A stretch of 64,000 bases of DNA. Source: Liolophura sinensis. Lineage: Eukaryota. The notes under the pieces are model-generated. The model saw only the letters and a program-made list of their open reading frames with translations, ran no database searches and had not been told where the DNA came from. Made by a program: the position numbers and the translations under genes. Every line of letters begins with the position of its first letter. The stretch's first letter is position 1. Positions 1 to 64,000 of this stretch are shown here, one piece after another. The stretch is taken from contig NC_088300.1 in the NCBI RefSeq assembly GCF_032854445.1, positions 60,598,969 to 60,662,968 on the forward strand, in the 5' to 3' direction.

Positions 1-50
1 CTGCAACCTGCGGATGGTTGTGGCTACACCAATGAAATAAAATAAATGAA
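1..50 (+). mobile_element. SINE family A 3' fragment at the window edge
   Basis: ctgcaacctgcggatggttgtgg...aaataaaataaat matches the copy at 52741. Confidence 0.6.
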
Positions 51-148
51 TACTTTATGAGGCTATCTCTGAGACTATGGAAATCTCATACAAATATTCT
101 GCCATTGTTTAAACTACCCCTGAAAAGCTCAAATCTGACTGTCTTTAG

Positions 149-269
149 CATCAAGAAGAATGGAAGCAGATTGATGGGGAGTTGTTCAGAATCCTTCATA
201 CTGCTGCAGAGAATGCCTGTAAACAAGGATTGATGACTGCTGAGGAAAGACGTTCTTACCAGAGATCAA
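149..269 (+). CDS. NWD1: NWD1-like (NACHT and WD repeat domain) coding exon, first one resolved in the window (HQEEWKQIDGELFRILHTAAENACKQGLMTAEERRSYQRS)
   Basis: AG acceptor ctttag at 143-148 and gtaag donor at 270. The exon ends in phase 1 and continues in frame into the next exon. There is weak similarity to the human NWD1 N-terminal region. Confidence 0.55.
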
Positions 270-659
270 GTAAGATTTTGTATATAATCCTTTTGAGCTA
301 AGGCCTAAAATTTCACCGAAAAAGTGGATTTGTAGGAACAAATTAATGTGATAATATATGTATACTTCTGGCGATGAAACCTACCTTCAGTACAAACCTC
401 ACACACCTTTCTAAGGTTAATAAGATATTCAATACATACAATTTAGTAATGTTATGTCATTTTACCATATATGTTTTATTCAAGTGTTTTGGGAATCCTC
501 AGACTTGCATATATTTGCATTATTTCAAACTCTTAAGTACATGTAAGTCATTAACAAACTTTACACAATAGTCCATGGTGCATGTGTCACAATATTACAG
601 ATATATATTTGCATTATTTCAAACTCTGACATCTTTGAAAATGAGCATGAGCCTTTATG

Positions 660-845
660 GCCAAGGGTACGTTATTCCAGCTCATAGTGAGCTTCCTCTC
701 CTGTTATATGCAGAAAGGTCTTCCAGCAACCTACAGACGGTTGTAAGTTTCTCTCGGACTCTGTCAGTTTCCTCCCACCATAATGCTGGCTGCCATGGTT
801 AGGCAAAAGTGAAATTTTCTTGAGTATGGTGTAAAACACCGACCA
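660..845 (+). mobile_element. SINE family A partial copy or copies
   Basis: cctacagacggttgtaagtttctct...cctcccaccataatgctggctgcc...cttgagtatggtgtaaaacaccgaccaaag, with a poly-A. Confidence 0.75.
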
Positions 846-1073
846 AAGAAAAAAAAAAAAAAATGAGTCCATGGTGCATGTGTCACAATATTACAGATAT
901 GAGTTTTTTCAAAAGTTCCAATTTTACTAATAAATACATCACATTTATTCAATTATTGCACATAACTACTTCCATAATTTCATAAACATTACAATTTGAG
1001 GATTAGTGCAAATGATATTTGATGATAATATATGCATGTGTTTAGCATCATATGTCCATTTTTGTCTCTGCAG

Positions 1074-1184
1074 TCACTGAGCATGAGGTAACACAGGGCA
1101 TTTTAAATGCTGAGGTGAAGAAAAACAAAGTGCTGTGTTTTACACGAGACATCATTGACCTGGACATCACAGACTCTTTAGCTG
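1074..1184 (+). CDS. NWD1: NWD1-like coding exon (ITEHEVTQGILNAEVKKNKVLCFTRDIIDLDITDSLA)
   Basis: Acceptor tctctgcag and donor gtgggt. The frame continues from the previous exon (phase 1) into the large NACHT exon (phase 1). Confidence 0.55.
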
Positions 1185-3479
1185 GTGGGTTTTAGCTTTT
1201 AATGTGCATGGAATGGACCAAAGCATAATCAAGCACAGTTTAATATTAGCCAGTTCTCACAATAGGATTTGATTTGTTATCACATTGACTGCAGGGTTGT
1301 GTGCAACCAAAAGGAACAATTCAGTCTGGCAGAAGAAAGATATAAGAATACTTTTTGATTAAGTCATTATTTCTATTTTAGTAGTACTATAAATGTTGTT
1401 TTTTTTTTTGTTTTTTTTTGTATTTTTTTTTTTTTTGAAGTGGCTGTAACAGTTGTAAATGAATGCAGAATATTTGAACAAGCATTGTACCATTTAAATA
1501 ATCATCTAAGAATATGTTTTTCTCAACAGTATTGTGACATTTCTACATTGTTAATTTTTCTTACATGTTACAGTAGTTCATACTATGTTGGACCAAGATT
1601 TAAATATTATATGTTTGATGTTATGTGACTGACCCTTTAAAAAGGCCCTGACTGAAATTCTTTTTTCGTGTTTTTACAGATGCCAAATTATTTGATTATT
1701 TTTTTATTTCATTCAATTTTTTTTTTTTTTCGTCCTTTGTTTGAAATGTCACTCTGCTTATACAGGTGAAGGTGCTATTTAGAGATATACATTTTCCTTA
1801 GTACAAAAATCTAGTCTAAGGATGGCTTATATTTACTGATACGCGAAGACTTCTGCCATTTTTTGCACCCGATTATGACATTGTATCTGTATTCACCTAC
1901 CCTATGGGCAAAGCTCCATGCATACGCAATAATAAATATCCAAATTCACATAATACAAGATCTGTCTGCAAGGTAAGGCATTTATTCAGCTTTTGCAACC
2001 ATTGACACTGAACTTTATTTGAGATTTCCTCGGAATTCTCAGTCCAATTCGAAAATAAGGTCTGCTTTGAGCCACTCGCTGCGTGATGTCATCTACCTGA
2101 TTTGACCTAAAGTGGTATGTCAATCACGCTGACGTCTATTGAGAATCTGACTTCGTGGAAAAATATATCACAACATTATTTAAGTATTCCAACGTATAGA
2201 ACAGCTCAGCTCACAAAGGTGGACATCGATGTTGTGAAGTGACAGACGCTTTTAGAATGACAAGAAATTGACGCTATGACTGCGAGGTCTTTTCTTTTCG
2301 TACCCCTTAAATGTCAACCACTTGTGCATGTGCTGAGCATGAAAACAATAGCTGCATGTTTGTGAGTAGGGCTCAGAAAGTGAAATATTATGAAATTACC
2401 ACGCGTATATGCAATGCAGTGAGATAAAACTTGTCCAAAAGACCACAAAGGCATGGAAAGATACCATATTAGGGAGATCCCAAAATTTAAAAAAGGTTAG
2501 TCAGGTGTGTGTATATTTTCTCCCTGTCAAAACTGTCAAAAGGGAGCATGTAGCTGGGAATTAATTTTGTGAACTGTCATTGAGATCACCACTGTCAGAT
2601 GCTTTGGTTGCTAGAAACTGTATCTGTTTACTGATACATTGTTGTGAAATGGAAACAATGGTTGTGACAATAGAAAAGGCATACCTGTGCATTTCTGAGT
2701 TGATGCAGGAAAGTTCACATACTAAGGCAAAGCTAATGTTCAATCCGTTAATCTTCATTAGGTAAAGCTGATGATCTGAGCTCTTTTGGGTTCTTAAACT
2801 CTTCATACTTTTAGACAAGCATGTACATTGAATGATGTTGTAAAGACAGAATAAATGTTTGATCCTTCACATGAAGGAAAAATTCCCTAAATCTCCCAAA
2901 GTTTATTTAAAATTAGGAAAATGGAAACAGATTTGTCAGTATACATTTTATTTTACTAAGCGATGAGGTTCCGCTTCACTCTGTCAAAAGCATCAGCTGG
3001 ACAGGACTTTGGTTATATTTTCTCATGCTCTCACCCCATCTGTACAGGACCTGAAAATGCTAGCACAAACTGTTGGCTTAAATTATGCAGTAGTACTCAT
3101 AAAAATGTTTACCTAGTTTTATTGTAAAAATCTAAGAATATTTATTCTGAGAATTGCCAAATGTTGGGTGATATATTTTAGTACTGTGTTCTGATCATTG
3201 TTAATTAAGTTTAATTGTGATCAGTTATTTGAACAGGATTCTACGATTGTTCTTCCCTTCTGCGAAAAAAAAAAAACACACCTAACCTTCCCTCTTTTGT
3301 TATAAAGGGCTTGTAACATCAAACAAACAATATTTTAATTTTGGCCTTATTAATTTAAGAATACCTATAAAGGTTTCTTCATAGGGTACAATATAGAGTG
3401 AAGAAAGTGAAGTTATGCCATACAGGTACATGTTTGGTGTTATGGTCCATTTAATACACTAACTTTTTTTGTTTTTCAG

Positions 3480-4901
3480 GAAGGTATATTGACATGAATG
3501 CAGATGGCCAGGTGAAAGACCAGTGTGTAGAATTATTGAGACAGCTAAAAACTGAGAAGCTGGATGTTTGCTTAGGTAAGGATCAGCTAATAAAGCATGA
3601 GGTGAGATGGAGACCTGAAGGGGTGATCCCTGAGGACGAGGAACATGCATTGTACCTGGCCACTCTTAGAGAGGTGTTCATTAACAAGATGAAGGATATG
3701 ATCATAGCCTCACTTTCACAGCAGAGGTCAAAAGGTCATGAACTTTATAATGAGGTTCTCCACCATGCTCATTTCTGTAAACGGAAAGGCGAGGATTTTC
3801 AAGGGAGGGAGCAACTCATCAAAGACTTGCAGACGGCCTTCCAGGAAATTTGGGAGACAGAAGATCCAGCAAAAACTGAAGGGAAAGGAAAGGCCAAGAA
3901 GGAAAGTGGCAGAAATCTTGCACGAGAAGAAGATAGTGACATTGGTAGCGATGTTGATGGAGTGCAGGAAGATTCAGAAATGTCTGAATTAGAGCGCCAG
4001 GAAGTGATCAGAGAACAATACGTTGCCATGAAAGATCCGCTGAAACAGTGGGGCATAAGCTTCAGTATGGAAGAGTACAGCGATCTCAGCGACCCAAATA
4101 AAGACGTCAAAGCGGAGTCCCTGAGGACTGTGAGAGAGTCTGTCCACACTAAGCCACTGGTGGTGTATGGAGAGTCAGGATGTGGGAAAACAGCCCTTAT
4201 GGCCAAGCTTGCTGAGGTGATCAAGAAAGAGACACCAGAGTCGGTTGTGTTGGTCAGGTTCCTGGGCACCTCTCCTCAGAGCTCCTCCATCCGTGACACG
4301 CTGGTCAGCATCTGTCACCAGATCCACAAGATCTTCGACCTTGAACCACTCAAGTTTGACCTTCAAGATAACTTCCCGTTTTTGGTGCAGTATTTCTCAG
4401 CTTTGTTGTGGAGGATCAAGTCAGTCTCGAAACCTCTTTACATCCTTCTCGACTCGCTGGATCAGCTTCAGCCCTCTGATCATGCATTTTCATTGAACTG
4501 GTTGCCCACACAGCTGCCTGACAACGTCCATATTGTATTATCCACTTTACCAGAAATGCATGGATTGATGACCACCCTGAAAAATCACCTAATGGAAGAC
4601 AAGCTGTTTTTTGAAGTGTTGCCCTTGCCGATGACAGATGCTAGCGACCTGCTGTTAAAAGTTTGGTCCAGATCAGTGGGTCGACAATTCACACAGCAAC
4701 AACGACAGCTCTTGAAAGACAAAGTATCCTCTGGAGCTGCACCATTGTATCTGAAACTTCTGTTTTATCAGGCCGTGAAATGGCACTCTTATACAGACGT
4801 GGTTGATGTTGACTTGGGATTGACAGCTCAGGCTGCAATCAACAAGCTTTTTGATGACTTAGAGATTCTGCATGGGAAAACACTGATAAGTCATTCCTTT
4901 G
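3480..4901 (+). CDS. NWD1: NWD1-like large exon encoding the NACHT P-loop NTPase domain (Walker A VVYGESGCGKTALMAKLA)
   Basis: A 1.4 kb open frame matches the 3494..5089 ORF track. The P-loop GESGCGKT and the downstream LVRFLGTSPQSS...SICHQI stretch align with human NWD1 LFGPPGIGKTALMCKLAE...LRLLGTSQMSS...SICFQV. Acceptor tttttcag, donor gtgagt at 4902. Confidence 0.85.
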
Positions 4902-4994
4902 GTGAGTACAACTCTACAGCATGTGTAAACTGTGATGTTATATTAAATATGGCTACTTTAGACACAGCCTTAACACTGAAAGAAGGTCTCTGTG

Positions 4995-5255
4995 GCCAAG
5001 TGTTTAGCATGCTAGTGCAGCATAATGGCCCAGAAGCCTCTCACAGTGACTCTGAGTTCAAGCCCAGCTCAAGCTGGCTTCCTCTCTGATCGTATGTGGG
5101 AATGTCTGCAGCAATCTGCAGATGGCCATGGGTTTACCCCGGACTCTGTCCAGTTTCCTTTCACCATATTGCTTGCTGTCATTGTATAAGTTAAATATTC
5201 TTGAGTATGGCGTAAAACTTCAATCATACTGCTATAATGTCATGAACTCAAAGTC
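4995..5255 (+). mobile_element. SINE family A copy in the NWD1 intron immediately after the NACHT exon
   Basis: gagttcaagcccagctcaagctggcttcctctctgatcgtatgtgggaatg...ccatgggtttaccccggactctgtccagtttcctttcaccatattgcttgc...cttgagtatggcgtaaaacttcaatc. It explains the apparent extension of ORF 3494..5089 beyond the real donor at 4902. Confidence 0.85.
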
Positions 5256-5273
5256 GTTCATTCATTCACTCAG

Positions 5274-5983
5274 GCTACATCTCTGCTGCCAAGAATGGCC
5301 TGAGTAACCAGGAAATGGAGCACCTGTTGTCTCTTGATGATGAGGTATTACAGGACATCTACCTGTATCACCTGCCTCCTAACGAACATGTCATCACATT
5401 ACCTTCCCTGATCTGGAGGCGTGTCGTCTACGACTTAGGCGAATACCTTGTGGAAAGACGAGCGGACGGACGCTCCATAAAGGCTTGGTATCACAGGCAG
5501 TTTCAGCAAGTGGCAGAGGAGCGCTATTTGCAAGGCGAGGTGAAGGTCAAAGTTCACTCAGCTATGGTGGAATATTTCCTGGGGGTATGGAGTGAGAAGC
5601 CCAAACCTCTAGATCTGTACAAGATGAAAAAGCGATATTACCCCGATGCCCATCGTCAGGTTCCCGATCAGCCTCTGCTTCTGGGGTCATCCGTGTTTAA
5701 CCTGAGAAAACTGACAGAGCTACCCCATCATCTGGTCTACAGCCAAAAGCTGACAGAGTTCAGGGCCTTGGTTGGCTGTAATTTAGAGTGGTTGTACACG
5801 AAGTGCAAAGCTGTGGGGCTCTCTGAGACACTAGATGATCTACAGCTGGCTATTTCTGCAGGGAAGGAAATGAACAAGGTTGACAAGATAGGTGACATCA
5901 TAGCTGACCTCCAATTTGTGACTGACGTGCTTCTTCTAGGAAATGACAACATTAGGGAAAATCCAGTCAATGTAGGTGTGCAG
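5274..5983 (+). CDS. NWD1: NWD1-like exon (GYISAAKNGLSNQEMEHLLSLDDEVLQDIYLYH...)
   Basis: Strong match to human NWD1 GYIVSSRHGLSEAELKDVLSLDDEVLQDVY...HRQ..V.ERYL. Acceptor cactcag, donor gtgaga. It is in frame with the previous exon after the SINE-containing intron. Confidence 0.85.
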
Positions 5984-7318
5984 GTGAGAAAGTCCCCGTA
6001 TAAATAAAACCTCATTGATTTTGATATCTTCATGGATATGATCTACAATTTCAGTAATGATATACTTGGGTTTATTATTTTATTCTGTTTTGTACATGTT
6101 TTGTTTTAGTGTTTAACAGCTGATAGGAAACATTGCACCTGTAAAAGCAGAGAGGTTTTGGGGTGGAACAAATCAGAGTAAACATTTACCACTTGTACCT
6201 CAAACTTACAATTTAAAGCTGTAGCCAAATCAGTAATTTTGATTGGAGCCTGCTACATGATTGGTCAGCGGCTGATCAGCTATGGCAAAGAAAAATGCAC
6301 TACACATGGTATTGTAAATGAATGATTCAGCATAAGAATGATGTGCGACTGAGTTGATCTGCTAATCAGATTAACGGTAACCTTAAAAACAAAGAGAATG
6401 ATTTTAAGGAAGAGGAATGTATGTCTAAACATGAAAAAAAACATTCTCTTTTGAGGCATATTTTGTATTTTTTAATAACCCACCCGTTTTTCTCATATTT
6501 TCTGTCCATGGGCAGGAATATTCAGAGATCGGAACACATTGGGAACAAGCGATTCTTAAGAAAACTGTAGTTTAAGGTTATTTGCATACCCCAAGAAGAA
6601 AGCCTAGAAGCTTTCTTGTACTGTTAATTGTAAGGCCACCTCGTATACTTCATATTAAGAAATAAAAACCAAGCTTTTCATGTATCACTGGGTCTTTTTT
6701 CATGTAAAACAAGGTTAATCTGTTGGGTGTGGGTGGCCTGAATATTGGTATGACATCATACTGAGCCAGAGTTTCCAGGTTTCATTACAGTAACACACCC
6801 AGATCCCACCATGTGGTTTGCATCCAGTCTTAACAGTATCAAAATAAATGTATTACATACACTGCACATACCCTAATTCCTCAACCTTTTCACATATGAA
6901 AGAGAATACATATTTTTAAATTGATTTTGGAGATAAAACTTTATTGGTTGGATTGGCCAGTTTCAGGGCTTAGCTAAATGTTGTAAAATTGTCAGTCAAA
7001 ACAGAATATAATGCCTTCAGAATATACATGTAGTTGAATAAACAGCTTTGAAACATGAGAAAAGGTTGAAGAATTATGGTATATATTAACCATGTCCGCG
7101 AATGTAAGTTTTATATGTAAGTTTTGTGTATATTTACTTCTGTGTTTTATAGCAAATGTATGCCAAACCTTATAAGATACATTTCTTCAGTATTCACAAC
7201 ATATTGCCTAATCCAGATTTAGCGATAAATTTGTCCTTGTTTTATTTTCTTAGTTGTCGTATATATTATTGGGCCATATTTAGTTTAACATGTACACATG
7301 CATGCATTCTCTTTCCAG

Positions 7319-7505
7319 ATCCTTGGCCAGCTAGGTACAGGTAGCCAGAAGTCCCCTGCCTTACAGACCTTGGTCAAAGAGGCCAGGGAGTGGTGCGGCT
7401 CCCACCCTCACCCTGTACTGGTGCCCCAACACCCCTGTCTGCCCTCACCAGGTGGCCACCTAAGACTGACCATCAATGCCTACTTGCAGACTCCAGGAGC
7501 TTTCC
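7319..7505 (+). CDS. NWD1: NWD1-like exon (ILGQLGTGSQKSPALQTLVKEAREWCGSHPHPVLVPQHP...GGHLRL)
   Basis: Matches human NWD1 QQAQSWFQLCAHPVLVPLGGFLQPPGGPLR. Acceptor ctttccag, donor gtaag at 7506. Confidence 0.8.
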
Positions 7506-8794
7506 GTAAGAAACACCATGCTTATAATAACTTGTGGATGAGATTGTTCTGTTAGCCAGATTTCTGAGCAGAGTGTAACGTAAAATTATTTGACTGCCTG
7601 TAAGCAAAAAGTTGTTGATTATCTGATGTGTTATGATCATTGCGGAGATCTTGATGGTACTAGTTACAGGTTCAGCCTAGTATTTTCGCTAATGCTATAA
7701 ACAGTTGGTTTATGTACATGTATATCCTGATGTACACAGAATATGTTATTGTAATAAACAGAGGGCAGGTAAGGATAAGGGAGGTGGGATGTTGAGGTGT
7801 AGAATAGACCAGAATTAGTCTGGGGGTAGGGGATGGAATTAAATACAAATACTGTTACAGTTATAAACTGAAATATTTAGCTCATTATAACTGGACAATT
7901 TATAATTATATAATTTTGTTTCGGAAATAATTTTCCTGCTACGGCGATGTAGCAGCAGTTTTATAGTCAATGAGGTGGTCAAGGTTATTATTTTCTCTAA
8001 AATTTTTTAACATCGTCCACCTTATTGATTACAAAACTGACGCTCGACACCCATAGTAGGAAACAATATTTCAATTCTGTAACCCTCCCCAAAATGTTGA
8101 ATGCAGGTATTCTCATAATTAAATAGGAAAAACTACAGTCATGTAAATACTTTCACACCCATTCGACGTAGCATTGGAAGATCCCATATTCTAAATTGTG
8201 CACAACGTGCAACGTCACCAGGCAAAACCATTGCTTCTAGACAAAAGGGGTACCAGTCTATATAGTCACTGATTTCAGTTCTGACGAGTATCAAACTGAT
8301 GGCAAATGCAGCTGTTGAAAATAATCTGTGAAGTGTCTTAAACGGTGAAACATTCGTTGGTGCCAGTCTACTTGTACTCTTCAACACTGACACGTTTCTT
8401 ACATGAAATGAACACTGCTGCCAAGTGTTCACATATCTTCTGCAGCACACTGGTTAATACCTGGTATGTGATACTTATCCATTCACTTTTCTCAGTGAAA
8501 ACAACATCCCATTTGAAAAATGGGAAAAAAAATTTGTCCGTTTTATTTATGACGAGCGTTTAATATGTGACCCAATGGGAATAAAAACATGAGATTTATA
8601 GTCTTTGACCAGCTTCCTTATATGTAATACGAAAGCATTGAAGGTTATAGAATTGTAGATTTATTCTTTGTGCTTTTATAAAACTTTTATGATTTTTCTA
8701 GTATCGGGTAGGTGTAAAAACATCTTATGAATGGATGACTTACAGAGAATGGAGGACTTTCTTTCATGATATAAACATTGATGTTTTTGAGCAG

Positions 8795-8984
8795 GTAACT
8801 CATCAATTTTACGCACCTGTCTGGCTCTGCGTGAGGACACTAACAGCCTCCTGGTGGTGGAGATGGGTGGCAAGGTGCACAACTCTGACACCCTCAAAAC
8901 CTATGATCTGGAGGATGGGCAGTCTGTGGCCACAACAGTACTTAGCAACAGGATGTGTAACATCAGACTGATAGACTCAGACAG
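8795..8984 (+). CDS. NWD1: NWD1-like exon at the start of the WD40 region (...TCLALREDTNSLLVVEMGGKVHNSDTLKTYDLEDGQSVATTVLSNRMCNIRLIDSD)
   Basis: Phase-consistent with its neighbours. Acceptor gagcag, donor gttagt at 8985. The 3' end of the exon is the seed of the downstream tandem array. Confidence 0.7.
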
Positions 8985-10260
8985 GTTAGTGTATGCTTCT
9001 TGATGACAGGTGTGAAATGGGCAACTGAATGTGTAACATCAGACTGATTGACTCAGACAGGTTAGTTTGTGCTTCTTGATGGCAGGTGTGAAATGGGCAA
9101 CTGAATGTGTAACATCAGACTGATAGACTTAGACAGGTTAGTGTGTGCTTCTTGATGGCGACAGGTTAGTGTGTGCTTCTTGATCACAGGTGTGAAATGG
9201 GCAACTGAATGTGTAACATCATACTGATAGACTTAGACAGGTTAGTGTGTGCTTCTTGATGACAGGTGTGAAATGGGCAACTGAATGTGTAACATCAGAT
9301 TGATAGACAGGTTAGTGTGTGCTTCTTGATGATGGGTGTGAAATGGGCAACTGAATGTGTAACATCAGATTGATAGACAGGTTAGTGTGCGCTTCTTGAT
9401 GGCAGGTGTGAAATGGGCAACTGAATGTGTAACATCAGACTGATAAACTCAGACAGGTTAGTGTGTGCTTCTTGATGACAGGTGTGAAATGGGCAACTGA
9501 ATGTGTAACATCAGACTGATAGGCTCAGACAGGTTAGTGTGTGCTTCTTGATGACGGGTGTGAAATGGGCAACTGAATGTGTAACATCAGACTGATATAC
9601 TCAGACAGGTTAGTGTGTGCTTCTTGATGACAGGTGTGAAATGGGCAACTGAATGTGTAACATCAGACTGATAGACAGGTGAATATGTGCTTCTTGATGA
9701 TAGGTCTGAATTGAGCAACTTCAGACTGAAAGTCTCAGGTGGGTGTGTGCTTCTTGATGACAGGTGTGAAATGGGCAACTGAATGTGTAACATCAGACTG
9801 ATAGACAGGTGAATATGTGCTTCTTGATGATAGGCCTGAATTGAGCAACTTCAGACTGAAAGACTCAGGTGGGTGTGTGCTTGTTGATTACAGGTGTGAA
9901 ATGGGCAACTGAATGTGTAACATCAGACTGATAGACAGGTGAATATGTGCTTCTTGATGATAGGCCTGAATTGAGCAACTTCAGACTGAAAGACTCAGGT
10001 GGGTGTGTGCTTCTTGATGACAGGTGTGAAATGGGCAACTGAATGTGTAACATCAGACTGATAGACAGGTGAATATGTGCTTCTTGATGATAGGTCTGAA
10101 TTGAGCAGCTTCAGACTGAAAGACTCAGGTGGGTGTGTGCTTGTTGATTACAGGTGTGAAGTGAGCAACTTTAGACTGATAGACTCAGGTGAATGTGTGT
10201 TTATTGATGGCAACAGGATCTGTAACATCAGGCTAATAGACTCAGTGAGGCTGCATGTTC
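8955..10260 (+). repeat. Tandem array, unit about 77 bp, about 16 copies, with diverged double units of about 140 bp from 9640. The unit is the last 30-40 nt of NWD1 exon 6 plus the first 45 nt of the intron, including the gttagt donor.
   Basis: The unit gtgtaacatcagactgatagactcagacag|gttagtgtgtgcttcttgatgacaggtgtgaaatgggcaactgaat recurs directly downstream of the true exon end at 8984. Confidence 0.9.
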
Positions 10261-10395
10261 AGATCGAGCTCTAGCTTACAGCTTCAGCTAATGCTTTAAA
10301 TCGAGATGTTTGTCTGGTACCCAGAAATGTTGATGGGTTACCTCAAGCACCTGTGAATAAATAAATAAAGTAAATTTACTTTCTCACCTGTGCAG

Positions 10396-10553
10396 GTATA
10401 TTCACTTGGAGTGGACAGGTGACAGGGATGATTACAACCCCACCTGTTACCAACGCCTGATCTACACCAGCTCCACCACTCTCGTCCCTCTACCCAAAGA
10501 TATCAGCTGGCTGAGTCTGTCACCAAGTGGAACTACTTTTGCTTACGCTGTTG
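10396..10553 (+). CDS. NWD1: NWD1-like exon (RYIHLEWTGDRDDYNPTCYQRLIYTSSTTLVPLPKDISWLSLSPSGTTFAYAV)
   Basis: Acceptor ctgtgcag, donor gtaagat. The frame continues from the exon ending at 8984 across the repeat-filled intron. Confidence 0.7.
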
Positions 10554-10770
10554 GTAAGATATCTTCTCTTCGCCCTGACACATATTCTGTTCACACCTCA
10601 CAGATACATGCATTGTTTTGAGAGATGGATTAAAGGTGACATTTTTTGATAAAGTTGTTGTTGTTAGTAGGCATCTCCTGTTCTTGTATAAGATTGTTTA
10701 AATTACCTTTTGTTGTAACAATTACTACCGTTGAATTTGCTTTTATTTATTTCATTTTCATTGCTTTTAG

Positions 10771-11671
10771 GAAATAATGTTTTTGTGCGACGCGGTGATT
10801 CCATTCTAAAATCAAGAAGAGTAACAAAGGAAGTAAAATTAAGTCAAACTGATTCCGTAACACACTTGGTTATCTCCCCTGATGACAATTATCTCGTCAC
10901 AACAACACTAGAAAATAAACAGTTTGTCTGGGAACTGGAAACTAACAGCTGTCTCCATGAATTGGGAAGTGCAGAGAAAAGTTTTGCCGGCAGCAGCAAG
11001 GACCTGCACTGCGTTCACATCACCAAAAAGAACTGGTTGATCTGTCCCGGGCTGAATTACAATACAAGGAACCAGATTTATGTGACAAATATAGAAACTG
11101 GGGAAAAAGTGTGTGAATTAAAGGGAGCAAGCAGCCATTACAGTATCGAGTTAATACGTATAAATCCTAGAGAAAATATCGTCCTTCTGGCAACTCGTGA
11201 CGACTGTGTGATCAACGGCATTGAGGATAAGTGGGGGATGCTGTGGAACCTGGAATCTGGAACGTTGTTGTCACAGTGCTCTGCTGTCAATGGCCCTTAC
11301 ACTGAGGTCAAACTGGTCGAGGATGGTGACGATATGTTTGTTATCTTGTGTGAAAAGCGCAGCCCTGTCATCAATATCCTGTGGGCTGGATCGGAGTCGG
11401 ATCCGTTAGAGACGGCGGTTTTGGTCCATGTTCTGGTAGCCCACAATGATTCTATCATACAGCTGGTCCTGAACGAGGACATACTGGTGTCAGCTTCACA
11501 AGACAACACTGTGAAGGTGTGGGACTTCAGAGAGATCAGGGCGGAGCTTCAGAGCCGGGTGCAAACAGCGGAATCACCAGAGGAAGCCAAGTTTTGCCCA
11601 TCCTTAGAGGAAGGAAAGCTACCAGTGCCGGGTAGGGATCAGATCAAAACCACAGCCATGGTAGTCTGCGA
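10771..11671 (+). CDS. NWD1: NWD1-like WD40-repeat exon (about 300 aa, ...NTVKVWDF...)
   Basis: Long open frame matching the 10731..11675 ORF track. Acceptor cttttag, gtaagt donor at 11672. The exon ends in phase 2 and continues in frame into the exon at 12970. Confidence 0.7.
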
Positions 11672-12969
11672 GTAAGTAATCTAAGGAGAATCACGATTGA
11701 TTGCAGGAATGATTTAAATAGTTATGTTTGATTTAGGTTTTATCTGATACTATTACATAATGCATTAGTCACATGGTTACTCAGTGATAGGATACAGAAA
11801 TATATGGTGTCAGTAACCTTTACTATATATTTACATGTGTCCTGTCTCTTAGTAACCAAGTTATTAGTTTATTATAATATTTTTCGGGATAATATTACAT
11901 GTGTATACATGTACATTTGTGGTCAACATCAAATATTATACTAGCAAGCAATAACATGTCACCCAAAAATCGGTTTAGTCTCGCAATACAAAAGATGGCA
12001 TGGGATACCATTACTTCTGTGAGGAACTTAAATTTTTTTCTTTATAGTGTGGTAAAACAAGGATGGGAGGAATTGAGTCAGTTTCAAACCAGGTAGATTA
12101 ATAAAGGCCAGGTGCATTTTTCTGTGTGGAAGTTGCTAGTTTCATCGTGATTCTTTTAGACTTTCATTGTTGTGGTGTTGTACACAGTGCATGTAAATGT
12201 TATGTTATATTTCACTTAAAGGGAAAGACCTCTAAAAATCGAAGTAGGCATCACCAGGTGGACCGCTAAAAACTTATGCTCAAATATATTTACATTCATT
12301 TTTTTAGATTTTTGAGAAAAGAATTAAAGGGGCTCAATCATTTAACTTCTAAGGAGGGTTTTGTGGACCATACCATCAGAGGTTATGAACTCTGACATCA
12401 CAGGAAGTTTGTCCAACTCTAATCTTGACAATGAATGTTGGAATAACTCATTTTACCCATGAGTGAAAGATTACTGAAATAATGTTCCCAATAATTCCTT
12501 CATTCTGGTGAACATAAGAAAAAATGGTGATGTGACGTCAGAATTGCTGGATACCATCAGTGTGGCTCATAAAACCCACCATTGTTTTCAGATATTTGAA
12601 TGCCTTTCAACACTGTCAAAAAAATCTAAAAAATAAATGAAAGTATTTTTACACATAGTTTTCAATTGTCTTTATGAGGAACCTTACTTCATGTTTTAGC
12701 TTTCTTTTACTTTAGAGTTGACACCCTGGTGGTAACTGAGCCTGGGAATCTCAGACACTTCACCAATATCAAACCTATATCAAAATATAATCAGTATATT
12801 ATGTTCACTTGTGGCTTTAAGTCAGGAGGTGTCATAAACTCCTGGTGAAGTGTCATGGTTTCCCCGGTCTCTACCCAGTTTTCCCCACCCATAAATTTGA
12901 CTCTTATCGTGAATAAAATAAGCACCATATCAAAGACAGTAAATTGAGTACTCATTTTCACTCTTCCAG

Positions 12970-13151
12970 GAACCGAGCTGTGGTTGGCAGCAAGGATGGG
13001 TTCCTGATATTTTATGACCTGGTCACCTGCACACAGTTGGGTCACATCAGGCCATGCACAACTGAGATCATTGGTATACTGGTTACGAAGAACAAACAGC
13101 ATGTTGTGGCTGCATCTCCTAAGTCACTTTTCATACTGGAATCTAATGGAG
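12970..13151 (+). CDS. NWD1: NWD1-like WD40 exon (NRAVVGSKDGFLIFYDLVTCTQLGHIRPCTTEIIGILVTKNKQHVVAASPKSLFILESNG)
   Basis: Acceptor ctcttccag, donor gtaaac. Phase-consistent with its neighbours. Confidence 0.7.
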
Positions 13152-13304
13152 GTAAACATAGTGGGTACTGCCTAGATTTGCTAATGCATTCCCTAAAACT
13201 GCTAACCTTTGTATCAAAAAGTGTGCAGGGCTGAACATAAACTTCATACAAGTGGTATTGATGGATTCTTTGGGTAAATCTGAGACGAGTTAAAGGTATT
13301 CATA

Positions 13305-14595
13305 TGGGTGGGTCATATTCAGGTGGGTCTGAGGGATTGTTACAGCTCGGTCTGAGGGATTTGTACAAATGGGTCATTGCAGGGGTAGAAATGACGTCTG
13401 TCTACCTGTTGGCGACAGGCAATTTTTATCGGCGACAGGTCACAAAAAAACTCAGCTGTTGCAGCGACAGTTAGACACAAAAAGTTTTCAATCATGTTTA
13501 AGTCAATATCCATGCATGTCTGTGTTTCTGAAGTCTGTATATTTACTAGGCCTTTCCATAATCAGAATGTTGATGCAAAACTTCGTCATGTTCGGCCCAA
13601 ACAAGTGAACACTGTTAGGACGTCATCTAGTGGACAAGGCCTTCGTCAACGAACCTATCGCCTTTATGCTTTCAATTCCGAGACCAAACATACCTTCAAC
13701 ATTGAAGAACGCGCTTCGGTTATTACAGCAACAGCAAAATCAGATCTGCAAAAAGCCGTTTTTGTTACGTAAAATGCCTTTTGTAACACTTTTTCTTAAG
13801 GGTCCACAGCTATCCTGGAAGGAATAGTGTCTACAGGTGCCACTCAACCTGAACTAGAGAACAGTCAAAGGAGAGCAGCGAATCAATCAAAAGTTGAAGT
13901 GTCACCCATGACTCAGAAGTTTCTCAACATTGCATTTGCAGAAGATTAAATCAAATAAATAAATAACAAAATGTGAAATTAATATATATAGTCTCGGCCT
14001 CTTCCTAACGCCCAAAATTGTACAGCTCTAAGACCACATTGTTTACTTTTCTCGCTCGAGGACTATGCGTGGCATTGCAGGTGTAAAGGGGAACAACTCA
14101 AGACACACATAAATCTAAACGCACACGACAGAGTGGTTTTCCTCGGTCGTTTCCCTTGAATGGGAAGCGCATGCATACGCAAGCACAGACTGAACTGTCG
14201 GAAGTAAGTTTCAATTTAATTGATCGACTGTGCAGAAGTCCCAATCATGACAGAATATTGAATAAAAAGGAAAATGGTACTGAAACCAAATATTCTTGTA
14301 ACACAGTAGACTGATATTGCTTTGCCAAGGTGACGGTGTTGACAGAAAATTTTATGTTCACAAAAATGTGACAATGGCGACTTTCTAAAAGTAACACTGA
14401 TGGGGACAGGTGACTGGTAGAAAAAAAATCTACCGGTTTCTGTGACAGGCGGTTTTAAAAAAACACCTCTTGGTCTGAGGAATTTGTACAGCTGGGTCAG
14501 AGGGATTTTGTACATCTGGGTCAGAGGGATTTGTACCGCTTTGTCCGAGGGATTTGTACCGCTTGCTCTCAGGGATTTGTACCGCTTGGGGTGAA
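13305..14595. mobile_element. Putative transposable element or composite repeat in an NWD1 intron, with a CpG-rich unique core flanked by related end blocks
   Basis: Shared blocks (gg)tctgagggatttgtacag repeated 2-4 times plus a gacaggtSac motif at 13310-13445 and 14400-14590. The core 13450-14400 is unusually CpG-rich for this window and carries unassigned ORFs 13494..13772 and 13630..13827. Confidence 0.35.
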
Positions 14596-14737
14596 AGATA
14601 CATATAGGCATAATTACTGTACATGTACTCTGATTAGAAAATGTGCCGGTTGTAAATATACCGGTTCAGTGAAATGTAGTTATGTCAAAAATACCAGAGA
14701 CTTGTGTCTGTATCTGTGAAAAGATTTCAGGGTCAAA

Positions 14738-14900
14738 ATGGGGCCTCCTTAGCTCAGTTGGTTTACACGCTAGCGCAGCGTAATGACCCAGGAGCCTCTC
14801 ACCAATGCAGTCGCTGTGAGTTCAAGTCCAGCTCATGCAGGCTTCCTCTCCGGCCGTGTGTGGGAAGGTTTGTCCATAAGCTAGCACAAATGTCAGTTTT
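14738..14900 (+). mobile_element. tRNA-derived SINE, family A, copy with intact tRNA-like head (ggggcctccttagctcagttggtt...gagttcaagtccagctc)
   Basis: Box A-like TAGCTCAGTTGG and box B-like GAGTTCAAGTCC. The body ctcatgcaggcttcctctccggccgtgtgtgggaaggt is shared with more than 12 other copies. Confidence 0.8.
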
Positions 14901-14951
14901 GTGGTAAACTGTCCACACGTGTGCTTATACCTGAATCACATCTTTCTTACA

Positions 14952-15074
14952 GATACTATTATCAGGGAAATCACTGCCCCAAAGAAAATCAACTGTTTAT
15001 CAGAGGCAAGTGACATCATAGTGGCTGGTCATGGAGGGATGGAAGCATATGGTTATGCCTGGAATCTACACACA
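14952..15074 (+). CDS. NWD1: NWD1-like exon (DTIIREITAPKKINCLSEASDIIVAGHGGMEAYGYAWNLHT)
   Basis: Acceptor ttcttacag, donor gtgtgt. Phase-consistent. Confidence 0.65.
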
Positions 15075-15639
15075 GGTGTGTCTGCAAGCAGTTCATAAAG
15101 GAATCCAAGCTTATATTTAGGAGCAAATCTGTTCAGCTAGCATTTACAACATGCTAATGACACTTCCGATATAAGAATATAAGATCTCACTAGCATGGCA
15201 CTAACTCACAACTACATGTAGCATACACAGGCTTCCAGGTTTCCTGGACCATTTCACTGATCTGCTAATGTAGAGTTGCTTCACTAGTTTGCTGATATCG
15301 TCATCATTTGCATTGTTTGTTGTTGTTTATTTTTTTTTTTTAGATAAAAATATTACTGCCCAGTCAGGGTACTTGAAATGTGTGTGTAAGTGTTTTCAGC
15401 AGGTTAATGTATTAGGACTACGTGTACAACATTATCATTTATATCCAGTCTTTGGGATTCGTATCACAATAACATACATCTGTTTGCTTTGCACACTGGT
15501 TCTACGACTGTCAAGTCCCTCACATATTCTCATATTTTAATATGTATTTTTTTTCTTACTGTTATGTAGATCTTCACTTCTTAGAACTTGCTGATTTTAT
15601 TGTTTTTCTAAAATGGTACATCATGTTTTTGGATTTCAG

Positions 15640-15710
15640 GTGAATTGCTTGCCAAGTTTCAAGGACTGTATGGTTTTCACTGGATAGCCATTAATTCCAA
15701 AGGAACTCAT
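15640..15710 (+). CDS. NWD1: NWD1-like exon (GELLAKFQGLYGFHWIAINSKGTH)
   Basis: Acceptor ggatttcag, donor gtatgt. Phase-consistent. Confidence 0.65.
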
Positions 15711-16149
15711 GTATGTATATCTTCTAACTACCTCTTATTTCAGTGGTTGGAAACCTGTGGCCATACACATAAGTATTTCAGTGTGTCAACATATACCTTT
15801 ACAAATTACTGTCACCAAGACAGTAATATTTATGCATGTGGTCTTAACTTTAAAGGTTAAGCAAAACCTGTCAGAGTCTTGCGTGTGTATATATTTTTCT
15901 TCTGCTATGAATTTCACTAAACATATCTGGGTTTTCACAGATTACACCAAGAACTTTGTTTTCCATATTCTTGATGTCCTGGAAAAGTTACCTTCAGAAA
16001 TAATGTGACAAAACATAGGGTATGGGCCTGGTCATTATTCATGATGTAAAGTCTGTTCTTTTCTGTTTTATCTCATTGTAATTTTAGTGAAGCCACCTCA
16101 TGAGTCAGGGATTCCCTCTCCCTCAATGAGGCCTTGGTGACAGTAAGTG

Positions 16150-16300
16150 GTCGTTTTTGCTGGTTTGGCAGCTTGCAAAATCATGAAGAGTTACTTGACC
16201 AGCGTCTGTATATCATAAGGGAAAGTTCGTTAGTAGCTTGCCAAGGGTCAGTGGTTTACCCTGGGCTCTCCCCACCAAACTAACCACCATTGTAGCAGTG
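16150..16300 (+). mobile_element. SINE family A-related variant copy
   Basis: gggtcagtggtttaccctgggctctccccaccaaactaaccaccattgtagcagtgaaaacttcttgagtgtggcattaaacaacaatc. Confidence 0.55.
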
Positions 16301-16431
16301 AAAACTTCTTGAGTGTGGCATTAAACAACAATCAGTCGAACCATACCTGTGTATACTACAAGGTTTGATGTTGAAAAAACAAATCAGATATTTCAAACTC
16401 TCCAGTATTTTTAATATCTTTCACTTTTCAG

Positions 16432-17121
16432 CTTGGAGGTTCATTCTTTGAGTATCCAGTCCTCTATTCAGTGGAGTCAGGTGATATCCTGACAGCCCTG
16501 GACAAGGCTGATGTGATGATGTCATCACAGTCCTTCCTGGTGTTTAGCCCAGATGACCGCTACCTCGCTGGCGGATCCACTGACGGGAGCGTCCGGGTTA
16601 TTGATGGCCAAAAGGGAAAATACCTCTGCCGCTTTCAGCAACTCTCCTCAGCCATACAGGGCTGTTTTTCACCAGACAGCAATATTTTGGTCACGACCGG
16701 TTTCCGCACGTTGTTCTTGTGGTCAATGGAACAAGGTACTTTGTTATGGTCACTTTCTCGGCACCACGACTTTGTGGTCAAGCTGAAGTTTTGTCTGGAT
16801 GGACGGTATCTGGTGACCTCCTCCAAAGACAAGAGAATTGTGGTTTGGGATTGGAAGCATTTATACTCAGTCTGTGATCACATGGCTCACTGTCCAATAG
16901 ATGTCATGGATGTGGCAGACGATCTGACATCGGTTATCTATGCTCCCGATAGCGTCAGTTATGTAGCTATTCTCAAACCTAACCCGTACATGACCCAAAA
17001 GTTGAATGGTCAGATACAGCACACTCTGGCATCTCGTTTCCATGACGCCCAAGCTGTGGCCCTCTCATTCTCCAGTCAGGGCCTGACAAGGGAGACAACT
17101 AGGGCTTGTATTCTCCTGTAA
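16432..17121 (+). CDS. NWD1: NWD1-like terminal coding exon, WD40 repeats and stop (…TRACILL*)
   Basis: A 230-codon open frame matches the 16471..17121 ORF track, with WD40 motifs such as LVTSSKDKRIVVWDW. The C-terminus ACILL* resembles the human NWD1 C-terminus SQVCLIV. AATAAA at 17211-17216 lies about 90 nt downstream. Confidence 0.75.
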   Translation, partial: LGGSFFEYPVLYSVESGDILTALDKADVMMSSQSFLVFSPDDRYLAGGSTDGSVRVIDGQKGKYLCRFQQLSSAIQGCFSPDSNILVTTGFRTLFLWSMEQGTLLWSLSRHHDFVVKLKFCLDGRYLVTSSKDKRIVVWDWKHLYSVCDHMAHCPIDVMDVADDLTSVIYAPDSVSYVAILKPNPYMTQKLNGQIQHTLASRFHDAQAVALSFSSQGLTRETTRACILL

Positions 17122-17210
17122 GTCTATATGATGTTAAGTTTGTTACGATAGATACTATAATCTAGACCACATGGTCTGTAAAGAGTACGTAAAATAGTGG
17201 TCAAGGACAG

Positions 17211-17216
17211 AATAAA
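17211..17216 (+). promoter_or_regulatory. Candidate polyadenylation signal AATAAA for the NWD1-like gene
   Basis: Canonical hexamer about 90 nt after the TAA at 17119-17121. Confidence 0.4.
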
Positions 17217-19734
17217 TGCTTAAAAAAACAAAAAAAAAACATCATGGAATCTGCAGGAAAGTGCTGTGATTTTACATTCTGTACTGCATTTTTATAGTAT
17301 GTATTTACACGTTTTGAACTTGTTCTGGTGGTGAAACTTTTAAATTGGTTTATTCTCCTGTAACCATAACAACATTGAAATATGTTCAGTTTAATAATGA
17401 GATTATGCAGGGATAGGCTCTGATTTTACATTCCATTATGTACTTTTTGCAGTATATTTCTACGCATGTTTTTATAGTGATTTTCTTAGTGAAACCTTTA
17501 AGCCAGTTAAACTGTGTTACCACTTTAACTCAGAGCATCTCTTTGATTTGAACATATTTGGCATTTGTGTGTATCTTATAAATGACAAACTTATTCAAAT
17601 TTAGCTAGAAACATTCCAAAATGTATATAAGGGTATGGGTATATTATTAGACAAACTCATTAGTCATATCAGTTTCTTCTAAAATTTGTGACACCTTGTG
17701 TGCTCATTTCAGCCAATACCTGTGTAACAGTCTAACAGGAATATTGAGTTTCCTTTTTCTCACGTGGTTAAACCATCTAATGAACAACATTGAATATCTT
17801 CTCTTTTCCAAAAGGCTGGTAAAGATATGTAATATTCTGCTTTCAACACTACTAATATCTGTCGCAAATTTTAGAAGAAATAGGGTATTGGTACGTAAAG
17901 TAGCATAAGTCCATTATTCGTAACCTTCTGATATTGGTGATGGATTATTTCTGTTTTTGTCTTTCTTTTTGTTTTTTTTTTCCTTGTCACATACAGAAGA
18001 TGTTTGTAGTTACAGATCTGGGTATATGGCTTTGTATCCAGAAGTACAGATGTTTTATTGTAGTGCTGAATGGTACTCGTACACAGACCACCAATTTTAC
18101 AGGTTTATGAAATTATGATTTGTTATAATATGTGACATAGTGTTAACATATGAGATTTGAAAGTCAAACTTTTTATAAACATTGTTGAAACTTGCATCTT
18201 TTATATGCATTGTTGAAACTTGCATCTTTTATAAACATTGTTGAAACTTGCATTTATGACTTTTTTGTAAGTGGTTATATACAGTAAGTGATATATTGTT
18301 ATGTTGTTTACCAGTAGTATATATAATATACCAGGTGCAGGGAAACTGAATGACAATGCCTTAGTTAAGCCCGCCTGCAGAAAAGAGCCCAGTACTTAGC
18401 TATTGACCAGAGGAGGTGGTTGCCTCAGTTAGAAAGTTAAATGCAGACAATGAGCATTTGGCTCACAGATAGCTGTGAAGCATACCATGTGACCAGTCAT
18501 ATGACCCCTCACATAGCTTATCATATGATGCAGTGGAGCAGAGTTTACTCCTAATTTTATTGTTAAAACAGCGACATCGTCGTTTACGAGCTTAATTCTT
18601 ATCGACGAAAATGGATGAATCCGCTAATAGATCCGTCATCATTTCGGATGCCATTTTGAACGAACCGCAGGGAAAAGTCACATGATTTATAAGCGCATTT
18701 CTATTGGTCTATTCATGTATCTTTCTGAGCTGGTGGCTTACACTCACAGCACATGGTGAGATTTTTCACTGAAAATATCAAACAGGCAAGATATTTGAGT
18801 CACAGTCTCGCGAGTTGAAGACCTCGGTAGAACAAAATGAGGTTTTAGTTACTCCTGGTTATTAGATAAGCATTTGGCTATCATCTGCGGCAGGCTTTAG
18901 TTGTAGATTTCTATTCCTAAGGTTGATTTTTTTGTGGGAATGGAGGAAGTGTACCTGTAGGTGTGTAGAGATCTTTATGGGATCTGGTCAGAATTATTCA
19001 TATCTTCTGTCGCACATTATTGTTTGATTTGTAAGTATGGAATCCAGTATGGTAGATTTACTTCACACATCCGCTTTTGTCAAGTATTGACAGTTAACAT
19101 TCAACTCTTCATCAAATAATTAACCGTTTGATATTCGTGTAAGTTATTCAAGGAAAATTCACAACACGAGCGAACAGAGAGTCCGCAGAAGTTCTCTGTT
19201 CTTATGTAAGGAATCCTGTAATTGGTATTAAATATGCCTCACGTGATTTAATGATATTTGACTTTTTGTTAGACTTTGTTTTGTTAGAACATGCACAATC
19301 TGTATGAAGAATGTATTTTATCATACATTGTCTTTTGTCGTCCTTACAAGCAGGTGTTTTCAAAGCCTACTCATATATCTGACTAGCTTTCCTTCCTACT
19401 TATATCTGTGATATTACCTTCAGTTTTATACATATTATGCTGTTATACTGTTATGCCACACTGTTTTGTTAAGTGTTATTTTGTGTCTGTCTCTGACATT
19501 TTTACATACGTGTATGTATAAACTGTATCAATACTCTATATTTTAGTATAAAATCTGTTCTACCTCAACTTTCTTATTGACATTACTTTATTTACTCCTA
19601 TGAAAAAATAAAAGTTCAGACAAAAAAAAGTTGTTTTTTTTTTTACTTTTACAGTGTGTAACAGTGCTACCACTAAAAAATTCAGCAGCTGCATCACACA
19701 CAAAAAGTTGAGAGTAAATACGAATGATTAGAGT

Positions 19735-19875
19735 AGTCCATGCAGTAGGCCAACCAGTTCTGTTTCCTTTCTCTAACCACTCCGTGCTGAGTGCCAAACG
19801 AAGCAGCAGCAAGTACCATTTTTACAGTGTCAGGTGGGACCCGTGACCGATTTGATCCCAGGATCTGCTGATTTC
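19735..19875. mobile_element. SINE family B copy (second tRNA-related SINE family)
   Basis: ggccaaccagtt...cactccgtgctgagtgccaaacgaagcagcagcaagtacc...ccgatttgatcccaggatctgctg is shared with the copies at 22320 and 62575. Confidence 0.7.
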
Positions 19876-21082
19876 GATCAAACATACTGCATCAGATTCA
19901 GATATTCTCATGCTGTCATTCATATTCAGTCTTAAGAGATAGATTTTATGAAAGTATTCTGAAAACTATCTTCTCTCAAAATTAGGATTTCATGTAAATC
20001 ATATTAAAAACAGCAAATAAGTATATTGTGCGTGCTTAATGTAAATTGAATTGTCGGGGACAAAATTGTTTCACAATGTTAAATGGTTTATTATTAAAGG
20101 TGTGATCACACATTTAGTAACTATGAAGGTGACATTCCTGTACATGTACTGTATTGCTTTAACAGCACAGTTAGAGTTATCTCCCTTTCTCACTTCTGCG
20201 TATGGTCTTGCATTCACAGCTAACATGAATTAATGATTTTGGCTTTAGGCCACATCAGTAATATCACAGCTTTATAATGTGACAACTAACCAAAGTTTGG
20301 TTTAATGCGTACCTGAGCCTACAGTCCAAAACATACTTGTAGACAAGAGTGGTATACTGTATTAAATTTGTATGATACATAATATAGGAGGTAAATATTT
20401 GTGCAAGCTGAGCCGCATATTAACACAATATGGTGAGTATACACCACATTTATAAAAACACATCTAAAATAAAATAAAAATAAAGTTATTTTTCATGTTC
20501 TTTGAAAGCTCCCGTCCATTCTTAGTCAAAAATAAAAACATACACAACAGAAATATGGTAAAAAAAAAAAGGAGCAAGGAGAGGGTATAGACGGCATATA
20601 GATAATGTATTATAACATGCATAAATGAATACTCATTAGGAAATGTTGAATACTATCAAATGTGTACTGATATCTCTTAATTAGGTTTACTGAATGTTTT
20701 TCTTCATCAAATATCAAGTGAAATCACACTGAAATACACTGCACTGCACTTCTAATCATTTCTGTAACATCACTTTTCAATCGTACATTTAATCAGCATA
20801 CAGCAGAGATCATTTTACATAAAGTGTTACCATCATTCAGTTTGGCAGCCATCATGGCTGAGCCAATGATTGACATACAACATTATTCTCTCTACAAAAT
20901 TTCAGTAAACTACATATATCTTATCACAGTTGCTTAGCTGTACATTTCATATGTAAAAGCATCATAATAACTTTGTATGAAACAAAATAGCAGGTAATTC
21001 AATATGTTATAAAACTATAAGGTTCAAAAATTCATTTCTGCACTAAATCTTGTTTCCCAGCTGTGTCTGTTTTCAGTAAGTT

Positions 21083-21190
21083 TTACTTTGTTTTTCCCAG
21101 CAGTCCTTGAGCAGTGTTGAAAAGGTTGATAGGACTGTTTCCGTCAGTCAGCAGTACACTCTCCAGACCAAGGGATTTCAGCATCTGTAC
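21083..21190 (-). CDS. MVP: MVP exon 25, terminal, with stop ([35 protein letters not shown])
   Basis: Matches human [32 protein letters not shown]. The TAA is at 21085..21083. Confidence 0.9.
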
Positions 21191-21229
21191 CTGGAAAAGG
21201 CCACATGAAGAATTTGGAAGATAATATCT

Positions 21230-21350
21230 TGTATTTATTTATTTATTTGACTGGTGTTTTACGCCATACTTCAAGAATATTTCGCTTTATGACGTGGCCA
21301 GCATTATGGTGGGAGGAAACCAGGCAGAGCGTCTATATCTTGTAAGCTGA
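21230..21350 (-). mobile_element. SINE family A copy in reverse orientation
   Basis: tatttatttatttgactggtgttttacgccatacttcaagaatatttc...ggccagcattatggtgggaggaaacc. Confidence 0.8.
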
Positions 21351-21787
21351 ATGTCCATCTTAAATACATGTACGTACTTAACCTGCTCTTAGTAACCTCA
21401 AAGTTATCCTGTAACAGACTGCTGGAACTAAACATTAGAGCATGGGCAACAGCTGAGCCGCAACTTCACAAACAGGGGCCAAGGGTTTCATAATCCTGAG
21501 TAAGTTCAACCCTGTGAAGATATGTCAACCTCAACACCTGTCTGCCACAAGGAAACACTAACAGGAGATGAACACCAACTGGTTAAAACCTGTTCGTTTC
21601 AGTCCTAAATCTGTAAAAACTGAAAGTTCTGACAAGCTAACACCATGTTACGATAAGTCGAACTTTCAAAGCTAGAAACTAAGCAATGTAAAGAACTACT
21701 AAAATCTGAATTAAGAAAAAATGGTTATGTTCAGTTATTGTACATTTATCTCTAGGGCCGCCAGAGAATCAAGGCAATATTTTTTAC

Positions 21788-21868
21788 CTCCATTTCTGGT
21801 CCCGATGTGGCTATGGCAGAGATGGTGTCAGCTCCCAGGGTGTCCACTATGTCACTGAACTTCTTCAC
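21788..21868 (-). CDS. MVP: MVP exon 24 (VKKFSDIVDTLGADTISAIATSGPEME)
   Basis: Matches human [27 protein letters not shown]. Confidence 0.9.
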
Positions 21869-22319
21869 CTGTGATAAAATAAGTACACATTTTTAATATA
21901 GCTTAGTTATTTACATTCAGATTTTCTTCACTGTATTCCAGGTGCCTTGCATGTTTAAAATGCACGACATAACACCAGATTACCCAAATTGAAGATGTAT
22001 GTATGCTTGAGGTTTTATGTCATACTTAACAATTTTTCAGTCATATGACATCAAACCAATAGTTAAGAAGAGTTTCGTGATAGCAGACAAGACCTGAAGG
22101 AATTTATGACACTTTTTAATAATTAATTAGAATTAGTTGTGCCAAAAATTATTGTATAAACTGATGGACATACATGTAACAATGCCATACCTTAAAACAA
22201 TCCATATGTATGTATTTATTTATGTATGCTTTGCGATTTATGTTATACGTGTACTTAACAATTTTTCGATCATATGACGACGACGACGAGGTGTGTGTAG
22301 ATGTACTGTGTCTTCTTGT

Positions 22320-22545
22320 AACAGGGAAAGTCCACGCCACCAAAGTGCTGCTGCCAATGAATTATCATGCTGAAGACACCAGACAAGACACCCCATCTAG
22401 TCACATTATATTGACACCGGGCCAACCAGTCCTATTTTATTACTGTAATCTTTCAGTGTTGAGTGCTAAGTGAGGCAGCAACAAGCACTGTTTTTAAAGT
22501 CTGGGTTTGATCCCAGGTCTCTCAACTTCTAAAACCCATAATGCA
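22320..22545. mobile_element. SINE family B copy
   Basis: gtgctgctgccaatgaattatcatgctgaagacaccagacaagacacccc...ggccaaccagtc...cagtgttgagtgctaagtgaggcagcaacaagcac...ctgggtttgatcccaggtctc. Confidence 0.75.
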
Positions 22546-23159
22546 GGTTTTTTTAAGTACTTTAAAAAATGTTGAGCAGTGTACTTGATGTGAATACTTC
22601 ATACATGTGTACCTCAGTCATCATGTCTGTGACTGGAAAAAACGAAAGTGCCTGGGGATAACCACAACTTGTTAGGTATCTGACAATAAACCTCCTCACC
22701 TTATGCGAGATCTAGTCAGCAACCCCATTAGTCAGAAAATTGGTCACCGTTCAGCACCTGAACTGAATGAGCCGGAAAGGCCTTTTAAATGAGAACACTT
22801 AACTCTTAACTTCTACTCAACATCACACATGCAAGGCCCAGTTCTTCGAAAGTGCATTAGCTGATACTGGTATTAAGCCATATTCTATATTTAAATTTTA
22901 GCCAAACTCAGCAGACAAATCAGTTCTCCAAAGTCAATAGCAGCAGTTTGACTTCACATTTAATATACTGGCGTACATTTTTTTTTAGGTTAAGTACAAA
23001 ACTGAAGACTGGGCTTAAAGTCAAATCTGGTTCAAGTCTTAAATCAGTTTTAATCAGCCAAGCCCTGAAATATTTCTATATGCTGCATCCACTCTACATT
23101 TTCTACAGGTTGTTGTTGAACACACCACTTAACAGAGATACCTTGTGATCAAACCTCAC

Positions 23160-23240
23160 CTCAATGCAAGATAATTCTCTGCATTTCTCCACTTCCAGAT
23201 CATTCATTTCTTTTCTGTAGGAGAGTTCAGATGATCTCGT
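23160..23240 (-). CDS. MVP: MVP exon 23 (TRSSELSYRKEMNDLEVEKCRELSCIE)
   Basis: Matches human [26 protein letters not shown]. Acceptor tttaag, donor gtgagg. Confidence 0.75.
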
Positions 23241-23289
23241 CTTAAACAGAATGAAAAAAATAATGAACAAGCATTTGGGGAGTACACTG

Positions 23290-23770
23290 AAACAGATGGG
23301 CTAAAAATGAGCTACAACTGAGCCAGTTGGACAACAGCTGAGCCGCAACTGAGCCAGCTGGACAACTGAGCCACAACTGAGCCAGTTGGACAACAACTGA
23401 GCTGCAACTGAGCCAGCTGGACAACTGAGCCACAACTGAGCCAAATGGACATCAACTGAAGCCAGTCGGACAACAGCTGAGCCAGCTGGACAACAACTGA
23501 TCCAGTTTGACAACAGCTGAGCCGCAACTGAACCAGCTGGACAACTGAGCCACAACTGAGCCAGTTGGACAACAACTGAGCCAATTGGACATCAACTGAA
23601 GCCAGTTGGACAACAGCTGAGCCAGTTGGACAACAACTAAGCCAGCTGGACAGTAACTGAGCCAGATGGACAACAAGTTTCAATTACAAAGCTAGCTGGA
23701 CAACATCTGAGTCAGTTTGACAACAACTAAGCTGGCTGGACAACAACTGGGCCACAACTGAGCCAGTTGT
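23290..23770. repeat. Minisatellite of about 20 bp, CTGAGCCAGYTGGACAACAA-like, in MVP intron 22
   Basis: Degenerate tandem periodicity. The minus-strand ORFs 23242..23683 are repeat artefacts. Confidence 0.85.
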
Positions 23771-23923
23771 ACAACAACTGCATATATTAATGACATTACC
23801 ACTGACAACTGAAAACATGAGAAAGAAATTGTAAACAGCTATGATTTATATGCATTCAATGTGGAAACTGTTCAACAAAATTAAGAGATTTCACACTGAG
23901 AAGAACGTGTACAGAGGTGTGCT

Positions 23924-24140
23924 GACAAACAACTGAGCACTCACCAGATCTTGTATGCTTACAAACAACTGAGCACTCACCAGATCTTGTATGTTTACAA
24001 ACAACTGAGCACTCACCAGATCTTGTATGCTTACAAACAACTGAGCACTCACCAGATCTTGTATGCTTACAAACAACTGAGCACTCACCAGATCTTGTAT
24101 GCTTACAAACAACTGAGCACTCACCAGATCTTGTATTTCC
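23924..24140 (-). repeat. Tandem array of six 36-bp units duplicating the MVP exon 22 donor junction (ATACAAGATCTG|gtgagtgctcagttgtttgtaagc)
   Basis: Perfect or near-perfect 36-nt periodicity, contiguous with the real donor at 24125. The minus-strand frame stays open through the array, as in ORF 23891..24205. Confidence 0.9.
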
Positions 24141-24189
24141 AGCTGTGAATAGTGCTGAATTTCCTCAGCCTGTGCCTTCAGTTTGGCAG
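24125..24189 (-). CDS. MVP: MVP exon 22 (AAKLKAQAEEIQHYSQLEIQDL)
   Basis: Matches human QAKLKAQALAIETEAEL. The donor gtgagt is followed by six tandem in-frame copies of the junction. Confidence 0.8.
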
Positions 24190-24399
24190 CTGTAACAGAA
24201 GACACAAATTATTATAATTATTTTTTTTGGCAATTGTTTTTTTACCTTCCTGATTTTCTGATATTTTTCTCTACATTCTCTAATAATAAATGCTAAAAAT
24301 CACTTTTGATATGCCATCATGGAGCTTCTATTTTGTCAGTAATTTGGCTATTAGTTTTTAAAGGTATAGGATTTAACAAGGGGGCGTTTTCATCCCACT

Positions 24400-24535
24400 G
24401 CCAACATTATAGTTCTTTTATCTATTCAGTTTTTTATTTGATTGGTGTTTCACACGGTACTCAAGAATATTTCACTTATATGCCAGCGGTCATCATTATG
24501 GTGGGAGGGAACAGGGCAGGGCATTATAGTTATTA
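24400..24535 (-). mobile_element. SINE family A copy in reverse orientation
   Basis: ttatttgattggtgtttcacacggtactcaagaatatttcac...cattatggtgggagggaacagggc. Confidence 0.8.
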
Positions 24536-24717
24536 TGTCAGTACCTAACATTATACGCTTGTCTTAAGGCATATGTAGTGAGTTGCCTCAAGCTTCCCAG
24601 ATGCCAAATCTGAGTTTGGCATAATAAGCACTGTCCACAGTGTCATAAGGAAATCCATTTTTAGACCAAGAAGCTATTCTGAAACATCTATTTTAATGAC
24701 TGTGACTGAGGAAAGAG

Positions 24718-24965
24718 ATGCAATGAACCAGGAGCCTCTCACCAATGCTGTCTCTGTGAGTTCAAGTCCAGCTCATGCTGGTTTCCTCTCCGGTCATACA
24801 TGGGAAGGTCTGACATTAACCTGTTGAGGGACATGGGTTTCCCCCAGGCTCTGCCCAGTTTCCTCACACCATAATGCTGGCCGCCGTCATATGAGTGAAA
24901 TACTCTTGAGTACGGCGTAAAACACCAATCAAGTAAATAAATAAATAAATAAATAAATAATGGTC
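24718..24965 (+). mobile_element. SINE family A, near full-length copy with (AAATAA)n tail
   Basis: Body ...gggtttcccccaggctctgcccagtttcctcacaccataatgctggccgcc...cttgagtacggcgtaaaacaccaatcaagtaaataaataaataa. Confidence 0.85.
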
Positions 24966-25120
24966 AAGAGTTATGATGGGCTGACAACAGAAAATTAGTT
25001 CAGTCAAATAAGCCAGCCAGGGTGCCTTCTCCACAGTACTAATGCTTGATAATCATCAACTGACTAGTAACTGGGAATGACACTTTATTTACACATACTC
25101 CTCTCTAATAACCTCCTTAC

Positions 25121-25347
25121 CCTCGATCTCACTGGTGCACTCTATCCTTGTCTTCTCAGCCTCGGCTTGAGCTTCAGCTTTTGCTTGTCCCGTGGATTCC
25201 ACAGCCGACGTCACAGCCCGCAACTCGCACAACGTGATTCTCGCCTTCTCTGCCTCTTTCTCATTGGCCAGTTTCTGGCGCTCAAGTTTTCCTCGGGCAG
25301 CTTGTTCCATTCTCTTGGCTTCATGTGTAGCAGCTGCCTCTATAGAA
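25121..25347 (-). CDS. MVP: MVP exon 21, coiled-coil region ([76 protein letters not shown])
   Basis: Matches human [73 protein letters not shown]. Acceptor cttaag, donor gtaagg. Confidence 0.9.
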
Positions 25348-25579
25348 CTTAAGAAATCAAGAACTTAAGGTTCAAAACCTTTCTAAAAATCAATAAACTG
25401 AAGAGAATCTTTTCACACGAGACAGAATAAGTCACTCATAAAAGCAAATTCATTTTGGTGTCTGAGACCATTTTTTCCTCTCAGAACAACATACCCGTCA
25501 TATCACTACCCAATAACTTGTGGTATAAAGAAGTGGAAAATAATAGTATAAAAAAATTTTCAGTAATTCAGAAACTTAC

Positions 25580-25680
25580 TTAGTTGCGATCTCAATGGCC
25601 ATCTGAACAGACTTCATCAAACTGTCTCTCATCTTGAGGTCTACTGGTTCTATACTCTGGATGTCAATACTTGTGACCAC
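25580..25680 (-). CDS. MVP: MVP exon 20 ([33 protein letters not shown])
   Basis: Matches human [34 protein letters not shown]. The acceptor side abuts a junction-derived tandem array. Confidence 0.9.
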
Positions 25681-26310
25681 CTGGTAACAGAATACCATGG
25701 ATTTTAATACATGTGACCAACTGATAACAGAATAGTTCTGGATATCAATACTTGTGACCAAATGATAATAGATTACTCTGGAATTCAATACATGTGATCA
25801 ACTGATAACAGAATAGTTCTGGATATCAATACTTGTGAAACCCTGGTAACAGATTACTCTGGATGTCAATACATGTGACCAACTGATAACAGAATAGTTC
25901 TGGACATCAATACTTGTGACCAAATGATAATAGATTACTCTGGAATTCAATACATGTGATCAACTGATAACAGAATAGTTCTGGATATCAATACTTGTGA
26001 CCACCTGGTAACAGATTACTCTGGATGTCAATACATGTGACCAACTGATAACAGAATAGTTCTGGACATCAATACTTGTGACCAAATGATAACAGATTAC
26101 TCTGGATGTCAATACATGTGACCAACTGATAACAGAATAGTTCTGGACATCAATACTTGTGACCAAATGATAATAGATTACTCTGGATTTCAATACATGT
26201 GATCAACTGATTACAGAATAGTTCTGGATATCAATACTTGTGACCAAATGATAACAGATTACTCTGGATTTCTATACTTGAGATCAACTGATAAAAGAAT
26301 ACTGTGGATG
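25681..26310 (-). repeat. Tandem array, about 40-bp units in an 80-bp higher-order repeat, about 15 copies. It duplicates the first 29 nt of MVP exon 20 plus the acceptor ttaccag.
   Basis: Units such as attactctggatgtcaatacatgtgaccaa|ctgataacag recur upstream, in the gene sense, of the real acceptor at 25680/25681. Confidence 0.85.
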
Positions 26311-26603
26311 TCGATGCTTGTGTGATGGCCTGGTAAAAAAAATAGGTATCATTACTGTCATTACTCTGGATGTCAATACTTGTGACCAACCGATAACAGA
26401 ATACTTCTGGATATCAATATTTGTAACCACCTGACAAGAGAATACTTCTGGGTATTAATACTTGTCAGCATATGACAACAAAATACTTCTGGATATCAAT
26501 TCTTGTGACATAACAAATGATAAGAGAACACTCCATATAACATTACATGTACATACACGTATTACTGGCACTTACTGGCAAGCCCCATCAGACTTCAACC
26601 TAC

Positions 26604-26734
26604 CATGTTGTTCACATCAAATCTGAGCTGAGGTTTAGGAGGATTTCCAAACACCGCAGAATGGATGATGTCAGAGGAGTGACGATGAAACTCATCAAAT
26701 GTCACCTGGGCTACAGACGCTCGGATACAGCTGC
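26604..26734 (-). CDS. MVP: MVP exon 19 (GSCIRASVAQVTFDEFHRHSSDIIHSAVFGNPPKPQLRFDVNNM)
   Basis: Matches human [28 protein letters not shown]. Donor gtaggt. Confidence 0.85.
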
Positions 26735-27308
26735 CTGTCAATCAAATAAAAATAATCCAACCTTTGAATCAATAAGTTCAATCAGCACAGGTAAAGGAGC
26801 GGTGCCTGAATCAGAATCTGATAATACTGAAAAACGGTTGTGAGAAATATGGCAATGGCCGACCTACTTCACAATGGAGATTACTGCAAGCTTTAACTAG
26901 ATAATGTAGACTGAGTGAGTATGGCTATTACTACTGAAGTCATTAAACGCAACACACAAGCTGATAAATAATACAAGAAAATTTTAACCTCTTCCAAAAA
27001 AAATGTAAAGAAAAAATACTCCCCATTATATTGCAGATGTGACCTTATACCATTGTATGTGCTTATGGGAAAAATATAAAACAGTAACTCTCCTCAGCCT
27101 CTCGCCGTGAGTTTGCTGAATATTGCTGACACAGAGTTAAATCATAATCATTCATTCATTCATTCACTCATTCATAATAACCTCTAAGATTGTCCATTTA
27201 AGGAATTCATTTAACTGTTGTTGTTTTTTTTGTATCTAAATATACTGTGCATGTACATAAGCCACATGTAGCAACATCACCTGTTACAAACAATTCAATT
27301 GCATTTAC

Positions 27309-27387
27309 CTATTTGTCTGCAAGCAAAGCCGATAAAATCCGGTATAGCAAATATTGCTAGCTCAGACTCCTTCTTCCCTCTTGTGAA
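27309..27387 (-). CDS. MVP: MVP exon 18 (FTRGKKESELAIFAIPDFIGFACRQI)
   Basis: Matches human [29 protein letters not shown]. Confidence 0.85.
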
Positions 27388-27536
27388 CTGTTGTTAATAA
27401 AAGAATGGAACAAGTATTAAACCATAGCAGAAATTTTGTTTGTTTGGGAAAAAAAAGCATATGTATCACCTGTATACTGTGGAGGTGTAGGTGTATATAA
27501 AACAGAAGAAACACACAGAGATAAACAACCCCAAGT

Positions 27537-27563
27537 ATGGTTTATATATATGTATATATATAT

Positions 27564-27614
<51 letters not shown>

Positions 27615-27616
27615 TT
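27537..27616. repeat. (TA)n microsatellite
   Basis: Runs of tatata. Confidence 0.9.
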
Positions 27617-27877
27617 ATACAAATATTCAAATTTCTGTATTTTACCCAAAGTTTAGCATTTTTCAAGTGACATGGTTTGCTTGATTCTGATTGATTCATC
27701 CACCTTATAGGGCCATGTAAGAGTTTGTTGTGAAGTTCAGAAATATCCAGACAAACTTAAAATTGTTGGCATCAAAAGTATCATTTTACTGCACTTATTG
27801 CCTCTGAAAGTGCATTTTCACAAGCCAAACTTCAGGTGATTGACAGTACATGAAGGCTTACAAGTGCTGTTTCTCAC

Positions 27878-27937
27878 CTCAAAATGATTATTGAAGGCTA
27901 TCTGAAGTCTTAGTCTGGCATGGTCAGAAGTCTCCAC
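27878..27937 (-). CDS. MVP: MVP exon 17 (VETSDHARLRLQIAFNNHFE)
   Basis: Matches human [20 protein letters not shown]. Confidence 0.85.
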
Positions 27938-28134
27938 CTAGATGGAAGGGAGGTAAATCTGGCAGGTTATACTAAATGAATACATATACTGTACTGTTCT
28001 ACTCAAAATATCACTTTGACTGTAACCATTATGATATTACACAATGCACAAGTTATTTAAGAATTCAGCTGCTTGAATGTGAAATATGCCACACAAAAAT
28101 GACACAGTAACATTTATTGGACTCACATCCCCAT

Positions 28135-28340
28135 AATAAAATTGATTTATTTATTTTATTTATTTGATTGGTGTTTTACGCCTTACTCAAGAATATTTCA
28201 CTTATACAACGGCAGCCAGCATTATGGTTGGAGGAAACTGGCTTGGGGAAACCCACGACCATCCGCAGGTTGCTGGCAGACCTTCGGCCGGAGAAGAAGC
28301 CAACATGAGCTGGACTTATACTCACAGCGACTGCACTCAA
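28135..28340 (-). mobile_element. SINE family A copy in reverse orientation
   Basis: Tail (TTTATT)n, then gtgttttacgccttactcaagaatatttcac...gccagcattatggttggaggaaactgg...gagctggacttatactcacagcgact. Confidence 0.8.
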
Positions 28341-28686
28341 CGAAACACTGTGGAAAGTTTGTTTCCTCATTTTCTCCCCAAGTATTATGACTCATCCCCT
28401 CCCCACCTCACCCCACCCCAAGTAAAACTACTCTGTTTTCCAGGTAAAATAACTCATTTTCCCTTACGTAAAACTACTTTTTTCAATTAAAATGACTCAT
28501 TTTTCCCCAAGTAAAACTACTTTTGACTCCAAGTAACAATGGCTCTTATTTTCTCATGTAAAATAATTCAAACAAACAAATATATGTAATAACATATACA
28601 TGTATGTCACCCTGCTGACCTCCAGACAAAAATGATCAGTAACAAGGGTATTTACAAACTCACTCGTAATGACTAATCACACATAC

Positions 28687-28766
28687 CTCAATTATATCTG
28701 AAATAAAATCTGGCCCCAACATCAAGCATATAGATTTGAGGGCATTGGGCTTTTTGGGCTTCCCGG
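28687..28766 (-). CDS. MVP: MVP exon 16 (AGKPKKPNALKSICLMLGPDFISDIIE)
   Basis: Matches human [29 protein letters not shown]. Confidence 0.85.
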
Positions 28767-29311
28767 CTGAAACATAAAAATTCTGATTGATTGTCTTCAT
28801 CACGCATGCATAACAGTCAATATGTAGTCAGCTAATGCATGTGGTAACACTCACTATAGAAAACATGAACAAAGGGGTTCTACCGTTTATTTATCTGTTT
28901 GTTCGAGATTTACTTTGTTCTCCAGAATATTTAATTACTACACGTATTTTGGGAAATATCGCTGAAAAAAAGCAACAGTCAAATGTGAACCAATGGAAGC
29001 TGGATTCAAGTCTGTGACCTAATTAGTCAAGACCCAATGAGCCGTGGCCAGATTTCAAACTTGAAGTTGCATTCACATTTGATTGGTCAATTCTGTAGCT
29101 ATTATATAATGCATGCACTCATTTAAATATTACAGATTTGTCCATCACCAATGAGAAAGGTGGATAAGCGGGTAAAGGATTAAAATATTTATTTATTAAG
29201 AACTCTTGGTTTTGCTCCTTTCTATGAACTGTATGAACTTTCTATGTGCTTGTAACTCAATATTGTGAATGACCTTTACCCATGTAATTGATATGATAGG
29301 GTATAACTGAC

Positions 29312-29465
29312 CACTAAGACTGAGGACACTGAAGTTTTCATGAGGTCCCAGGATAACCAGCTCTGGTCCAAACACAACCCGAGCGCTCTTTTGTTGGTAG
29401 TTATAAACCTGTACAGCCGTGTTGCCAGGGCAACGGTATGTCACCACGCGACTTTTGTTACGCCC
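29312..29465 (-). CDS. MVP: MVP exon 15 ([51 protein letters not shown])
   Basis: Matches human [50 protein letters not shown]. Overlaps the minus-strand ORF 29196..29474. Confidence 0.9.
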
Positions 29466-30369
29466 CTGAAGCAAAAAGTCAATGGGAAATTATGATTTCC
29501 TTCACATCCACGATCAGGTAACACTGTAGTTTAATATAAAATATATTTGTCAAACTGTCAAGCACATGTACATATACAATGAGATAAGTTTCAGCATAAG
29601 AATGTATATTTGATAAAGCTGCACAAAGAAACAGGAACAGGTTCTATAGATGTTGTTTGAGTGGAAAAACTATTATGACATAATGAACTGTTCACATCAA
29701 CAATAAAAGAGCCCACCAGGGACAAAAACACCAGTGGCTAATTATTGTGACCACTGTGGTCCCGGTGGTGCTATTCTGCCCTAGCATTAAGTCAGGTGGT
29801 TTGTCAGGTGTCTTACGTGTGCACGTGTGGTACTTTCTGCACTTTCGTCTTTTCTCTTTCATGGACAATACAATTTTTTTTTGTATTTTAGAAGCCACTC
29901 AACATGAAATAAGCCAAAAATGGAATTAAAATAAACCTGAAAAATCCACCTGAATATCTTGTCCAAAACATGCTTTCATCAACTTCCTGTTTGTGAAGAT
30001 TTTTCAATCATGTAAGGATTTGAACAGGAAAATTTACCTGGGAAAGTCCACATTTTCCTCAGTTTAGATGTTTTTCAAGCTTTCTAAATATTTTTATGCC
30101 CTGCCCCGCCACAGAAAATAAGATTTATTCCATCTTTAAAACAACAATTACTTAAAATGATGTGTCCTTTGATCAAATATTCTTGAATAGGGACTACACC
30201 AAATATAAACACTTGCAAACAATTCCTTAGATTCATATCCTGCCAGATGTTTCAATTTTGTGTGGGAGTACAGTTGAATTGTTGAGAATGACGATTCCAG
30301 GCATGTGTGGGGGAAGGTTAGATGTGTATCATCTTAAAACACTGTGATGTTTCTTTTGTTTTTCAATAC

Positions 30370-30448
30370 CTGGAGGATTCCTGGATCAATAGACTGCTCA
30401 AAATAGGCAACTTTTCGAATATCTTCTGAGCCAATCCCTCCTCCTTGT
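30370..30448 (-). CDS. MVP: MVP exon 14 (RQGGGIGSEDIRKVAYFEQSIDPGILQ)
   Basis: Phase-consistent with exons 13 and 15. Weaker similarity, in a region that varies between species. Confidence 0.6.
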
Positions 30449-31215
30449 CTGGATATAACCAAAAAAAAACAACAGCACAGTTAGATAATTCTGATAGAGG
30501 AAATAAAATAAGAAATGAAATAAAGGTAATGTGATATAGATTTTATTGTTACAAGACTTTCAGACTTTACCTGAGAAAAATAAAAAACAAACAAAATAAA
30601 AACAGATAAGCAGCTAGATTTAAAATCAAGAGTCATAAAAATACATCTTTTTTTGTTTGTTTGTTTGTTTGGGAATTCACATTACTTTGAACATTATTTT
30701 GTTGACATTACTGGCACATTTATCATACTTACTCACTGAAATGCCATGACATAAGCAGATACCAGACATGCCCTACACAACATGCATGTACAGTATACTG
30801 ACAAGCCAGTGAATACTCTCCATTAAGACTAAAAAGGTGCATTCTGGGATTGTAATTTCCTCATCATGTCAGAGCATGAAAATCTGCCACTTTACCGGTT
30901 CAATTTTCCATGATGAGGGCTGCCACAGTCGTAAGCTTCAGGCTGAGTCGACATGCGATATACATTTTAGATTTATTTATACTGATTTGAGGCAGGGCAG
31001 AAATTAAGCCAGCAGTGTCTTTGCGGCTAATGGTAAAGTTGAGTCACTAAGATGTGCAGGCTTTGTTTTATTTATTTATTTATTTGATTGATGTTTTACA
31101 CCGTGTGCAGGCTTTGTAGTTGGCCTTACAAAAATCCTCATGCATGGAATTACCAAGACTGTTCAAATTTGATAAAGTATTTTAGTCTGGGAAAATTGTT
31201 ATTGCAGGTACAAAC

Positions 31216-31310
31216 CTGAGCAACTGTTCAACAAGATCAGAAAGAGGCTTTTCCCATAATTCCTCAAACTCTGTCAACATGTAAGAATCGGGACCGTGCA
31301 CAGCTCGCAC
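31216..31310 (-). CDS. MVP: MVP exon 13 (VRAVHGPDSYMLTEFEELWEKPLSDLVEQLL)
   Basis: Matches human [31 protein letters not shown]. Confidence 0.85.
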
Positions 31311-31610
31311 CTAAAAACAGGGGACATACATGCGCTAAACATCAGACTATACACACATATATTCTATACAAAAAGTAAATCAATCATACTCAAGTCTACT
31401 TCAGATAAAAAAATTGCAACTTGTTTCCAAGAAGAAAGACTTAATTCCAGATGAACAATGGCAACACAAGATTCACACCAAAATAAGCCTAACTGATAAA
31501 AGACTGGTGTAATAGCGCCTGGTAAAGCATAAGAGATCGCCACCAGTACAAACACCTTCATGCAACTGAGATTCTTAAAAATGAAGTTGACTGATCAGCG
31601 CGTGCCTTAC

Positions 31611-31671
31611 CGCCCCTGTCTGGACATCTCTGACGTATACCCCCTCATTCTCACTCAGGGGAATCTTCTCT
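31611..31671 (-). CDS. MVP: MVP exon 12 (REKIPLSENEGVYVRDVQTGA)
   Basis: Matches human [21 protein letters not shown]. Donor gtaagg. Confidence 0.85.
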
Positions 31672-32184
31672 CTGCAATGAAGTATGCATTAGGGGGCAAT
31701 TTATTATCATACAAACACTAAAGGAAAGGACGGCTCAAAAGTGTTGATAAATCATCAATAAGAGTAGCATTCCTGAGAACTGTTACATTCACACTCTTTG
31801 TTTTCTTATAATATTTTCAAAGAATTACATATACATAGTCAAATGTATTAAGCAAACAAGTAAACATATAGCCTAAGGTTATACCAATCTTATTTTGTGT
31901 TTTACGAGCAAGCAGATACTAAAAAATCCAAAATTGGAATAAAAAAAAACTGAAAATTCACTTTTCATTTTGTTTGATTTTGCTTGGTAATTTTATGATT
32001 TTCCTGTTTTTCAAAGCATTCCAATAATGTAAATATGTGTTTTTTAAGCTGTTGCTTTTTATATACTTTCCTCGGACATTGGAATAAGATTTATTCTGCT
32101 TGTAAAAAGGAATTTAAAATGAATGTGGCCAAACTGTAGACTTAGCTAACATGGTTCAACCCACAGTGTTCTCAGTTCTCCAGA

Positions 32185-35178
32185 TAACAAGGACCTCATC
32201 ACTAACATACATGTACATCTATCTCTCATCAATGATGTTAAGCTCAATAGGGGGAATATATTCACAAGGACCTCATCACTAACATACATGTACATCTATC
32301 TCTCATCAATGATGTTAATCTCAATAGGGGGAATATATTCACAAGGACCTCATTACTTACATACATGTACATCTATCTCTCATCAATGATGTTAATCTCA
32401 ATAGGGGGAATATATTCACAAGGACCTCATCACTAACATACATGTACATCTATCTCTCATCAATGATGTTAAGCTCAATAGGGGGAATATATTCACAAGG
32501 ACCTCATCAATTACATACATGTACATCTATCTCTCATCAATGATGTTCAGCTCAAAGAGGGGAATATATTCACAAGGACCTCATCAATTACATACATGTA
32601 CATCTATCTCTCATCAATGATGTTAAGCTCAATAGGGGAATATATTCACAAGGACCTCATCATTAACATACATGTACATCTATCTCTCATCAATGATGTT
32701 AATCTCAATAGGGGGAATATATTCACAAGGACCTCATCACTAACATACACGTACATCTATCTCTCATCAATGATGTTAAGCTCAATAGGGGGAATATATT
32801 CACAAGGACCTCATCAATTACATACATGTACATCTATCTCTCATCAATGATGTTAAGCTCAATAGGGGGAATATATTCACAAGGACCTCATCAATTACAT
32901 ACATGTACATCTATCTCTCATCAATGATGTTAATCTCAATAGGGGGAATATATTCACAAGGACCTCATTACTTACATACATGTGCATCTATCGCTCATCA
33001 ATGATGTTAAGCTCAATAGGGGAATATATTCACAAGGACCTCATCACTAACATACATGTACATCTATCTCTCATCAATGATGTTAAACTCAATAAGGGGA
33101 GTATATTCACAAGGACCTCATCAATTACATACATGTACATCTATCTCCCATCAATGATGTTAAGCTCAATAGGGGGAATATATTCACAAGGACCTCATCA
33201 CTTACATACATGTACATCTATCTCTCATCAATGATGTTAATCTCAATAGGGGGAATATATTCACAAGGACCTCATAACTTACATACATGTGCATCTATCT
33301 CTCATCAATGATGTTAAGCTCAATAGGGGGAATATATTCACAAGGACCTCATTACTTACATACATGTACATCTATCTCTCATCAATGATGTTAAGCTCAA
33401 TAGGGGAATATATTCACAAGGACCTCATCACTAACATACACGTACATCTATCTCTTATCAATGATGTTAAGCTCCATAAGAGGAATATATTCACAAGGAC
33501 CTCATCACTTACATACATGTACATCTATCTCTCATCAATGATGTTAAGCTCAATAGGGGGAATATATTCACAAGGACCTCATCACTAACATACATGTGCA
33601 TCTATCTCTCACCAATGATGTTAAGCTCCATAAGAGGAATATATTCACAAGGACCTCATCAGTAACATACATGTACATCTATCTCTCATCAATGATGTTA
33701 ATCTCAACAGGGGGAATATATTCACAAGGACCTTATCAGTAACACACACGTACATCTATCTCTCATCTCATCAATGATGTTAATCTCAATAGGGGGAATA
33801 TATTCACAAGGACCTCATCACTAACATACATGTACATCTATCTCTCATCAATGATGTTAAGCTCAAAGAGGGGAATATATTCACAAGGACCTCATCACTA
33901 ACATACATGTGCATCTATCTCTCCCCAATGATGTTAAGCTCAATAGGGGGAATATATTCACAAGGACCTCATCAATTACATACATGTACATCTATCTCTC
34001 ATCAATGATGTTAATCTCAATAGGGGGAATATATTCACAAGGACCTCATCACTTACATACATGTACATCTATCTCTTATCAATGATGTTAAGCTCAAAGA
34101 GGGGAATATATTCACAAGGACCTCATCAATTACATACATGTACATCTATCTCTCATCAATGATGTTAATCTCAATAGGGGGAATATATTCACAAGGACCT
34201 CATCACTAACATACATGTGCATCTATCTCTCACCAATGATGTTAAGCTCAATAGGGGGAATATATTCACAAGGACCTCATCAATTACATACATGTACATC
34301 TATCTCTCATCAATGATGTTAATCTCAATAGGGGGAATATATTCACAAGGACCTCATCACTAACATACATGTACATCTATCTCTTATCAATGATGTTAAG
34401 CTCAAAGAGGGGAATATATTCACAAGGACCTCATCACTAACATACATGTGCATCTATCTCTCACCAATGATGTTAAGCTCAATAGGGGGAATATATTCAC
34501 AAGGACCTCATCAATTACATACATGTACATCTATCTCTCATCAATGATGTTAATCTCAACAGGGGGAATATATTCACAAGGACCTCATCACTTACATACA
34601 TGTACATCTATCTCTCACCAATGATGTTAACCTCAATGGGGGAATATATTCACAAGGACCTCATCAATTACATACATGTACATCTATCTCTCACCAATGA
34701 TGTTAAGCTCAATAGGGAGAATATATTCACAAGGACCTCATCACTTACACACATGTGCATCTATCTCTCACCAATGATGTTAAGCTCAATAGGGGGAATA
34801 TATTCACAAGGACCTCATCAATTACATACATGTACATCTATCTCTCATCAATGATGTTAAGCTCAATAGGGAGAATATGTTCACAAGGACCTCATCACTT
34901 ACACATATGTGCATCTATCTCTCATCAATGATGTTAAGCTCAATAGGGGGAATATATTCACAAGGACCTCATCAATTACATACATGTACATCTATCTCTC
35001 ATCAATGATGTTAACCTCAATGAGGGGATATATTCACAAGGACCTCATCACTAACATACCGGGATACATGTATATACACAAGGACTTCATCATGAACATA
35101 CACTTTACCTCTGGTCAATGATGTTAACCTCAATAAGAGGATATATTCACAAGGACCTCATCACTAACATACATGTAC
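32185..35178 (-). repeat. 3 kb tandem array, 78-bp unit, about 39 copies. It duplicates the 3' 45 nt of MVP exon 11 plus the donor and the first 22 nt of the intron.
   Basis: Minus-strand unit gtccttgtgaatatattccccctattgagcttaacatcattgatgagag atagat gtacatgtatgtaattgatgag. It is contiguous with the true exon 11 donor at 35179. The plus-strand ORFs inside the array are periodic artefacts. Confidence 0.9.
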
Positions 35179-35248
35179 CTCTTGTCAATGATGTTAACCT
35201 CAATTGGGGGGATATATTCACAAGGACCTCTAATCATCCATCTGTCAC
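35179..35248 (-). CDS. MVP: MVP exon 11 (GDRWMIRGPCEYIPPIEVNIIDK)
   Basis: Matches human [25 protein letters not shown]. The donor gtacat abuts the 3 kb junction-derived tandem array. Confidence 0.8.
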
Positions 35249-35667
35249 CTGGCTCTCTGTCTATTTTAACTGAGAGCAATGAACAATGAGAAACATTAAT
35301 ATTTTAATTCATTACAATCGGATAGTCAAGCGTTTTGAGAATTTATACCTAAGAATGATGAAAAATGAGAAACTGTAAGAAACAAGGAGAAATATTACCA
35401 TTTTATTCCATGGGATTTTATGAGCTTTATAAGAATCAATACTGGAGCATTATTCTTACAATTTTCAAAGTACAACGATAACTGATTAAACTTCTCATCT
35501 GCCTAGAGGGTAGCCTTTAATTTCTCATTTACCAGAGAACAACCATGGTCATTAGAACAATTCAAATGATCTTGACATTTATTTATGAAGTAAAAACTGT
35601 TATCAGCATTTTATCAGAGACATTAATTACGAGAAAAAACATCCTGAAATGAACGTTCCCATCTTAC

Positions 35668-35769
35668 CATCCTCAGATGTGTCCGTTATTGCATCCAAAG
35701 CTTGTACAACAACAGCCTCATTCTCTGACAACAGGTGGCAGTTCTCAACACCACTCAACAGTCGCTCAC
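35668..35769 (-). CDS. MVP: MVP exon 10 (GERLLSGVENCHLLSENEAVVVQALDAITDTSED)
   Basis: Matches human [35 protein letters not shown]. Confidence 0.8.
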
Positions 35770-36104
35770 CTGAAACCGCACATCTTGTCAGTTACAGTAA
35801 AAATCTTTATTACTGTTCAGTGTAGACAAACAATATGGCATGTTTCAACGAGAGTTTTATAATGATAAAACTGGTAAAAGTTTCTTAAAGATAAACCAAA
35901 ATTCTTCAGGGTGCTATTTCATAAAATCAACTTCAAAGAGAAACCATTTGGGCACTTGACTCAAAAGGTTCATTTATCTCCCCTCGTCCTATATTCTCTA
36001 CTCGCAACGATAAAGACGCCAATAAGTTGAAGAATTCCAAATTGGGGACAAAACAAAAACAGATAAACACTACAAGTGAGGCCAATCTGCCTGCCAAGTC
36101 TCAC

Positions 36105-36246
36105 CTGGGTGCAGAAAGAAGGTGGCCAATCCCTTACGCAGTTCTCTTTTCCCCAGCTGGGGTCGACCTTTCTTGTCTATGGGGTCCAACACAACGCAAT
36201 ACTGACCCCGACTTAACACGGTCCTCTGCACGTGGCAAATCACTTC
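36105..36246 (-). CDS. MVP: MVP exon 9 (EVICHVQRTVLSRGQYCVVLDPIDKKGRPQLGKRELRKGLATFFLHP)
   Basis: Matches human [46 protein letters not shown]. The antisense + ORF 36027..36260 is spurious. Confidence 0.85.
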
Positions 36247-36857
36247 CTAAAGGGAGATAATCAGCACGCAGAGCATGCAATTACAACAATGCAACAAACT
36301 TATCTCAACAACACAGCCACCTGCTGTAGCACAACTGGGCTGTGCTAAAATTTGAAAGTATTAAATTATTGCATCTGGCTGTACGTGGATAAAGTACACA
36401 AAACTAAAAATGATGACTTTTTGGAAATCAAACTTTTGATACTTCCTTTAGCATACAAAGTGCACTGCTCGGCTACATGAGGCTGAAATATACTTACTTC
36501 GCTATACTTTCTTTTACTCAAGTCTAATGACTGGTGTTCATATTCAAAATTTTAATTTAACCAGCTGTTACTTGACAGACCTCCCACATTAAAAGCTGCA
36601 ATACATGTAGGTGTATTCATATAAAAAAAAGTCCGCTACTAAAAAATAAAATCACAGGTTTTCAAAGACTTTGAAAGTGGTCAATCCAACCAATGTAGTT
36701 TTGTCTCCAAAATGAAATTAAAAATGTGCATAAATTGCACTGAAAGTTGCTCTTTCATATGCAAAAAGGTTGAGGAATTAGGGTATGTAAAATATTAGTA
36801 ATTTCATTATTTATGTCAAGGTAGTTCAATTTAATTCAAATGAAATAATTCACATAC

Positions 36858-36924
36858 CACACCAATTTGTGGGTAATATACTTCTGTGTTTTTATTGGTG
36901 ATGAGCCATTCATCTCCAGCAATT
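36858..36924 (-). CDS. MVP: MVP exon 8 (RIAGDEWLITNKNTEVYYPQIGV)
   Basis: Matches human [24 protein letters not shown]. Confidence 0.8.
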
Positions 36925-37736
36925 CTGAAAAGAAAACGGTCAAGACAGATTTAATAAAAAGAAAAATATGTACATAAATCAAAACATAAAAAAACACCAT
37001 ATATGTGTCCTTCATAGATTTGTCATTTGTTTACAACATACATGTACATACAGAGAACAACATTATGTAATTCACATGTAGGTTGCATTCATTTCCCTAA
37101 AGAATTCACAGCATCAAGAAATGAAGTCATAAATTATAACGATAATATTTAAAAATACGCAGCGAAAGTCATGTATACAACATAAATATTAAGGCAATAA
37201 TTTACAAAAATTTGCTGTGTTCATGCAACCATGATCATGAGTTAACAGTGCAAGGTCATTTCTAGAGCCATTTTAGTTGTGGAAAATGTTTGGGTGCCTG
37301 AAGCTAACAAGTAATTTGAACAAAAATTTGAAGATTTTCCTCTAAAAAGCTAGTTTTCATGTACAAATTCTTTCATTCACAAACTTGAAAGCTCTCAGAA
37401 AGTTTTTTTTTTTCCATAAAATTTCTTTATGGAAGATTATGTCACCTTTAAAATTTGGGTTCAGAACCTTCAATATTGTGCTGGACATGGCCCTGCAGGG
37501 GTCAGACAAACACACGGGCATGTACCTGTCTTAATACAAGATACAATATCTGAAGGTGTCATCCAGTCCTGGCGGATAATAAAACAATCACAGCAATCTG
37601 TTAACATGTAGTCTTGGTACATGTGTCATTAAACATACAGACCAAATGAAGTGAAAGTGTAGCTGTTTCGAACTCTCTGACACGTGGAGAACAGGTGGAT
37701 GAGCTAGCTGTTTACCAGACTGGGGCCTATGTGACA

Positions 37737-37985
37737 GAGGGGGTTAGCATGCTCATGCAGCACAATGAACCAAGGGCCTCTCACCAATAAGGTCACCGTG
37801 AGTTCAAGTTCAGTTCATGCTGGTTTCGTCTCTAGTCATACCTGCGAAGGTCTGCCAGCAACCTATGGATGGTCATGGGTTTCCCCTGGGTTCTGCCCAG
37901 TTTCTTATGTCATACCAGTGAAATGTTCTTTACATGTAGTCTGGCATAAAACACCAATCAAATAAATAAACAAATAGACAAATGT
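37737..37985 (+). mobile_element. SINE family A, near full-length copy
   Basis: Same head, body and tail as the copy at 24718. Lies in MVP intron 7. Confidence 0.85.
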
Positions 37986-37991
37986 CTTTAC

Positions 37992-38086
37992 CTGACATGA
38001 TTCAGAGAGTCTGTAAGTGTTTGTGTAGCTCGGAGATGAAGCGCTGTCTCGTCTGTTAACACTGTTGCTTTCTCCACGGCAACCAC
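37992..38086 (-). CDS. MVP: MVP exon 7 (VVAVEKATVLTDETALHLRATQTLTDSLNHV)
   Basis: Matches human [27 protein letters not shown]. Confidence 0.8.
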
Positions 38087-38333
38087 CTGAAATGTATCAC
38101 CTTCACAAGTCAATTCCAACCTAAAAGTACTGTATATATGAAAACTTCATGAAGATACTCTACTGTCTTATTAAATCCAGTATTTCACTGCAGTTTGCTG
38201 CACTAACACTGCTTTCAATTTAGTAATAATCTAGATTATATCTACTATAATTTTACTTTTCACTTAAAACTCAAAATGCTTCAATGCTGAACTATGGTAA
38301 TTCAATTAATCTTTCACAAATAAGAAGTCACAC

Positions 38334-38403
38334 CTCTTCGTAGACCCCAGGAAGGTAGGCTCCAACTCGCCGCACTATCCATTCTTCTCCCGTTACCCGA
38401 GGA
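38334..38403 (-). CDS. MVP: MVP exon 6 ([24 protein letters not shown])
   Basis: Matches human [23 protein letters not shown]. Confidence 0.85.
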
Positions 38404-39140
38404 CTGAACATGACAAAACGCAGACTGGATTACCAAAAAATCCAGTGTACCAAAAAAGCTAGTGTAATGAAAGAAAATTGTACACCAAAAGTGTAATACA
38501 ACAATTGTACCCCAGTGGTGTAACGTAAGAAAATTGTAACCTAGTAGTGTCAGGTAAGAAAAGTGTACCCTTGTAGTGTATTGTAAAATGTTGTAACACA
38601 CAGCATACCTCAATATATAAACATTAAAAACCTGTGCACATACTGGATCCTTGTCCAGCTAGTCATTTACGTGCAAGAATAAGGAGACATAATGAGTTCA
38701 CCCTTTGTACATGTCTTCATTTATTAAAAAGACTAAATTCATGAAAACTGGATAATACACAAATTCTGAATGGTTAAATTTTGACTGAGAGTAACTGAAA
38801 ATTCCTAAAGATTCCTAATTTGGTCATAAGAATCTCAGTCATAAATGGGATAGAGGTAAAAAAAAACATCAGAAAACTGACTGTTTCGGTTTGTAATAAA
38901 AAGTGAACTATCTTGTATAATTTTTACACAGACCAACAGACCCCTAGCATGGGGACAATTTCTCTTGGGTTTTCAGATGCAATGTTACTTTCACCTCCTT
39001 TTGCACACAAAAAAATCCTACATTTCTTATTTTCCAAACTTCTGCGTACATTTCTTATTTGTCTTTAGAAGTTTTGTCTGACTCCAGACTCTTCAGAATA
39101 ATAAGGGGATTAATTCTAAAAGCATAAAATACCGACATAC

Positions 39141-39232
39141 TTCCCGTGGCTATCACAGCAGTCTTGTAAGGCCCGCAGTTTTAAACTTTGTCCGGTCAGA
39201 ATCACAACAGGTGGGACATGCGACAAGATTTC
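39141..39232 (-). CDS. MVP: MVP exon 5 (EILSHVPPVVILTGQSLKLRALQDCCDSHG)
   Basis: Matches human [29 protein letters not shown]. Donor gtatgt, phase 2. Confidence 0.8.
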
Positions 39233-39534
39233 CTGAAATCCAAGGTATGCAAATTCTACATTCCAAAAATACATACACCAGTATAGGAAGGATTGCAATG
39301 TAGTTAAATCTCTGCCTTAACTAGCGAAGCTGTACATTGGATTCTCCAGGCTCCCTCAAACATTTCCTCACAAATGAGGTCATTGTGAAAGGGTCAAAAC
39401 AAATCTTGTATAGTTTTAAAAATTGATACAATGTTGTCTAGGCAAAGCAGATTTCCTTCAAACTTTTTAAAAAACACTCAATTTATCCAAGCATGAAGGT
39501 ATTCATGAAGGCTCATTTAAAATGAACATACACA

Positions 39535-39640
39535 AAACTGGCTCAGACTGGGCTCAAAACTGGCTCAGACTGGGCTCAAAACTGGCTCTTACTAGGCTCA
39601 AAACAGTATCAGACTGAGTTCAAAGCGGGCTCAGATGGCA
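39535..39640. repeat. 22-bp tandem repeat (aaactggctcagactgggctca), about 5 copies
   Basis: Direct periodicity in MVP intron 4. Confidence 0.8.
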
Positions 39641-40019
39641 AAAAAAAAAAAGGCTGTTACCAGGTTCAAAACTGGGTAAGACTAACATCACTCTTCAAGA
39701 GCTTTTTAATACAATTGACAGAGTAAGATAAATTACACAGATCTGTCCTGAGACTCAATAACTGCAATCATCAGTGTTGATCAGCTGCCCGGTTAACCGC
39801 CTATCCCAAGCCAATCATTTGCTTATTTACTTGACTTTTGTTCAACATCATACTCAAACACTGTCCACTTTTACAAGATAGTGATGAGTTTAATACATGG
39901 AGGAAGACACAGAGCTCATGATATACCATCAATCATCAGCAAGTTCCTGACAAACTTGTGATGAACAGATATGTACCCCATATTGGCAGAAGGCAGGTGG
40001 TCTTCAACTAACATTTCAC

Positions 40020-40205
40020 AGTGCAAACAGCCTCAAATACATCGCTGATAACTCATGATCACCAAGGCCCCATGATAATTCATGATCGCCAAGGCCACAT
40101 GATAACTTATGATCACCAAGGCCACATGATAACTTATGATCGCCAAGGCCCCATGATAACTCATGATCGCCAAGGCCCCATGATAACTCATGATGGCCAA
40201 GGTCC
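40020..40205. repeat. 30-bp tandem repeat (catgatcaccaaggccacatgataactt), about 6 copies
   Basis: Direct periodicity. The ORFs 40021..40257 on both strands are artefacts. Confidence 0.85.
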
Positions 40206-40366
40206 CATGAACTGTGAGAGCAGGTGAATCCAAAAATCCCTGACTAACCGAAAACAATGCCCTATGAAGACAAACATATTCTTAGAAAATACCAGTCTCC
40301 TGTCAATCATCCTGAAGTCAAGCATGATCAGCCTGATGAGTACCTCATGAATATTCAGTAACTTAC

Positions 40367-40600
40367 TGCCTGTGGGGTGGGGTAGTAAGTGAGTGGCCCC
40401 TCCAGCTGCCAGATGTCCCCAGCACATCTGGGGACCTCCTCATCCAGGTGGTCAAATCTTGCCCTAAGCCTCAGGCCATGGTTAGGCTTGATGACTGGCA
40501 GGGCTTTTATAGCCTTAGAGTATAGGTCAGGGCGGGGCTTGCTTTGGGGGTCAAGGGTCACACCCACTAAGTTTTCACCAGGGTACAGGGCAAACGGAAC
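40367..40600 (-). CDS. MVP: MVP exon 4 (VPFALYPGENLVGVTLDPQ...AGDIWQLEGPLTYYPTPQA)
   Basis: Matches human [21 protein letters not shown]...VAGDEWLFEGPGTYIPRKE. Overlaps the minus-strand ORF 40355..40567. Confidence 0.85.
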
Positions 40601-40983
40601 CTGATGTTAATAAAAGATGTATTTCAATGACTGTATAGAGTACACCAACAGATAACTGGAGTATATTTATGTAAGACTGGCAAATGGTCTAATAATTACT
40701 GCTTGCAATAATTACTGGTGTATTTGACACTTTTATCTTTTTTAGTAATAATCGACAAAGCTATATTAACTAAGCATTTCCCATATAGGCTTTACAAGAC
40801 AACTTCCTTGCTCTCCTGATGACAAAACTCAGTGCTACCGCTCAGACAGACAACAGTACACATATTTTGTACATTTTATCATTTGTATGAAAATATTGTG
40901 CTAATTTATTTAATGTAATGGCAAAAATTATTCACAGAAACATTTTACCATAAAGACATCAGACCCAGCTGTTGATACCTTAC

Positions 40984-41047
40984 CCCGTGGAATTTAATCT
41001 CCAATTCACCGAGGCGTAAATCACAAGTTTTACCATGAATATAATTT
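40984..41047 (-). CDS. MVP: MVP exon 3 (KNYIHGKTCDLRLGELEIKFHG)
   Basis: Matches human LFDVTGQVRLRHADLEIRL. Acceptor ccccag, donor gtaagg. Confidence 0.75.
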
Positions 41048-41522
41048 CTGGGGAGAAAGCAAAGTAACATACATGTATACTGTAATTCTTCTCATTTTAA
41101 GACAGGTATTAGCAGCACGAAAAAAACAAAAATTACATTTTTTCTCATTTTTTTTTGGGGGGGGGGGGTGCGGGAGTTAAGGCCTGTTTAAAACTGTGCA
41201 TTCCTGTTGCACTGCCATGTATACTGGTTAAATGATGCAGACCAGATATTCCACAAATCAGGGGAATTAAAGTAAATAGTAAGTTCTAGAAACATATTCC
41301 CACACTTGCAAAAGGGTATGAAATATAGATTCTTAATTTCTAAAAAGACCAAACAAGAAAAAAAAATACAAAGCAAATGTGAGATATGAAACCAAGAAAT
41401 CTGCACCCAATTCATTGCCATATTTATAAATAAGTTATGCTTTGCATATATGGCTAGAAGAGATCTCAAGAAATTACAGAAGCTGGAAATAAATACTGAA
41501 TACTTGTAATTCATAGACCTAC

Positions 41523-41656
41523 TTCATAGGGTCCTTTACAACACAGTACTGGCCAGGAGGGACAACCACCAAAGGGAGAGGGCCAGCCGTTAAACGCTCA
41601 TTTGTCTGCAGCACCAGTGACTGGGGACCTTTCTCGAGGCGGGTGACATTCGAATT
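41523..41656 (-). CDS. MVP: MVP exon 2 (NSNVTRLEKGPQSLVLQTNERLTAGPLPLVVVPPGQYCVVKDPM)
   Basis: Matches human [44 protein letters not shown]. Donor gtaggt, phase 2. Confidence 0.85.
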
Positions 41657-42887
41657 CTACAATGGAATTTGTTTGCTATTTTTGACCATACTGAAAAATA
41701 TTTCACTCACATATGTAAATAACAGGAATCGTTTTTAAAGGCAAAAAAGTCACATTTTTTCAACTAAGTGAAAGGCACTTGGAACTATGGATTATACGAC
41801 GGCCTTTTAAGGCCACACTGTGACAAGTTGTCAGGTTTTTGCCACTCAACATACACAGACCTCTAGACTTCTGTATTCACACGCATATACATGGAGTTAT
41901 GAATGCATTTGCCAAATGGATCTTGAGAGAAGTTACGTGAGTGTTTTATAAAAAGATATGGATGTGAAAACAAAAAACTAACTAGAGGTTGATATAACAT
42001 CATGTCTGACCAATCTTGTCTACCTCAGGCCAAGAACTCTTCAGCCGACCATCAGCTGACCCTCGGCCGACCGTCAGCAGATCATCAGTCCATGATCAAT
42101 AAATACTTTAACACTAAATACACACGGATTTCCTGTAAACTGTTATTTCAAGCCTGTTATGAACATCGTGGATGTTTCGCAGCATATTTACTTACACACT
42201 AATTTCGCACAAAATTCATGTTTTAATAGCTTACTGTTTGGGACCCCAACTGTTTTCATTCTGCCACCCATACACACAGTTCTCTCGATTACTGGGGATT
42301 CAAGTTTTTACCGTGCGTCTCCAGTACACAATATTTTGTTTTAATATAAATGACTTCACTAATTATTAAATAACAAGCCTACTTAGAGGCATTTATGGCA
42401 AAGTTATGTGCTGACAAATATACATATTTGCAACACACTGCTTTCTCTGAAGACCACCACTTTGTTCATGACTGCTTTTCACAACCATGGCGGTGTTTCA
42501 GAATTTCGAAACGGCAACAAGTTGTTTGGCTTATCAGTAAATTTATCACAGTTTCATGTTGGATACAAAATTACACAGGAATATTTGACTTGGTGTGATG
42601 TGTGTCAGCCTACATGCTTATATACGCTTAAAAAAACCTCTACTGCAAATGAATATCAGTACATCACACAAGGTCTACAATTTATAAAATTTGAACTGCT
42701 GACATGGATAAAGATCAGCATGTATCTATTTTTCCATTTAATCTTGAGTTCCTAAATTGTATCCCCAATTTCACAATTGTCAATCCTATCGTTTATTAAC
42801 TTTTATAAGTACAAAAACATGTTATAAGACAAGCGCAATCATATGTAGCCTTAATATACGCCTGAAGACATGCAATGTTTGCTAAAT

Positions 42888-42890
42888 GCC

Positions 42891-42923
<33 letters not shown>

Positions 42924-42936
42924 CCATCCTAAATCA
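42888..42936. repeat. (TA)n microsatellite
   Basis: Runs of tatata. Confidence 0.85.
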
Positions 42937-43820
42937 TGAATAAAATCAACCTGTAACAGTAAAAAGAAATGTATTGGTGCAATTCCAATCCAATTTTTGC
43001 TGTTACTTTAGAATAGTCCAAATAATTACCTTTCACAAAATATCAGCCTCGTCTGTGCATGGGTTATGTTCAAAATCGGTAATAAAATACTAAAAATGTA
43101 TAGAGAATGCCGCGCGAATGATACAAGGCCGACAGTGTATGTCTGCTGTCGTTCAAACTCCAGCAAGTGACTGAATGTCGCAAAATGATGACACACCATG
43201 GAAGAGCTGTCGGCGGCCGATGGTAGACTTAGGGTGATGGCAGGTTTGAACAGGATCCGGCTAGGGTCGGCGTATTATGGGCGTATAATGCACAGACCAT
43301 CCAACAACATGGGCCATAGGACTGATGGTCAGAATCCGGCAGTATTGTACATGTACCTCTCCATGTTATCTTTTAATCACCTTGTTGTCTGCTTGATGCT
43401 GCTTCCTGTCGGTCAATTAAGTGTCCAGATATGCATGACCTCGATTATCAACAGTAAATGTGCGTTTTCATAGTTTAATCTTTTGCTTCCAAGAAATGAA
43501 GTACCGGTATAAAAGTACGGTACATAATTTACTCCTCCATTAAATATTATGCACTCTACTACATTAACAGCACTCTCACAACCCCTTTGCTCCACGATCA
43601 AAAAACACTGACAATCACAAAAGTATACATATTCTCCAAAAAATATATATATATACCAGACTGCGCACTGGCCGTAGGAAAAAGTGTAAAACTGAAAGTT
43701 CGCAACTAATCCGTAATTTTTTGTAAACAAGCCACTGCAGGTCGATGACATTTTCTGCAAAGCCAAAGCAAAAAAAGCATTTAAAACTATTTGACAGGAG
43801 AAACAAACCATTTTACACAC

Positions 43821-43880
43821 CAGATCTAAGACATGAACAAACTCAAATGGTGATATCCGAATGACACCTTCCGTGGACAT
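43821..43880 (-). CDS. MVP: MVP exon 1 with the start codon (MSTEGVIRISPFEFVHVLDL)
   Basis: Matches human MVP [21 protein letters not shown]. The ATG is at 43880..43878 and the donor is gtgtgt. Confidence 0.85.
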
Positions 43881-44554
43881 TGTGAAATGTTTCTGTTTTT
43901 GACGTTGACTTGATCTTCCGTGTTCACCATCAACAAAACAGAAATTCCTTTAGAGCTCTCCGTTGTGTGGGGATTGGTCTGCGACGAAAACAGGAGAATG
44001 CAGTCATACCACCCGAGAAAAGGTTGTTCTTCAGTTCAATGTATCCGTCCTCGGGACCTGAAACACAACAATGCGGCCACAGGACAAAAGCAATACTTAA
44101 TATTTCTTAACTATGGTTTATATGTTGAACTTGCATCTATCATTAAAAAATATTTGTTTATTTTTTAAAAGTACGAATTAATACACGTAATTCTTCTTGA
44201 ATAGAAAACATTTCTAAACTATACTCTGTACTGCTTATATTTTGCAACTAATTTGCTTATTTTACTTCACATATGCATGTAATTTAAAAAACATATTTTA
44301 ATTTGCCGATGTCGAATTAGTATATTTAAAGCTTATGGAAAACTTGCAATAATAAATACTCATTTACTGGTATGTTTATTTGGGGTTTTTTATTCTGAAC
44401 TATAGCAGTATGTAAAATTTTATACCTTCAAAAACAATCTTCATCAATATTGTTTATGATGTTTTGGCTTTTAGTTGCTAGGCCTATACCTCAGTCTATA
44501 AAAGCCTGTTGATGCCACTGTATATAAAAATGTGTCCTGTTATTTCTCTAAAAT

Positions 44555-45170
44555 GGATTACTGTTCCGTTTTAGCGAATTACTAAATTGTTATAACGCAT
44601 TAGCAAATCGTTTTAACGGATTGGCAATCCATTATAACGACTTGCTAATTCGAAATAACCGATTACTATTTCATTTCAGTGGATTATTTCTAGTTTAATG
44701 GATTACTGTTAACATTCTTTATAAAGACTACATGTAATTGGCATGAGGTTTAACACAGATGCTTGTGTAAAGATTCTCATTTTGAGAATGGACGGCCGTG
44801 GAGACTTGTGCACCCTTTACTTTCGTCTTGGTTTATGCCATTCGGATATCCTGTTGTTCCCTGCACCTATAAGTGGTAATTCATAAGGCAATAATATCGT
44901 TTTAATGGATGGTAAGATTTCGTTATCACGGATTACTTATCCCTTTTAGTTTAGTAATAGTAATCCGTTATAACGAATTAGCCAATCGTATCTTGCTATT
45001 CCGAGAAAACGAAATAGTAATACGTTAAAACAGAATAATAATCAGTTATATCAATTAGCAAATCGTTATAACGGATTGTCAATACGTTATAACGATTTGC
45101 TAATTCGCTATAACGATTTAATAATTTGTTAAAACGGAATAGTAATCTGGTTTAGCGGATTAGTTGGACA
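44555..45170. mobile_element. MITE-like non-autonomous DNA element with terminal inverted repeats (GATTACTRTTCCGTTTTA) and clusters of subterminal 22-bp direct repeats (GTTATAACGRATTRGCWAATCG)
   Basis: The left end ggattactgttccgttttagcg at 44556 matches the reverse complement of the right end ctaaaccagattactattccgttttaac at about 45130-45165. About six subterminal repeat copies occur in each arm, at 44575-44700 and 44890-45140. Confidence 0.5.
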
Positions 45171-45479
45171 CATTTTATTTATTTACAGTGGCACCAATAG
45201 CCCTCCGTATCAGCCTGACATTTTTTCGTGCGCATTACTTTATGTTATTTTTTTTTTTCATGGGGATATAAGTATTAGTATGGTACAAATTTTTTTTAAG
45301 AAAACCTAATTAAATGAAGAAATGTTTGTGAGACTTTCTTTACGTGAAGTTTATTGCATTGTGGTGTATAATTGTTATGAATTGTGGTGCTATCATTATG
45401 TTCATTTAACTGAATTGTAGGCTCAACTTTCGGCCTTTCCAAACAACGAAATGCAATGAGGTCACCGTCACGGCCCTCA

Positions 45480-45588
45480 CGTGGACAAATGCAGCTTGAG
45501 CTTGTAGTTGGGTTTGATTCGTGGTTGCGCGCCACTACATATTGAGTGACTTCCGCTTTGATTTTCGCTGAATTTTCGAATCTGAAGG
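45480..45588 (+). other. BUB3: Putative BUB3 5'-UTR first exon
   Basis: A GC- and CpG-containing segment (gcgcgcc) ends at a gtaatg donor. The ATG exon begins with an AG acceptor at 46815, so an upstream non-coding exon is required. This is an inference only. Confidence 0.3.
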
Positions 45589-46822
45589 TAATGTGAGAAG
45601 GGCACTTAAGCGTTTTCCATACAGTTATTGTCTTGTAAAAATGTATATTCTTGTCTCAAATGTATACTAATGTAAGTTTATCAGCCGAAAATCATGTCGA
45701 ATGTGTCTTTGCCTTTATTTTCCCACGATTGATAGAGCGTGGTCTGTGTGTTGTTGTTGTATTTTGTGATGTCGGACATGGTTTAGGTCATTTAAGAAAT
45801 GATGGCTGCAATAAAAAACGAAGTGTCCATTGTCCATTGACGAGGAGCATTCACTACGCATACGCAGCCGAGCCCAAAAACAACGGGCACTTCCCTTTTT
45901 GACTGTAGTTATCACAACATAGTGAATGAAGCCATTGTTTCAATTCTAACATTAGTCATAGTGAAATCTAGATGGAGTTAGTTAGCCCGAGACCTCGGTG
46001 TAAGGGTGACTTATATATGCTGATAGGCGGGGACCACTGACCTCCCTTAGCCTGAGAGCTATACAAACCCAATCCCGTTTAATGCTTACAAAAGAGCCAC
46101 CCCCTCATTCAGTTCTGATGCATGTGCATTAGATTCGTCCTGAATACACACAAAGCACAGCAATTCTGAAAGCTAAAATATTTACGCTTAATTTGCCTTA
46201 ATCATGTGTCTGTGATACATTGACAGACGAAAAGTTAAGGGACACAAATATCAGCAAAGTCCAGGCCGTGGAGACATATTTGATGGGTAATTTGTGTCCC
46301 AAATACCATTACTAGCTCTTACAGCAACTGCATCAGGTTATTTAAACGGAGCACGCTCCGACGTTGGTTTGGGGCCATCCTTGGCCAATTAAAATTTTGC
46401 CAAACCTAATGTCAGAGCAGTCTTGAACTAACCTCTTTCCCACTCGAAGCAGTCAATCCATTTTCTCTGCTAGCTCTGTGGGGCTGTATTTATGTAGAAA
46501 CACAGCCTCACATGAAAGCATTGACTGTACATGACTGCATCATCTGTCATGCATGCACCATGTTTGAAATTTCCATATGATCACTCAGCAATACTTGGAA
46601 GTTATCTGTTTCATAAGGCCCATAAGGAGGCCCTGCCAAAAAAAAACGAAGTCATGGCTGGCTGTCTCCAAGTATTGCTGAACGAACATCCATAGAACAT
46701 CCTTGACATTTAACATATTTATACACTGTCAAACATTAACGATGTACACAAAGAAATTTTGGTCCTGTCACAAGTGCAAGGCTTGATAGTAGTCATATCC
46801 TGTTTACATTTACAGATTAATC

Positions 46823-47020
46823 ATGGCTGAAACACCCAGTGAGTTTAAGCTGAAAAACCCTCCAATGGATGGAGTGTCTGCTGTTAAATTTGGTCCTAAC
46901 TCCAGCCAGCACCTGCTGGTATCATCATGGGACTGCACTGTGCGGCTATATGATGTCATCAGTAACAATATGAGGTTGAGCTTCCCACAGCAAGCCCCAG
47001 TCCTCGATTGCTGTTTTCAT
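46823..47020 (+). CDS. BUB3: BUB3 coding exon 1 (MAETPSEFKLKNPPMDGVSAVKFGPNSSQHLLVSSWDCTVRLYDV...)
   Basis: Matches human BUB3 [64 protein letters not shown]. Donor gtatgt. Confidence 0.9.
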
Positions 47021-47500
47021 GTATGTACATGGGCTTGGTTGTTCAAAAGTGTATTAGATAATACTGATATTAAGTTATATTATATATTAATATATTAATT
47101 TAACAAAAACCCAGCTACCAAATGGAACAGTAGCAGACTTAGTTCATATTAATAAACTGTTCCACAATTATTTGAGCCAAGTGCAAAACTGAAGACTTCA
47201 AGTTAAATCTGCTATGAAGTCTCAAGACTGTTTTGAACAACCAGCTGGTTCATATTACAAAACATGAAAAAATGACTTAAAGTAAATAGTAACAAAGAAA
47301 ATATGCATTAAATACACATGTAGTCTCTTTGACAGTGGTTGTTCTGAACATATATTTGAAACTTGGCAGATCCAGTATGGTCATGCATATGCACGGTACA
47401 AAGGAAGACTTTGCTGGCTCAAAGCGAAGTCCTTATAGTATGGAAAGTTTCTCTGTTGTCTTATTAATTTCATTGTCTAACTTTCCTGACCATTTTTCAG

Positions 47501-47570
47501 GATTCAGTTCGAGCGTATAGTGGAGGATTGGACAAAGTTCTGAAAACTTTTGATTTTAACACTAATGCAG
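47501..47570 (+). CDS. BUB3: BUB3 exon 2 (DSVRAYSGGLDKVLKTFDFNTNA)
   Basis: Matches human DPTHAWSGGLDHQLKMHDLNTDQE. Acceptor ttttcag, donor gtaagt. Confidence 0.85.
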
Positions 47571-48170
47571 GTAAGTGTGTCTGCAATAAAAGTATGATTG
47601 TTGCCAGCGAGAAAAAGTTGTATTATCAGCATGTCAATAAAAATAGTTGATAGTTTAATTTTGACCCAATGCATGTCTTTATCTGCTTGTCAGTAAAAAT
47701 AGTTGATAGTTTAATTTTGAACCAATACATGTCTTCATCCTATGGAATTCAATCAGCAGACTGATACACAGGTTTTTAAGTATGATATCAAAACTGGCCT
47801 TTTTTCTGGGCCTCCTTTTCTCTGGTGTAAGTTGAGAACAACATCATTGTCAAGTCAGGCTGTCTGGAGTGTGGTGTGTAAAATCAAGCTAATAAGTGAA
47901 GAAAATAAGCATGAAACCTGTATGTGTATGGCACCGTATAAAGTAGTGTTAGCTGGTATTCTGACGTCTGGAGCAATATTCATCTGCTCAGATTACATTC
48001 ACATCATGATCTACTTGTAATAAATTTGTCGTTGTCGTTCTCGCTATTTTCATCCGCCTCGACAAATTTTATAGCAGCAATGAATGGACTCCAAAGTACA
48101 TGTGTTTTCATTGGTGGTCCACTATTATGAGTAACTATTGTATATATTCCCTATTGTTGTGTTTGTACAG

Positions 48171-48322
48171 AGAGAAGTGTAGGAATGCATGACGCCCCTA
48201 TACGCTGTGTTGAGTTCTGCCCAGATGCTAATGTCATTGTCACAGGAAGTTGGGATTCTACTGTCAAACTATGGGACCCACGGACACCCTGTAATGCTGG
48301 CACCTTCTCACAACCTGACAAG
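48171..48322 (+). CDS. BUB3: BUB3 exon 3 (ERSVGMHDAPIRCVEFCPDANVIVTGSWDSTVKLWDPRTPCNAGTFSQPDK)
   Basis: Near-identical to human GTHDAPIRCVEYCPEVNVMVTGSWDQTVKLWDPRTPCNAGTFSQPEK. Confidence 0.95.
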
Positions 48323-48800
48323 GTAGGTGGACTCGCATCATGTCCGCAGGTTTTTTTGTTTATCCAGTTTCAATTGAAATTCTGTTTTTTGTGCCTGATT
48401 ATACACATACTGTTACTTGTTCAGAGATATGACCTGAAATGTACTGGTAATTCCTCAAAAATTACTGCATTATTTACAAAAAAATTAAGTTTAATACAGT
48501 TTATTTAATTTTTTTTTTTAATAGACATTCTTGCTAGAATGTTTCATATGTCAAAGAAGTAATTTTTGCAGCAACTCTACTATGACATTTTCAAAGATAT
48601 TAATCTAGAAAAACCGATTTTAATTCAGGAAAGCCTTATGTCTACTGAAAGTAGTCATCTTGTGAGAGTTTTTAAGGTATGAGATATAAAGACCTTGATT
48701 TTTAGAAGTTTAATACAAATCAAACAGTTTTATTTCTAAAGTTTTGCCTGCTTTGAAAATCCTGACATTTTCATTTAAGTTATATCATTCTCTGTTACAG

Positions 48801-48984
48801 GTATACACCTTGTCTGTTTGTGGGGACAGACTAATTGTTGGAACTGCAGGGAGAAAGATTTTGGTTTGGGATCTCCGAAATATGGGTTATGTACAACAAC
48901 GACGAGAATCCAGCCTGAAATATCAGACACGATGCATTCGAAGTTTCCCTAACAAACAAGGCTATGTTCTCAGCTCCATTGAAG
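48801..48984 (+). CDS. BUB3: BUB3 exon 4 ([61 protein letters not shown])
   Basis: Near-identical to human [62 protein letters not shown]. Confidence 0.95.
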
Positions 48985-49534
48985 GTACCACTACATACAT
49001 CAATACTTTGTAACTTTTGTGCGGTGCTTTTGGATTGGACACATCATAAGATTATTAGCAAGTAGCCAGTTTTCAACACAGACTCAGACCATAACAAAGA
49101 CTTAATAATATGCAGTATTAGTAATTACTTGTTATAAAGTGTTCACCATCCTTTGGGGTCCAAGCGAGCACTGGTTGGTTTTGGAGCCAATCCAGTATGA
49201 CTGGTTATGCATGTTGTGAGATGGAATCTGGTGTCTTCAGCATGGTGTTTTAGAGAGGCAGCACCATGCACATGTCATTGTGGACATTGGGAGCTGCATG
49301 GGAAGAATCCAAGGGATGGTGAAAGGGACATTCAACTCAAACCTTTAAGTTGGGAACCTTTGTCTTGTGAATTGTTTTACACCAGGCACCCCAGTTTCCT
49401 CACTGTCTGCCATAAAAAATTTATTTTACACATCAGTCAAATAAATAAAAGCCCAAGCTACCAGGCAGCTAAACTGTTAAAGGCTCTTGCATAAAGGATA
49501 AAGTGTTATCTAACTCTCATTTCTCTGCTCCCAG

Positions 49535-49754
49535 GTCGTGTTGCAGTGGAGTACTTGGATCCCAGCCCTGAGGTACAGAAGAAGAAATATGCATTTAAAT
49601 GTCACCGTGTGAAGGAGCAGGGCAAAGAGAAGATCTACCCTGTCAATGCTATAGCCTTCCATAACGTCCACAACACATTTGCCACAGGCGGCTCTGACGG
49701 CATTGTGAACATCTGGGACGGCTTTAATAAGAAGAGACTGTGTCAGTTCCACAA
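49535..49754 (+). CDS. BUB3: BUB3 exon 5 ([73 protein letters not shown])
   Basis: Near-identical to human [72 protein letters not shown]. Confidence 0.95.
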
Positions 49755-50529
49755 GTAAGTCTTTCTGTTTGTCAGTCCCCGGAGACAGATTCAGCAAAGC
49801 CAGTTTTGACATAAATCAGTCAGTTCCTGAATCATGCATTTAAGGCTTATTTGAATGTTTTTTTATACTCTAATGCATCACCTAGACTTCATCTGGGCAC
49901 AGTGTCACAAAACGGCGTACAACTTTTTTTTATCATACAATTGTCGTACGATATTTTGTGTGTCACCATTACTGTACCGTTGCCCTACATGTGGGGTTAT
50001 CGTACATGCAGGATATCTATGTGAAACGGGGTCCCGATGAGGATGGAGAGTTTGAAATATATTTGAGTCACACCAGCCCCTGATAAAGTTGGAGACCAAT
50101 ATACAGCTCTTCGTCATTACAGCACTTTCTCATTACAGCACTGTTGTTATGGGGACAAACCTGCCTGGCATGCTGTTTATGGTGCGCACTACATGATGTT
50201 CGTTTGCCACCTAAAACCTGTATGATATATAATATAGGAACAGATACAGTGACAAATGAGCGAAATATCATGGCTTTCGGTGAATAATTAGTCAAGATAG
50301 TCAAGCATCAGAGTGTAAAGAAGATACAAAATCTGGAGGCTGTGTTATACGGAATTACGTGTTTGTAATGAACTGTGTTATAATGAGAGAGGGTGTACAC
50401 GTAACTACAGTGTACTGTGCGTAGTCGTTAAGGCAAGCCAATGAGTGTTCTGTCCTCCAAGAAATTTATCGTATCATAGACACTTTTTCTGGGAGATAAT
50501 TGTCCCTGCTGTATATGTGATAGGGACAG

Positions 50530-50655
50530 TAAATCTTCAGTCTTTTCAACCCATTCGCACGTGGGAAGGTCAGCCAGGGTATCCTCCCACCATAATGCTG
50601 GCCGCCATCGTATAAGAGAAGTACAAAACGCCAATTAAATAAATCAATAACCTTT
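50530..50655 (+). mobile_element. SINE family A partial copy in a BUB3 intron
   Basis: gtgggaaggtcagccagggtatcctcccaccataatgctggccgccatcgtataagagaagtacaaaacgccaattaaataaatcaataa. Confidence 0.8.
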
Positions 50656-52714
50656 CCAACCACTAAAGCACTTTTTTCAGGGGAATTTATACATACGTTT
50701 ATTATGAAAATGACGCTGGAAATGATTTGTTTGTGTCGCTCAAGATGCAGGCTTCATAGGACTGTGCAGATTATTTCTCTACACCACATAGTTCTTTGGG
50801 AATGTTTCAGAACATTGGTGGCATAGGCATTGAAAGGGTTGAAGAATTAATATGATTAGGGTTGTTGTTGAAATACTACATTAAAGTGACAGACGGCACC
50901 TGACTAATGTTTATGTCCACTGAAAAAACTACCATTTAAAGTATCTTAAACTGGCATTAAATATTTTTCTAGATTTTTTAAGTCTAGTAAAGGTTTAGTG
51001 AAACTTTTTCTGGACACAGCCTCAGCGCGTCTCCATTATCCACAGCAAGATGACATCTCATTTACTATATGTATATCTCATTTATTATATTTGTTATAGT
51101 TAAAGCAGTAGCCTGTGGCAGATAAAAGTTGTGGATTTTGATGATGATGGACTGAGTGACAAATAGCTTTCTTGGAAATTGCAAATTGCTGGAAGCATAT
51201 TTCTTTCACTGCTTGAACTGTCATTTCACAGTGCTGTATCACAGTAGCCCATACATGTAGATGCACGGGCAGGGTATTCCTGGTGCAGATCCTGACCTCT
51301 GGAGGGGTTGTGCTGGTGATTTTAACCCCTACTAAATGTGTACAAAATTACAATAGGATTGTTGTAGAACTAGATTCATGCTTAATTCTGAAACAAATGG
51401 AAATAAATGTAAGCATAACTGAGGCTGATCTAAGCATTAGACTGTTGCAGGATTTTATGCTTCAGTTTTGAAGTGGTGGCTTCTAAGATGAGAGCAGTGC
51501 TGACCTAGTTATCGCGGATGTCAGAGAAAGTACCTCAGCTTAAACATGGCGTTTCAAGAATTTTACTGTATTTTATAAAAAGAAACAGGAAAAATTATCC
51601 CTTATATGTAAGAAAGACAAAGGAGAAAAATTTAAATTCTTCAATTCTAGTAAATATAGAGAAAAAATAATTATATCATAAGAATTCATTAATTTTAAGC
51701 ATTGTTCACTGAGATGCCTTCTTCCCATTCTCGTAAACCTTTGGCATCCCTAATGAATTTATCACTGGATCTGATGTTTGTTATTTAGGAACTGCTGACT
51801 AAGCGCTAAAATGAACGACAATAGTGTATGTGGATAATTTGAACAGCATGTCTAAGTAAGCCTAGGGTTCACTGAAGGGATCTCTGATGAATGCAGTGTG
51901 GGCCGAGATGGTATGCTGTTGTCTGACATAATTTGTGATACCGCCGTTGAATATTACACAACTTGTAAATCAACTAATTTTACTTCTGTGGTGGTCTGTA
52001 AATGATACAGACCTGGCCCACAACACTTTATGAAATAGCCCTTCCGCTACACGGAACTAAATTGCTGTAAATGATCTCAAAGTGAGTAGTCCTGTGTTGT
52101 CATGTGTCACTTCATGGAGTGAATGGGCAAATGCGGTGTCACAGTTTAGGCCCTGCAGTCTGATAGGAACGTGTTTGATTGGATAAAATTCTCGAGATAT
52201 CTTCTTCTATTCTCACCTGCCATTTGTGCAATATTGTCATTTTGTTCTATGTGTTATTCGGTGAAATCTCATTAAAATAATAAAGTATGATACTTTTTAG
52301 AAAGCTTGAGAATCCTGCTTTCGATTGAAACATGTTTTAGCCAGTTGCTGTCTTGCCCTTTAAAGCACTAATATGATTTGTACCATAAGTGAACGTTTTA
52401 TGATGTTGAGATGGGCCTACATGTATGTCACATGTATAATTGTTGAATTCATGAAAAGTTTACTCACCCAGCTAGGCTGAACTACAAACGGTGCATCAGT
52501 TTTCTTCTTGCTGTTTGTTGAAACCAAGTAAAACAGTGTGTTTAGTTGTATCTGAGTGATATTTGGATTTTGAAGTTATGTTATGCAATTCTGGACAAAT
52601 ATTTTAAATACTTGCAGGCCAGAAAATGTGCGGATTGAATCTTCTTTGTGTCAGAGAGTACTCTCTGTCATTGTCAGAGTGTTCATTAAGTTCACAGAAC
52701 TGATTAGACCATGT

Positions 52715-52865
52715 TTACCGTATGTGGGAAGGTCTGCCAGTAACCTGCGGATGGTTGTGGGTTTCCTCCCACCATAATGCTGTATACATGTAAGTGAAAT
52801 ATTCTTGAGTACGGCATAAAACACCAATCAAACAAAAGTAAATAAATAAATAGATTATGTTTAAC
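52715..52865 (+). mobile_element. SINE family A partial copy just upstream of the BUB3 last exon
   Basis: gtatgtgggaaggtctgccagtaacctgcggatggttgtgggtttcctcccaccataatgctg...cttgagtacggcataaaacaccaatcaaac. Confidence 0.8.
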
Positions 52866-52917
52866 ATTATAATACAGCATTATCTTATTTATTTTGTCTT
52901 TCTTTTTGTCCCCTCAG

Positions 52918-53077
52918 ATATCCCACTAGTATCGCCTCCCTTGCATTCAGTCAGGATGGTTCTGTGTTAGCGATTGCGTCCTGCTTCATGTATGAACAGG
53001 AAGAACCTCCAGAGGTTACTGAAGAGGCTGTGTTCATCCGGAACGTGAACGACCAGGAAACCAAACCCAAGTCATGA
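52918..53077 (+). CDS. BUB3: BUB3 terminal coding exon with stop (KYPTSIASLAFSQDGSVLAIASCFMYEQEEPPEVTEEAVFIRNVNDQETKPKS*)
   Basis: Matches human RYPTSIASLAFSNDGTTLAIASSYMYEMDDTEHPEDGIFIRQVTDAETKPKS. TGA at 53075-53077. Confidence 0.9.
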
Positions 53078-53194
53078 ACACAATGAACTCCTCTTCCTCC
53101 TTCATCATACATCATCATCGTATATAATTGTAAACTGGTGGACTTTCCAAAGGTGGATTCTAGACATATCTGGCTGTTCACATTTTTATTTATA

Positions 53195-53700
53195 CATTTA
53201 TAAAGAGCTTAAAGACAATATTGGACACACTGATTCCCTGAATAGTTGGAAGAGAGCAAATTTGGACATACTGTTTCTCTTACCAGCTGGAGAAGAGAAA
53301 ATTTGGACACACTGATTCCCTGAATAGTTGGAAGAGAGCAAACTTGGACATACTGTTTCTCTCACTAGCTGGAGAAGGGCAAATTTGGACATAATGTTTC
53401 TTTCACCAGCTGGAGAAGAGCAAATTTGGACATGCTGATTCTCTGAATAGGTGGAGAAGAGCAAATTTGGACATGCTGTTCCTCTCACTAGCTGGAGAAG
53501 AGCAAATTTGGACATGCTGTTTCTCTGAATAGGTGGAGAAGAGCAAATTTGGACATGCTGTTCCTCTCACTAGCTGGAGAAGAGCAAATTTGGACATGCT
53601 GTTTCTCTCACTAGCTGGAGAAGAGTAAATTTGGACATGCTGATTCTCTGAATAGGTGGAAAAGTGCAAATTTGGACGTGCTGTTTCTCTGAATATCTGA
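53195..53700. repeat. Tandem repeat of about 60 bp (agagcaaatttggacatgctgtttctctcactagctggagaag), about 8 copies, just 3' of BUB3
   Basis: Direct periodicity. Minus-strand ORFs 53198..53825 are artefacts. Confidence 0.85.
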
Positions 53701-53809
53701 GAAAAAAAGGGAAATACGGATATGCTGCCTTTACAGATAGCTGGGGAAATGGCTAGTGTTTCAATTTCAGTTCCATGCATTACCTGTAATATTTCATTTT
53801 CAGAGACTT

Positions 53810-53945
53810 TCACTAAAGCAGTCACTCACGTCCAGCTCATGCTGGCTTGCTCTTCACCCATGCGTGAGAAAAGCTACCTGTGGATGGTCGTGGATTTCCC
53901 CCAGTTTCTGCTCAGCGTCCTCAAACCTAGCTCTGTAGGGCTGGT
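53810..53945 (+). mobile_element. SINE family A diverged partial copy
   Basis: cactcacgtccagctcatgctggcttgctcttcacccatgcgtgag...ctgtggatggtcgtggatttcccccagtttctgctcag. Confidence 0.6.
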
Positions 53946-54879
53946 TGATGACGTATACTATCACAGCCCTGTCTTGGTCCATAAGCTTACCTTGAACACC
54001 TCTTTACTTCCCTTGCTTATATACAATTTGTCTGTCTGTACTCATAGTCAACGCAGCTATCAGTTCCAGGTAGCTGTTCCCATGTGTCATTACTAATAAA
54101 CCCACACAAGCATAAAACTATAGTGGAAACTGGATAAATTCCAACTCCCATGTTTGAATGCCTGCTCCTCACAGCCCACACAAGGGAGATAACTACTGAC
54201 ATTACTAGCAATTAGTATATTTTGTACATCTTGTTTAATCTGTTCCTTAATTGTTTGAGAATTTTTTTTTTATTCCTCAGTGTTGATTATGGGTCCCTTC
54301 TATGTCATTACTGGTGAGACTGATCCTAAACAATCAGCCAGTATGCTTGTCAAAAGGTCTAACTTGCCTAGTAGTGGCAGTGGTAATTGTATACAATGTA
54401 CATGATTCCCCTCACTGTGAGGAGTATGCATTTAAACATAGTGGTTGGAGTTAGAATTTATCCAGTTTCCACTAGTTTCATGCTTGTGTGGGTTTACCAG
54501 TGATGACACATGGAAACACCTACCTGAAACTGATTGCTGAGAAGACTATGAGAACAGACAGACACATTACTTGGCGGCCAACAGTAGTGTATTGAAGCCA
54601 GCACTCAAAGTACAGAGGTGTTCAGGGTAAGCTTATGGAACAAGGCAGGGCTGTGATAGTACACGAAATCACAGCCCTACAAAGCTACATCAAACCATAA
54701 TACTAGTCACTGTGGTACAAGTGAAATATTCTTGAGTGGCCTCTTTTTCATCTTAGTCTCATCCCTGTATTTTGTCATCACTCAAATGAGAACAGATATT
54801 TTGGACATCTAGGAACCAATCCAAAAAAACTTTACCCACCTACAAAGATACTGAGGTTTACCTTATTCCACCACAAAAA

Positions 54880-55490
54880 TGCATTTTTACCATTGTCAGA
54901 CGAAACACTGCACCACAAAAATGCATTTTTACCATCGTCAGACGAAGACTGCACCACAAAAATGCCTTTTTACCATCGTCAGACAAACACTGCACCATAA
55001 AAATGCATTTTTACCATCGTCAGACAAACACTGCACCATAAAAAATGCATTTTTACCATCGTCAGACGAAGACTGCACCACAAAAATGCATTTTTACCAT
55101 CGTCAGACAAACACTGCACCATAAAAATGCATTTTTACCATCGTCAGACAAACACTGCACCATAAAAATGCATTTTTACCATCGTCAGACGAAGACTGCA
55201 CCATAAAAATGCATTTTTACCATCGTCAGACAAACACTGCACCATAAAAATGCATTTTTACCATCGTCAGACGAAGACTGCACCATAAAAATGCATTTTT
55301 ACCATCGTCAGACGAACACTGCACCACAAAAATGCATTTTTACCATCGTCAGACGAACACTGCACCACAAAAATGCATTTTTACCATCGTCAGACGAACA
55401 CTGCACCACAGAAATGCATTTTTACCATCGTCAGACAAACACTGCACCACAAAAATGCATTTTTACCATTGTCAGACAAACACTGCAATG
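54880..55490. repeat. 41-bp tandem repeat (caaaaatgcatttttaccatcgtcagacgaacactgcacca), about 15 copies
   Basis: Direct periodicity. The + ORFs 54879..55559 are artefacts. Confidence 0.9.
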
Positions 55491-55834
55491 GCTATTCTGT
55501 CAATAAAGGAAGAAAAACAATGTAAAAAATGTCAGAAATGTTTGTTTTTATTTCTTTGAGACATTTTTACAGCCTTAAGTACTGTTTTTGATTGTTGAGC
55601 TGCATACCTAAATTTGGAATTTTTTTTCCATAACCTCGTTTACACCATCCAGTGACGATTAGACAGTTTGTATTAGTTACTACTAATTCATGTATGTTCT
55701 ACAAGCCAGGAATCACTACCACTGTTCTCACTGGTTACCAAAATCTGCAATTGATTATTGCCCCCTTGTATATAATAAATAAAACCTTAAAAATTAAAGT
55801 TTGGGGATTATCATTTTTTTAAATACATTTGACC

Positions 55835-55985
55835 ACCATGGCTTGGGTTGAGTTTTCATCAGAATCAAAAGCCAGTGGTATAGTGGTTGGAGCACTGTGA
55901 CAACCTGGGTTGAGTTATAATCAAAATCAAAAGCCAGTGGTATAGTTGTTAGAGCACTGTGACAACCTGCTTGGCTACCATGATA
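55835..55985 (+). repeat. Two tandem copies of a 65-bp tRNA-like segment (gccagtggtatagtggttggagcactgtgacaacctgggttgagtt)
   Basis: Box A-like TGGTATAGTGG and a degenerate box B GGGTTGAGTT. There is no complete cloverleaf, so this is probably a SINE head or a tRNA pseudogene. Confidence 0.45.
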
Positions 55986-56729
55986 ACATGAGCTCTACAG
56001 ACTTAAAGGTGGAGAAAACATAAAAAAACTACAAAAGTTCAGATGAAAGATTGCAAAAAGTTAGTGATAAATGTGGTCTTCAATATCTTTATTGATTTTT
56101 CTTTAAAGACAAGACACTTGAAAATATTTTTGCATGGTGGGTATTTGGGATCACCTTTCGTTGTGTATAGTCTTTGTGTAATGTTATAAATGCGGATCTA
56201 ATACATGTTTTAATAAAAATATTACCACTTGAATCTGTGTTTTTTTCAGATAAGAAATGTGTTCAACCTGGATTTTGATCATATTTATATTTTTAATATA
56301 TCCATAAATATCATTAGAATGGAGATTAAATGCATATGTTTGGATAAACAACAAATTTCCATTCAAATAAATTTATTAGACATGCACAACATTCTTACTT
56401 GGGACATGATGATGCAACGGCGATAAATACCAAAAGGTGGTCCACCATGCAAAAATATTTCCAAAGACTCTTTAAATCAAGAAAAAACATTAAAGGCCAT
56501 ATTTCCAAATAAGTTTAGAAGCTCTTTGATCAGATTTTGACATAATTTTTATGTTTTCTTCTCCTTTAGGTCTTTATCTTCCAAAGAACTTACTGCACTG
56601 TCTCAGAATTTATGATAACAAAACTGAAAATGAAGATTTAAGTCCAAACCTAAGTTTTGGAAGTTTTTACCAGACATTAAGATTAAGTCTGACTTAAATG
56701 TAAAACAAAAAAGGATCATGACCCTGTTC

Positions 56730-56870
56730 TTCTGATTTCCATGAACAGTTTCTGATTTCCATGAGCAGTTTCTGATTTCTGATTTCCATGAACAGTTTCT
56801 GATTTCCATGAACAGTTTCTGATTTCCATGAACAGTTTCTGATTTCCATGAACAGTTTCTTTTACCCTTT
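56730..56870. repeat. 20-bp tandem repeat (gtttctgatttccatgaaca), about 7 copies
   Basis: Direct periodicity. Confidence 0.8.
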
Positions 56871-56939
56871 AACATTTAACTTCCAGATTTTGCTCAGGCG
56901 ATGCAAGTAAACCAAACATTGCTTGAGCTCTAATCTGCA

Positions 56940-57012
56940 AAGACAAGCTGTCAGGGTTGGAGGTCGAATGGTAGAGTGTCTACCTTGGGGTCGGGAGACC
57001 TAGGATCAAACC
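56940..57012. mobile_element. tRNA-like SINE head fragment, family B-related, inverted
   Basis: ggttggaggtcgaatggtagagtgtctaccttggggtcgggagacctaggatcaaacccgag has a box A-like tggtagagtg. Its reverse complement gggtttgatcctagg matches the family B motif. Confidence 0.5.
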
Positions 57013-57711
57013 CGAGTCGGGTCAGATTTAAACGGCAAAGAAAACATTATAAAGTATTTATCAAAAGACCATGAAATACTGTCCACAAAAACAGTTTGAT
57101 TTCTTGTTTTTTTGGTTTTTTTTGAAATTTTTCTAACCAACTAAACTACATGTAAAACATAGGATTCCATAAGGGTCTGTTAAGACCCAGAGGGTATCAG
57201 TGACGTCACAGCAATATATTTGAATTGAAATAGTTTGTTTTAAGATCTATTTGTTGAATGCGTTCATAGCTCTTAATGAAGTGTTTCGAATGATGAAATA
57301 CTAGTATAGCAATCTATGTGTCAAGTGGCAAATAGCTGGAGTGACTTCTCCTGTCTCAGAAGGTCAGAAAAGGCCAAAGAATCCAAAGTATTAACTGCAT
57401 TTTACTAGGTCAAAAAATATTCTAAAAAAATAATCAGACTATTATCCCAGACACTGACATGTACTTTATGCTGGTGTGTTCTTTTCCATTAACAATTCAT
57501 AGGATCTGCCTTTGCAGTTGTTTTTAGTTGTTCACATCTTTACAGGATAGACCAAACCAGTAATATCACTGGTCTGAATCCCAGTACTGAATGCTCAGCA
57601 GGTCTGCTGGTCAACAGTACCAAAACAGTACATACACTTCATTTACTCAATTTATAATTGAAGAAAGAAAAAAAAACTTTCTGGAATTGTTTGCACACAT
57701 TTACAAAATAA

Positions 57712-57717
57712 TTTATT
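57712..57717 (-). promoter_or_regulatory. Candidate polyadenylation signal for DPCD (AATAAA on the minus strand)
   Basis: tttatt on the plus strand, about 110 nt downstream of the DPCD stop. Confidence 0.35.
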
Positions 57718-57825
57718 TCATGAACAGTGTACAGGTTATAAAATGAGGCCTAAAGTCACATTGAGGAACATGCGACAATTACAGTGCAATAATACAAGAG
57801 TTCATAATAAGAGTAGTTAACATCA

Positions 57826-57930
57826 TCAGCTTGGGTTACATTCAACATCGCCATCTTTACTGGCCTTTATTTTGAGTAGTTCCTCTTGAACAGATTTCTC
57901 CATAGCCAAGATCTCAGAGGGCTTTTTGTA
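57826..57930 (-). CDS. DPCD: DPCD terminal coding exon with stop (YKKPSEILAMEKSVQEELLKIKASKDGDVECNPS*)
   Basis: Matches the human DPCD C-terminus [34 protein letters not shown]. The minus-strand TGA is at 57828..57826. Confidence 0.8.
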   Translation of the reverse strand, partial: YKKPSEILAMEKSVQEELLKIKASKDGDVECNPS

Positions 57931-57989
57931 CTGAAAAAAAATGAAGAAAAAAACATTACATTTAGTAGCAAAAACGACTATAATCATAC

Positions 57990-60900
57990 AATGGTGTCAG
58001 TATACAGTGACTGGGTGGGCCACGTCATGTCTGGTGTCCTCTGCAGGGTATTCTGGTAAAACAGCAATGTAAACACAGGTGTCAGTATACAGTGACTGGG
58101 TGGGTCACGTCATGTCTGGTGTCTTCTGCAGGGTATTCTGGTAAAACAGCAATGTAAACACAGGTGTCAGTATACAGTGACTGGGGTGGGCCACGTCATG
58201 TCTGGTGTCCTCTGCAGGGTATTCTGGTAAAACACCAATGTAAACACAGGTGTCAGTATACAGTGACTGGGTGGGTCACGTCATGTCTGGTGTCTTCTGC
58301 AGGGTATTCTGGTAAAACAGCAATGTAAACACAGGTGTCAGTATACAGTGACTGGGTGGGTCACGTCATGTCTGGCGTCTTCTGCAGGGTATTCTGGTAA
58401 AACCCCACTGTAAACACAGGTGTCAGTATACAGTGACTGGGTGGGCCACGTCATGTCTGGTGTCCTCTGCAGGGTATTCTGGTAAAACAGCAATGTAAAC
58501 ACAGGTGTCAGTATACAGTGACTGGGTGGGTCACGTCATGTCTGGTGTCTTCTGCAGGGTATTCTGGTAAAACCCCACTGTAAACACAGGTGTCAGTATA
58601 CAGTGACTGGGTGGGCCACGTCATGTCTGGTGTCTTCTGCAGGGTATTCTGGTAAAACACAGGTGTCAGTATACAGTGACTGGGTGGGCCACGTCATGTC
58701 TGGTGTCTTCTGCAGGGTATTCTGGTAAAACCCCACTGTAAACACAGGTGTCAGTATACAGTGACTGGGTGGGCCATGTCATGTCTGGCATCTTCTGCAG
58801 GGTATTCTGGTAAAACACAGGTGTCACTATACAGTGACTGAGTGGGCCACGTCATGTCTGGCGTCTTCTGCAGGGTATTCTGGTAAAACCCCACTGTAAA
58901 CACAGGTGTCAGTATACAGTGACTGGGTGGGTCATGTCATGTCTGGCGTCTTCTGCAGGGTATTCTGGTAAAACACCACTGTAAACACAGGTGTCAGTAT
59001 ACAGTGACTGGGTGGGTCATGTCATGTCTGGCGTCTTCTGCAGGGTATTCTGGTAAAACACCACTGTAAACACAGGTGTCAGTATACAGTGACTGGGTGG
59101 GTCATGTCATGTCTGGCGTCTTTTGCAGGGTATTCTGGTAAAACACCACTGTAAACACAGGTGTCAGTATACAGTGGCTGGGTGGGCCACGTCATGTCTG
59201 GTGTCTTCTGCAGGGTATTCTGGTAAAACCCCACTGTAAACACAGGTGTCAGTATACAGTGACTGGGTGGGCCACATCATGTCTGGCGTCTTCTGCAGGG
59301 TATTCTGGTAAAACACAGGTGTCAGTATACAGTGACTGGGTGGGCCACATCATGTCTGGTGTCTTCTGCAGGGTATTCTGGTAAAACACCACTGTAAACA
59401 CAGGTGTCAGTATACAGTGACTGGGTGGGCCACGTCATGTCTGGCGTCTTCTGCAGGGTATTCTGGTAAAACCCCACTGTAAACACAGATGTCAGTATAC
59501 AGTGACTGGGTGGGCCACGTCATGTCTGGTGTCTTCTGCAGGGTATTCTGGTAAAACACCACTGTAAACACAGGTGTCAGTATACAGTGACTGGGTGGGC
59601 CACGTCATGTCTGGCGTCTTCTGCAGGGTATTCTGGTAAAACACCACTGTAAACACAGGTGTCAGTATACAGTGACTGGGTGGGTCATGTCATGTCTGGT
59701 GTCTTCTGCAGGGTATTCTGGTAAAACCCCACTGTAAACACAGGTGTCAGTATACAGTGACTGGGTGGGCCACGTCATGTCTGGTGTCTTCTGCAGGGTA
59801 TTCTGGTAAAACACCACTGTAAACACAGGTGTCAGTAAACAGTGACTGGGTGGGCCACGTCATGTCTGGTGTCTTCTGCAGGGTATTCTGGTAAAACACC
59901 ACTGTAAACACAGGTGGCAGTATACAGTGACTGGGTGGGTCATGTCATGTCTGGTGTCTTCTGCAGGGTATTCTGGTAAAACCCCACTGTAAACACAGGT
60001 GTCAGTATACAGTGACTGGGTGGGCCACGTCATGTCTGGCGTCTTCTGCAGGGTATTCTGGTAAAACACAGGTGTCAGTATACAGTGACTGGGTGGGCCA
60101 CGTCATGTCTGGTGTCTTCTGCAGGGTATTCTGGTAAAACACCACTGTAAACACAGGTGTCAGTAAACAGTGACTGGGTGGGCCACGTCATGTCTGGTGT
60201 CTTCTGCAGGGTATTCTGGTAAAACACCACTGTAAACACAGGTGGCAGTATACAGTGACTGGGTGGGTCATGTCATGTCTGGTGTCTTCTGCAGGGTATT
60301 CTGGTAAAACCCCACTGTAAACACAGGTGTCAGTATACAGTGACTGGGTGGGCCACGTCATGTCTGCCGTCTTCTGCAGGGTATTCTGGTAAAACACAGG
60401 TGTCAGTATACAGTGACTGGGTGGGCCACGTCATGTCTGGTGTCTTCTGCAGGGTATTCTGGTAAAACACCACTGTAAACACAGGTGTCAGTATACAGTG
60501 ACTGGGTGGGTCATGTCATGTCTGGCGTCTTCTGCAGGGTATTCTGGTAAAACACCACTGTAAACACAGGTGTCAGTATACAGTGACTGGGTGGGCCACG
60601 TCATGTCTGGTGTCTTCTGCAGGGTATTCTGGTAAAAACCCCACTGTAAACACAGGTGTCAGTATACAGTGACTGGGGTGGGCCACATCATGTCTGGTGT
60701 CCTCTGCAGGGTATTCTGGTAAAACCCCACTGTAAACACAGATGTCAGTATACAGTGACTGGGTGGGCCACGTCATGTCTGCCGTCTTCTGCAGGGTATT
60801 CTGGTAAAACACCAATGTAAACACAGGTGTCAGTATACAGTGACTGGGTGGGTCACGTCATGTCTGGTGTCTTCTGCAGGGTATTCTGGTAAAACAGCAA

Positions 60901-61400
60901 TGTAAACACAGGTGTCAGTATACAGTGACTGGGTGGGTCACGTCATGTCTGGCGTCCTCTGCAGGGTATTCTGGTAAAACACCACTGTAAACACAGGTGT
61001 CAGTATACAGTGACTGGGTGGGCCACGTCATGTCTGGTGTCTTCTGCAGGGTATTCTGGTAAAACACCAATGTAAACACAGGTGTCAGTATACAGTGACT
61101 GGGTGGGCCACGTCATGTCTGCCGTCTTCTGCAGGGTATTCTGGTAAAACACCACTGTAAACACAGGTGTCAGTATACAGTGACTGGGTGGGCCATGTCA
61201 TGCCTGGTGTCTTCTTTACGGTATCTTAGTAAGACAACACTGTAAACAAAGGTGTCTATACAGTAACTGGTTGGGCCACATCATGTCTGGTGTCTTCTGC
61301 ACAGTACTCTAGTGAGACAGCACTGAAAACACAGCTCTCAGTATAGAGTGACTGGGTGGGCCATGACATGTCTGATGTCTTCGGCAAGGTATTTTTGTGA
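57990..61400. repeat. Satellite array of about 3.2 kb with units of about 75-110 bp (gtgtcagtatacagtgactgggtgggccacgtcatgtctggtgtcttctgcagggtattctggtaaaacaccactgtaaacacag), more than 35 copies and degenerate at the 3' edge, in a DPCD intron
   Basis: Strict periodicity. Minus-strand ORFs 59860..60824 are artefacts. The core gaagacaccagacatgac...ggcccacccagtc resembles the body of SINE family B. Confidence 0.9.
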
Positions 61401-61563
61401 GACAGAACTGTAAACATATGAAAGTTGGCACATTGGTCTCCTACCAGAAGTCACCATTTTAATGAACCAAGCCTGACGATGAAAGAGAATGTAAATGCCA
61501 GGCAAACAGACTGAGTCCTCAGGCAGTATTTGGGGTCCTTGTACATGAAGAACAGCTACTTAC

Positions 61564-61666
61564 TGTAACTATGAGTGTGTTGTTGGCATATCCATGACTA
61601 AGATTCTGTTGGCTCAGAGGACACTTAGCTCTGTCCATGTCCGGTATGGAGAACTTCTTATAGTAT
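61564..61666 (-). CDS. DPCD: DPCD exon ([35 protein letters not shown])
   Basis: Matches human [35 protein letters not shown]. Donor gtaagt, acceptor gtgtttcag. Confidence 0.85.
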
Positions 61667-61799
61667 CTGAAACACGGGACAAACACAGATGGAGATGCAG
61701 ATTTCTTGCTGTATTTGAAACATGCGGACAATACAAATGGGATCACATACTAGCTAAAGACGAGTACTGTCTTTGAGCACAGTACTCAAGGTCATATTT

Positions 61800-62025
61800 G
61801 TGGATTTATCTCATTGGAGTTTTATGTTGTTTCACTTATACAACAACGGCCAAAATTATGGTGGGAGGAAATCAAACAGAGCTCAGGGAAACCCACGGCC
61901 ATCCACAGGTTGCTGAAGGAACTTCACACGTAAGACTGGAGAGGAAGCCACCATGAGCTGGACTTAAACTCACCAATGCATTGGTGAGAGGCTCCTGAGT
62001 CACTGTGCTGCGCTAGCACACTAAT
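61800..62025 (-). mobile_element. SINE family A copy in reverse orientation, in a DPCD intron
   Basis: Reverse complement of body and head: ...ggccaaaattatggtgggaggaaatc...gagctggacttaaactcaccaatgcattggtgagaggctcctgagtcactgtgctgcgctagc. Confidence 0.8.
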
Positions 62026-62222
62026 AACTATATAATATGTGCTAACAGTTTTGTCAATATTTGTTACACAAAATCCTTTTGTTGTTTTAAACAGAATACT
62101 TTAACCACTTATAAAGAAATTATTAGTTTATTTAATGTTTTTTATCAGAATGTTAACATTTAGTGCGATGTATCAAAGCAAATCAACAGTATTTCAGATA
62201 TTTCACTATCTTTCTTCTCTTA

Positions 62223-62420
<198 letters not shown>

Positions 62421-62574
62421 TTATTGCTTGTTCAGCACAAGCAGAGCCCAGCCAGATAATGGGTATGTACATGTATGTTTTACCTCATACCTAAACAACT
62501 CTTCAGACAATTGACGGTAAAGAGTCATTTGGCATGTGTATATATATATACAATATGTATGTACTTTCTTGTGG

Positions 62575-62835
62575 CAGGGCAAGTCCAATGTGCTGCTGCC
62601 AAAGAAGAATCATGCCAGACACTAGACATGACACCCCAGCAATTCACATCACACTGAAACAAGGCCAACCAGTCTAGTTTTTTTGCTTCAACTTCTCAGT
62701 GCTGCCCACCAAGCGAGGCAGCATCAAGTACCCTTTTAAAAGTCGATGACCTGACCTGGTTATTATCCAAGGTCTTTTGACTTCAAGGCAAATGTTCTAA
62801 CCACCAGGCCGCCGAAACTTCTCAGTTTAATGTAC
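62575..62835. mobile_element. SINE family B copy in a DPCD intron
   Basis: ggcaagtccaatgtgctgctgccaaagaagaatcatgccagacactagacatgacacccc...ggccaaccagtc...cagtgctgcccaccaagcgaggcagcatcaagtacc. Confidence 0.75.
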
Positions 62836-63651
62836 ACTGTCATATGACAGAAAAAAGATAACCAAGCTTTAATCCACGATAGTATAAACTGCTACACTTA
62901 AATACATGTACCCACATTTGATGAACTTTCCACCAGTCCCTCAGACTCCACATTACGCGGCATTAACTCCTCCCCAATTTCATATTCCCATTTCTCAACA
63001 CCCAGACTGCTTTTCTTTCTCCACTTGCGCACTGAAGCGAAAGGACACAAGTGAAGATACACATATATGTATACATCAGAGTATTTTGTACCTGGTCGCA
63101 AAAGCAAATCTGGAACACATCTAATATTAAATTGTCACTAACAATATACATGTACACTCTAGTTGTCTCACTTAGAATTAACAGGGTCCAGCATGGGCAG
63201 GAGTCCTATATTAGTGGTCACTTTGTGTTGCAGCACCTTCATTTTAGTTTCACTTTCATTTTTACGAGAATGAGTTTGTACACATGTTTGTGATGATGCA
63301 TTGTAACTAGTGTCATCATGGTAATATACACAACATCTTTGCTTTAGAGAATTTCTACAAGAAATGTTTGTAATGTGCACACAGGTTTTGCCAAATTACA
63401 AGTTCTAACCCACACCCCTAGAGGGAGAACATGAATACGAGAATCCAGAGAACATTGTTTTAGGTGTTAGAAATGCACTATGAAGATCATTATCCTCTAC
63501 AATAGAGCGAATTATCTCTCTATAATTCTACATAAACTTGTCTAAATTTAGAATGATCGATCATTTAAGTGTTAACTAGCAGTCTTTAACACCTCTGTCA
63601 TGTAACCCCCTACGTGTGTTTTCCAGTATACTTTAAAAATGTTCAACATAC

Positions 63652-63732
63652 CAATAATTTCATTGCTGCGCACATCATATTCTTCTGCCATCTCTAGACC
63701 ATCTTGGAAGGTGTAATGGACCTTCTTGCGAC
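63652..63732 (-). CDS. DPCD: DPCD exon (GRKKVHYTFQDGLEMAEEYDVRSNEII)
   Basis: Matches human [28 protein letters not shown]. Donor gtatgt. The acceptor assignment (aatgaag) is tentative. The upstream first exon with the ATG was not identified and may lie beyond position 64000. Confidence 0.7.
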
Positions 63733-64000
63733 CTTCATTTAGAACAGGATGTAATGTTATTACGTTTCAACTCATTAAATTCAATGTTGAATTTAGTAAG
63801 TGGAAAACTGTAAGCAACTGATGATCACATTTCGGTTCATCATATTTATCCAGTTAATGTGTATAAAATTTAAAAAAGCACACTCTCACCAAATTACAGA
63901 TCTGTGAGATATATATATATATGGCCACATGGAAAAAAAGAACAGTAAAGTTACTTCTTATTCAAAATACACTCTAAATATGAAGATAATTTAGTTCAAT

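Follow-up and report, generated by a model that had tools for sequence, protein, structure and literature searches.

A tandem array built on an exon/intron junction occupies most of an intron in an NWD1-like gene of the chiton Liolophura sinensis

An intron of an NWD1-like gene of the chiton Liolophura sinensis consists mostly of a tandem array whose repeat unit spans the junction between the preceding exon and the intron itself. In the 64,000 nucleotides analysed here, which we refer to as the window, a segment of about 76 bp, to which a conserved coding exon contributes its final 40 nt and an ancient phase-2 intron its initial 36 nt, is repeated head to tail, the authentic junction being the first copy. 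We consider it likely that the array is a minisatellite of the 'mirage' type, in which a short exon/intron-boundary segment was tandemly duplicated and then expanded within the intron, where it would act as a selectively neutral intron expander.

Results

Host gene and authentic splice junction

The array lies in a gene on the + strand that extends from 149 to 17121 of the window. Coding exons were mapped by hand at 3494-4901, 5274-5983, 7319-7505, 8795-8984, 10396-10553 and 10771-11671, with a frame that was open throughout, and the resulting model of 1184 amino acids was 100% identical, with zero mismatches, to residues 263-1446 of the RefSeq protein XP_064601251.1 ('uncharacterized protein LOC135467407'). 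This identity confirmed the junction at which the array is found, ...RLIDSDR|YIHLEW... (8984|10396), which agrees with the annotated RefSeq model, and with it the exon boundary at 8984/8985 that had been proposed in an earlier, sequence-only reading of the window. The authentic coding exon of LOC135467407 (Liolophura sinensis; 8795-8984, + strand) encodes RNSSILRTC...SNRMCNIRLIDSD(R) and ends in phase 2. It is followed by the authentic 5' splice site GTTAGT (8985-8990, + strand), whose 9-mer, CAGGTTAGT, has 8/9 matches to CAGGTAAGT, and it is this first donor that is used in the RefSeq model. The next coding exon (10396-10553, + strand) encodes (R)YIHLEWTGDRDDYNP.... The sequence-only reading had numbered the exon ahead of the array as exon 6; it is the sixth coding exon visible in the window, but this numbering is local, residues 1-180 being encoded upstream of the window.

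The same reading had named the gene NWD1, an identity that its domains and homologues uphold. A NACHT NTPase domain was detected with PF05729 at 42.9 bits (cutoff 26.7) and WD40 repeats were matched by Pfam models in the predicted protein, while the NWD1-type winged helix PF25469 reached 22.1 bits against a cutoff of 27 with a single-exon fragment as the query; the orthologues carry PF25469 in precomputed annotations. The best named homologues were annotated as 'NACHT and WD repeat domain-containing protein 1', and full-length matches of 33-37% identity were named NWD1 or NWD1-like in Sinanodonta and Mytilus. Orthologues were obtained from an exhaustive search of representative proteins together with a cluster look-up. 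An initial homology search with exons c-f had returned remote WD40 proteins and no orthologues, from a word-indexed database that seems poor in long metazoan proteins. The sole close relative retrieved was a Logan contig (L001) with 84% amino acid identity, which covers the NACHT exon only.

Structure of the array

A tandem array of about 1.3 kb was confirmed at 8945-10250 of the window by Tandem Repeats Finder (TRF), by a repeat-family search and by a MAFFT alignment of the units, which had been split by the anchor GCTTCTTGATG. TRF reported a period of 76 with 9.4 copies at 8945-9676, a period of 130 with 4.3 copies and 96% matches at 9606-10170, and a period of 60 at 9659-10209; the second repeat search on the window returned families that agreed with the TRF arrays. 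The intron (8985-10395) is 1411 nt long, and the array accounts for some 90% of it, leaving only the last 145 nt or so free of repeats.

In the MAFFT alignment the similarity between units begins within the exon at 8945 (GCAAC...) and continues through the donor at 8984|8985. The first unit thus spans the junction, whereas the sequence-only reading had the array begin at it. That reading had also composed the unit of 30-40 exon nucleotides and 45 intron nucleotides; the exon terminus and the donor do lie inside the unit, but the alignment placed the true split of the 76-nt unit at 40 and 36 nt. The exon-derived part, GCAACAGGATGTGTAACATCAGACTGATAGACTCAGACAG (8945-8984, + strand), encodes S-NRMCNIRLIDSD(R), residues that are collinear with those of the orthologues. 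Along the array the 76-nt unit decays, giving variants of 70 and 60 nt as well as a higher-order repeat of 130 nt. The donor-bearing units number 19 (the authentic one and 18 others), with one degenerate copy at the end, so that the array is indeed multicopy but the figure of about 16 copies given in the sequence-only reading was slightly low.

The array falls into two domains. The first (8945-9618, + strand) contains the authentic junction copy and nine further units, of which six are of 76 nt, one is truncated to 28 nt and two are of 70 nt, all of them with CAG|GTTAGT. The second (9619-10198, + strand) contains four copies of the 130-nt higher-order repeat, composed of a 70-nt unit with CAG|GTGAAT and a 60-nt unit with CAG|GTGGGT, and one extra 60-nt unit; the 130-nt copies are 96-98% alike. 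Beyond this lies the degenerate terminal copy GGCAACAGGATCTGTAACATCAGGCTAATAGACTCAGTGAGG (10199-10250, + strand), which keeps the exon-type CAGGAT and has lost the donor, and then the unique 3' tail of the intron with its polypyrimidine tract and acceptor ctttctcacctgtgcag (10251-10395, + strand).

Both edge copies, namely the exon and the last copy, have GCAACAGGAT (CAGGAT), while in the interior each of the 12 copies in which this segment survives has GCAACTGAAT (CTGAAT). From the aligned units, this split is the signature of homogenisation in the interior of the array with the boundary copies left out, and the same edge effect has been reported for the mirages of amphioxus (PMC3087553). Small deletions (6, 12 and 5 nt) set the later variants apart, and these variants were then amplified as the 130-nt unit. 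The exon-derived parts of the copies contain stops, mostly nonsynonymous changes and a 6-nt deletion, and the copies are therefore free of coding constraint.

Diagnostic motifs of 31 and 27 nt occurred 12 and 7 times, respectively, within the array and nowhere else in the 64 kb, with 0 occurrences expected from 100 shuffles. The array is thus a local feature and not a dispersed element, and an origin from a dispersed satellite or transposable element was ruled out by the absence of the unit motifs from the rest of the window.

Assemblies are known to go wrong at tandem repeats, and one amphioxus mirage was mis-assembled in the draft genome (PMC3087553), so that a collapsed or over-expanded repeat, or the stitching together of two haplotypes, has to be weighed as an artefactual source of the array. 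Against this stands the ordered structure described above, with its diverged edge copies, truncated unit, two sub-domains and 130-nt higher-order repeat. Moreover, the public L. sinensis assembly, from which the window presumably comes given the 100% protein identity, was built from PacBio HiFi reads whose mean length of 8.3 kb exceeds that of any of the four arrays of this type in the window (PMC11068029, PMC12441733), and arrays of the same kind are present in independent assemblies of four other species. We therefore rejected an assembly artefact, which the unit structure and the HiFi read length render very unlikely.

Splice signals within the repeat units

The intron contains 18 pseudo-donors. 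Nine, located between 9061 and 9609, are further copies of the authentic 9-mer CAGGTTAGT, five read CAGGTGAAT and four read CAGGTGGGT. They have 7-8/9 consensus matches, as against 5-7/9 for the other real donors of the NWD1-like gene; since the pseudo-donors thus equal or exceed the latter, some use of them is plausible, a point that we counted against a neutral reading of the array. A pseudo-acceptor AG (tgcttcttgatgacag|G) was kept at 15 of 17 positions, a correction to the earlier proposal that every copy recreates one.

Between these sites lie potential pseudo-exons. In the frame of the exon, the 51-nt pseudo-exon reads AG|G TGT GAA ATG GGC AAC TGA, which verified the sequence-only claim that a 51-nt mini-exon would bring a TGA into frame. 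The 51-nt and 45-nt pseudo-exons alike read RCEMGN*, and those of 35 nt shift the frame. Read-through past the authentic donor meets its first stop at 9001, and use of a downstream donor likewise meets a stop. The distance from a pseudo-donor to the next pseudo-acceptor is only 25 nt, too short for an intron, so that inclusion of a pseudo-exon would be possible only by skipping at least one unit. As read from the sequence, an exon joined to a pseudo-acceptor would regenerate CAG|GTGTGA. The interior copies differ from the exon copy by a single fixed change (CAGGAT to CTGAAT), and it is this change that creates the in-frame TGA; it could be due to chance or to weak selection for harmless mis-splicing, and could as such be a hint at selection over neutrality.

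These signals raise the prospect of a regulatory device, in which the pseudo-sites would be used at some rate to give transcripts with premature termination codons that enter nonsense-mediated decay, or would hold U1 snRNP, and so tune expression of the NWD1-like gene; in a variant of this reading the AG|GT pseudo-acceptors (GACAG|GTGTGA) would act as sites of recursive splicing, by which the array would be removed step by step. The 18 pseudo-donors of consensus quality, the 15 AG pseudo-acceptors, the TGA that the sole fixed change introduces into the 51-nt and 45-nt pseudo-exons, the frameshifts in the 35-nt ones and the restoration of CAG|GTGTGA after splicing to a pseudo-acceptor all speak in its favour. 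However, the RefSeq model uses the first donor, the 25-nt gap is too short to serve as an intron and the pyrimidine tract of the pseudo-acceptors is weak. In addition, arrays of different geometry, one of them on the acceptor side, occur in the unrelated major vault protein (MVP) gene and in other introns of the orthologues, as described below, which points to a generic mutational origin, and equivalent sites in amphioxus and in the human F7 gene give no aberrant mRNA (PMC3087553, PMC3902484, PMC1557585). We regard a regulatory decoy or poison-exon array as improbable on this evidence, and the analogy with these systems suggests that a function of the array through poison exons or alternative donors is probably wrong or minor.

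Orthologous loci and the direction of copying

The sharing of one sequence between the end of the exon and the repeat unit could in principle have arisen in either direction. Seven further proteins, including those of the bivalves Sinanodonta, Ylistrum, Mya and two Mytilus species and of the annelid Owenia, were collinear with the chiton protein and free of indels over the 13 repeated codons and the junction. Four orthologous loci, from Ylistrum (a scallop), Mya, Sinanodonta (a unionid) and Owenia (an annelid), were fetched and their exons mapped, and in all four the codon that precedes a conserved Tyr/Phe is interrupted by a phase-2 intron, at the same position as in the chiton. With the collinear codons and the phase-2 intron shared with bivalves and Owenia, the exon end and the intron are older than the split between molluscs and annelids. 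It follows that the array was copied from the junction as a secondary event and did not create the intron. The unit alignment and the comparison of loci together demonstrate the origin of the array from the exon junction.

At the orthologous intron, scallop, unionid and annelid alike have unique sequence and no junction array, whereas Mya has unrelated AT-rich arrays that reach the acceptor. The array is thus not conserved at this depth, given that it is missing from the intron in the scallop, unionid and annelid.

The reverse direction would have an older intronic satellite become exonised, leaving the last 40 nt of the exon repeat-derived, or would have the intron itself born by tandem duplication in the manner of the Rogers model. 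Such readings draw on the identity of exon end and unit mentioned above and on the proposal of mirage duplications as a route of intron gain (PMC3087553). In contrast, the 13 codons match those of the bivalve and annelid orthologues residue for residue without insertion, a phase-2 intron lies at the identical position in four lophotrochozoans, three of them with unique sequence inside it, and the unit is absent elsewhere in the window. The insertion-free alignment of the exon end to the orthologues contradicts an exonised repeat, and the intron that Ylistrum, Mya, Sinanodonta and Owenia have in this very codon contradicts intron gain by tandem duplication, so that we give the reverse direction almost no credence.

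Related arrays in the MVP gene and the remainder of the window

The neighbouring gene, on the minus strand at about 21047-43880, encodes the major vault protein, and three of its introns contain junction-derived arrays. Array C, at a donor junction (23920-24136, - strand), has a 36-nt unit made of the last 12 exon nucleotides, ATACAAGATCTG, and the first 24 intron nucleotides, GTGAGTGC..., in six copies that start at the real donor. Array D, at an acceptor junction (25656-26506, - strand), has a 41/81-nt unit made of the 3' end of the intron, TTCTGTTACCAG, and the start of the exon, GTGGTCACAAGTATTGACATCCAG (VVTSIDIQ), in about 20 copies that end at the real acceptor. Array E, again at a donor junction (32187-35230, - strand), extends over 3 kb in about 39 copies of a 71-nt, later 77-nt, unit made of the last 50 or so exon nucleotides (RGPCEYIPPIEVNIIDKR) and 20 intron nucleotides, GTACATGTATGTTAGTGATG. 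The exon parts repeated in these arrays correspond, in alignment with MVP of Lingula and other species, to conserved residues. Together with the array of the NWD1-like gene, arrays C, D and E bear out the earlier count of four such arrays in the window. Array F (40046-40210) and arrays G, H and I (53-61 kb) were also inspected and showed no recognisable junction. Tandem-repeat DNA in the two genes of the window totals 6.5 kb, of which the mirage arrays make up 5.4 kb.

Junction arrays in the orthologues and junction enrichment

The orthologous genes of scallop, unionid and annelid carry junction arrays at other introns. These comprise a 32-nt unit with TGGAACCAAG|GTAAGT in six copies (L002, 21442-21652), a 73-nt unit in five copies (L004, 25407-25780), a 28-nt unit located at an acceptor (L005, 9153-9798) and a 98-nt unit in three copies (L005, 44747-45058). 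A further array in the Mya locus (L003, 15105-15340) is a marginal case. The recurrence of junction arrays in MVP, at donors as well as at an acceptor, and in other introns of the orthologues indicates a general mutational process and no gene-specific function.

The frequency of arrays at junctions was compared with a null model in which array seeds fall uniformly along the genes and each array is collapsed to one unit. Four of the 10 arrays in the window span a junction against an expectation of 0.66 (P=0.0024), a post hoc figure since the window was chosen for these arrays. In the four independent orthologous loci, where exon counts are based on HSPs and are hence underestimates, five of 34 arrays touch a junction against 2.05 expected (P=0.045, or P=0.14 when the marginal Mya case is left out). 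The enrichment of arrays at junctions is thus suggestive at most, and such an excess is not obviously predicted by a purely neutral and uniform process. It could be envisaged that minisatellites in lophotrochozoan genes are seeded preferentially at splice junctions, whether for a mutational cause (fragility linked to transcription or splicing) or a selective one (U1-binding decoys or recursive AG|GT sites that are tolerated or useful), a tentative proposal that we think rather unlikely to hold. If it were true, mirage arrays would systematically drive intron expansion outside cephalochordates, a role for which they have not so far been described.

Discussion

Tandem duplications of exon/intron boundaries form a named class of repeats in amphioxus, the 'mirages' (PMC3087553, PMC3902484), a class that the sequence-only reading had not recognised here. 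The earliest description, according to the former paper, is that of amphioxus Adh3 (Canestro et al. 2002, Nucleic Acids Res 30:2871, cited in PMC3087553), and further examples are known from the globins BflGb6/9, TnC and PGBD5 (PMC3087553, PMC3902484). Mirages affect 5' and 3' boundaries, have units of 10-160 bp, duplicate the AG/GT signals, leave the mRNA normal, are unstable in length and have edge copies that escape homogenisation, and normal splicing in their presence was shown by RT-PCR (PMC3087553, PMC3902484). The chiton arrays resemble them in their head-to-tail units that span the boundary, in having the authentic boundary as the terminal copy and in the size range of the units, as well as in affecting both types of boundary, duplicating AG/GT, being homogenised in the interior and occurring several to a gene region. 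Judged by its layout, the chiton array has every structural feature that defines a mirage. The host differs, being a mollusc and not a cephalochordate, and the chiton arrays exceed the amphioxus globin mirages in size, at 19-39 copies and as much as 3 kb compared with 3-6 copies; the 130-nt higher-order sub-repeat is likewise a feature of the array in the NWD1-like gene unlike the amphioxus mirages. Whereas fidelity of splicing and instability of length have been shown for amphioxus, the chiton array is likened to mirages by its structure, in one haplotype. In the literature searched we found no report of mirage-like arrays in molluscs, an absence that is no proof in itself. The chiton array is thus a further case of a known class of repeat in a new phylum, and an unusually large and clustered one.

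A second precedent is the 37-bp VNTR in IVS7 of the human F7 gene, the first element of which spans the exon 7/IVS7 boundary (Borensztajn et al. 2006, PMC1557585). There, as in the chiton, several pseudo-donors with the sequence of the authentic donor lie downstream of it; in F7 these are silent, and selection of the most upstream site by 5'-to-3' scanning is the best-supported mechanism for the use of the first donor alone (PMC1557585). The F7 repeat is mammalian, has a handful of copies and has had its site usage determined from minigenes. Unlike F7, moreover, the chiton unit also has an AG pseudo-acceptor and hence the potential for pseudo-exons. The 31-bp VNTR of human CBS likewise spans an exon/intron boundary, that of exon 13 and intron 13, and, as in the chiton, each of its units carries a copy of the donor. 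It is small and polymorphic, with reported effects on splicing or enzyme activity.

Gain or remodelling of introns through tandem duplication of AGGT-containing segments is reportedly the basis of the Rogers model and of the 'introns from tandem arrays' said to have been put forward by Zhuo et al. in 2007, both of which PMC3087553 cites. As in a duplication of the Rogers type, extra splice signals have been placed in the chiton gene and the repeat has turned intronic. In contrast to that model, however, the chiton intron pre-dates the array, as its conserved position and phase attest, and has been enlarged and not created.

The mirage-type minisatellite that we favour would have grown by replication slippage or unequal exchange. 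Its interior copies have been homogenised while the edge copies keep the ancestral state, and the later deletion variants were amplified as the 130-nt repeat. The spliceosome would take the most upstream donor, the sole one that preserves the reading frame, and the 18 downstream pseudo-donors would be silent or would give transcripts with premature stops that are degraded, so that the array would be a neutral intron expander and no regulatory device. Silence of the duplicated splice sites has precedents in the amphioxus mirages (PMC3087553, PMC3902484) and in human F7 IVS7 (PMC1557585), and by this analogy, together with the RefSeq model, we infer it for the pseudo-sites of the chiton.

The array explains why an intron of 1.4 kb is about 90% repeat, and its 18 perfect-looking decoy donors are a warning for gene predictors and RNA-seq aligners. 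Such loci are also natural experiments on the choice of the spliceosome among identical sites, a question that public L. sinensis RNA-seq (PMC11068029) and HiFi data make directly testable. Finally, four arrays in 64 kb of chiton DNA, and more in the orthologous loci of bivalves and an annelid, suggest that mirages are no peculiarity of amphioxus and that the introns of invertebrates may commonly grow in this way.

Gene order in the window

Along the window, the NWD1-like gene (149-17121, + strand) is followed by the gene for major vault protein (MVP; 21047-43880), which lies on the opposite strand (-), and then by a WD40 gene at 46823-~49800 (+) which, on our reading of its ORF translations, we assume may be BUB3-like. 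At the protein level, the window gave an exact match to Liolophura sinensis LOC135467407.

Splice signals within the NWD1-like array

The exon copy of the junction-derived array in the NWD1-like intron reads CAGGAT where the interior copies read CTGAAT, and this was the sole fixed difference between them (window 9026-9031; matching site in every interior unit). The pseudo-exons, the segments between the splice-like sites of the copies, owe their in-frame TGA to this difference. The last copy retains the exon state (CAGGAT). The fixation of a TGA-creating change could be due either to chance or to selection for harmless mis-splicing. A GT directly follows each pseudo-acceptor (GATGACAG/GTGTGA, window 9003-9015 and in each unit). 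The resulting AG/GT layout resembles a recursive splice site, and splicing of the exon to a pseudo-acceptor is predicted to regenerate CAG/GTGTGA.

Junction-derived arrays in MVP and in NWD1-like orthologues

The MVP gene was found to contain three additional junction-derived arrays, all on the minus strand, two of them at donors (23920-24136, 36 nt x6; and 32187-35230, a 3 kb array of 71/77 nt x~39) and one at an acceptor (25656-26506, 41/81 nt x~20). The exon-derived parts of the three units encode conserved MVP residues. NWD1-like orthologues of the scallop Ylistrum balloti, the annelid Owenia fusiformis and the unionid Sinanodonta woodiana carry junction-spanning arrays of their own, at other introns (L002 21442-21652; L004 25407-25780; L005 9153-9798 and 44747-45058). 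In Mya arenaria (L003 13964-15340), the counterpart of the array-bearing chiton NWD1-like intron is filled by AT-rich arrays that extend to its acceptor.

Other repeats in the window

The biggest array of the window (57993-61416, 85 nt x41) has a GC content of ~49%, against ~38% in its surroundings. Its end lies ~50 nt upstream of what is probably an exon on the minus strand; no junction similarity was seen in the array. Its minus-strand translation (..YPAEDTRHDVAHP..) is similar to an ORF at 22210-22473 (..YHAEDTRQDTPSSHIILTPGQP..), and this likeness suggests a dispersed repeat family. Inspection of the units of two 41-nt arrays (53221-53703, x12; 54869-55487, x15) revealed no obvious exon junction. 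Separately, ORFs at 24306-24548 (+) and 28142-28490 (+), located in different MVP introns, have a common motif (..TQEYFTY..A..IMVGGN..) and probably represent two copies of the same interspersed element.

The MVP intron housing the 36-nt donor array also contains a 20-nt array (GGCTCAGTTGTTGTCCAACT) at 23308-23748 (-). Common to the 20-nt array and the intron part of the 36-nt unit is GCTCAGTTGTT, and the 20-nt array may have descended, as a second generation, from the junction copy that underlies the 36-nt one. If so, the entire MVP intron would be repeat-derived.

Follow-up and report, generated by a model that had tools for sequence, protein, structure and literature searches.

Tandem arrays spanning exon-intron junctions in a chiton and in MVP genes of other lophotrochozoans

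Genes and junction arrays in the chiton window

The 64-kb stretch of the Liolophura sinensis genome analysed here (the window), which represents a single haplotype, carries an NWD1-like gene on the plus strand, MVP on the minus strand, a BUB3-like gene on the plus strand and DPCD on the minus strand; a dispersed SINE-like element is also present. Four tandem arrays (A1-A4) are contiguous with authentic splice junctions, and every unit in them is composed of an exon part and an intron part. All four were recovered by TRF where an earlier note on this sequence had placed them, and the observation is confirmed. The note had put the total number of tandem arrays in the window at about 13, a figure that proved too low: TRF gives 25 with a period of at least 10, 17 of them with at least three copies. 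The junction arrays run head-to-tail with 6 to 40 copies, and their TRF periods are 76/60/130 bp (A1), 36 bp (A2), 41/81 bp (A3) and 77/71 bp (A4). Each unit takes in 40 (A1), 12 (A2), 25 (A3) or 52-53 (A4) exon nucleotides, and exon sequence makes up between 0.33 and 0.69 of the unit. The authentic unit is always outermost, the first in A1, A2 and A4 and the last in A3.

A1 lies at a donor of the NWD1-like gene. The exon concerned (8795-8984, plus strand; start approximate) was placed by sequence reading, frame, ortholog alignment and Pfam, and its authentic donor is cag|GTTAGT at 8984/8985. The open frame runs on from this junction into the next exon, which begins at 10396; an alignment with a 1798-aa NWD1-type protein (P0262) crosses the junction gap-free, and neighbouring exons match Pfam NACHT, HTH_NWD1 and WD40. 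TRF and unit decomposition resolve A1 (8945-10249, plus strand) into 19 units, of a 76-bp type and a 69+61-bp pair that forms a 130-bp higher-order repeat with 96% identity. The exon part is the last 40 nt of the exon (...SNRMCNIRLIDSD-R). A terminal 42-nt partial copy consists of the exon part alone, which a single simple duplication does not explain. The array accounts for 1.27 kb of a 1.41-kb host intron (8985-10395). A scan of this intron finds ten cag|GTTAGT sites, the authentic one counted, and GT is kept in all eight copies matched by the junction probe. The units carry both acceptor-like and donor-like sites, and direct reading of the interior copies reveals an in-frame TGA.

MVP hosts the other three arrays. 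Its coding region (21086-43880, minus strand) is split into 25 exons. The NCBI protein 'major vault protein-like [Liolophura sinensis]' (P0001) aligns to these with 100% identity, and each of the 24 introns between them has a unique GT-AG solution; the three array junctions are therefore exact. When a junction probe was applied to all 48 MVP junctions, exactly A2, A3 and A4 stood out (z = 25-40). The NCBI protein model follows the authentic sites, with the exon-intact copy used at all three array junctions, and the peptides there are conserved among 12 metazoans with no indel at the junction.

A2 begins at the donor of MVP exon 22 (24125-24189, minus strand; AAKLKAQAEEIQHYSQLEIQDL), an exon fixed by the exact exon map and by conservation, which ends at 24125 with the authentic donor ctg|GTGAGT. 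The array (23920-24136, minus strand), described by TRF, its units, PWM and probe counts and the ORF, consists of six 36-bp units that are 98% identical, each made of the last 12 nt of the exon and 24 intron nt. Its five pseudo-donors match the authentic ctg|GTGAGT letter for letter. With a length divisible by 3 and an open frame (ORF 23894-24208, minus strand), each unit would add VSAQLFVSIQDL if used in splicing.

A3 is on the acceptor side of MVP exon 20 (25580-25680, minus strand), also placed by the exact exon map and conservation, whose start at 25680 follows the authentic acceptor ctgttaccag|GTGG. According to TRF, the units and an acceptor PWM scan, the array (25656-26511, minus strand) holds about 20 units, each 39-42 bp long with the first 25 nt of the exon and 15 intron nt; the units are arranged as 81-bp dimers, and the array fills 0.83 kb of the 0.92-kb intron 19 (923 bp; 26603-25681). 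Divergence is greatest in the distal units. Of the pseudo-acceptors, two hardly differ from the authentic site and another eight score 8.3 bits in the PWM scan; AG is kept in 11 of 17 copies, and the copy at 26386-26363 still encodes VTSIDIQS exactly.

A4, the largest of the four, adjoins the donor of MVP exon 11 (35179-35269, minus strand; VKIDREPGDRWMIRGPCEYIPPIEVNIIDK-R; exact exon map and conservation), which ends at 35179 with the authentic donor gag|GTACAT. TRF, the units, an identity profile and donor scores describe an array (32187-35231, minus strand) of 40 units including the authentic one, each with the last 52-53 nt of the exon and about 20 intron nt, that occupies about 3.0 kb of the 3.5-kb intron 11 (3507 bp; 35178-31672). 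Unit 1 is the authentic one (71 bp), unit 2 (74 bp) retains a strong donor, gag|GTAAAG, at 9.3 bits, and unit 3 is cut short. The remaining units, 4-40, measure 77 bp, and in them a 6-bp insertion, ATAGAT, sits precisely at the exon|intron cut. This insertion disables the homologous donor, whose score falls from 5.4 bits to -0.5 or lower in 37 of 39 copies. The earlier proposal that cryptic splice sites are multiplied 6 to 39 times thus holds for A1, A2 and A3 and fails for the homologous donor of A4. That the amplified variant is the one with a destroyed donor is a hint that donor arrays of very large size may be less than fully neutral. A4 also shows a higher-order periodicity of 384 bp. Since it ends in a 12-nt partial unit (TGAGGTCCTTGT), the array is bracketed by an 11-12-nt direct repeat, a feature consistent with short direct repeats having mediated slippage or unequal exchange.

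Descent and growth of the arrays

The exon parts of the units are conserved coding sequence, and the repeats therefore derive from the exons; this shows that descent ran from exon to repeat. Within the 64-kb window, the four units share no sequence with one another and have no dispersed copies outside their arrays. They are thus independent, local tandem duplications of real junctions, as had been suggested, and the common transposon origin that the earlier note had set against this suggestion finds neither cross-matches nor outside copies in the window. The ages of the arrays differ as well. Copies in A2 match the authentic unit at 98-100% identity, and interior A4 copies are 95-97% identical to their own consensus and only about 82% identical to the authentic unit. 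The higher-order periods (130 bp in A1, 81 bp in A3, 384 bp in A4) and the diverged edge copies are signs of unequal exchange and concerted evolution. No hairpin excess was found in the four units.

The arrays are very probably ordinary intronic minisatellites of the 'mirage' type, for which no process targeting exon ends is required. A segment of 36-77 bp would have chanced to straddle an exon-intron boundary and then been tandemly duplicated, probably by replication slippage or unequal exchange. The copy joined to the rest of the exon (the first for a donor, the last for an acceptor) would stay the real site, and the remaining copies would lie within the intron and be spliced away with it. 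Because extra copies would be removed in this way, the duplication should be nearly neutral, an expectation supported by experiments on human F7. Unequal exchange would then have enlarged and homogenised the arrays, with introns gaining 0.2-3 kb. The suggestion that the arrays bear on intron expansion is upheld insofar as the host introns are inflated and, for A1, A3 and A4, largely filled by array. Several arrays in one region would follow from a minisatellite-rich genome, as in other lophotrochozoans, with an exon edge every few hundred bases; geometry alone would put roughly one in ten arrays across a junction.

Junction arrays across lophotrochozoans and the role of chance

We surveyed by TRF the MVP genes of nine other lophotrochozoans, MVP being the sole family sampled beyond the window. 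Junction-spanning arrays occur in seven of the nine (Haliotis, Mercenaria, Patella, Ostrea, Argopecten, Gigantopelta and Owenia), and an eighth shows a marginal 4-nt overlap. The notion that the phenomenon could be lineage-specific does not survive this count. The Owenia array, which includes about 1 kb on the exon side, resembles a larger duplication. An array is present at about 5% of MVP junctions, and at up to 14% in a scallop. The junctions hit differ mostly between species, with three orthologous junctions shared by two species each, and none of the four Ostrea MVP arrays was present when sought in Saccostrea, which shows turnover from species to species. By side, 14 junction arrays are at donors and 8 at acceptors. 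Copy number reaches about 89 in Argopecten, and in a 5.1-kb acceptor-side scallop array 79 of 88 copies match a 24-nt junction probe exactly. The copied GT/AG is kept as well as the neighbouring bases in 21 of 22 arrays, and thus the copies show no erosion by selection.

Do exon ends themselves promote such arrays, with junctions, or transcription or splicing there, stimulating tandem duplication or expansion? The window has four junction arrays where 0.6-1.7 are expected by chance, but it drew attention for looking unusual, and its own count is therefore biased upward. Taken together, the ten MVP genes have about 135 arrays, of which 21-22 cross a junction; random seeding predicts 11.2-16.4, an expectation that varies with the TRF period chosen as the founding unit. 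The observed-to-expected ratio is accordingly 1.3-1.9; with the smallest TRF period it is 1.9 (P = 0.001), whereas the best-scoring period yields no significant excess (P = 0.08-0.12). Argopecten alone contributes much of the pooled excess, and without it 15 junction arrays are observed against 10.3-13.9 expected (P = 0.08-0.42). Among arrays with at least 10 copies the junction excess is 2-4 fold, and the median copy number is 8.9 in junction arrays versus 3.2 in other arrays (P = 0.026).

Three orthologous junctions were hit independently in two species each, but about four shared junctions are expected by chance from 21 events on 48 junctions, C(21,2)/48. Moreover, arrays wholly inside introns are placed approximately uniformly, with no clustering near exons and hence no draw towards exon ends. 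The variable exon share, the involvement of both donors and acceptors, and the want of a common motif or hairpin signal in the four chiton units likewise count against a biased process. We consider such a process improbable, and the earlier proposal of a mechanism seeded at exon ends is not sustained by a pooled count at most about twice chance. A residual excess of high-copy junction arrays remains beyond the near-chance account.

A bolder statement would be that boundary-spanning minisatellites are pervasive and fast in turnover in lophotrochozoan genes, are a main cause of intron inflation there and are truly over-represented, 2-4 fold, among large arrays. We hold this to be rather unlikely. 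If true, arrays anchored on a selected splice junction would expand or persist better, possibly because the conserved authentic copy homogenises them by conversion, and acceptor-side arrays, in which tens of identical pseudo-acceptors lie upstream, would be natural tests of 3' splice-site choice.

Splicing, known counterparts and significance

The earlier note supposed that such arrays had not been described in any genome. They are in fact known, as the 'mirages' of amphioxus and from human F7 IVS7, IFI6 (6-16), CBS, LMNB2 and PDGF (PMC1557585). Amphioxus mirages occur in Adh3, troponin C, the globins BflGb6 and BflGb9, and PGBD5, where splicing is undisturbed (PMC3087553, PMC3902484). Experiments in amphioxus established length polymorphism and somatic instability, along with normal splicing. 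Like the chiton arrays, they have a unit that spans an exon-intron boundary and is contiguous with the real one, and they affect 5' and 3' boundaries alike. As here, units are 10-160 bp long with AG/GT signals, several genes per genome are involved, and interior copies evolve in concert while edge copies are diverged. They differ in host, which here is a chiton and other lophotrochozoans rather than a cephalochordate, and in copy number, which is higher here (up to 40 in the chiton and about 89 in Argopecten).

In human F7 intron 7, a 37-bp VNTR presents identical donors of which only the most upstream is used (PMC1557585). In this gene and in IFI6 (6-16), CBS intron 13, LMNB2 and PDGF intron 4, the first monomer spans the boundary and the donor is reiterated 5-25 times (PMC1557585). 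A2, whose unit joins 12 exon to 24 intron nt and whose donors are identical, closely resembles F7 (4 + 33 nt) in structure. The copied donors of A4 are disabled by an insertion, whereas those of F7 are not. The human cases named are all donor-side, whereas A3 is acceptor-side, and an account by 5'-to-3' scanning is not directly applicable there.

The copied splice sites are probably silent in L. sinensis. We think it very improbable that the arrays are functional splicing modules, yielding alternative isoforms (A2 in frame) or unproductive transcripts that tune expression. The open 36-nt A2 unit with its five perfect donors would suit the former and A1, whose acceptor-like and donor-like sites and in-frame TGA resemble poison exons, the latter; human IFI6 and CBS do splice at their first pseudo-sites (PMC1557585). 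However, the arrays are not conserved, differing by species to the point that those of Ostrea are absent from Saccostrea; the units of A1, A3 and A4 have lengths not divisible by 3; the annotated MVP protein reflects authentic sites only; and the amphioxus mirages and the F7 repeat are reported silent (PMC3087553, PMC1557585).

We give virtually no credence to an origin by assembly error (collapse or expansion) or from foreign DNA (an exon-capturing transposon or satellite), or to exon ends recruited from an older satellite: assembly errors usually fall in repeats and the window does hold a SINE-like dispersed element, but the copies differ in a structured way (subfamilies, higher-order repeats) that is unlike collapse, the published L. 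sinensis assembly, which may not be the window's source, used PacBio HiFi reads with a mean of 8.3 kb, longer than any array (PMC11068029), like architecture recurs in eight other independent assemblies, the four units are unrelated with no dispersed copies, and the exon parts are conserved from cnidarian-grade distance to vertebrates, which places the exon first.

The ordinary-minisatellite reading also invites comparison with the Rogers model of tandem genomic duplication (vertebrate ATP2A1, potato RdRp), in which duplicated splice signals create usable GT/AG sites (PMC3265369, PMC4974935). As in the chiton arrays, the tandem duplication includes splice signals and provides extra GT/AG sites. 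In the Rogers cases an exonic AGGT segment is duplicated once to give a new intron; in the chiton, by contrast, an existing junction is multiplied many times within an existing intron, and a new intron or exon is not evident. Mirages have themselves been proposed as a route to new introns (PMC3087553).

What do these arrays mean for the genes that carry them? A splice junction can be copied tens of times beside itself without disabling an essential, conserved gene, and cases of the amphioxus 'mirage' and human F7 type now extend to molluscs and possibly to an annelid. Since the arrays make up most of the length of several introns, they are relevant to intron growth. They are also traps for gene prediction, as exact copies of exon starts lie inside introns (for example, at 26386-26363). 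The chiton A3 and the 5.1-kb scallop array offer ready material for testing 3' splice-site choice. Finally, new exons or introns may be built from such arrays, as has been suggested for the amphioxus globins.

Arrays at splice junctions of the NWD1-like and MVP genes

The gene names given in the earlier note, NWD1 and MVP (major vault protein), are correct. Domain matches (NACHT, HTH_NWD1 and WD40) place an NWD1-like gene at 3455-17118 (+). Using concatenated minus-strand exon translations as query, we recovered the chiton protein P0001 ("major vault protein-like", Liolophura sinensis, 850 aa), which mapped back onto the window as 25 MVP exons running from 43880 to 21086 at 100% identity. All 24 introns were uniquely solved with GT-AG ends, and P0001 was reproduced exactly. 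The window also contains a BUB3-like WD40 gene (46.8-53.1 kb, +) and DPCD (57.8 to beyond 63.7 kb, -). The protein map and gene content thus show that this is chiton DNA. Moreover, a genomic contig from a related chiton (L001; Logan SRR26493808, 4402 bp) is 72-86% identical to an NWD1-like exon and its non-coding flanks, indicating that the orthologous locus is present in another sequenced chiton sample; the alignment is confined to window 66-4963, short of all arrays. A search with a chimera of NWD1 WD exons and array ORFs was dominated by WD40 proteins; the 120 matches listed included neither the chiton NWD1 protein nor an array ORF of another assembly.

TRF found 25 arrays of period at least 10 in the window, 17 of them with at least three copies, which together make up 18.6% of its length. 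Four of the 25 extend into an exon. TRF, together with the exact exon map for MVP and the frame and alignment evidence given below for A1, confirms that these four, A1 to A4, are contiguous with real junctions; the earlier note's count of four junction arrays therefore holds, but its total of about 13 arrays was too low. A1 (8945-10249, +) lies at the NWD1-like donor cag/GTTAGT at 8984 and consists of a 76-bp unit plus a 69+61 bp pair, with 40 exon nt per unit and 19 copies plus a terminal partial one. The other three are in MVP on the minus strand. A2 (23920-24136) repeats a 36-bp unit with 12 exon nt six times at the exon 22 donor ctg/GTGAGT (24125). A3 (25656-26511) has about 20 copies of a 39-42-bp unit (81-bp dimer) with 25 exon nt at the exon 20 acceptor ttaccag/GTGG (25680), and A4 (32187-35231) has 40 copies of a 71-77-bp unit with 52-53 exon nt at the exon 11 donor gag/GTACAT (35179). 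The arrays do swell their introns: A4 takes up about 3.0 kb of its 3507-bp intron and A3 0.83 kb of its 923-bp one.

When 30 + 30 nt probes were compared with their own introns, exactly three of the 48 MVP junctions stood out (z = 25-40). The A1 junction rests on frame continuity and cross-species alignment rather than on an annotated chiton protein: its reading frame carries on into the exon at 10396, and the junction aligns without gaps (…NIRLIDSDR/YIHLEW… vs …NIHLCGEGR/FLKLDV…) to a 1798-aa NACHT-HTH_NWD1-WD40 protein.

Several other arrays in the window are of a different kind. The last DPCD intron (-, window 57829-61700) is 3.6 kb long, with its donor near 61562 and its acceptor near 57931, and 3.4 kb of it is an 85-bp x 41 array (57993-61416), making it another intron inflated by a minisatellite. 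Despite splice-like motifs in its unit, this array touches neither junction and is unlike the flanking exons, and we rejected it as a fifth junction array. Sequence reading likewise ruled out a junction origin for the arrays at 38431-38580, 39533-39635 and 40046-40210. Separately, a SINE-like element roughly 190 bp long is dispersed through the window in at least 13 copies, on both strands and at 69-90% identity (676-863, 5044-5226, 21232-21320, 24746-24954, 28146-28335, 37792-37970, 52728-52851, 61830-61973 and others) and occurs in L001 (277-363); across the whole window, no Rfam family scored at or above its gathering threshold.

Origin and growth of the arrays

Peptide sequence at the three MVP junctions is conserved, and free of indels, across animals ranging from chiton to sea star and salamander; the direction of descent is therefore from exon to repeat. 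One A3 copy still encodes VTSIDIQS exactly. The units of A1 to A4 have no mutual similarity and no copies elsewhere in the 64-kb window, and a common transposon origin was rejected on these grounds. The arrays also differ in age. A2 copies are 98% identical to one another and practically identical to the authentic unit, whereas interior A4 copies match their own consensus at 95-97% identity and the authentic unit at only about 82%. A1 to A4 are four separate local events, and on this point the proposal of local, independent tandem duplication is borne out.

How might such arrays grow? Higher-order periods are present in A1 (130 bp), A3 (81 bp) and A4 (384 bp), and array interiors are homogeneous while their edges have diverged. 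Unequal exchange with concerted evolution typically leaves this pattern, and the arrays would have grown by it. The final A4 unit is partial (TGAGGTCCTTGT), so the array is flanked by an 11-12-nt direct repeat, as expected after slippage, or unequal exchange, involving short direct repeats. A2 has no such bracketing microhomology. The last copy in A1 (10208-10249, +) is 42 nt long and comprises the exon part only; the intron sequence beyond it is unrelated. Interior copies (CAACTGAAT) resemble the real exon (CAACAGGAT) less closely than this terminal copy does, an arrangement not expected from one simple duplication of an exon end together with the adjoining intron start. Hairpin-driven slippage was rejected as a general cause, since DNA folding of the units was not unusual (z = -2.0 to +1.2), with only the A2 dimer mildly low.

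MVP intron 22 also holds a 20-bp array (TGTCCAACTGGCTCAGTTGT; 23308-23748, -) of about 20 copies. An 11-mer of this array recurs in the intronic portion of the A2 unit (E = 0.014), and the array includes CAGCTGG, found also in exon 22. By sequence resemblance, it could derive from the A2 junction through an older event and have degraded since.

Junction arrays across lophotrochozoan MVP loci

The earlier note allowed that the arrays might be lineage-specific. They are not: when the same exact exon mapping and TRF were applied to an independent sample, MVP loci from nine further lophotrochozoans, seven of them had junction-spanning arrays. Argopecten irradians has seven, Ostrea edulis four, Haliotis asinina and Patella vulgata two each, and Mercenaria mercenaria, Gigantopelta aegis and Owenia fusiformis one each, that of Owenia being a larger duplication engulfing exon sequence. 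Littorina saxatilis has none, nor does Saccostrea echinata (a marginal 4-nt overlap only). Sequence reading confirmed the architecture, for example in Haliotis (ctacattcctagagctgatgtg/gtgagtaggct, 31 bp x 9.6) and Argopecten (ctattctgtactatacag/gtgatcagcagt, 57 bp x 86). Tandem array makes up 64% of the Argopecten gene span (L006 25045-51530), and its 4740-bp intron 23 is filled from both ends (donor side 40 bp x 89, acceptor side 45 bp x 24).

Three orthologous junctions have been hit independently in two species each: the A4 donor in chiton and Ostrea, where a 58-bp x 2.5 array (L005 13125-13272) lies at the donor …EYIPPIEVRVVKIR/; the A3 acceptor in chiton and Argopecten; and an acceptor in Mercenaria and Argopecten. 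By our own arithmetic (21 events on 48 junctions), about four coincidences are expected by chance. Saccostrea lacks all four Ostrea arrays, indicating fast turnover.

Do arrays span junctions more often than chance predicts? In the window, four were observed against 0.6-1.7 expected from random placement of the founding unit (nominal P = 0.001-0.08), a count that is biased because the window was flagged for its odd appearance. Pooling all ten MVP loci gives about 135 arrays, of which 21-22 cross a junction, compared with 11.2 expected when the smallest TRF period is taken as the founding unit and 16.4 with the best-scoring period. The excess is thus modest (observed/expected 1.3-1.9), and its significance depends on the founding period (P = 0.001-0.12). 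With Argopecten left out, 15 were observed vs 10.3-13.9 expected. Both types of splice site are affected, with 14 donors and 8 acceptors.

A mutational process targeted to junctions, though conceivable, is not needed to account for these data. Its only support is the modest excess among large arrays: in the pooled loci, median copy number is 8.9 for junction-spanning vs 3.2 for other intronic arrays (P = 0.026), and the margin over random seeding widens as copy number rises, reaching 2-4 fold at 10 or more copies. This high-copy excess is largely, perhaps not only, due to Argopecten. Against targeting, pooled arrays lying wholly within introns are not pulled towards exon ends (mean relative distance 0.46 vs 0.5), and the exon share of junction-array units varies widely. 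The four junction arrays are confirmed as observed, and the earlier interpretation is partly right: it holds for local, independent tandem duplications that multiply splice signals and enlarge introns, and it fails on novelty and on lineage restriction, while the data do not demonstrate seeding at exon ends.

Copied splice signals and known boundary-spanning minisatellites

Copied sites were scored against a weight matrix derived from the real donors and acceptors of the 24 MVP introns. A2 carries five pseudo-donors identical to the real donor, A1 nine identical pseudo-donors and about 30 further donor-like sites, and A3 two pseudo-acceptors all but identical to the authentic one, with another eight at 8.3 bits. 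In A4, unit 2 retains a 9.3-bit donor, but in units 4-40 a 6-bp insertion (ATAGAT) sits precisely on the exon/intron cut and takes the homologous donor from 5.4 bits to -0.5 or lower. The proposed 6- to 39-fold multiplication of splice sites thus applies to A1, A2 and A3 and fails for the A4 homologous donor. Among the 22 pooled junction arrays, copied GT/AG is conserved as well as neighboring bases in 21, with no erosion except in A4; selection is therefore not eroding the copied sites.

Apart from the A2 unit, whose 36 nt are open in frame, nothing supports a regulatory role for the copied sites; A1, A3 and A4 units would shift the frame, A1 copies contain an in-frame TGA, and the lack of conservation contradicts such a role. 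Assembly error is unlikely, because the copies differ in structured ways, eight other assemblies have the same architecture, and the published L. sinensis assembly, from which the window may not derive, used HiFi reads of 8.3 kb (PMC11068029).

The phenomenon had been thought undescribed in any genome, but it is known from amphioxus mirages and human F7-type repeats, and on sequence evidence the chiton arrays share every structural feature of this boundary-spanning class. Ebner et al. (PMC3087553) described AG/GT signals in mirage copies, normal splicing, length instability and concerted evolution with diverged edges, and proposed an intron-gain model. Amphioxus Adh3 is an earlier case, cited alongside others in PMC3087553 and also covered in PMC3902484, and Pavelitz et al. 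2013 (PMC3902484) added PGBD5 and troponin C. In humans, the first monomer of the 37-bp minisatellite in F7 intron 7 lies across the boundary (Borensztajn et al. 2006, PMC1557585); IFI6 (25 pseudo-sites), CBS, LMNB2 and PDGF are further cases, and F7 mutagenesis showed that 5'-to-3' scanning picks the most upstream of identical donors (PMC1557585). A limited literature search found no report of such arrays in molluscs. Argopecten offers an acceptor array (33248-38348) in which 79 of 88 junction probes are identical to the authentic acceptor. What makes these arrays interesting is how prevalent they are among lophotrochozoans, and that the large acceptor-side ones are natural experiments in splicing.

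Follow-up and report, generated by a model that had tools for sequence, protein, structure and literature searches.

Which of several identical splice donors ends an exon when they follow one another at intervals of 36 nt, all in one open reading frame? The question is raised by a gene for the major vault protein (MVP) in the window, by which we mean the whole 64-kb stretch of DNA that was analysed. In this gene a tandem repeat runs across the donor junction of the 22nd coding exon, and every copy carries a strong potential 5' splice site. The repeat might generate protein isoforms of graded length, or it might be the neutral product of slippage. Slashes within sequences mark splice junctions throughout.

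The host gene

The gene lies on the minus strand, from approximately 43880 (ATG) to approximately 21095 in the tblastn layout, and 25 coding exons were counted in it. The tblastn with a human MVP sequence served as a lead only; the gene was confirmed from the window's own translation. Pfam matches to this translation comprise Vault (1.7e-48), Vault_2, Vault_3, Vault_4 and MVP_shoulder (6.5e-39), and phmmer against PDB chains returned human MVP with E = 9.5e-129 over residues 452-851. The assignment to MVP made in the sequence-only reading is thereby confirmed: this is an intact major vault protein gene, with collinear vault repeats, shoulder and cap-helix. The exon model combines homology with splice sites read by eye (14 exons), and two small exons missed by tblastn were placed at approximately 41049-40984 and 30448-30370. 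It is the 22nd of the 25 coding exons whose donor junction is repeated, the number under which it had already been described. The features around it are as follows.

24125..24189, minus strand: MVP coding exon 22, 65 nt, with the acceptor ...ttacag/CT in phase 1 and the end ...GAT CTG in phase 0
23241..24124, minus strand: intron 22, 884 nt from the first donor, ending ...ttctgtttaag/
23160..23240, minus strand: MVP coding exon 23 (TRSSELSYRKEMNDLEVEKCRELSCIE), starting in phase 0

Exon 22 encodes (A)AKLKAQAEEIQHYSQLEIQDL, which aligns without gaps to approximately residues 743-764 of human MVP. Splicing from the first donor gives a protein that reads ...AAKLKAQAEEIQHYSQLEIQDL/TRSSELSYRKEM... 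and aligns to human MVP from residue 660 to residue 851, again without gaps, with the junction at human 764/765. The cap-helix corresponds to rat residues 647-802 and forms a 42-turn helix, the lateral contacts of which dominate vault assembly (PMC3595041). The junction falls within this helix, in agreement with the earlier placement of the site near it.

A 36-nt minisatellite at the end of exon 22

23921..24136, minus strand: minisatellite of six 36-nt copies, from TRF and an exact-register scan

TRF reported a period of 36, 6.0 copies, 98% matches and 0% indels, with a score of 420, over 23920..24136 of the window. On the minus strand the unit reads ATACAAGATCTG/GTGAGTGCTCAGTTGTTTGTAAGC (the full 36-nt unit being ATACAAGATCTGGTGAGTGCTCAGTTGTTTGTAAGC), and the exact-register scan placed its copies on that strand at 24136-24101, 24100-24065, 24064-24029, 24028-23993, 23992-23957 and 23956-23921. 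They lie head to tail in exact phase, with two mismatches in 216 nt. Copies 1, 2, 3 and 5 are identical; copy 4 carries G>A at unit position 35 (...GTAAAC) and copy 6 carries A>C at unit position 33 (...GTCAGC). With at most three mismatches allowed, the unit occurs six times in the window and 0 times in 100 dinucleotide-preserving shuffles, and none was found in the rest of the 64-kb window outside the array. The array is located at the extreme 5' end of intron 22: copy 1 opens with the final 12 nt of exon 22, and with splicing from the first donor everything after them in the array is intronic.

Much of what had been read from the letters alone stood up to re-alignment. The 36-nt periodicity held (6.0 copies, no indels), and the junction was correctly given as ...CAG CTG GAA ATA CAA GAT CTG/gtgagt. 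Reading of the ORF bore out a unit of 12 codons with the frame open through all copies, and the 104-aa minus-strand ORF at 23891..24205, with the periodic peptide DLVSAQLFVSIQ, was found as claimed. Two points needed amendment. The exon end had been described as followed by six repeats; the tandem 36-nt copies are real, but there are six in total, including the authentic copy at the exon end. The span 23924..24189 that had been assigned to the repeat is exon 22 plus the array, minus 3 nt, the array itself occupying 23921..24136.

Assemblies are prone to errors in tandem repeats, and the repeat might be over-expanded or chimeric through an assembly or sequencing error. However, the two substitutions confined to single copies and the clean, single-copy flanks are what a real minisatellite typically shows. 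Many arrays built of different units also occur in the window, and a comparable junction array is present in a related genome. An artefact is, on this evidence, barely credible.

Six identical splice donors

24123..24124, minus strand: authentic (upstream-most) 5' splice site GT, CTG/GTGAGT, from conserved intron position and collinearity with human MVP
23943..24088, minus strand: five pseudo-donors, with the G of GT at 24088, 24052, 24016, 23980 and 23944

The authentic donor has the G of its GT at 24124, and the array contains this donor and five pseudo-donors rather than six pseudo-donors. All six agree at every position from -12 to at least +20, and sequence strength alone is therefore unable to discriminate among them. 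CTG/GTGAGT agrees with MAG/GTRAGT at 8 of 9 positions and ties for best among the 14 donors read in the gene. The difference among the six sites is one of context, the first donor being the only one that abuts the purine-rich exon body. Masking of the pseudo-sites by RNA structure was considered and rejected as an explanation: no special structure was found in the array region, the MFE of which does not differ from that of shuffles (z = -1.2).

Since exon 23 starts in phase 0 and 36 nt make 12 codons, any of the six donors would join exon 23 in frame. Splicing at donor k would lengthen the protein by 12(k-1) residues of (VSAQLFVSIQDL)n; with one authentic donor and five pseudo-donors, the insert could reach 60 aa at most, rather than 72. 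The gene might on these grounds use several donors in the manner of human IFI6, either as noise or in a regulated fashion, and make MVP isoforms with 12, 24 and up to 60 extra residues in the cap-helix. Several features of the array are in keeping with such use: the pseudo-donors are strong and identical to the authentic one, the stop-free 12-codon unit gives in-frame products with no premature stop, and the insert unit is free of Pro and Gly. There is precedent too, in that human IFI6 makes three mRNAs and CBS uses two pseudo-sites, by the accounts given in PMC1557585 and PMC4526556. No same-species protein that would reveal donor use was found in a collection of 5.8 billion proteins, where identity to the exon 20-23 peptide was at best 65% along its full length and 85% within a single exon (best identity per exon 65-85%). 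An exact metagenome scan with a 30-nt junction sequence gave 0 matches.

Comparison with homologues

The alignment of homologues comprised 36 database sequences of at least 200 aa. Approximately 30 of these, a diverse set, cover the junction site, and none has an indel there. Three orthologous loci (L001-L003) were also taken from large ENA contigs; at 55-65% identity in exon 22 they are distant, and test ancient conservation only rather than the state in sister species. All three contain the same 22-codon exon (a 65/66-nt exon) with a phase-0 end and a single donor, the junctions being QKN/gtaagt, QNM/gtgagt and QNM/gtaagt. Downstream of the orthologous exon 22 donor no repeat was found in any of the three. 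Inspection of orthologous MVP genes for the array had been suggested in the sequence-only reading, and it has gone against ancient conservation, with the array absent from 3/3 related genomes.

Only the first donor reproduces both the conserved intron position and the canonical length of the cap-helix. The single donor at the same position in L001-L003, without a repeat, argues that the first copy of the array is the ancestral, authentic junction and that the array itself is not ancient. In L002 (13057-13221) and L003 (13567-13728) the orthologues of exons 23 and 24 are contiguous, without an intron between them. Intron positions in the C-terminal part of MVP therefore vary between lineages; the position of the exon 22 donor is conserved.

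The relatives also bear on a role for the array in splicing itself. The extra 5' sites might have been selected to recruit U1 snRNP and SRSF1, aiding exon definition or protecting the intron from premature cleavage, without themselves serving as splice donors. Exon 22 is very short, at 65 nt, and where an internal exon is short, the 5' splice site that follows it acts like an exonic enhancer and stimulates the recruitment of U2AF/U2 (PMC8724738). In F7, moreover, exon skipping increased as the first usable pseudo-site was placed farther from the authentic position, showing that nearby sites matter to exon definition (PMC1557585). Yet one donor is enough to define this 65/66-nt exon in the relatives, the near-identity of the copies speaks for recent expansion rather than long-term maintenance, and the pseudo-sites in the gene's other junction arrays have decayed. 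We consider a selected array of U1-binding sites very unlikely.

The open frame and the would-be insert

Of the six frames of the periodic 36-nt unit, four are open. Among 36-nt windows of the MVP gene, 47% are open in a fixed frame, and multiplication by approximately 1/3 for a period divisible by 3 gives a chance of approximately 0.16 that a unit is both in frame and free of stops. Selection for the open frame was rejected on these two counts, and the in-frame, stop-free unit appears to be a coincidence. The composition of the insert unit, VSAQLFVSIQDL, is that of translated intron and unlike that of the cap-helix: 8% of its residues are charged and 50% hydrophobic, compared with 36% and 24% in the cap-helix, and 0 of 143 cap-helix 12-mers resemble it. 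Nothing suggests that the repeat unit has evolved as coding sequence.

Both the composition of the insert and a chance of approximately 0.16 for the open frame weigh against the use of several donors. The length of the cap-helix is invariant in solved MVPs and in the approximately 30 homologues that cover the site, and its contacts are essential to vault assembly (PMC3595041). By simple geometry, a 12-residue insert in an ideal helix would turn the helix downstream of it by approximately 120 degrees. In F7, where the spacing is nearly equal (37 bp), no use of pseudo-sites was detected (PMC1557585). Isoforms made by choice among the six donors are, in our estimation, unlikely.

An open frame through all copies could also belong to a genuine coding repeat, in which the last donor (23944) is used and MVP carries a 60-residue (VSAQLFVSIQDL)x5 insertion. 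Some in vitro systems favour whichever 5' site has the least distance to the 3' splice site; Eperon et al. reportedly found in 1993 that duplicated strong 5' sites in vitro often led to the one nearest the 3' splice site being favoured. Here, however, it is the first donor that sits at the conserved intron position. A coding repeat fails on three further points, as the homologues (approximately 30 covering the site) have neither an indel nor an insertion at the site, the orthologous loci contain no repeat, and the composition is unlike that of the cap-helix. The near-identity of the copies, which extends to third codon positions, fits a non-coding minisatellite. A coding repeat of this kind is highly improbable.

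Origin of the array

We propose, with a probability of roughly 0.7, that a recent and neutral minisatellite spans the junction and that splicing proceeds from its first donor. The sequence-only reading had set an isoform generator and neutral slippage side by side; collinearity with human MVP, the conserved intron, the composition of the insert, the approximately 16% chance of an open frame and the example of F7 together favour slippage. The intron already contains a second repeat.

23308..23765, minus strand: older minisatellite in intron 22, with a ~20-nt unit TGTCCAACTGGCTCAGTTGT (sense orientation) and copies 70-86% alike

The ~20-nt unit and the intronic half of the 36-nt unit share GCTCAGTTG(T)TTGTC and match at 14 of 15 positions. 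Intron 22 contains all 16 of the GCTCAGTTGT sites in the 64-kb window; the 36-nt array accounts for six of them and the 20-nt array for 10, and this common motif suggests that the 36-nt unit grew out of the older ~20-nt repeat. The near-identity of the 36-nt copies (214/216 nt) indicates that their expansion was recent. Tandem repeats with a period of at least 10 make up 17.8% of the window and 21.7% of the MVP gene, so such arrays arise easily here.

Replication slippage or unequal exchange would have produced the array, within an intron already containing a GCTCAGTTGT-type minisatellite. In this slippage-prone intron a further period, of 36 nt, may have arisen that by chance took in the final 12 nt of the exon. 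The spliceosome would then take the upstream-most donor, next to the purine-rich exon body, as it does in human F7 IVS7, and the other five copies would be spliced out as intron and be selectively neutral. A downstream donor selected by mistake would give an in-frame product with 12n additional residues and no premature stop, rather than a frameshift. The copy number of the array is probably variable. We infer both the choice of donor and the polymorphism of the array. Against this reading count the strength and identity of the six donors, the in vitro preference for the site nearest the 3' splice site, the distance of the three relatives, and the mammalian source of the F7 evidence, the present genome being of an invertebrate-like lineage.

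Other minisatellites and neighbouring genes

Two further arrays in the same MVP gene span splice junctions.

32187..35230, minus strand: donor-junction minisatellite (array 1), 77-nt unit, ~37 copies, from TRF
25656..26506, minus strand: acceptor-junction minisatellite, ~41-nt unit, ~20 copies

The 77-nt array repeats ...GPCEYIPPIEINIIDER and the start of the intron. Its authentic copy reads AG/GTACAT and its second copy AG/GTAAAG; in the amplified copies a 6-nt insertion, ATAGAT, parts the AG from GTACAT and leaves GAT/GTACAT. The ~41-nt array repeats the last ~16 nt of an intron (..ctgttaccag) joined to ~25 nt from the start of coding exon 20 (GTGGTCACAAGTATTGAYATCCAGA), and several of its copies retain an intact ACCAG/GT. 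The periods of these two arrays, 77 and ~41, are not multiples of 3, so the gene's junction arrays show no tendency to be in frame. Of nine distinct arrays in the MVP gene (21095-43880), three span junctions, compared with 0.63 expected under random placement of the founding unit; the corresponding Poisson-binomial P(>=3) of 0.019 comes from a post hoc test on one gene.

A plus-strand gene at 3455-17118, convergent with MVP, is NWD1-like and encodes NACHT, HTH_NWD1 and WD40 regions. The best match to its NACHT ORF was a Logan protein with 84% identity, and the named matches were cnidarian only, at 33-38%. Inside it, a 76-nt array at 8945-9676 (plus strand) repeats the end of the ORF 8791-9000 (...NIRLIDSDR, GACAG/GTTAGT) together with the next ~36 nt, and is a candidate fourth donor-junction array. 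Neither Pfam nor the fetched homologues gave support for ORF 8791-9000 as an exon. The possibility that this NACHT/WD40 gene is TEP1, a vault partner, was rejected: the Pfam match is to HTH_NWD1, and matches to the TEP1 propeller are below the cut-off, so the gene is not evidence of a vault-partner cluster. A second plus-strand gene, at 46793-53074, contains WD40-repeat exons, the only Pfam matches being to WD40 and just below the curated cut-off. The N-terminus of this second gene may resemble BUB3.

In the relative L001, a 42-nt x 45 array at 10642-12566, built of polypyrimidine and CAG/GGCC units, overlaps the acceptor of the orthologous MVP exon 21 by ~4 nt; junction-associated minisatellites of this sort are therefore not confined to the window's species. 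Large minisatellites also occupy intergenic or 3'-flanking positions in the window, at 53221-53703 (41 nt x 12), 54869-55487 (41 nt x 15) and 57993-61416 (85 nt x 41).

Significance

If the 36-nt array is real in the living animal, it offers a natural test, in a non-mammalian genome, of how a choice is made among identical strong 5' splice sites. Wrong choices of donor stay in frame and introduce no premature stop, and they should therefore show in cDNA. Gene callers that work from ORFs or ab initio are liable to read through the array, as in the 104-aa ORF, or to choose a downstream donor, an error that would put spurious 12-residue repeats into MVP. The array is also a likely VNTR marker.

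A more far-reaching proposal combines two ideas, that a lineage bias seeds or preserves minisatellites on splice junctions and that the 36-nt array gives a ladder of isoforms in 12-residue steps with altered vault caps. The basis for a lineage bias would be the three of nine MVP arrays, the candidate in the NWD1-like gene and the further case in the relative's MVP gene. The isoform ladder, if true, would mean that 5'-to-3' "first-site" donor selection fails outside mammals. We regard the combination as distinctly improbable.

Comparison with known junction-spanning minisatellites

The closest parallel we consider is the VNTR of human F7 IVS7, which has a 37-bp unit in 5-9 copies, the first monomer spanning the exon 7/IVS7 boundary (Borensztajn et al. 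2006, PMC1557585). All of its pseudo-sites are functional and only the most upstream site is used; when sites were inactivated one by one, the next upstream site was activated (PMC1557585). The array in MVP has both structural features of this type, being a head-to-tail repeat with a unit of 10-100 bp and having the authentic boundary in its first monomer. Both arrays occupy the 5' end of their intron, with the exon-intron boundary inside the first monomer and identical pseudo-donors after the authentic donor. Unit length (37 and 36 nt) and copy number (5-9 and 6) are also close.

The two differ in other respects. The F7 repeat includes 4 exon nt whereas that of MVP includes 12, and the F7 donor is weak (UGG/gugggu) whereas the MVP donor is strong (CUG/GUGAGU). 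As the length of the F7 unit is not divisible by 3, most mis-splicing there causes a frameshift; the pseudo-donors of MVP are all in frame. Silent pseudo-sites and copy-number polymorphism, demonstrated in F7, are predictions for the MVP array. F7 is, moreover, a mammalian case, and the host genome of the MVP array is non-mammalian.

A second parallel, and the precedent for the idea of an isoform generator, is intron 2 of IFI6 (6-16/G1P3), likewise a junction-spanning minisatellite that gives multiple donors. As reported from Turri et al. 1995 in PMC1557585 and PMC4526556, it contains 25 pseudo-sites, and use of the authentic site and two of these yields three mRNAs. It is much longer than the MVP array, and its multiple-donor use is documented, whereas in MVP such use is hypothetical.

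CBS IVS13, LMNB2 and PDGF intron 4 also include the donor in the first monomer, according to the listing in PMC1557585. By the same listing, two pseudo-sites are used in CBS IVS13 and the authentic site only in LMNB2 and PDGF. These human genes differ from the MVP array in having longer units (81-100 bp) or more copies (10-20).

With exonic coding VNTRs the MVP array shares a period that is a multiple of 3, an open frame and a periodic predicted peptide. It differs in that each unit holds a consensus GT donor, the conserved intron position lies inside the first unit, and the peptide repeat is present in no orthologue; the units are, for these reasons, mostly intron and not exon. The layout indicates no new mechanism and belongs to a class already described in human genes.

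Follow-up and report, generated by a model that had tools for sequence, protein, structure and literature searches.

Which relationship links an exon of the MVP gene to the tandem repeat that fills the intron in front of it, given that each repeat unit carries a copy of the 3′ splice site together with the beginning of that same exon? This question was addressed in the window, i.e. the whole 64-kb stretch of DNA analysed here, and it has two sides: from where the repeated sequence derives, and what its copies do. Taking all the evidence together, we consider it highly probable that the array is a junction-spanning minisatellite of the type for which the term "mirage" is used in amphioxus (PMC3087553, PMC3902484), that is to say a tandemly duplicated 40-nt segment which is non-coding and is tolerated as a by-product.

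The first-pass annotation of this locus had assigned the exon to MVP, on the minus strand, as exon 20, and both assignments agree with the homology searches. A tblastn search with human MVP (serving as a probe only) placed the gene on the minus strand, from ~43880 to ~21095, and the concatenated exon pieces matched the Pfam Vault repeats and MVP_shoulder with E values of 1e-39 to 1e-49. In addition, the peptide of exons 19-21 matched MVP structures in PDB (E 2e-40), with the join between exons 19 and 20 included in the alignment. Counting the tblastn pieces (18 upstream, plus at least 2 gaps) makes the exon beside the array about the 20th coding exon. Conservation of its start, VVTSIDIQS, extends to the MVP proteins of human and rat, and the preceding exon ends with ...RFDVNNM in phase 0, the donor being AACAACATG|gtaggt at 26604 (here and below, the vertical bar marks the splice junction). 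The parts of this region, in the sense of the gene and with the repeat units numbered U1 to U21, are the following.

26604..26732, minus strand: MVP ~exon 19, upstream of the array (tblastn, sequence read, PDB alignment across the join)
26529..26603, minus strand: unique part of the intron, 75 nt, with the donor GTAGGT (local alignment to the unit)
26362..26528, minus strand: distal diverged units U1-U4, of 45, 41, 41 and 40 nt
26300..26361, minus strand: odd unit U5, 62 nt, with 20 extra nt and a long pyrimidine tract (CCTATTTTTTTTACCAG|)
25693..26299, minus strand: homogenised block U6-U20, made of two alternating unit types (TRF period 81, shift identities, identity matrix)
25693..25732, minus strand: U20, directly upstream of the real acceptor, with TTAAAATCCATGGTA versus TTGACATCCAGAGTA in the other A-type units
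25653..25692, minus strand: terminal unit U21, taken as the functional junction, with 12 nt of intron end (25692-25681, ttctgttaccag) and 28 nt of exon (25680-25653)
25580..25680, minus strand: MVP ~exon 20, 101 nt, with the donor AA|gtaagt at 25579

Tandem Repeats Finder detected a repeat with period 81 at 25656-26322 (8.2 copies, 89% matches, score 1033) and a second stretch with period 41 and 3.5 copies at 26365-26506. When the window was searched with a 40-nt probe representing the real junction (TTCTGTTACCAG|GTGGTCACAAGTATTGACATCCAGAGTA, minus strand 25692-25653), 18 further copies were recovered in register, with 3-13 mismatches, reaching 26483. Specifically, as read from one assembly of one individual, the array spans 26528-25653 on the minus strand (876 nt) and consists of 21 in-register units in the head-to-tail organisation of a minisatellite, namely the real junction and 20 extra copies. 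The repeat units within the intron amount to 848 nt, so that ~95% of the 923-nt intron is occupied, and the array extends for 28 nt more into the exon, where the repeat terminates at 25653. The earlier description, which counted about 15 copies between 25581 and 26310, is correct for the 15 extra copies lying inside that interval but falls short of the total: beyond 26310 the array goes on for ~220 nt, with the 62-nt unit followed by the four diverged units, up to 26528. The start proposed there does not hold either, position 25581 being at the 3′ end of the exon (25680-25580). In addition, a 24-nt degenerate core of the unit, with 3 mismatches allowed, gave 17 matches in the 64-kb window, all on the minus strand, all 17 within the array and none at any other place; across 100 shuffles it gave 0 matches. 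No inverted repeats were found at the array, and JGI metagenome contigs, when scanned with the core of the unit, gave no match.

Each unit is 40-41 nt long and combines the 12 nt of the intron 3′ end with the first 28 nt of the exon, reading ttctgttaYcag|KTGGTCACAWGTATTGAYATCCAGAGTA on the minus strand. The in-register alignment to the real junction bears out the earlier view of the units as an acceptor plus the 5′ end of the exon, and the exon match on which that view depended is indeed present, although the copied exonic portion is 28 nt long and reaches the 29 nt initially proposed only where the next unit begins with T. Similarly, the higher-order repeat reported as 80 nt is dimeric, as had been seen, but its period is 81 nt (40+41), with a further period of 162 nt. 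In this case, the proximal 16 units are arranged as 8 dimers of 81 nt with a super-period of 162 nt, and the identity of the array to itself is 0.72 when shifted by 81 and likewise 0.72 when shifted by 162. The two alternating unit types are an A-type of 40 nt, TTCTGTTATCAG|TTGGTCACATG...AGAGTA, and a B-type of 41 nt, ATCTRTTAYCAK|KTGG...AGAACTA. The block identity matrix shows that alternate 81-mers in the interior of the array are 96-99% identical, whereas the edges, i.e. the distal units and the exon-proximal dimer, have diverged to 80-89%, a pattern of concerted evolution inside the array from which the edge units are excluded.

The individual units add detail to this picture. At the distal end U3 keeps CAG|G, and U4, which has 3 mismatches to the real junction, carries CGG in place of CAG. 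The odd unit U5 is placed between the old distal units and the homogenised block, and its copy of the exon start (GCCATCACACAAGCATCGACATCCACAGTA) is the most diverged in the array. By eye, the acceptor that looks strongest in the whole intron is that of U5, with a T8 pyrimidine tract (TTTTTTTTACCAG|G), an out-of-frame site located 649 nt ahead of the real one. Two B-type units, U13 and U17, bear the ACCAG|G core of the real junction, which indicates either that the array and the working junction have exchanged sequence or that an ancestral state has been retained. In conclusion, judging from the comparison of the units, the array has grown by tandem duplication, with the establishment of two unit types and their re-amplification in blocks of 81 nt and then of 162 nt.

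With regard to the remaining part of the intron, local alignment of the 5′ 75 nt to the repeat unit revealed no significant similarity (score 15 vs a shuffle mean of 13.3, with 469 of 2000 shuffles scoring as high). The idea of an older degenerate unit in this portion is thereby left unsupported, and for the same reason no weight was given to a 4-nt GAGT microhomology at the distal edge. Since the intron past these 75 nt is made of repeat units, exon-derived copies must also supply the branch point and the pyrimidine tract for the real acceptor.

No ORF was found to cross the array. Stops recur in all frames, the longest ORF measures 77 aa and lacks a plausible splice context, and no frame runs through the copies in phase with the flanking exons, as coding repeats or a duplicated exon would do. 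When a repeat-borne ORF joined to the exon was used in a protein search, the exon part alone was matched, in other species. The repeat-borne ORFs pointed out at first pass therefore exist and were rightly dismissed as artefacts, given the stops in all frames and the early stop met from each decoy acceptor. Specifically, 12 of the 20 extra copies keep a pyrimidine-rich tract followed by AG, the splice signal being thus retained by many but not all of them, and the remaining copies read CAT or CGG. Counting the real site, there are thus 13 AGs, with first exonic bases at 26430, 26329, 26287, 26206, 26125, 26044, 26004, 25963, 25882, 25842, 25801, 25720 and 25680. From each of the 12 decoy acceptors, in the phase set by exon 19, a stop is reached within 14-48 codons. 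The A-type decoy sites add 40+81n nt, which corresponds to frame +1; of the B-type sites, which are in frame, five out of seven have CAT for CAG, and translation from the other two, which are intact, ends after 14 codons. The acceptor of U21 is the sole one that gives an open frame matching MVP. In conclusion, the array copies are non-coding decoys, with one terminal unit crossing the exon/intron boundary as the authentic junction, and, on the basis of reading frame and homology, the last acceptor (25680) would be the working one.

Simple measures give no obvious sign that the decoys are weaker sites than the real acceptor: pyrimidine counts are alike (11-14 out of 20 positions in the decoys and 12 out of 20 at the real site), and a TTGAY motif resembling a branch point, missing from the real site, is found at -23/-24 in most of the decoys. 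The silence of the decoys is thus not explained by sequence strength alone, an observation that we count against the by-product reading. The real site is distinguished by CAG|G, vs CAG|T in the decoys, and by an AG-free run of 38 nt, compared to 12-15 nt in the 12 decoys (23 nt in U5). This long run exists because of a change in U20, which reads CCATGGTA where other units read CCAGAGTA or CCAGAACTA: the two adjacent substitutions GA>TG (CCAGAG>CCATGG), by which both internal AGs are lost, and the change TTGAC>TTAAA together leave the 38 nt ahead of the real site free of any AG. Such clearing could be either the result of selection on 3′ splice-site choice or the drift of an edge unit.

The direction of copying was assessed by comparison with other species. 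In three distant species (public contigs L004, L005/6 and L007-9) a phase-0 acceptor is located right before V[VI]T[SN][IV]D[IV]QS, and no approximate junction copies were found upstream of the exon by the criterion that detects those of the window, in a search covering up to 2.5 kb, or ~1.1-1.3 kb in L006-L008, where the contigs start sooner. As the acceptor position is common to three distant species without copies, the exon is the source and the array is lineage-specific; on the strength of this comparison, copying can be taken to have run from the exon to the repeat, with the array added to an existing intron. In addition, since the position and the phase of the intron are old, being found in the three distant species, the array enlarged the intron and did not create it, the growth being perhaps from ~90 nt to 923 nt.

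The array described so far is on the acceptor side, as was originally stated: it is the 3′ splice site that is repeated, and the copies are found ahead of the exon. The first-pass annotation also mentioned donor-side arrays of the same kind in the window, and such arrays do exist. Three more arrays span a junction, of which two belong to MVP and the third to the NACHT/WD40 gene next to it.

35230-32187, minus strand: donor-side junction array in MVP, 77-nt unit, ~37 copies, ~3 kb
24136-23920, minus strand: young donor-side junction array in MVP, 36-nt unit, 6 copies, 98% identity
8945-10209, plus strand: donor-side junction array in the NACHT/WD40 (NWD1-like) gene, 1.26 kb, ~17 repeats

In the 77-nt unit, 49 nt from the 3′ end of an exon (GPCEYIPPIE[VIL]NIID[KE]R) are followed by the donor and ~28 nt of intron; the array has 93% identity and a 384-nt higher-order period, and the intron is inflated by 3 kb. 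The 36-nt unit contains 11 nt of exon plus CTG|GTGAGT... (TACAAGATCTG|GTGAGTGCTCAGTTGTTTGTAAGCA). In the NACHT/WD40 gene the exon end ...AACATCAGACTGATAGACTCAGACAG|gttagt (also ...CATCAGACTGATAGACTCAGACAG|gttagt) is repeated, with periods of 76, 60 and 130.

A close relative is represented by Logan contig L001 (SRR26493816), in which exon 21 is 100% identical to that of the window at the aa level and 88% at the nt level; the contigs of this relative begin inside the next intron, ~exon 20 being outside their reach. On L001 a single copy of the exon-22 donor junction is present (1010-1040), where the window has six (24136-23920). The absence of this donor array in a close relative implies that junction arrays turn over quickly. 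By contrast, the GGCTCAGTTG array, which lies wholly within this intron at some distance beyond the junction, is common to L001 and the window. In the window, a purely intronic 20/59/120-nt array (TTGTCCAACTGGCTCAGTTG) is found at 23308-23748, with a counterpart at 1188-1325 of L001; being common to the window and the close relative, it is older than the adjoining junction array. The core of this array, GCTCAGTTGTT, is similar to the intron portion of the 36-nt junction unit.

Tandem arrays with a period of at least 17 account for roughly one sixth of the 64 kb. The genes next to MVP are the NACHT plus WD40 (NWD1-like) gene, upstream (3494-17121, plus strand), and a BUB3 orthologue, downstream (46823-49758, plus strand). 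The repeats at 28524-28416, 40210-40046, 38580-38431, 39635-39533 and 61416-57993 were checked and turned out to be plain intronic repeats. The one at 57993-61416 has an 85-nt unit present 41 times with 91% identity and fills an intron of a minus-strand gene, its flanks showing that neither junction is included. Between BUB3 and this 85-nt array there are two 41-nt arrays, at 53221-53703 (12 copies) and 54869-55487 (15 copies); the unit of the latter holds GATG|GTAAAA on the minus strand, and no adjoining exon was seen in its flanks. Within MVP, three of the eight arrays span a junction, vs 0.6-0.8 expected at random (Poisson P 0.02-0.04), which gives a weak hint that array placement is perhaps not purely random.

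These observations allow the other possible readings of the MVP array to be weighed. That the copies serve as functional decoy 3′ splice sites, tuning MVP output via unproductive isoforms, or slowing or ordering the removal of the intron, appears improbable to us. Such a role would be in keeping with the 12 copies having a pyrimidine tract and AG, most of them with the TTGAY motif 23-24 nt upstream, with the premature stops to which all decoys lead, as expected of splicing coupled to decay, and with the lack of both internal AGs in U20, which could reflect selection on site choice. On the other hand, published mirages yielded no aberrant mRNAs, the orthologous intron works without the array in other species, and a sister array is missing in the close relative, such arrays appearing and vanishing fast; moreover, four unrelated units in two genes are more readily accounted for by a mutational process than by regulation having been invented separately four times. 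A coding function, either as an in-frame 27-codon repeat in MVP or as alternative exon 5′ ends giving isoforms, deserves next to no credence: a period of 81 nt is divisible by three, and the array does contain short ORFs, but stops are found in every frame, including those met after 14 codons by the in-frame decoys, and the alignment of MVP to solved structures leaves no room for an insert at this position.

The repeat might also be real and owe its copy number or its higher-order pattern to mis-assembly. The assembly is a single one, the collapse or expansion of tandem arrays is a frequent assembly error, and the repeat was not found in the protein collection or in JGI metagenomes; we nevertheless judge this very unlikely, because the non-identical units, with their A/B alternation, 162-nt super-period, diverged edges and odd interrupting unit, bear the signature of evolution rather than of stacked reads, and because three other arrays made of different units have the same junction-spanning design. 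It is extremely unlikely, in turn, that a satellite or mobile element already present in the intron provided the sequence from which the exon start was recruited. The identity of sequence between exon and repeat, and nothing further, would suit such an origin, whereas distant species and mammals, which do not have the repeat, conserve both the start of the exon and the position of its acceptor, and the unit, devoid of terminal inverted repeats, occurs nowhere else in the 64 kb.

We are thus brought back to the junction-spanning minisatellite, which is most likely the by-product of a genome producing minisatellites at high rate and not a functional device. The mechanism of duplication, the use of the acceptors in vivo and the fate of the decoy transcripts are what we infer in the following model. 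A 40-nt segment, in which the final 12 nt of an old MVP intron are joined to the initial 28 nt of the following exon, was duplicated in tandem, the likely cause being replication slippage or unequal exchange, as in other minisatellites, and the duplicated segment then expanded into the intron. Two variant units were subsequently fixed as an 81-nt dimer and amplified again in 162-nt blocks, the interior copies being kept homogenised and both edges being left to drift. Only the last copy is contiguous with the exon body and the donor, and splicing there would represent the sole productive outcome; if one of the 12 AG decoys further upstream were used instead, a premature stop and probably nonsense-mediated decay would follow. 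According to this model, exon definition would favour the terminal unit, and transcripts spliced at decoys would be removed by nonsense-mediated decay. The array may be tolerated because in-register exchange always leaves the terminal unit continuous with the exon, and because this unit alone precedes the exon body and the donor.

A more far-reaching proposal is that junction arrays are preferentially made at splice junctions by a transcription- or splicing-linked process, possibly in an animal outside the cephalochordates, and we regard it as rather doubtful. The hints in its favour are weak, namely the share of MVP arrays placed at a junction (three of eight vs 0.6-0.8 expected, P ~0.03) and the two adjacent substitutions by which U20 has lost both AGs. 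If such a junction-linked origin were true, the MVP array, with its 12 intact decoys and the AG-cleared zone preceding the real site, would be a natural experiment on how the spliceosome chooses the last of many near-identical 3′ splice sites. At a more practical level, junction arrays mislead gene predictors, through spurious ORFs and false acceptors, and inflate introns, and their recognition betters annotation.

Compared to known systems, the MVP array is similar to ordinary intronic minisatellites and VNTRs in its period of tens of bases, its concerted evolution and its dimeric and tetrameric higher-order units, and MVP itself also contains several arrays confined to introns. What sets it apart is a unit in which conserved coding sequence (28 nt) is joined to a working acceptor. 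The Rogers model, "introns from tandem arrays" (Zhuo et al. 2007), and the segmental duplication generating an intron (PMC3265369) have in common with it a tandem duplication that multiplies splice signals within a gene. In those cases, however, an intron is created, whereas the MVP intron is old and has been enlarged by the array.

A closer parallel is offered by the 37-bp VNTR in intron 7 (IVS7) of human F7, in which the repeated 5′ sites are functional yet silent, the first site being chosen by 5′-to-3′ scanning (PMC1557585). In both cases the terminal unit spans the exon/intron boundary and the real site adjoins identical pseudo-sites that are normally silent. In F7, however, the array is on the donor side, with copies of the 5′ splice site located 3′ of the exon, an arrangement found in the three donor-side arrays of the window and not in the MVP acceptor array, and the most upstream site wins; in the MVP acceptor array the most downstream copy must be used, which requires a selection rule unlike that of F7, such as exon definition or the choice of an AG downstream of the branch point. 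F7 is, in addition, a single human locus and not a genome-wide habit. Because its real acceptor is preceded by 12 intact decoys, the MVP array provides a clean natural test of 3′ splice-site choice that mirrors the donor-side model of human F7.

The closest resemblance is to mirages. They were first seen in Branchiostoma Adh3 (Canestro et al. 2002, as cited in PMC3087553) and then described in the globin genes BflGb6 and BflGb9 (PMC3087553) and in PGBD5 (PMC3902484), the troponin C gene (TnC) being a further case cited in PMC3902484; all published hosts are cephalochordates, and a full-text literature search returned no genome-wide study. Mirages occur at 5′ and 3′ boundaries, with units of 10-160 bp, AG/GT kept by many copies, a copy number that varies between haplotypes, and an array interior that evolves in concert and edges that do not (PMC3087553). 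The genes bearing them are normally spliced by RT-PCR, without aberrant mRNAs, and the splicing of BflGb6, whose mirage is on the acceptor side, is undisturbed (PMC3087553). The MVP array shares with them the tandem units spanning a splice junction, the terminal unit that is the working junction, the existence of donor-side and acceptor-side cases, its own being acceptor-side like that of BflGb6, the many copies with AG/GT, a unit length within the 10-160 bp range, the homogenised interior with diverged edges, and the presence of several arrays per gene. It differs in being larger, with 20 extra copies, and in having an 81/162-nt higher-order structure not described in the mirage literature searched. 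Mirages have been reported so far in only a handful of amphioxus genes, and the window contains four junction-spanning arrays in two neighbouring genes, one of them with 37 copies over ~3 kb. In conclusion, the MVP array displays every structural hallmark of a mirage; it is a new example of an already described kind of repeat and not a new type of element, large and well structured, in a gene and a window that are unusually rich in such arrays.

What the first reader, a model, noticed from the sequence alone, without database searches (positions are those of the whole stretch)
32185..35248. Exon-junction array 4: 3 kb array of about 39 78-bp units copying the MVP exon 11 3' end plus donor
This is the largest repeat in the window. 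The minus-strand unit gtccttgtgaatatattccccctattgagcttaacatcattgatgagag|atagat|gtacatgtatgtaattgatgag corresponds to the real exon 11 3' end GTCCTTGTGAATATATCCCCCCAATTGAGGTTAACATCATTGACAAGAG plus its donor gtacatgtatgttagtgatgag. About 39 tandem pseudo-donors sit downstream of the real one. The 78-nt unit is 26 codons, but minus-strand stops (tga, tag) occur within each unit, so read-through would truncate the protein. This array produces all the periodic plus-strand ORFs at 32596-35121.
Basis: seen in the sequence. Interest (0 to 1): 0.7.

Follow-up and report, generated by a model that had tools for sequence, protein, structure and literature searches.

The report
Exon-boundary "mirage" minisatellite in chiton MVP
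A 3-kb tandem repeat in an intron of the chiton major vault protein gene grew from a duplicated 71-base piece spanning the exon 11/intron 11 boundary; this kind of repeat is already known from amphioxus ("mirages") and human genes, and it is common in the same gene of other marine invertebrates, so it is real but fairly ordinary.

Summary
The array is real. The window is the Liolophura sinensis (chiton) major vault protein (MVP) locus on the minus strand. Intron 11 (35178..31672, 3,507 nt) is about 85% tandem repeat. The founder unit is the last 49 nt of exon 11 plus the first 22 intron nt. It is followed by one old 71-nt copy, a truncated copy, 37 units of about 77 nt carrying a 6-nt insertion at the old junction, and an 8-nt stub.

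It is not the largest repeat in the window (57993-61416 is larger). The copied donor is degraded in the 77-mers.

This is a boundary-spanning minisatellite, a known kind: amphioxus "mirages" and the human F7 IVS7, CBS, LMNB2 and PDGF repeats. The intron is ancient (268-779 nt in abalone, limpet and oyster), so the expansion is lineage-specific.

The same gene has two more such arrays (exon 22 donor, exon 20 acceptor). MVP genes of 9 other invertebrates carry 17 more, some larger.

The most likely reading is a neutral by-product of duplication and unequal exchange, with the first donor used. A possible excess of boundary-spanning arrays among expanded arrays is suggestive but depends on the null model.

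The parts
35179..35269 (-). MVP coding exon 11 (91 nt, aa 354-383 plus 2 nt).
   Evidence: The spliced model reproduces P0001/XP_064599755.1 exactly. The orthologous exon is 91/91/88 nt at the same phase in Haliotis, Patella and Ostrea.
35157..35227 (-). Founder unit (unit 0, 71 nt): last 49 nt of exon 11 (35227..35179) plus first 22 nt of intron 11 (35178..35157).
   Evidence: The exon part encodes the conserved GPCEYIPPIEVNIIDK.
35173..35181 (-). Authentic exon 11 donor GAG|GTACAT. It is weak: 5.4 bits against a range of 3.9-11.5 for the gene's other donors.
35086..35156 (-). Unit 1: an old 71-nt copy without the insertion. It carries the donor-like GAG|GTAAAG (G of the GT at 35108; 9.4 bits) and the first in-frame stop met on read-through (TGA 35132..35130, codon 400).
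35044..35085 (-). Unit 2: a truncated and rearranged 42-nt copy.
32195..35043 (-). Units 3-39: 37 copies of 76-82 nt (modal 77), each with ATAGAT inserted at the former exon/intron junction. They are about 96% identical to their own consensus. The consensus matches the founder at 65 of 71 positions outside the insertion.
   Evidence: Multi-unit exact repeats (151 nt at a 3-unit offset, 129 nt at a 4-unit offset) are shown.
32187..32194 (-). Terminal partial unit GTCCTTGT, followed by unique intron sequence. It is either the end of the array or the remnant of an 8-nt direct repeat that seeded the first duplication.
31672..32186 (-). Unique remainder of intron 11 (515 nt). Without the copies the intron would be about 537 nt.
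   Evidence: Orthologous introns are 268-779 nt.
31611..31671 (-). MVP coding exon 12 (61 nt).
23920..24136 (-). Second boundary-spanning array in the same gene: 6 x 36 nt, each unit being the last 11 nt of exon 22 plus 25 nt of intron 22. All six CTG|GTGAGT donors are identical.
25656..26506 (-). Third boundary-spanning array: 41/81-nt units that copy the intron 19 acceptor plus the first ~28 nt of exon 20. The acceptor junction 30-mer occurs 16 times (15 extra copies plus the authentic junction at 25695).

Best explanation
The array is a boundary-spanning intronic minisatellite, a 'mirage' in amphioxus terminology and the same kind as the human F7 IVS7 VNTR.

Shown: a 71-nt segment straddling the exon 11/intron 11 boundary of the chiton MVP gene was tandemly duplicated into the intron. 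One copy acquired a 6-nt insertion at the old junction, and that 77-nt variant was amplified to about 37 copies. The interior of the array is homogenised, while the units next to the exon keep founder-like states. Multi-unit blocks are repeated exactly. The intron itself is ancient and short in other molluscs.

Inferred: the first duplication arose by slippage or unequal exchange, possibly between the 8-nt GTCCTTGT repeats. Expansion was by unequal crossing-over or replication slippage in one- to four-unit register. Splicing uses the most upstream (authentic) donor, so the whole array is removed with the intron. The array itself has no function. Its only likely effects are a longer intron, occasional mis-splicing to transcripts with a premature stop at codon 400, and probable length polymorphism.
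For: Array and unit anatomy. The exon/intron model reproduces the RefSeq protein exactly with the first donor. The exon-derived part of the unit is conserved coding sequence in 10 species. Intron 11 is at the same position and phase in Haliotis, Patella and Ostrea but only 268-779 nt long, so the expansion is lineage-specific. Units 1, 3 and 8 retain founder states, and units 3-39 are 96% identical to their own consensus. Exact repeats at 3-unit and 4-unit offsets and recurring variant blocks are shown. The unit is absent elsewhere in the window. Stops occur in all frames, and any donor beyond +6 gives a stop at codon 400. There is no Rfam match. The same kind of array occurs at two other junctions of this gene and 17 times in MVP genes of 9 other invertebrates, including an independent one at the same exon 11 donor in oyster. 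Precedents: in human F7 IVS7 the first monomer spans the boundary and only the most upstream donor is used (PMC1557585). Amphioxus 'mirages' do not disturb splicing and show concerted evolution that excludes the boundary units (PMC3087553; PMC3902484).
Against: No transcript or read data could be examined, so exclusive use of the first donor rests on the RefSeq model and on conservation of exon length and phase. The authentic donor is among the weakest in the gene, and a better-scoring site lies 71 nt downstream, so some mis-splicing is plausible. 'No function' is an inference from absence of evidence. The suggestive excess of boundary-spanning arrays among expanded arrays could mean that such arrays are not purely random by-products.
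Confidence: 0.85

Rival explanations
1. The array is a cis-acting splicing or expression regulator. Dozens of donor-like, U1-binding motifs downstream of a weak authentic donor could recruit U1 snRNP to help define exon 11. Alternatively they could act as decoys that divert a fraction of transcripts into nonsense-mediated decay and so tune MVP output.
For: The real donor is weak (5.4 bits). The array carries CAT|GTATGT (32 copies in the array, 4.9 bits), TTG|GTGAGA x6 (6.9) and TAT|GTAAGT x8, and unit 1 has GAG|GTAAAG (9.4). Any use of these gives a premature stop at codon 400. Boundary-spanning arrays may be over-represented among expanded arrays.
Against: The junction-homologous donor was degraded rather than preserved in the amplified units, and 8 units lost the GT. 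The array is lineage-specific in an otherwise short, ancient intron. Equivalent arrays sit at different, non-conserved junctions in each species, as expected for neutral turnover. In F7 the pseudo-sites are silent and no regulatory element was found in the repeat (PMC1557585).
Confidence: 0.08
2. The array is an assembly artefact. It is either mis-assembled or its copy number is wrong through collapse or expansion of a repeat.
For: Tandem arrays are error-prone in assemblies. An amphioxus mirage was reported as aberrantly assembled in a draft genome (PMC3087553). Read coverage of the described L. sinensis assembly is only 14x.
Against: The units differ from each other in a structured way (variant blocks, and a gradient towards the founder), which is not what collapse or duplication errors produce. 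The described public L. sinensis assembly is PacBio HiFi with a mean read length of 8.3 kb, longer than the 3-kb array. Whether the window comes from that assembly is an inference. Similar arrays appear in independent assemblies of 6 other species.
Confidence: 0.05
3. The array is a transposon-borne or dispersed satellite that inserted next to exon 11. Its resemblance to the exon would then be secondary, through gene conversion of the exon end by the array.
For: Many mollusc minisatellites are associated with mobile elements (own knowledge, not tested here).
Against: The shared 49 nt encode residues conserved in 10 species, and the exon has the ancestral length and phase. The unit has no other copy in 64 kb. 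The array starts inside the exon, which an insertion cannot do without disrupting it.
Confidence: 0.02

Closest known systems
Amphioxus 'mirage' minisatellites (Adh3, globin genes BflGb6 and BflGb9, PGBD5, troponin C)
   Same: These are tandem minisatellite-like duplications whose unit spans an exon/intron boundary. Both donor- and acceptor-side versions exist. They do not appear to disturb normal splicing. The interior of the array is homogenised while the boundary units are excluded from homogenisation (PMC3087553; PMC3902484). All of these sequence-level features are seen here.
   Different: The phylum differs (a mollusc, not a cephalochordate). The chiton array has far more copies (39, against 1-6 in the globins). 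The amplified unit carries a 6-nt insertion that degrades the copied donor. The length and somatic instability shown for Adh3 could not be tested here.
Human boundary-spanning VNTRs: F7 IVS7 (37 bp x 5-9), CBS IVS13, interferon-inducible 6-16, LMNB2 (100 bp x 10-15), PDGF intron 4 (81 bp x 16-18)
   Same: The first monomer contains the exon end plus the donor, so donor-like sites are reiterated in the intron. The authentic, most upstream donor is the one used (PMC1557585). The chiton exon 22 array (six identical donors) is the closest match to F7.
   Different: In F7 the pseudo-sites are identical to the real donor. In the exon 11 array they are mutated. F7 contributes only 4 exon nt per unit, against 49 here. 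Splicing behaviour is experimentally shown for F7 and only inferred here.
Intron gain by tandem duplication across an AG|GT proto-splice site (Rogers model; invoked for mirages in PMC3087553)
   Same: It involves tandem duplication that includes splice signals.
   Different: No new intron was created here. Intron 11 is at the same position and phase in abalone, limpet and oyster. The duplication only lengthened an existing intron.
Ordinary wholly intronic minisatellite (for example window 57993-61416, 85 nt x 41)
   Same: The size class, copy number and within-array identity are the same, and it is likewise intronic.
   Different: That array starts about 145 nt after a donor and ends about 60 nt before an acceptor, so it contains no exon sequence. 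The exon 11 array begins 49 nt inside the exon.

Membership tests
Boundary-spanning minisatellite ('mirage' / F7-IVS7-type VNTR) | Head-to-tail tandem array with a minisatellite-sized unit (about 10-200 nt). | tested here: met
   TRF: period 77, 37.3 copies, 93% matches, plus 2.2 copies of period 71. Forty units were dissected.
Boundary-spanning minisatellite ('mirage' / F7-IVS7-type VNTR) | The terminal monomer is the authentic exon end plus splice site, so the unit spans the exon/intron boundary. | tested here: met
   Unit 0 is 49 nt of exon 11 plus 22 nt of intron 11. The exon boundary is fixed by a spliced model identical to XP_064599755.1.
Boundary-spanning minisatellite ('mirage' / F7-IVS7-type VNTR) | The splice-site sequence is reiterated in the intronic copies. 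| tested here: inconclusive
   Unit 1 keeps a strong donor-like site (GAG|GTAAAG). In units 3-39 the homologous site is GAT|GTACAT (the -1 G is lost), and 8 units read GC instead of GT. Other donor-like motifs are repeated. The feature is fully met in the sister arrays at the exon 22 donor and exon 20 acceptor.
Boundary-spanning minisatellite ('mirage' / F7-IVS7-type VNTR) | Concerted evolution occurs within the array, with the boundary units left out of homogenisation. | tested here: met
   Units 3-39 are 96% identical to their own consensus. Units 1, 2, 3 and 8 near the exon are divergent or founder-like. Multi-unit exact repeats are shown.
Boundary-spanning minisatellite ('mirage' / F7-IVS7-type VNTR) | Normal mRNA is made from the authentic site, and the copies stay silent or nearly so. 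| not testable with these tools
   Support is only indirect. The RefSeq model uses the first donor. The exon length and phase equal those of the orthologues. Any other donor beyond +6 gives a stop at codon 400.
Boundary-spanning minisatellite ('mirage' / F7-IVS7-type VNTR) | Copy-number polymorphism or instability among alleles or individuals. | not testable with these tools
   Only one haplotype was available, and P0001 is not on record in the contig index.
Intron gain by tandem duplication (Rogers model) | The intron is new, that is, absent at this position in relatives. | tested here: not met
   Intron 11 is present at the same codon position and phase in Haliotis, Patella and Ostrea (268, 779 and 406 nt).
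Transposon-derived or dispersed satellite | There are additional dispersed copies, and the unit is unrelated to the host exon. | tested here: not met
   No hit longer than 17 nt was found outside the array in 64 kb. The unit encodes the conserved MVP peptide. A genome-wide search was not possible.
Array of cassette or alternative exons | The units have an open reading frame and flanking acceptor and donor sites. | tested here: not met
   There are stops in all three minus-strand frames of the 77-nt unit, and 77 is not a multiple of 3.

The most novel reading that the evidence does not exclude
Boundary-spanning arrays may not be random by-products. Among intronic minisatellites that have expanded to 5 or more copies, those whose unit contains an exon end plus splice site may be several-fold over-represented in marine invertebrate genes. 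In MVP genes of 10 species, 12 of 37 such arrays are boundary-spanning against about 3.3 expected. That would point to a boundary-associated process. One possibility is a mutational hotspot, for example polymerase pausing or replication conflict at splice junctions. Another is selection favouring reiterated splice-signal arrays.
Probability: 0.25. Interest if true: 0.55.

Novelty: new member of a known kind. Interest (0 to 1): 0.3.

Why it matters
In itself it matters little. It is a new, large example, and apparently the first noted in a mollusc within the searchable literature, of a known class of intronic repeat.

It has practical consequences. It creates spurious periodic ORFs and dozens of donor-like sites that can mislead gene predictors. 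It more than sextuples the length of an ancient intron. It is likely to be a hypervariable marker.

It is also a natural test of how the spliceosome picks the first of many similar splice sites outside vertebrates. That applies especially to the sister arrays in this gene and to the scallop arrays, where the copied splice site is repeated without change in the stretches inspected (all six donors at chiton exon 22; an array of about 89 units at scallop exon 24 and one of about 86 units at the exon 21 acceptor).

If the suggestive excess among expanded arrays holds genome-wide, it would bear on how minisatellites are born and on the unresolved origin of 'mirages'.

Tried and rejected
1. A 30-mer test spanning each of the 50 MVP junctions found the exon 20 and exon 22 arrays but missed exon 11, because its copies carry an indel exactly at the junction. 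Exon 11 was therefore handled by unit alignment instead.

2. Higher-order periodicity: TRF reports a 384-nt period, but mean identity by lag is flat (0.93-0.94 for lags 1-10), so there is no regular higher-order repeat. There are only local 2- to 4-unit block duplications.

3. Looking up the public contig for P0001 returned 'not on record'. The neighbourhood and alternative assemblies could not be fetched, and no close chiton relative of MVP was in the protein database. A within-chiton comparison was therefore impossible.

4. The original 'mirage' paper (Canestro et al. 2002, PMC117041) is not held. It is cited second-hand.

5. Exon status of 8826-8985 in the neighbouring NACHT/WD gene: the chiton model was not returned, and homologues do not align across that divergent region. 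This remains unconfirmed.

6. An Rfam scan of the intron gave no match.

7. Enrichment test. The naive null expects 7.7 against 20 observed (P 4.5e-5). An over-conservative null expects 12.8 (P 0.02). A hybrid null expects 10.2 (P 0.002). The six pre-specified loci alone are not significant (9 against 5.7, P 0.11). The early donor-over-acceptor bias (9:2) faded to 13:7 with more loci. I therefore do not claim enrichment as established.

8. Transposon, cassette-exon, new-intron and known-RNA readings were rejected.
Full report
**What the window is.** A recalled human MVP sequence used as a tblastn probe lit up a series of minus-strand exons from about 43880 to 21095. A protein search with the concatenated hits returned 'major vault protein-like [Liolophura sinensis]' (P0001, RefSeq XP_064599755.1) as the top hit, and its exons match the window at about 100%. 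A spliced matcher that requires codon-for-codon identity to P0001 and GT/GC-AG introns reproduced the whole protein with 25 coding exons. Exon 11 is 35269..35179 (91 nt) with donor CAAGAG|gtacatgtatgt. Intron 11 is 35178..31672 (3,507 nt, the longest in the gene). Exon 12 is 31671..31611.

**The observation.** TRF reports 32187-35059 as a period-77 array (37.3 copies, 93% matches, score 4944), followed by 35071-35230 with period 71. Splitting the minus strand at the GTCCTTGTG anchor gives 40 units plus a stub.
- Unit 0 is the authentic junction: 49 exon nt plus 22 intron nt, 71 nt in all.
- Unit 1 is a diverged 71-nt copy.
- Unit 2 is a 42-nt remnant.
- Units 3-39 are 76-82 nt, 30 of them exactly 77 nt, each with ATAGAT inserted exactly where the exon/intron junction was.
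- The array ends with GTCCTTGT, followed by 515 nt of unique intron.

Three details are wrong.
- The unit is 77 nt, not 78, so '26 codons' does not hold.
- The 85-nt x 41 array at 57993-61416 is larger.
- The copied donor is altered in most units.

The unit has stops in all three minus-strand frames. Read-through, or any donor beyond +6, ends at TGA 35132..35130 (codon 400). The plus-strand ORFs at 32596-35121 are periodic products of the repeat. The 77-mer has no other copy in the window (longest stray match 17 nt), and Rfam finds nothing.

**Direction and history.** The exon-derived part of the unit encodes GPCEYIPPIEVNIIDK. This is conserved in MVP of eight molluscs, an annelid and a sea urchin, so the exon is the source. 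Exon 11 has the same length and phase in abalone, limpet and oyster (91/91/88 nt). Intron 11 sits at the same place in those species but is only 268, 779 and 406 nt. Without its copies the chiton intron would be about 537 nt. The expansion is thus lineage-specific within an ancient intron, which excludes the 'new intron by duplication' model.

Units 3-39 are 96% identical to their own consensus. That consensus differs from the founder at 6 of 71 positions, plus the insertion. Units 1, 3 and 8, near the exon, keep founder states such as GAGGTT and ATATATC. There is no regular higher-order period. However, 151-nt and 129-nt exact repeats at 3-unit and 4-unit offsets and recurring variant blocks indicate expansion by unequal exchange in multi-unit register. 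The terminal GTCCTTGT could be the trace of an 8-nt direct repeat that seeded the first 71-nt duplication. This is an inference and cannot be distinguished from a simple partial last unit.

**Splice signals.** I built a donor weight matrix from the gene's other donors.
- The authentic exon 11 donor GAG|GTACAT scores 5.4 bits, near the bottom of the gene's range (3.9-11.5).
- Unit 1 carries GAG|GTAAAG (9.4 bits) 71 nt downstream.
- In the 77-mers the homologous site is GAT|GTACAT (the close variant GAT|GTACGT scores 2.6). Eight units read GC instead of GT.
- The array nevertheless contains CAT|GTATGT (33 copies in exon 11 plus intron 11, one of them in the founder at +6; 4.9 bits), TTG|GTGAGA (x6, 6.9) and TAT|GTAAGT (x8, 3.8).

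'39 pseudo-donors' is therefore only loosely true. The RefSeq model and the conserved exon length argue that the first donor is the one used. I could not examine transcripts.

**It is not alone in this gene or window.** Of the 50 MVP junctions, two others have tandem copies.
- Intron 22 begins with six 36-nt units, each the last 11 nt of exon 22 plus 25 intron nt. All six donors CTG|GTGAGT are identical, and the unit is in-frame and stop-free.
- Intron 19 ends with a 41/81-nt array that copies the acceptor plus about 28 nt of exon 20; the junction 30-mer occurs 16 times, the last being the real junction.

On the plus strand, the 8945-10209 array of a NACHT/WD-repeat gene starts about 37 nt inside an open frame that ends in GACAG|gttagt. 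The exon status of that frame could not be confirmed by homology. By contrast, the big 57993-61416 array is wholly intronic.

**It is not special to the chiton.** I fetched MVP loci of nine other species, built exact spliced models, and overlaid TRF arrays. Arrays containing at least 7 nt of exon and at least 7 nt of intron number as follows.

| Species | Boundary-spanning arrays |
|---|---|
| Liolophura | 3 |
| Haliotis | 2 |
| Patella | 2 |
| Ostrea | 4 (one independent array at the same exon 11 donor: 23 exon + 35 intron nt) |
| Mercenaria | 1 |
| Argopecten | 6 (up to 5.2 kb; about 89 and about 86 units copying an intact donor or acceptor) |
| Lytechinus | 2 |
| Littorina | 0 |
| Owenia | 0 |
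| Sinanodonta | 0 |

I checked eleven of the 17 non-chiton arrays... more precisely, nine of them, by eye, together with all three chiton arrays. In total 20 of 149 arrays are boundary-spanning: 13 on the donor side and 7 on the acceptor side.

**Is that more than chance?** It depends on the null.

| Null model / subset | Observed | Expected | P |
|---|---|---|---|
| Random founder placement on present-day gene length, all 10 genes | 20 | 7.7 | 4.5e-5 |
| Cruder, over-conservative formula | 20 | 12.8 | 0.02 |
| Exact placement with the arrays' own excess length removed (hybrid) | 20 | 10.2 | 0.002 |
| Hybrid, without the discovery gene (chiton) | 17 | 9.2 | 0.009 |
| Hybrid, six loci analysed with pre-specified criteria | 9 | 5.7 | 0.11 |
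| Hybrid, post hoc: arrays of 5 or more copies | 12 | 3.3 | 3e-5 |
| Hybrid, post hoc: arrays of fewer than 5 copies | 8 | 6.9 | not significant |

I treat this as a lead and not as a result.

**What is known.** Borensztajn et al. [quoted passage not shown] For F7 they show that only the most upstream donor is used, through a 5'-to-3' scanning-type mechanism. In amphioxus the same structures are called 'mirages' (Adh3, globins, PGBD5, troponin C). They occur on both donor and acceptor sides, do not disturb splicing, evolve in concert except for the boundary units, and are unstable in length. Their mechanism of origin is stated to be unclear (PMC3087553; PMC3902484). My searches found no report in molluscs.

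**Assembly.** The described L. sinensis assembly, first published as L. japonica and later corrected, is PacBio HiFi at 14x with a mean read length of 8.3 kb. That is long enough to span this array. That the window derives from that assembly is my inference.

**Verdict.** The finding is real and correctly read in outline. It is a new, large member of a known class and not a new kind of element. The most likely mechanism is neutral tandem duplication and unequal exchange, tolerated because the first donor is chosen. Overall interest is modest. The only lead with wider reach is the possible excess of boundary-spanning arrays among expanded minisatellites, which needs a genome-wide test.

Noticed in passing
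window 23920-24136 (minus strand; exon 22 donor): There are six 36-nt units, each the last 11 nt of exon 22 plus 25 intron nt, with six identical donors CTG|GTGAGT. The unit is a multiple of 3, in frame and stop-free (VSAQLFVSIQDL). Use of a downstream copy would therefore insert 12 aa per step into the MVP C-terminal helical region rather than truncate the protein.
   Followed up: partly
window 25656-26506 (minus strand; exon 20 acceptor): An acceptor-side boundary-spanning array with 41/81-nt units. The acceptor junction 30-mer (...ctgttaccag|GTGGTCACAAGTATT) occurs 16 times: 15 copies upstream plus the real acceptor junction itself. The spliceosome must skip the upstream copies to reach the real one.
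   Followed up: partly
window 8945-10209 (plus strand), in a NACHT/WD-repeat gene spanning about 3494-17121: A 76/130-nt array whose first unit starts about 37 nt inside an open frame (…LKTYDLEDGQSVATTVLSNRMCNIRLIDSDR) that ends in GACAG|gttagt at about 8985. It is probably a fourth donor-side boundary-spanning array in a second gene. The exon was not confirmed by homology.
   Followed up: partly
window 57993-61416: An 85-nt x 41 array (3,424 bp, G+C about 0.48) that is larger than the finding. It lies wholly inside an intron of another minus-strand gene, about 145 nt after a CAG|gtaagt donor near 61562 and about 60 nt before an acceptor near 57931. That acceptor precedes a short last exon and an AATAAA signal near 57715. 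The array contains no exon sequence.
   Followed up: partly
L003 13125-13272 (Ostrea edulis MVP): An independent small array (58 nt x 2.5) sits at the orthologous exon 11 donor. Its unit is the last 23 nt of the exon plus 35 intron nt, and gtgagt donors are repeated. The same junction was hit twice in different classes of mollusc.
   Followed up: yes
L005 (Argopecten irradians MVP), exons 13, 20, 21, 22, 24 and 25: Six boundary-spanning arrays lie in one gene, four of them 3.0-5.2 kb. Examples are 40 nt x 89 with GAG|GTAAGT donors unchanged in the copies inspected after exon 24, and 57 nt x 86 with unchanged acceptors in the copies inspected before exon 21. Tandem arrays make up about 60% of the 51-kb gene.
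   Followed up: partly
window 35172 (minus strand): A second donor-like site, CAT|GTATGT, lies 6 nt downstream of the authentic exon 11 donor and scores about the same (4.9 against 5.4 bits). Its use would add two residues in frame (KR-YI-EK). The orthologues show no such insertion.
   Followed up: no
window 23308-23748 (intron 22): A 20-nt-unit array (GGCTCAGTTGTTGTCCAACT-like) shares the 11-mer GCTCAGTTGTT with the exon 22 donor-array unit 200 nt upstream. The two arrays in this intron may therefore be related.
   Followed up: no
window 46823-49758 (plus strand) and 53221-53703 / 54869-55487: A WD40-repeat gene lies head-to-head with MVP, about 3 kb from its start codon. It resembles BUB3 from memory, which was not tested. 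Two unrelated 41-nt arrays lie further on, and their genic context was not examined.
   Followed up: no
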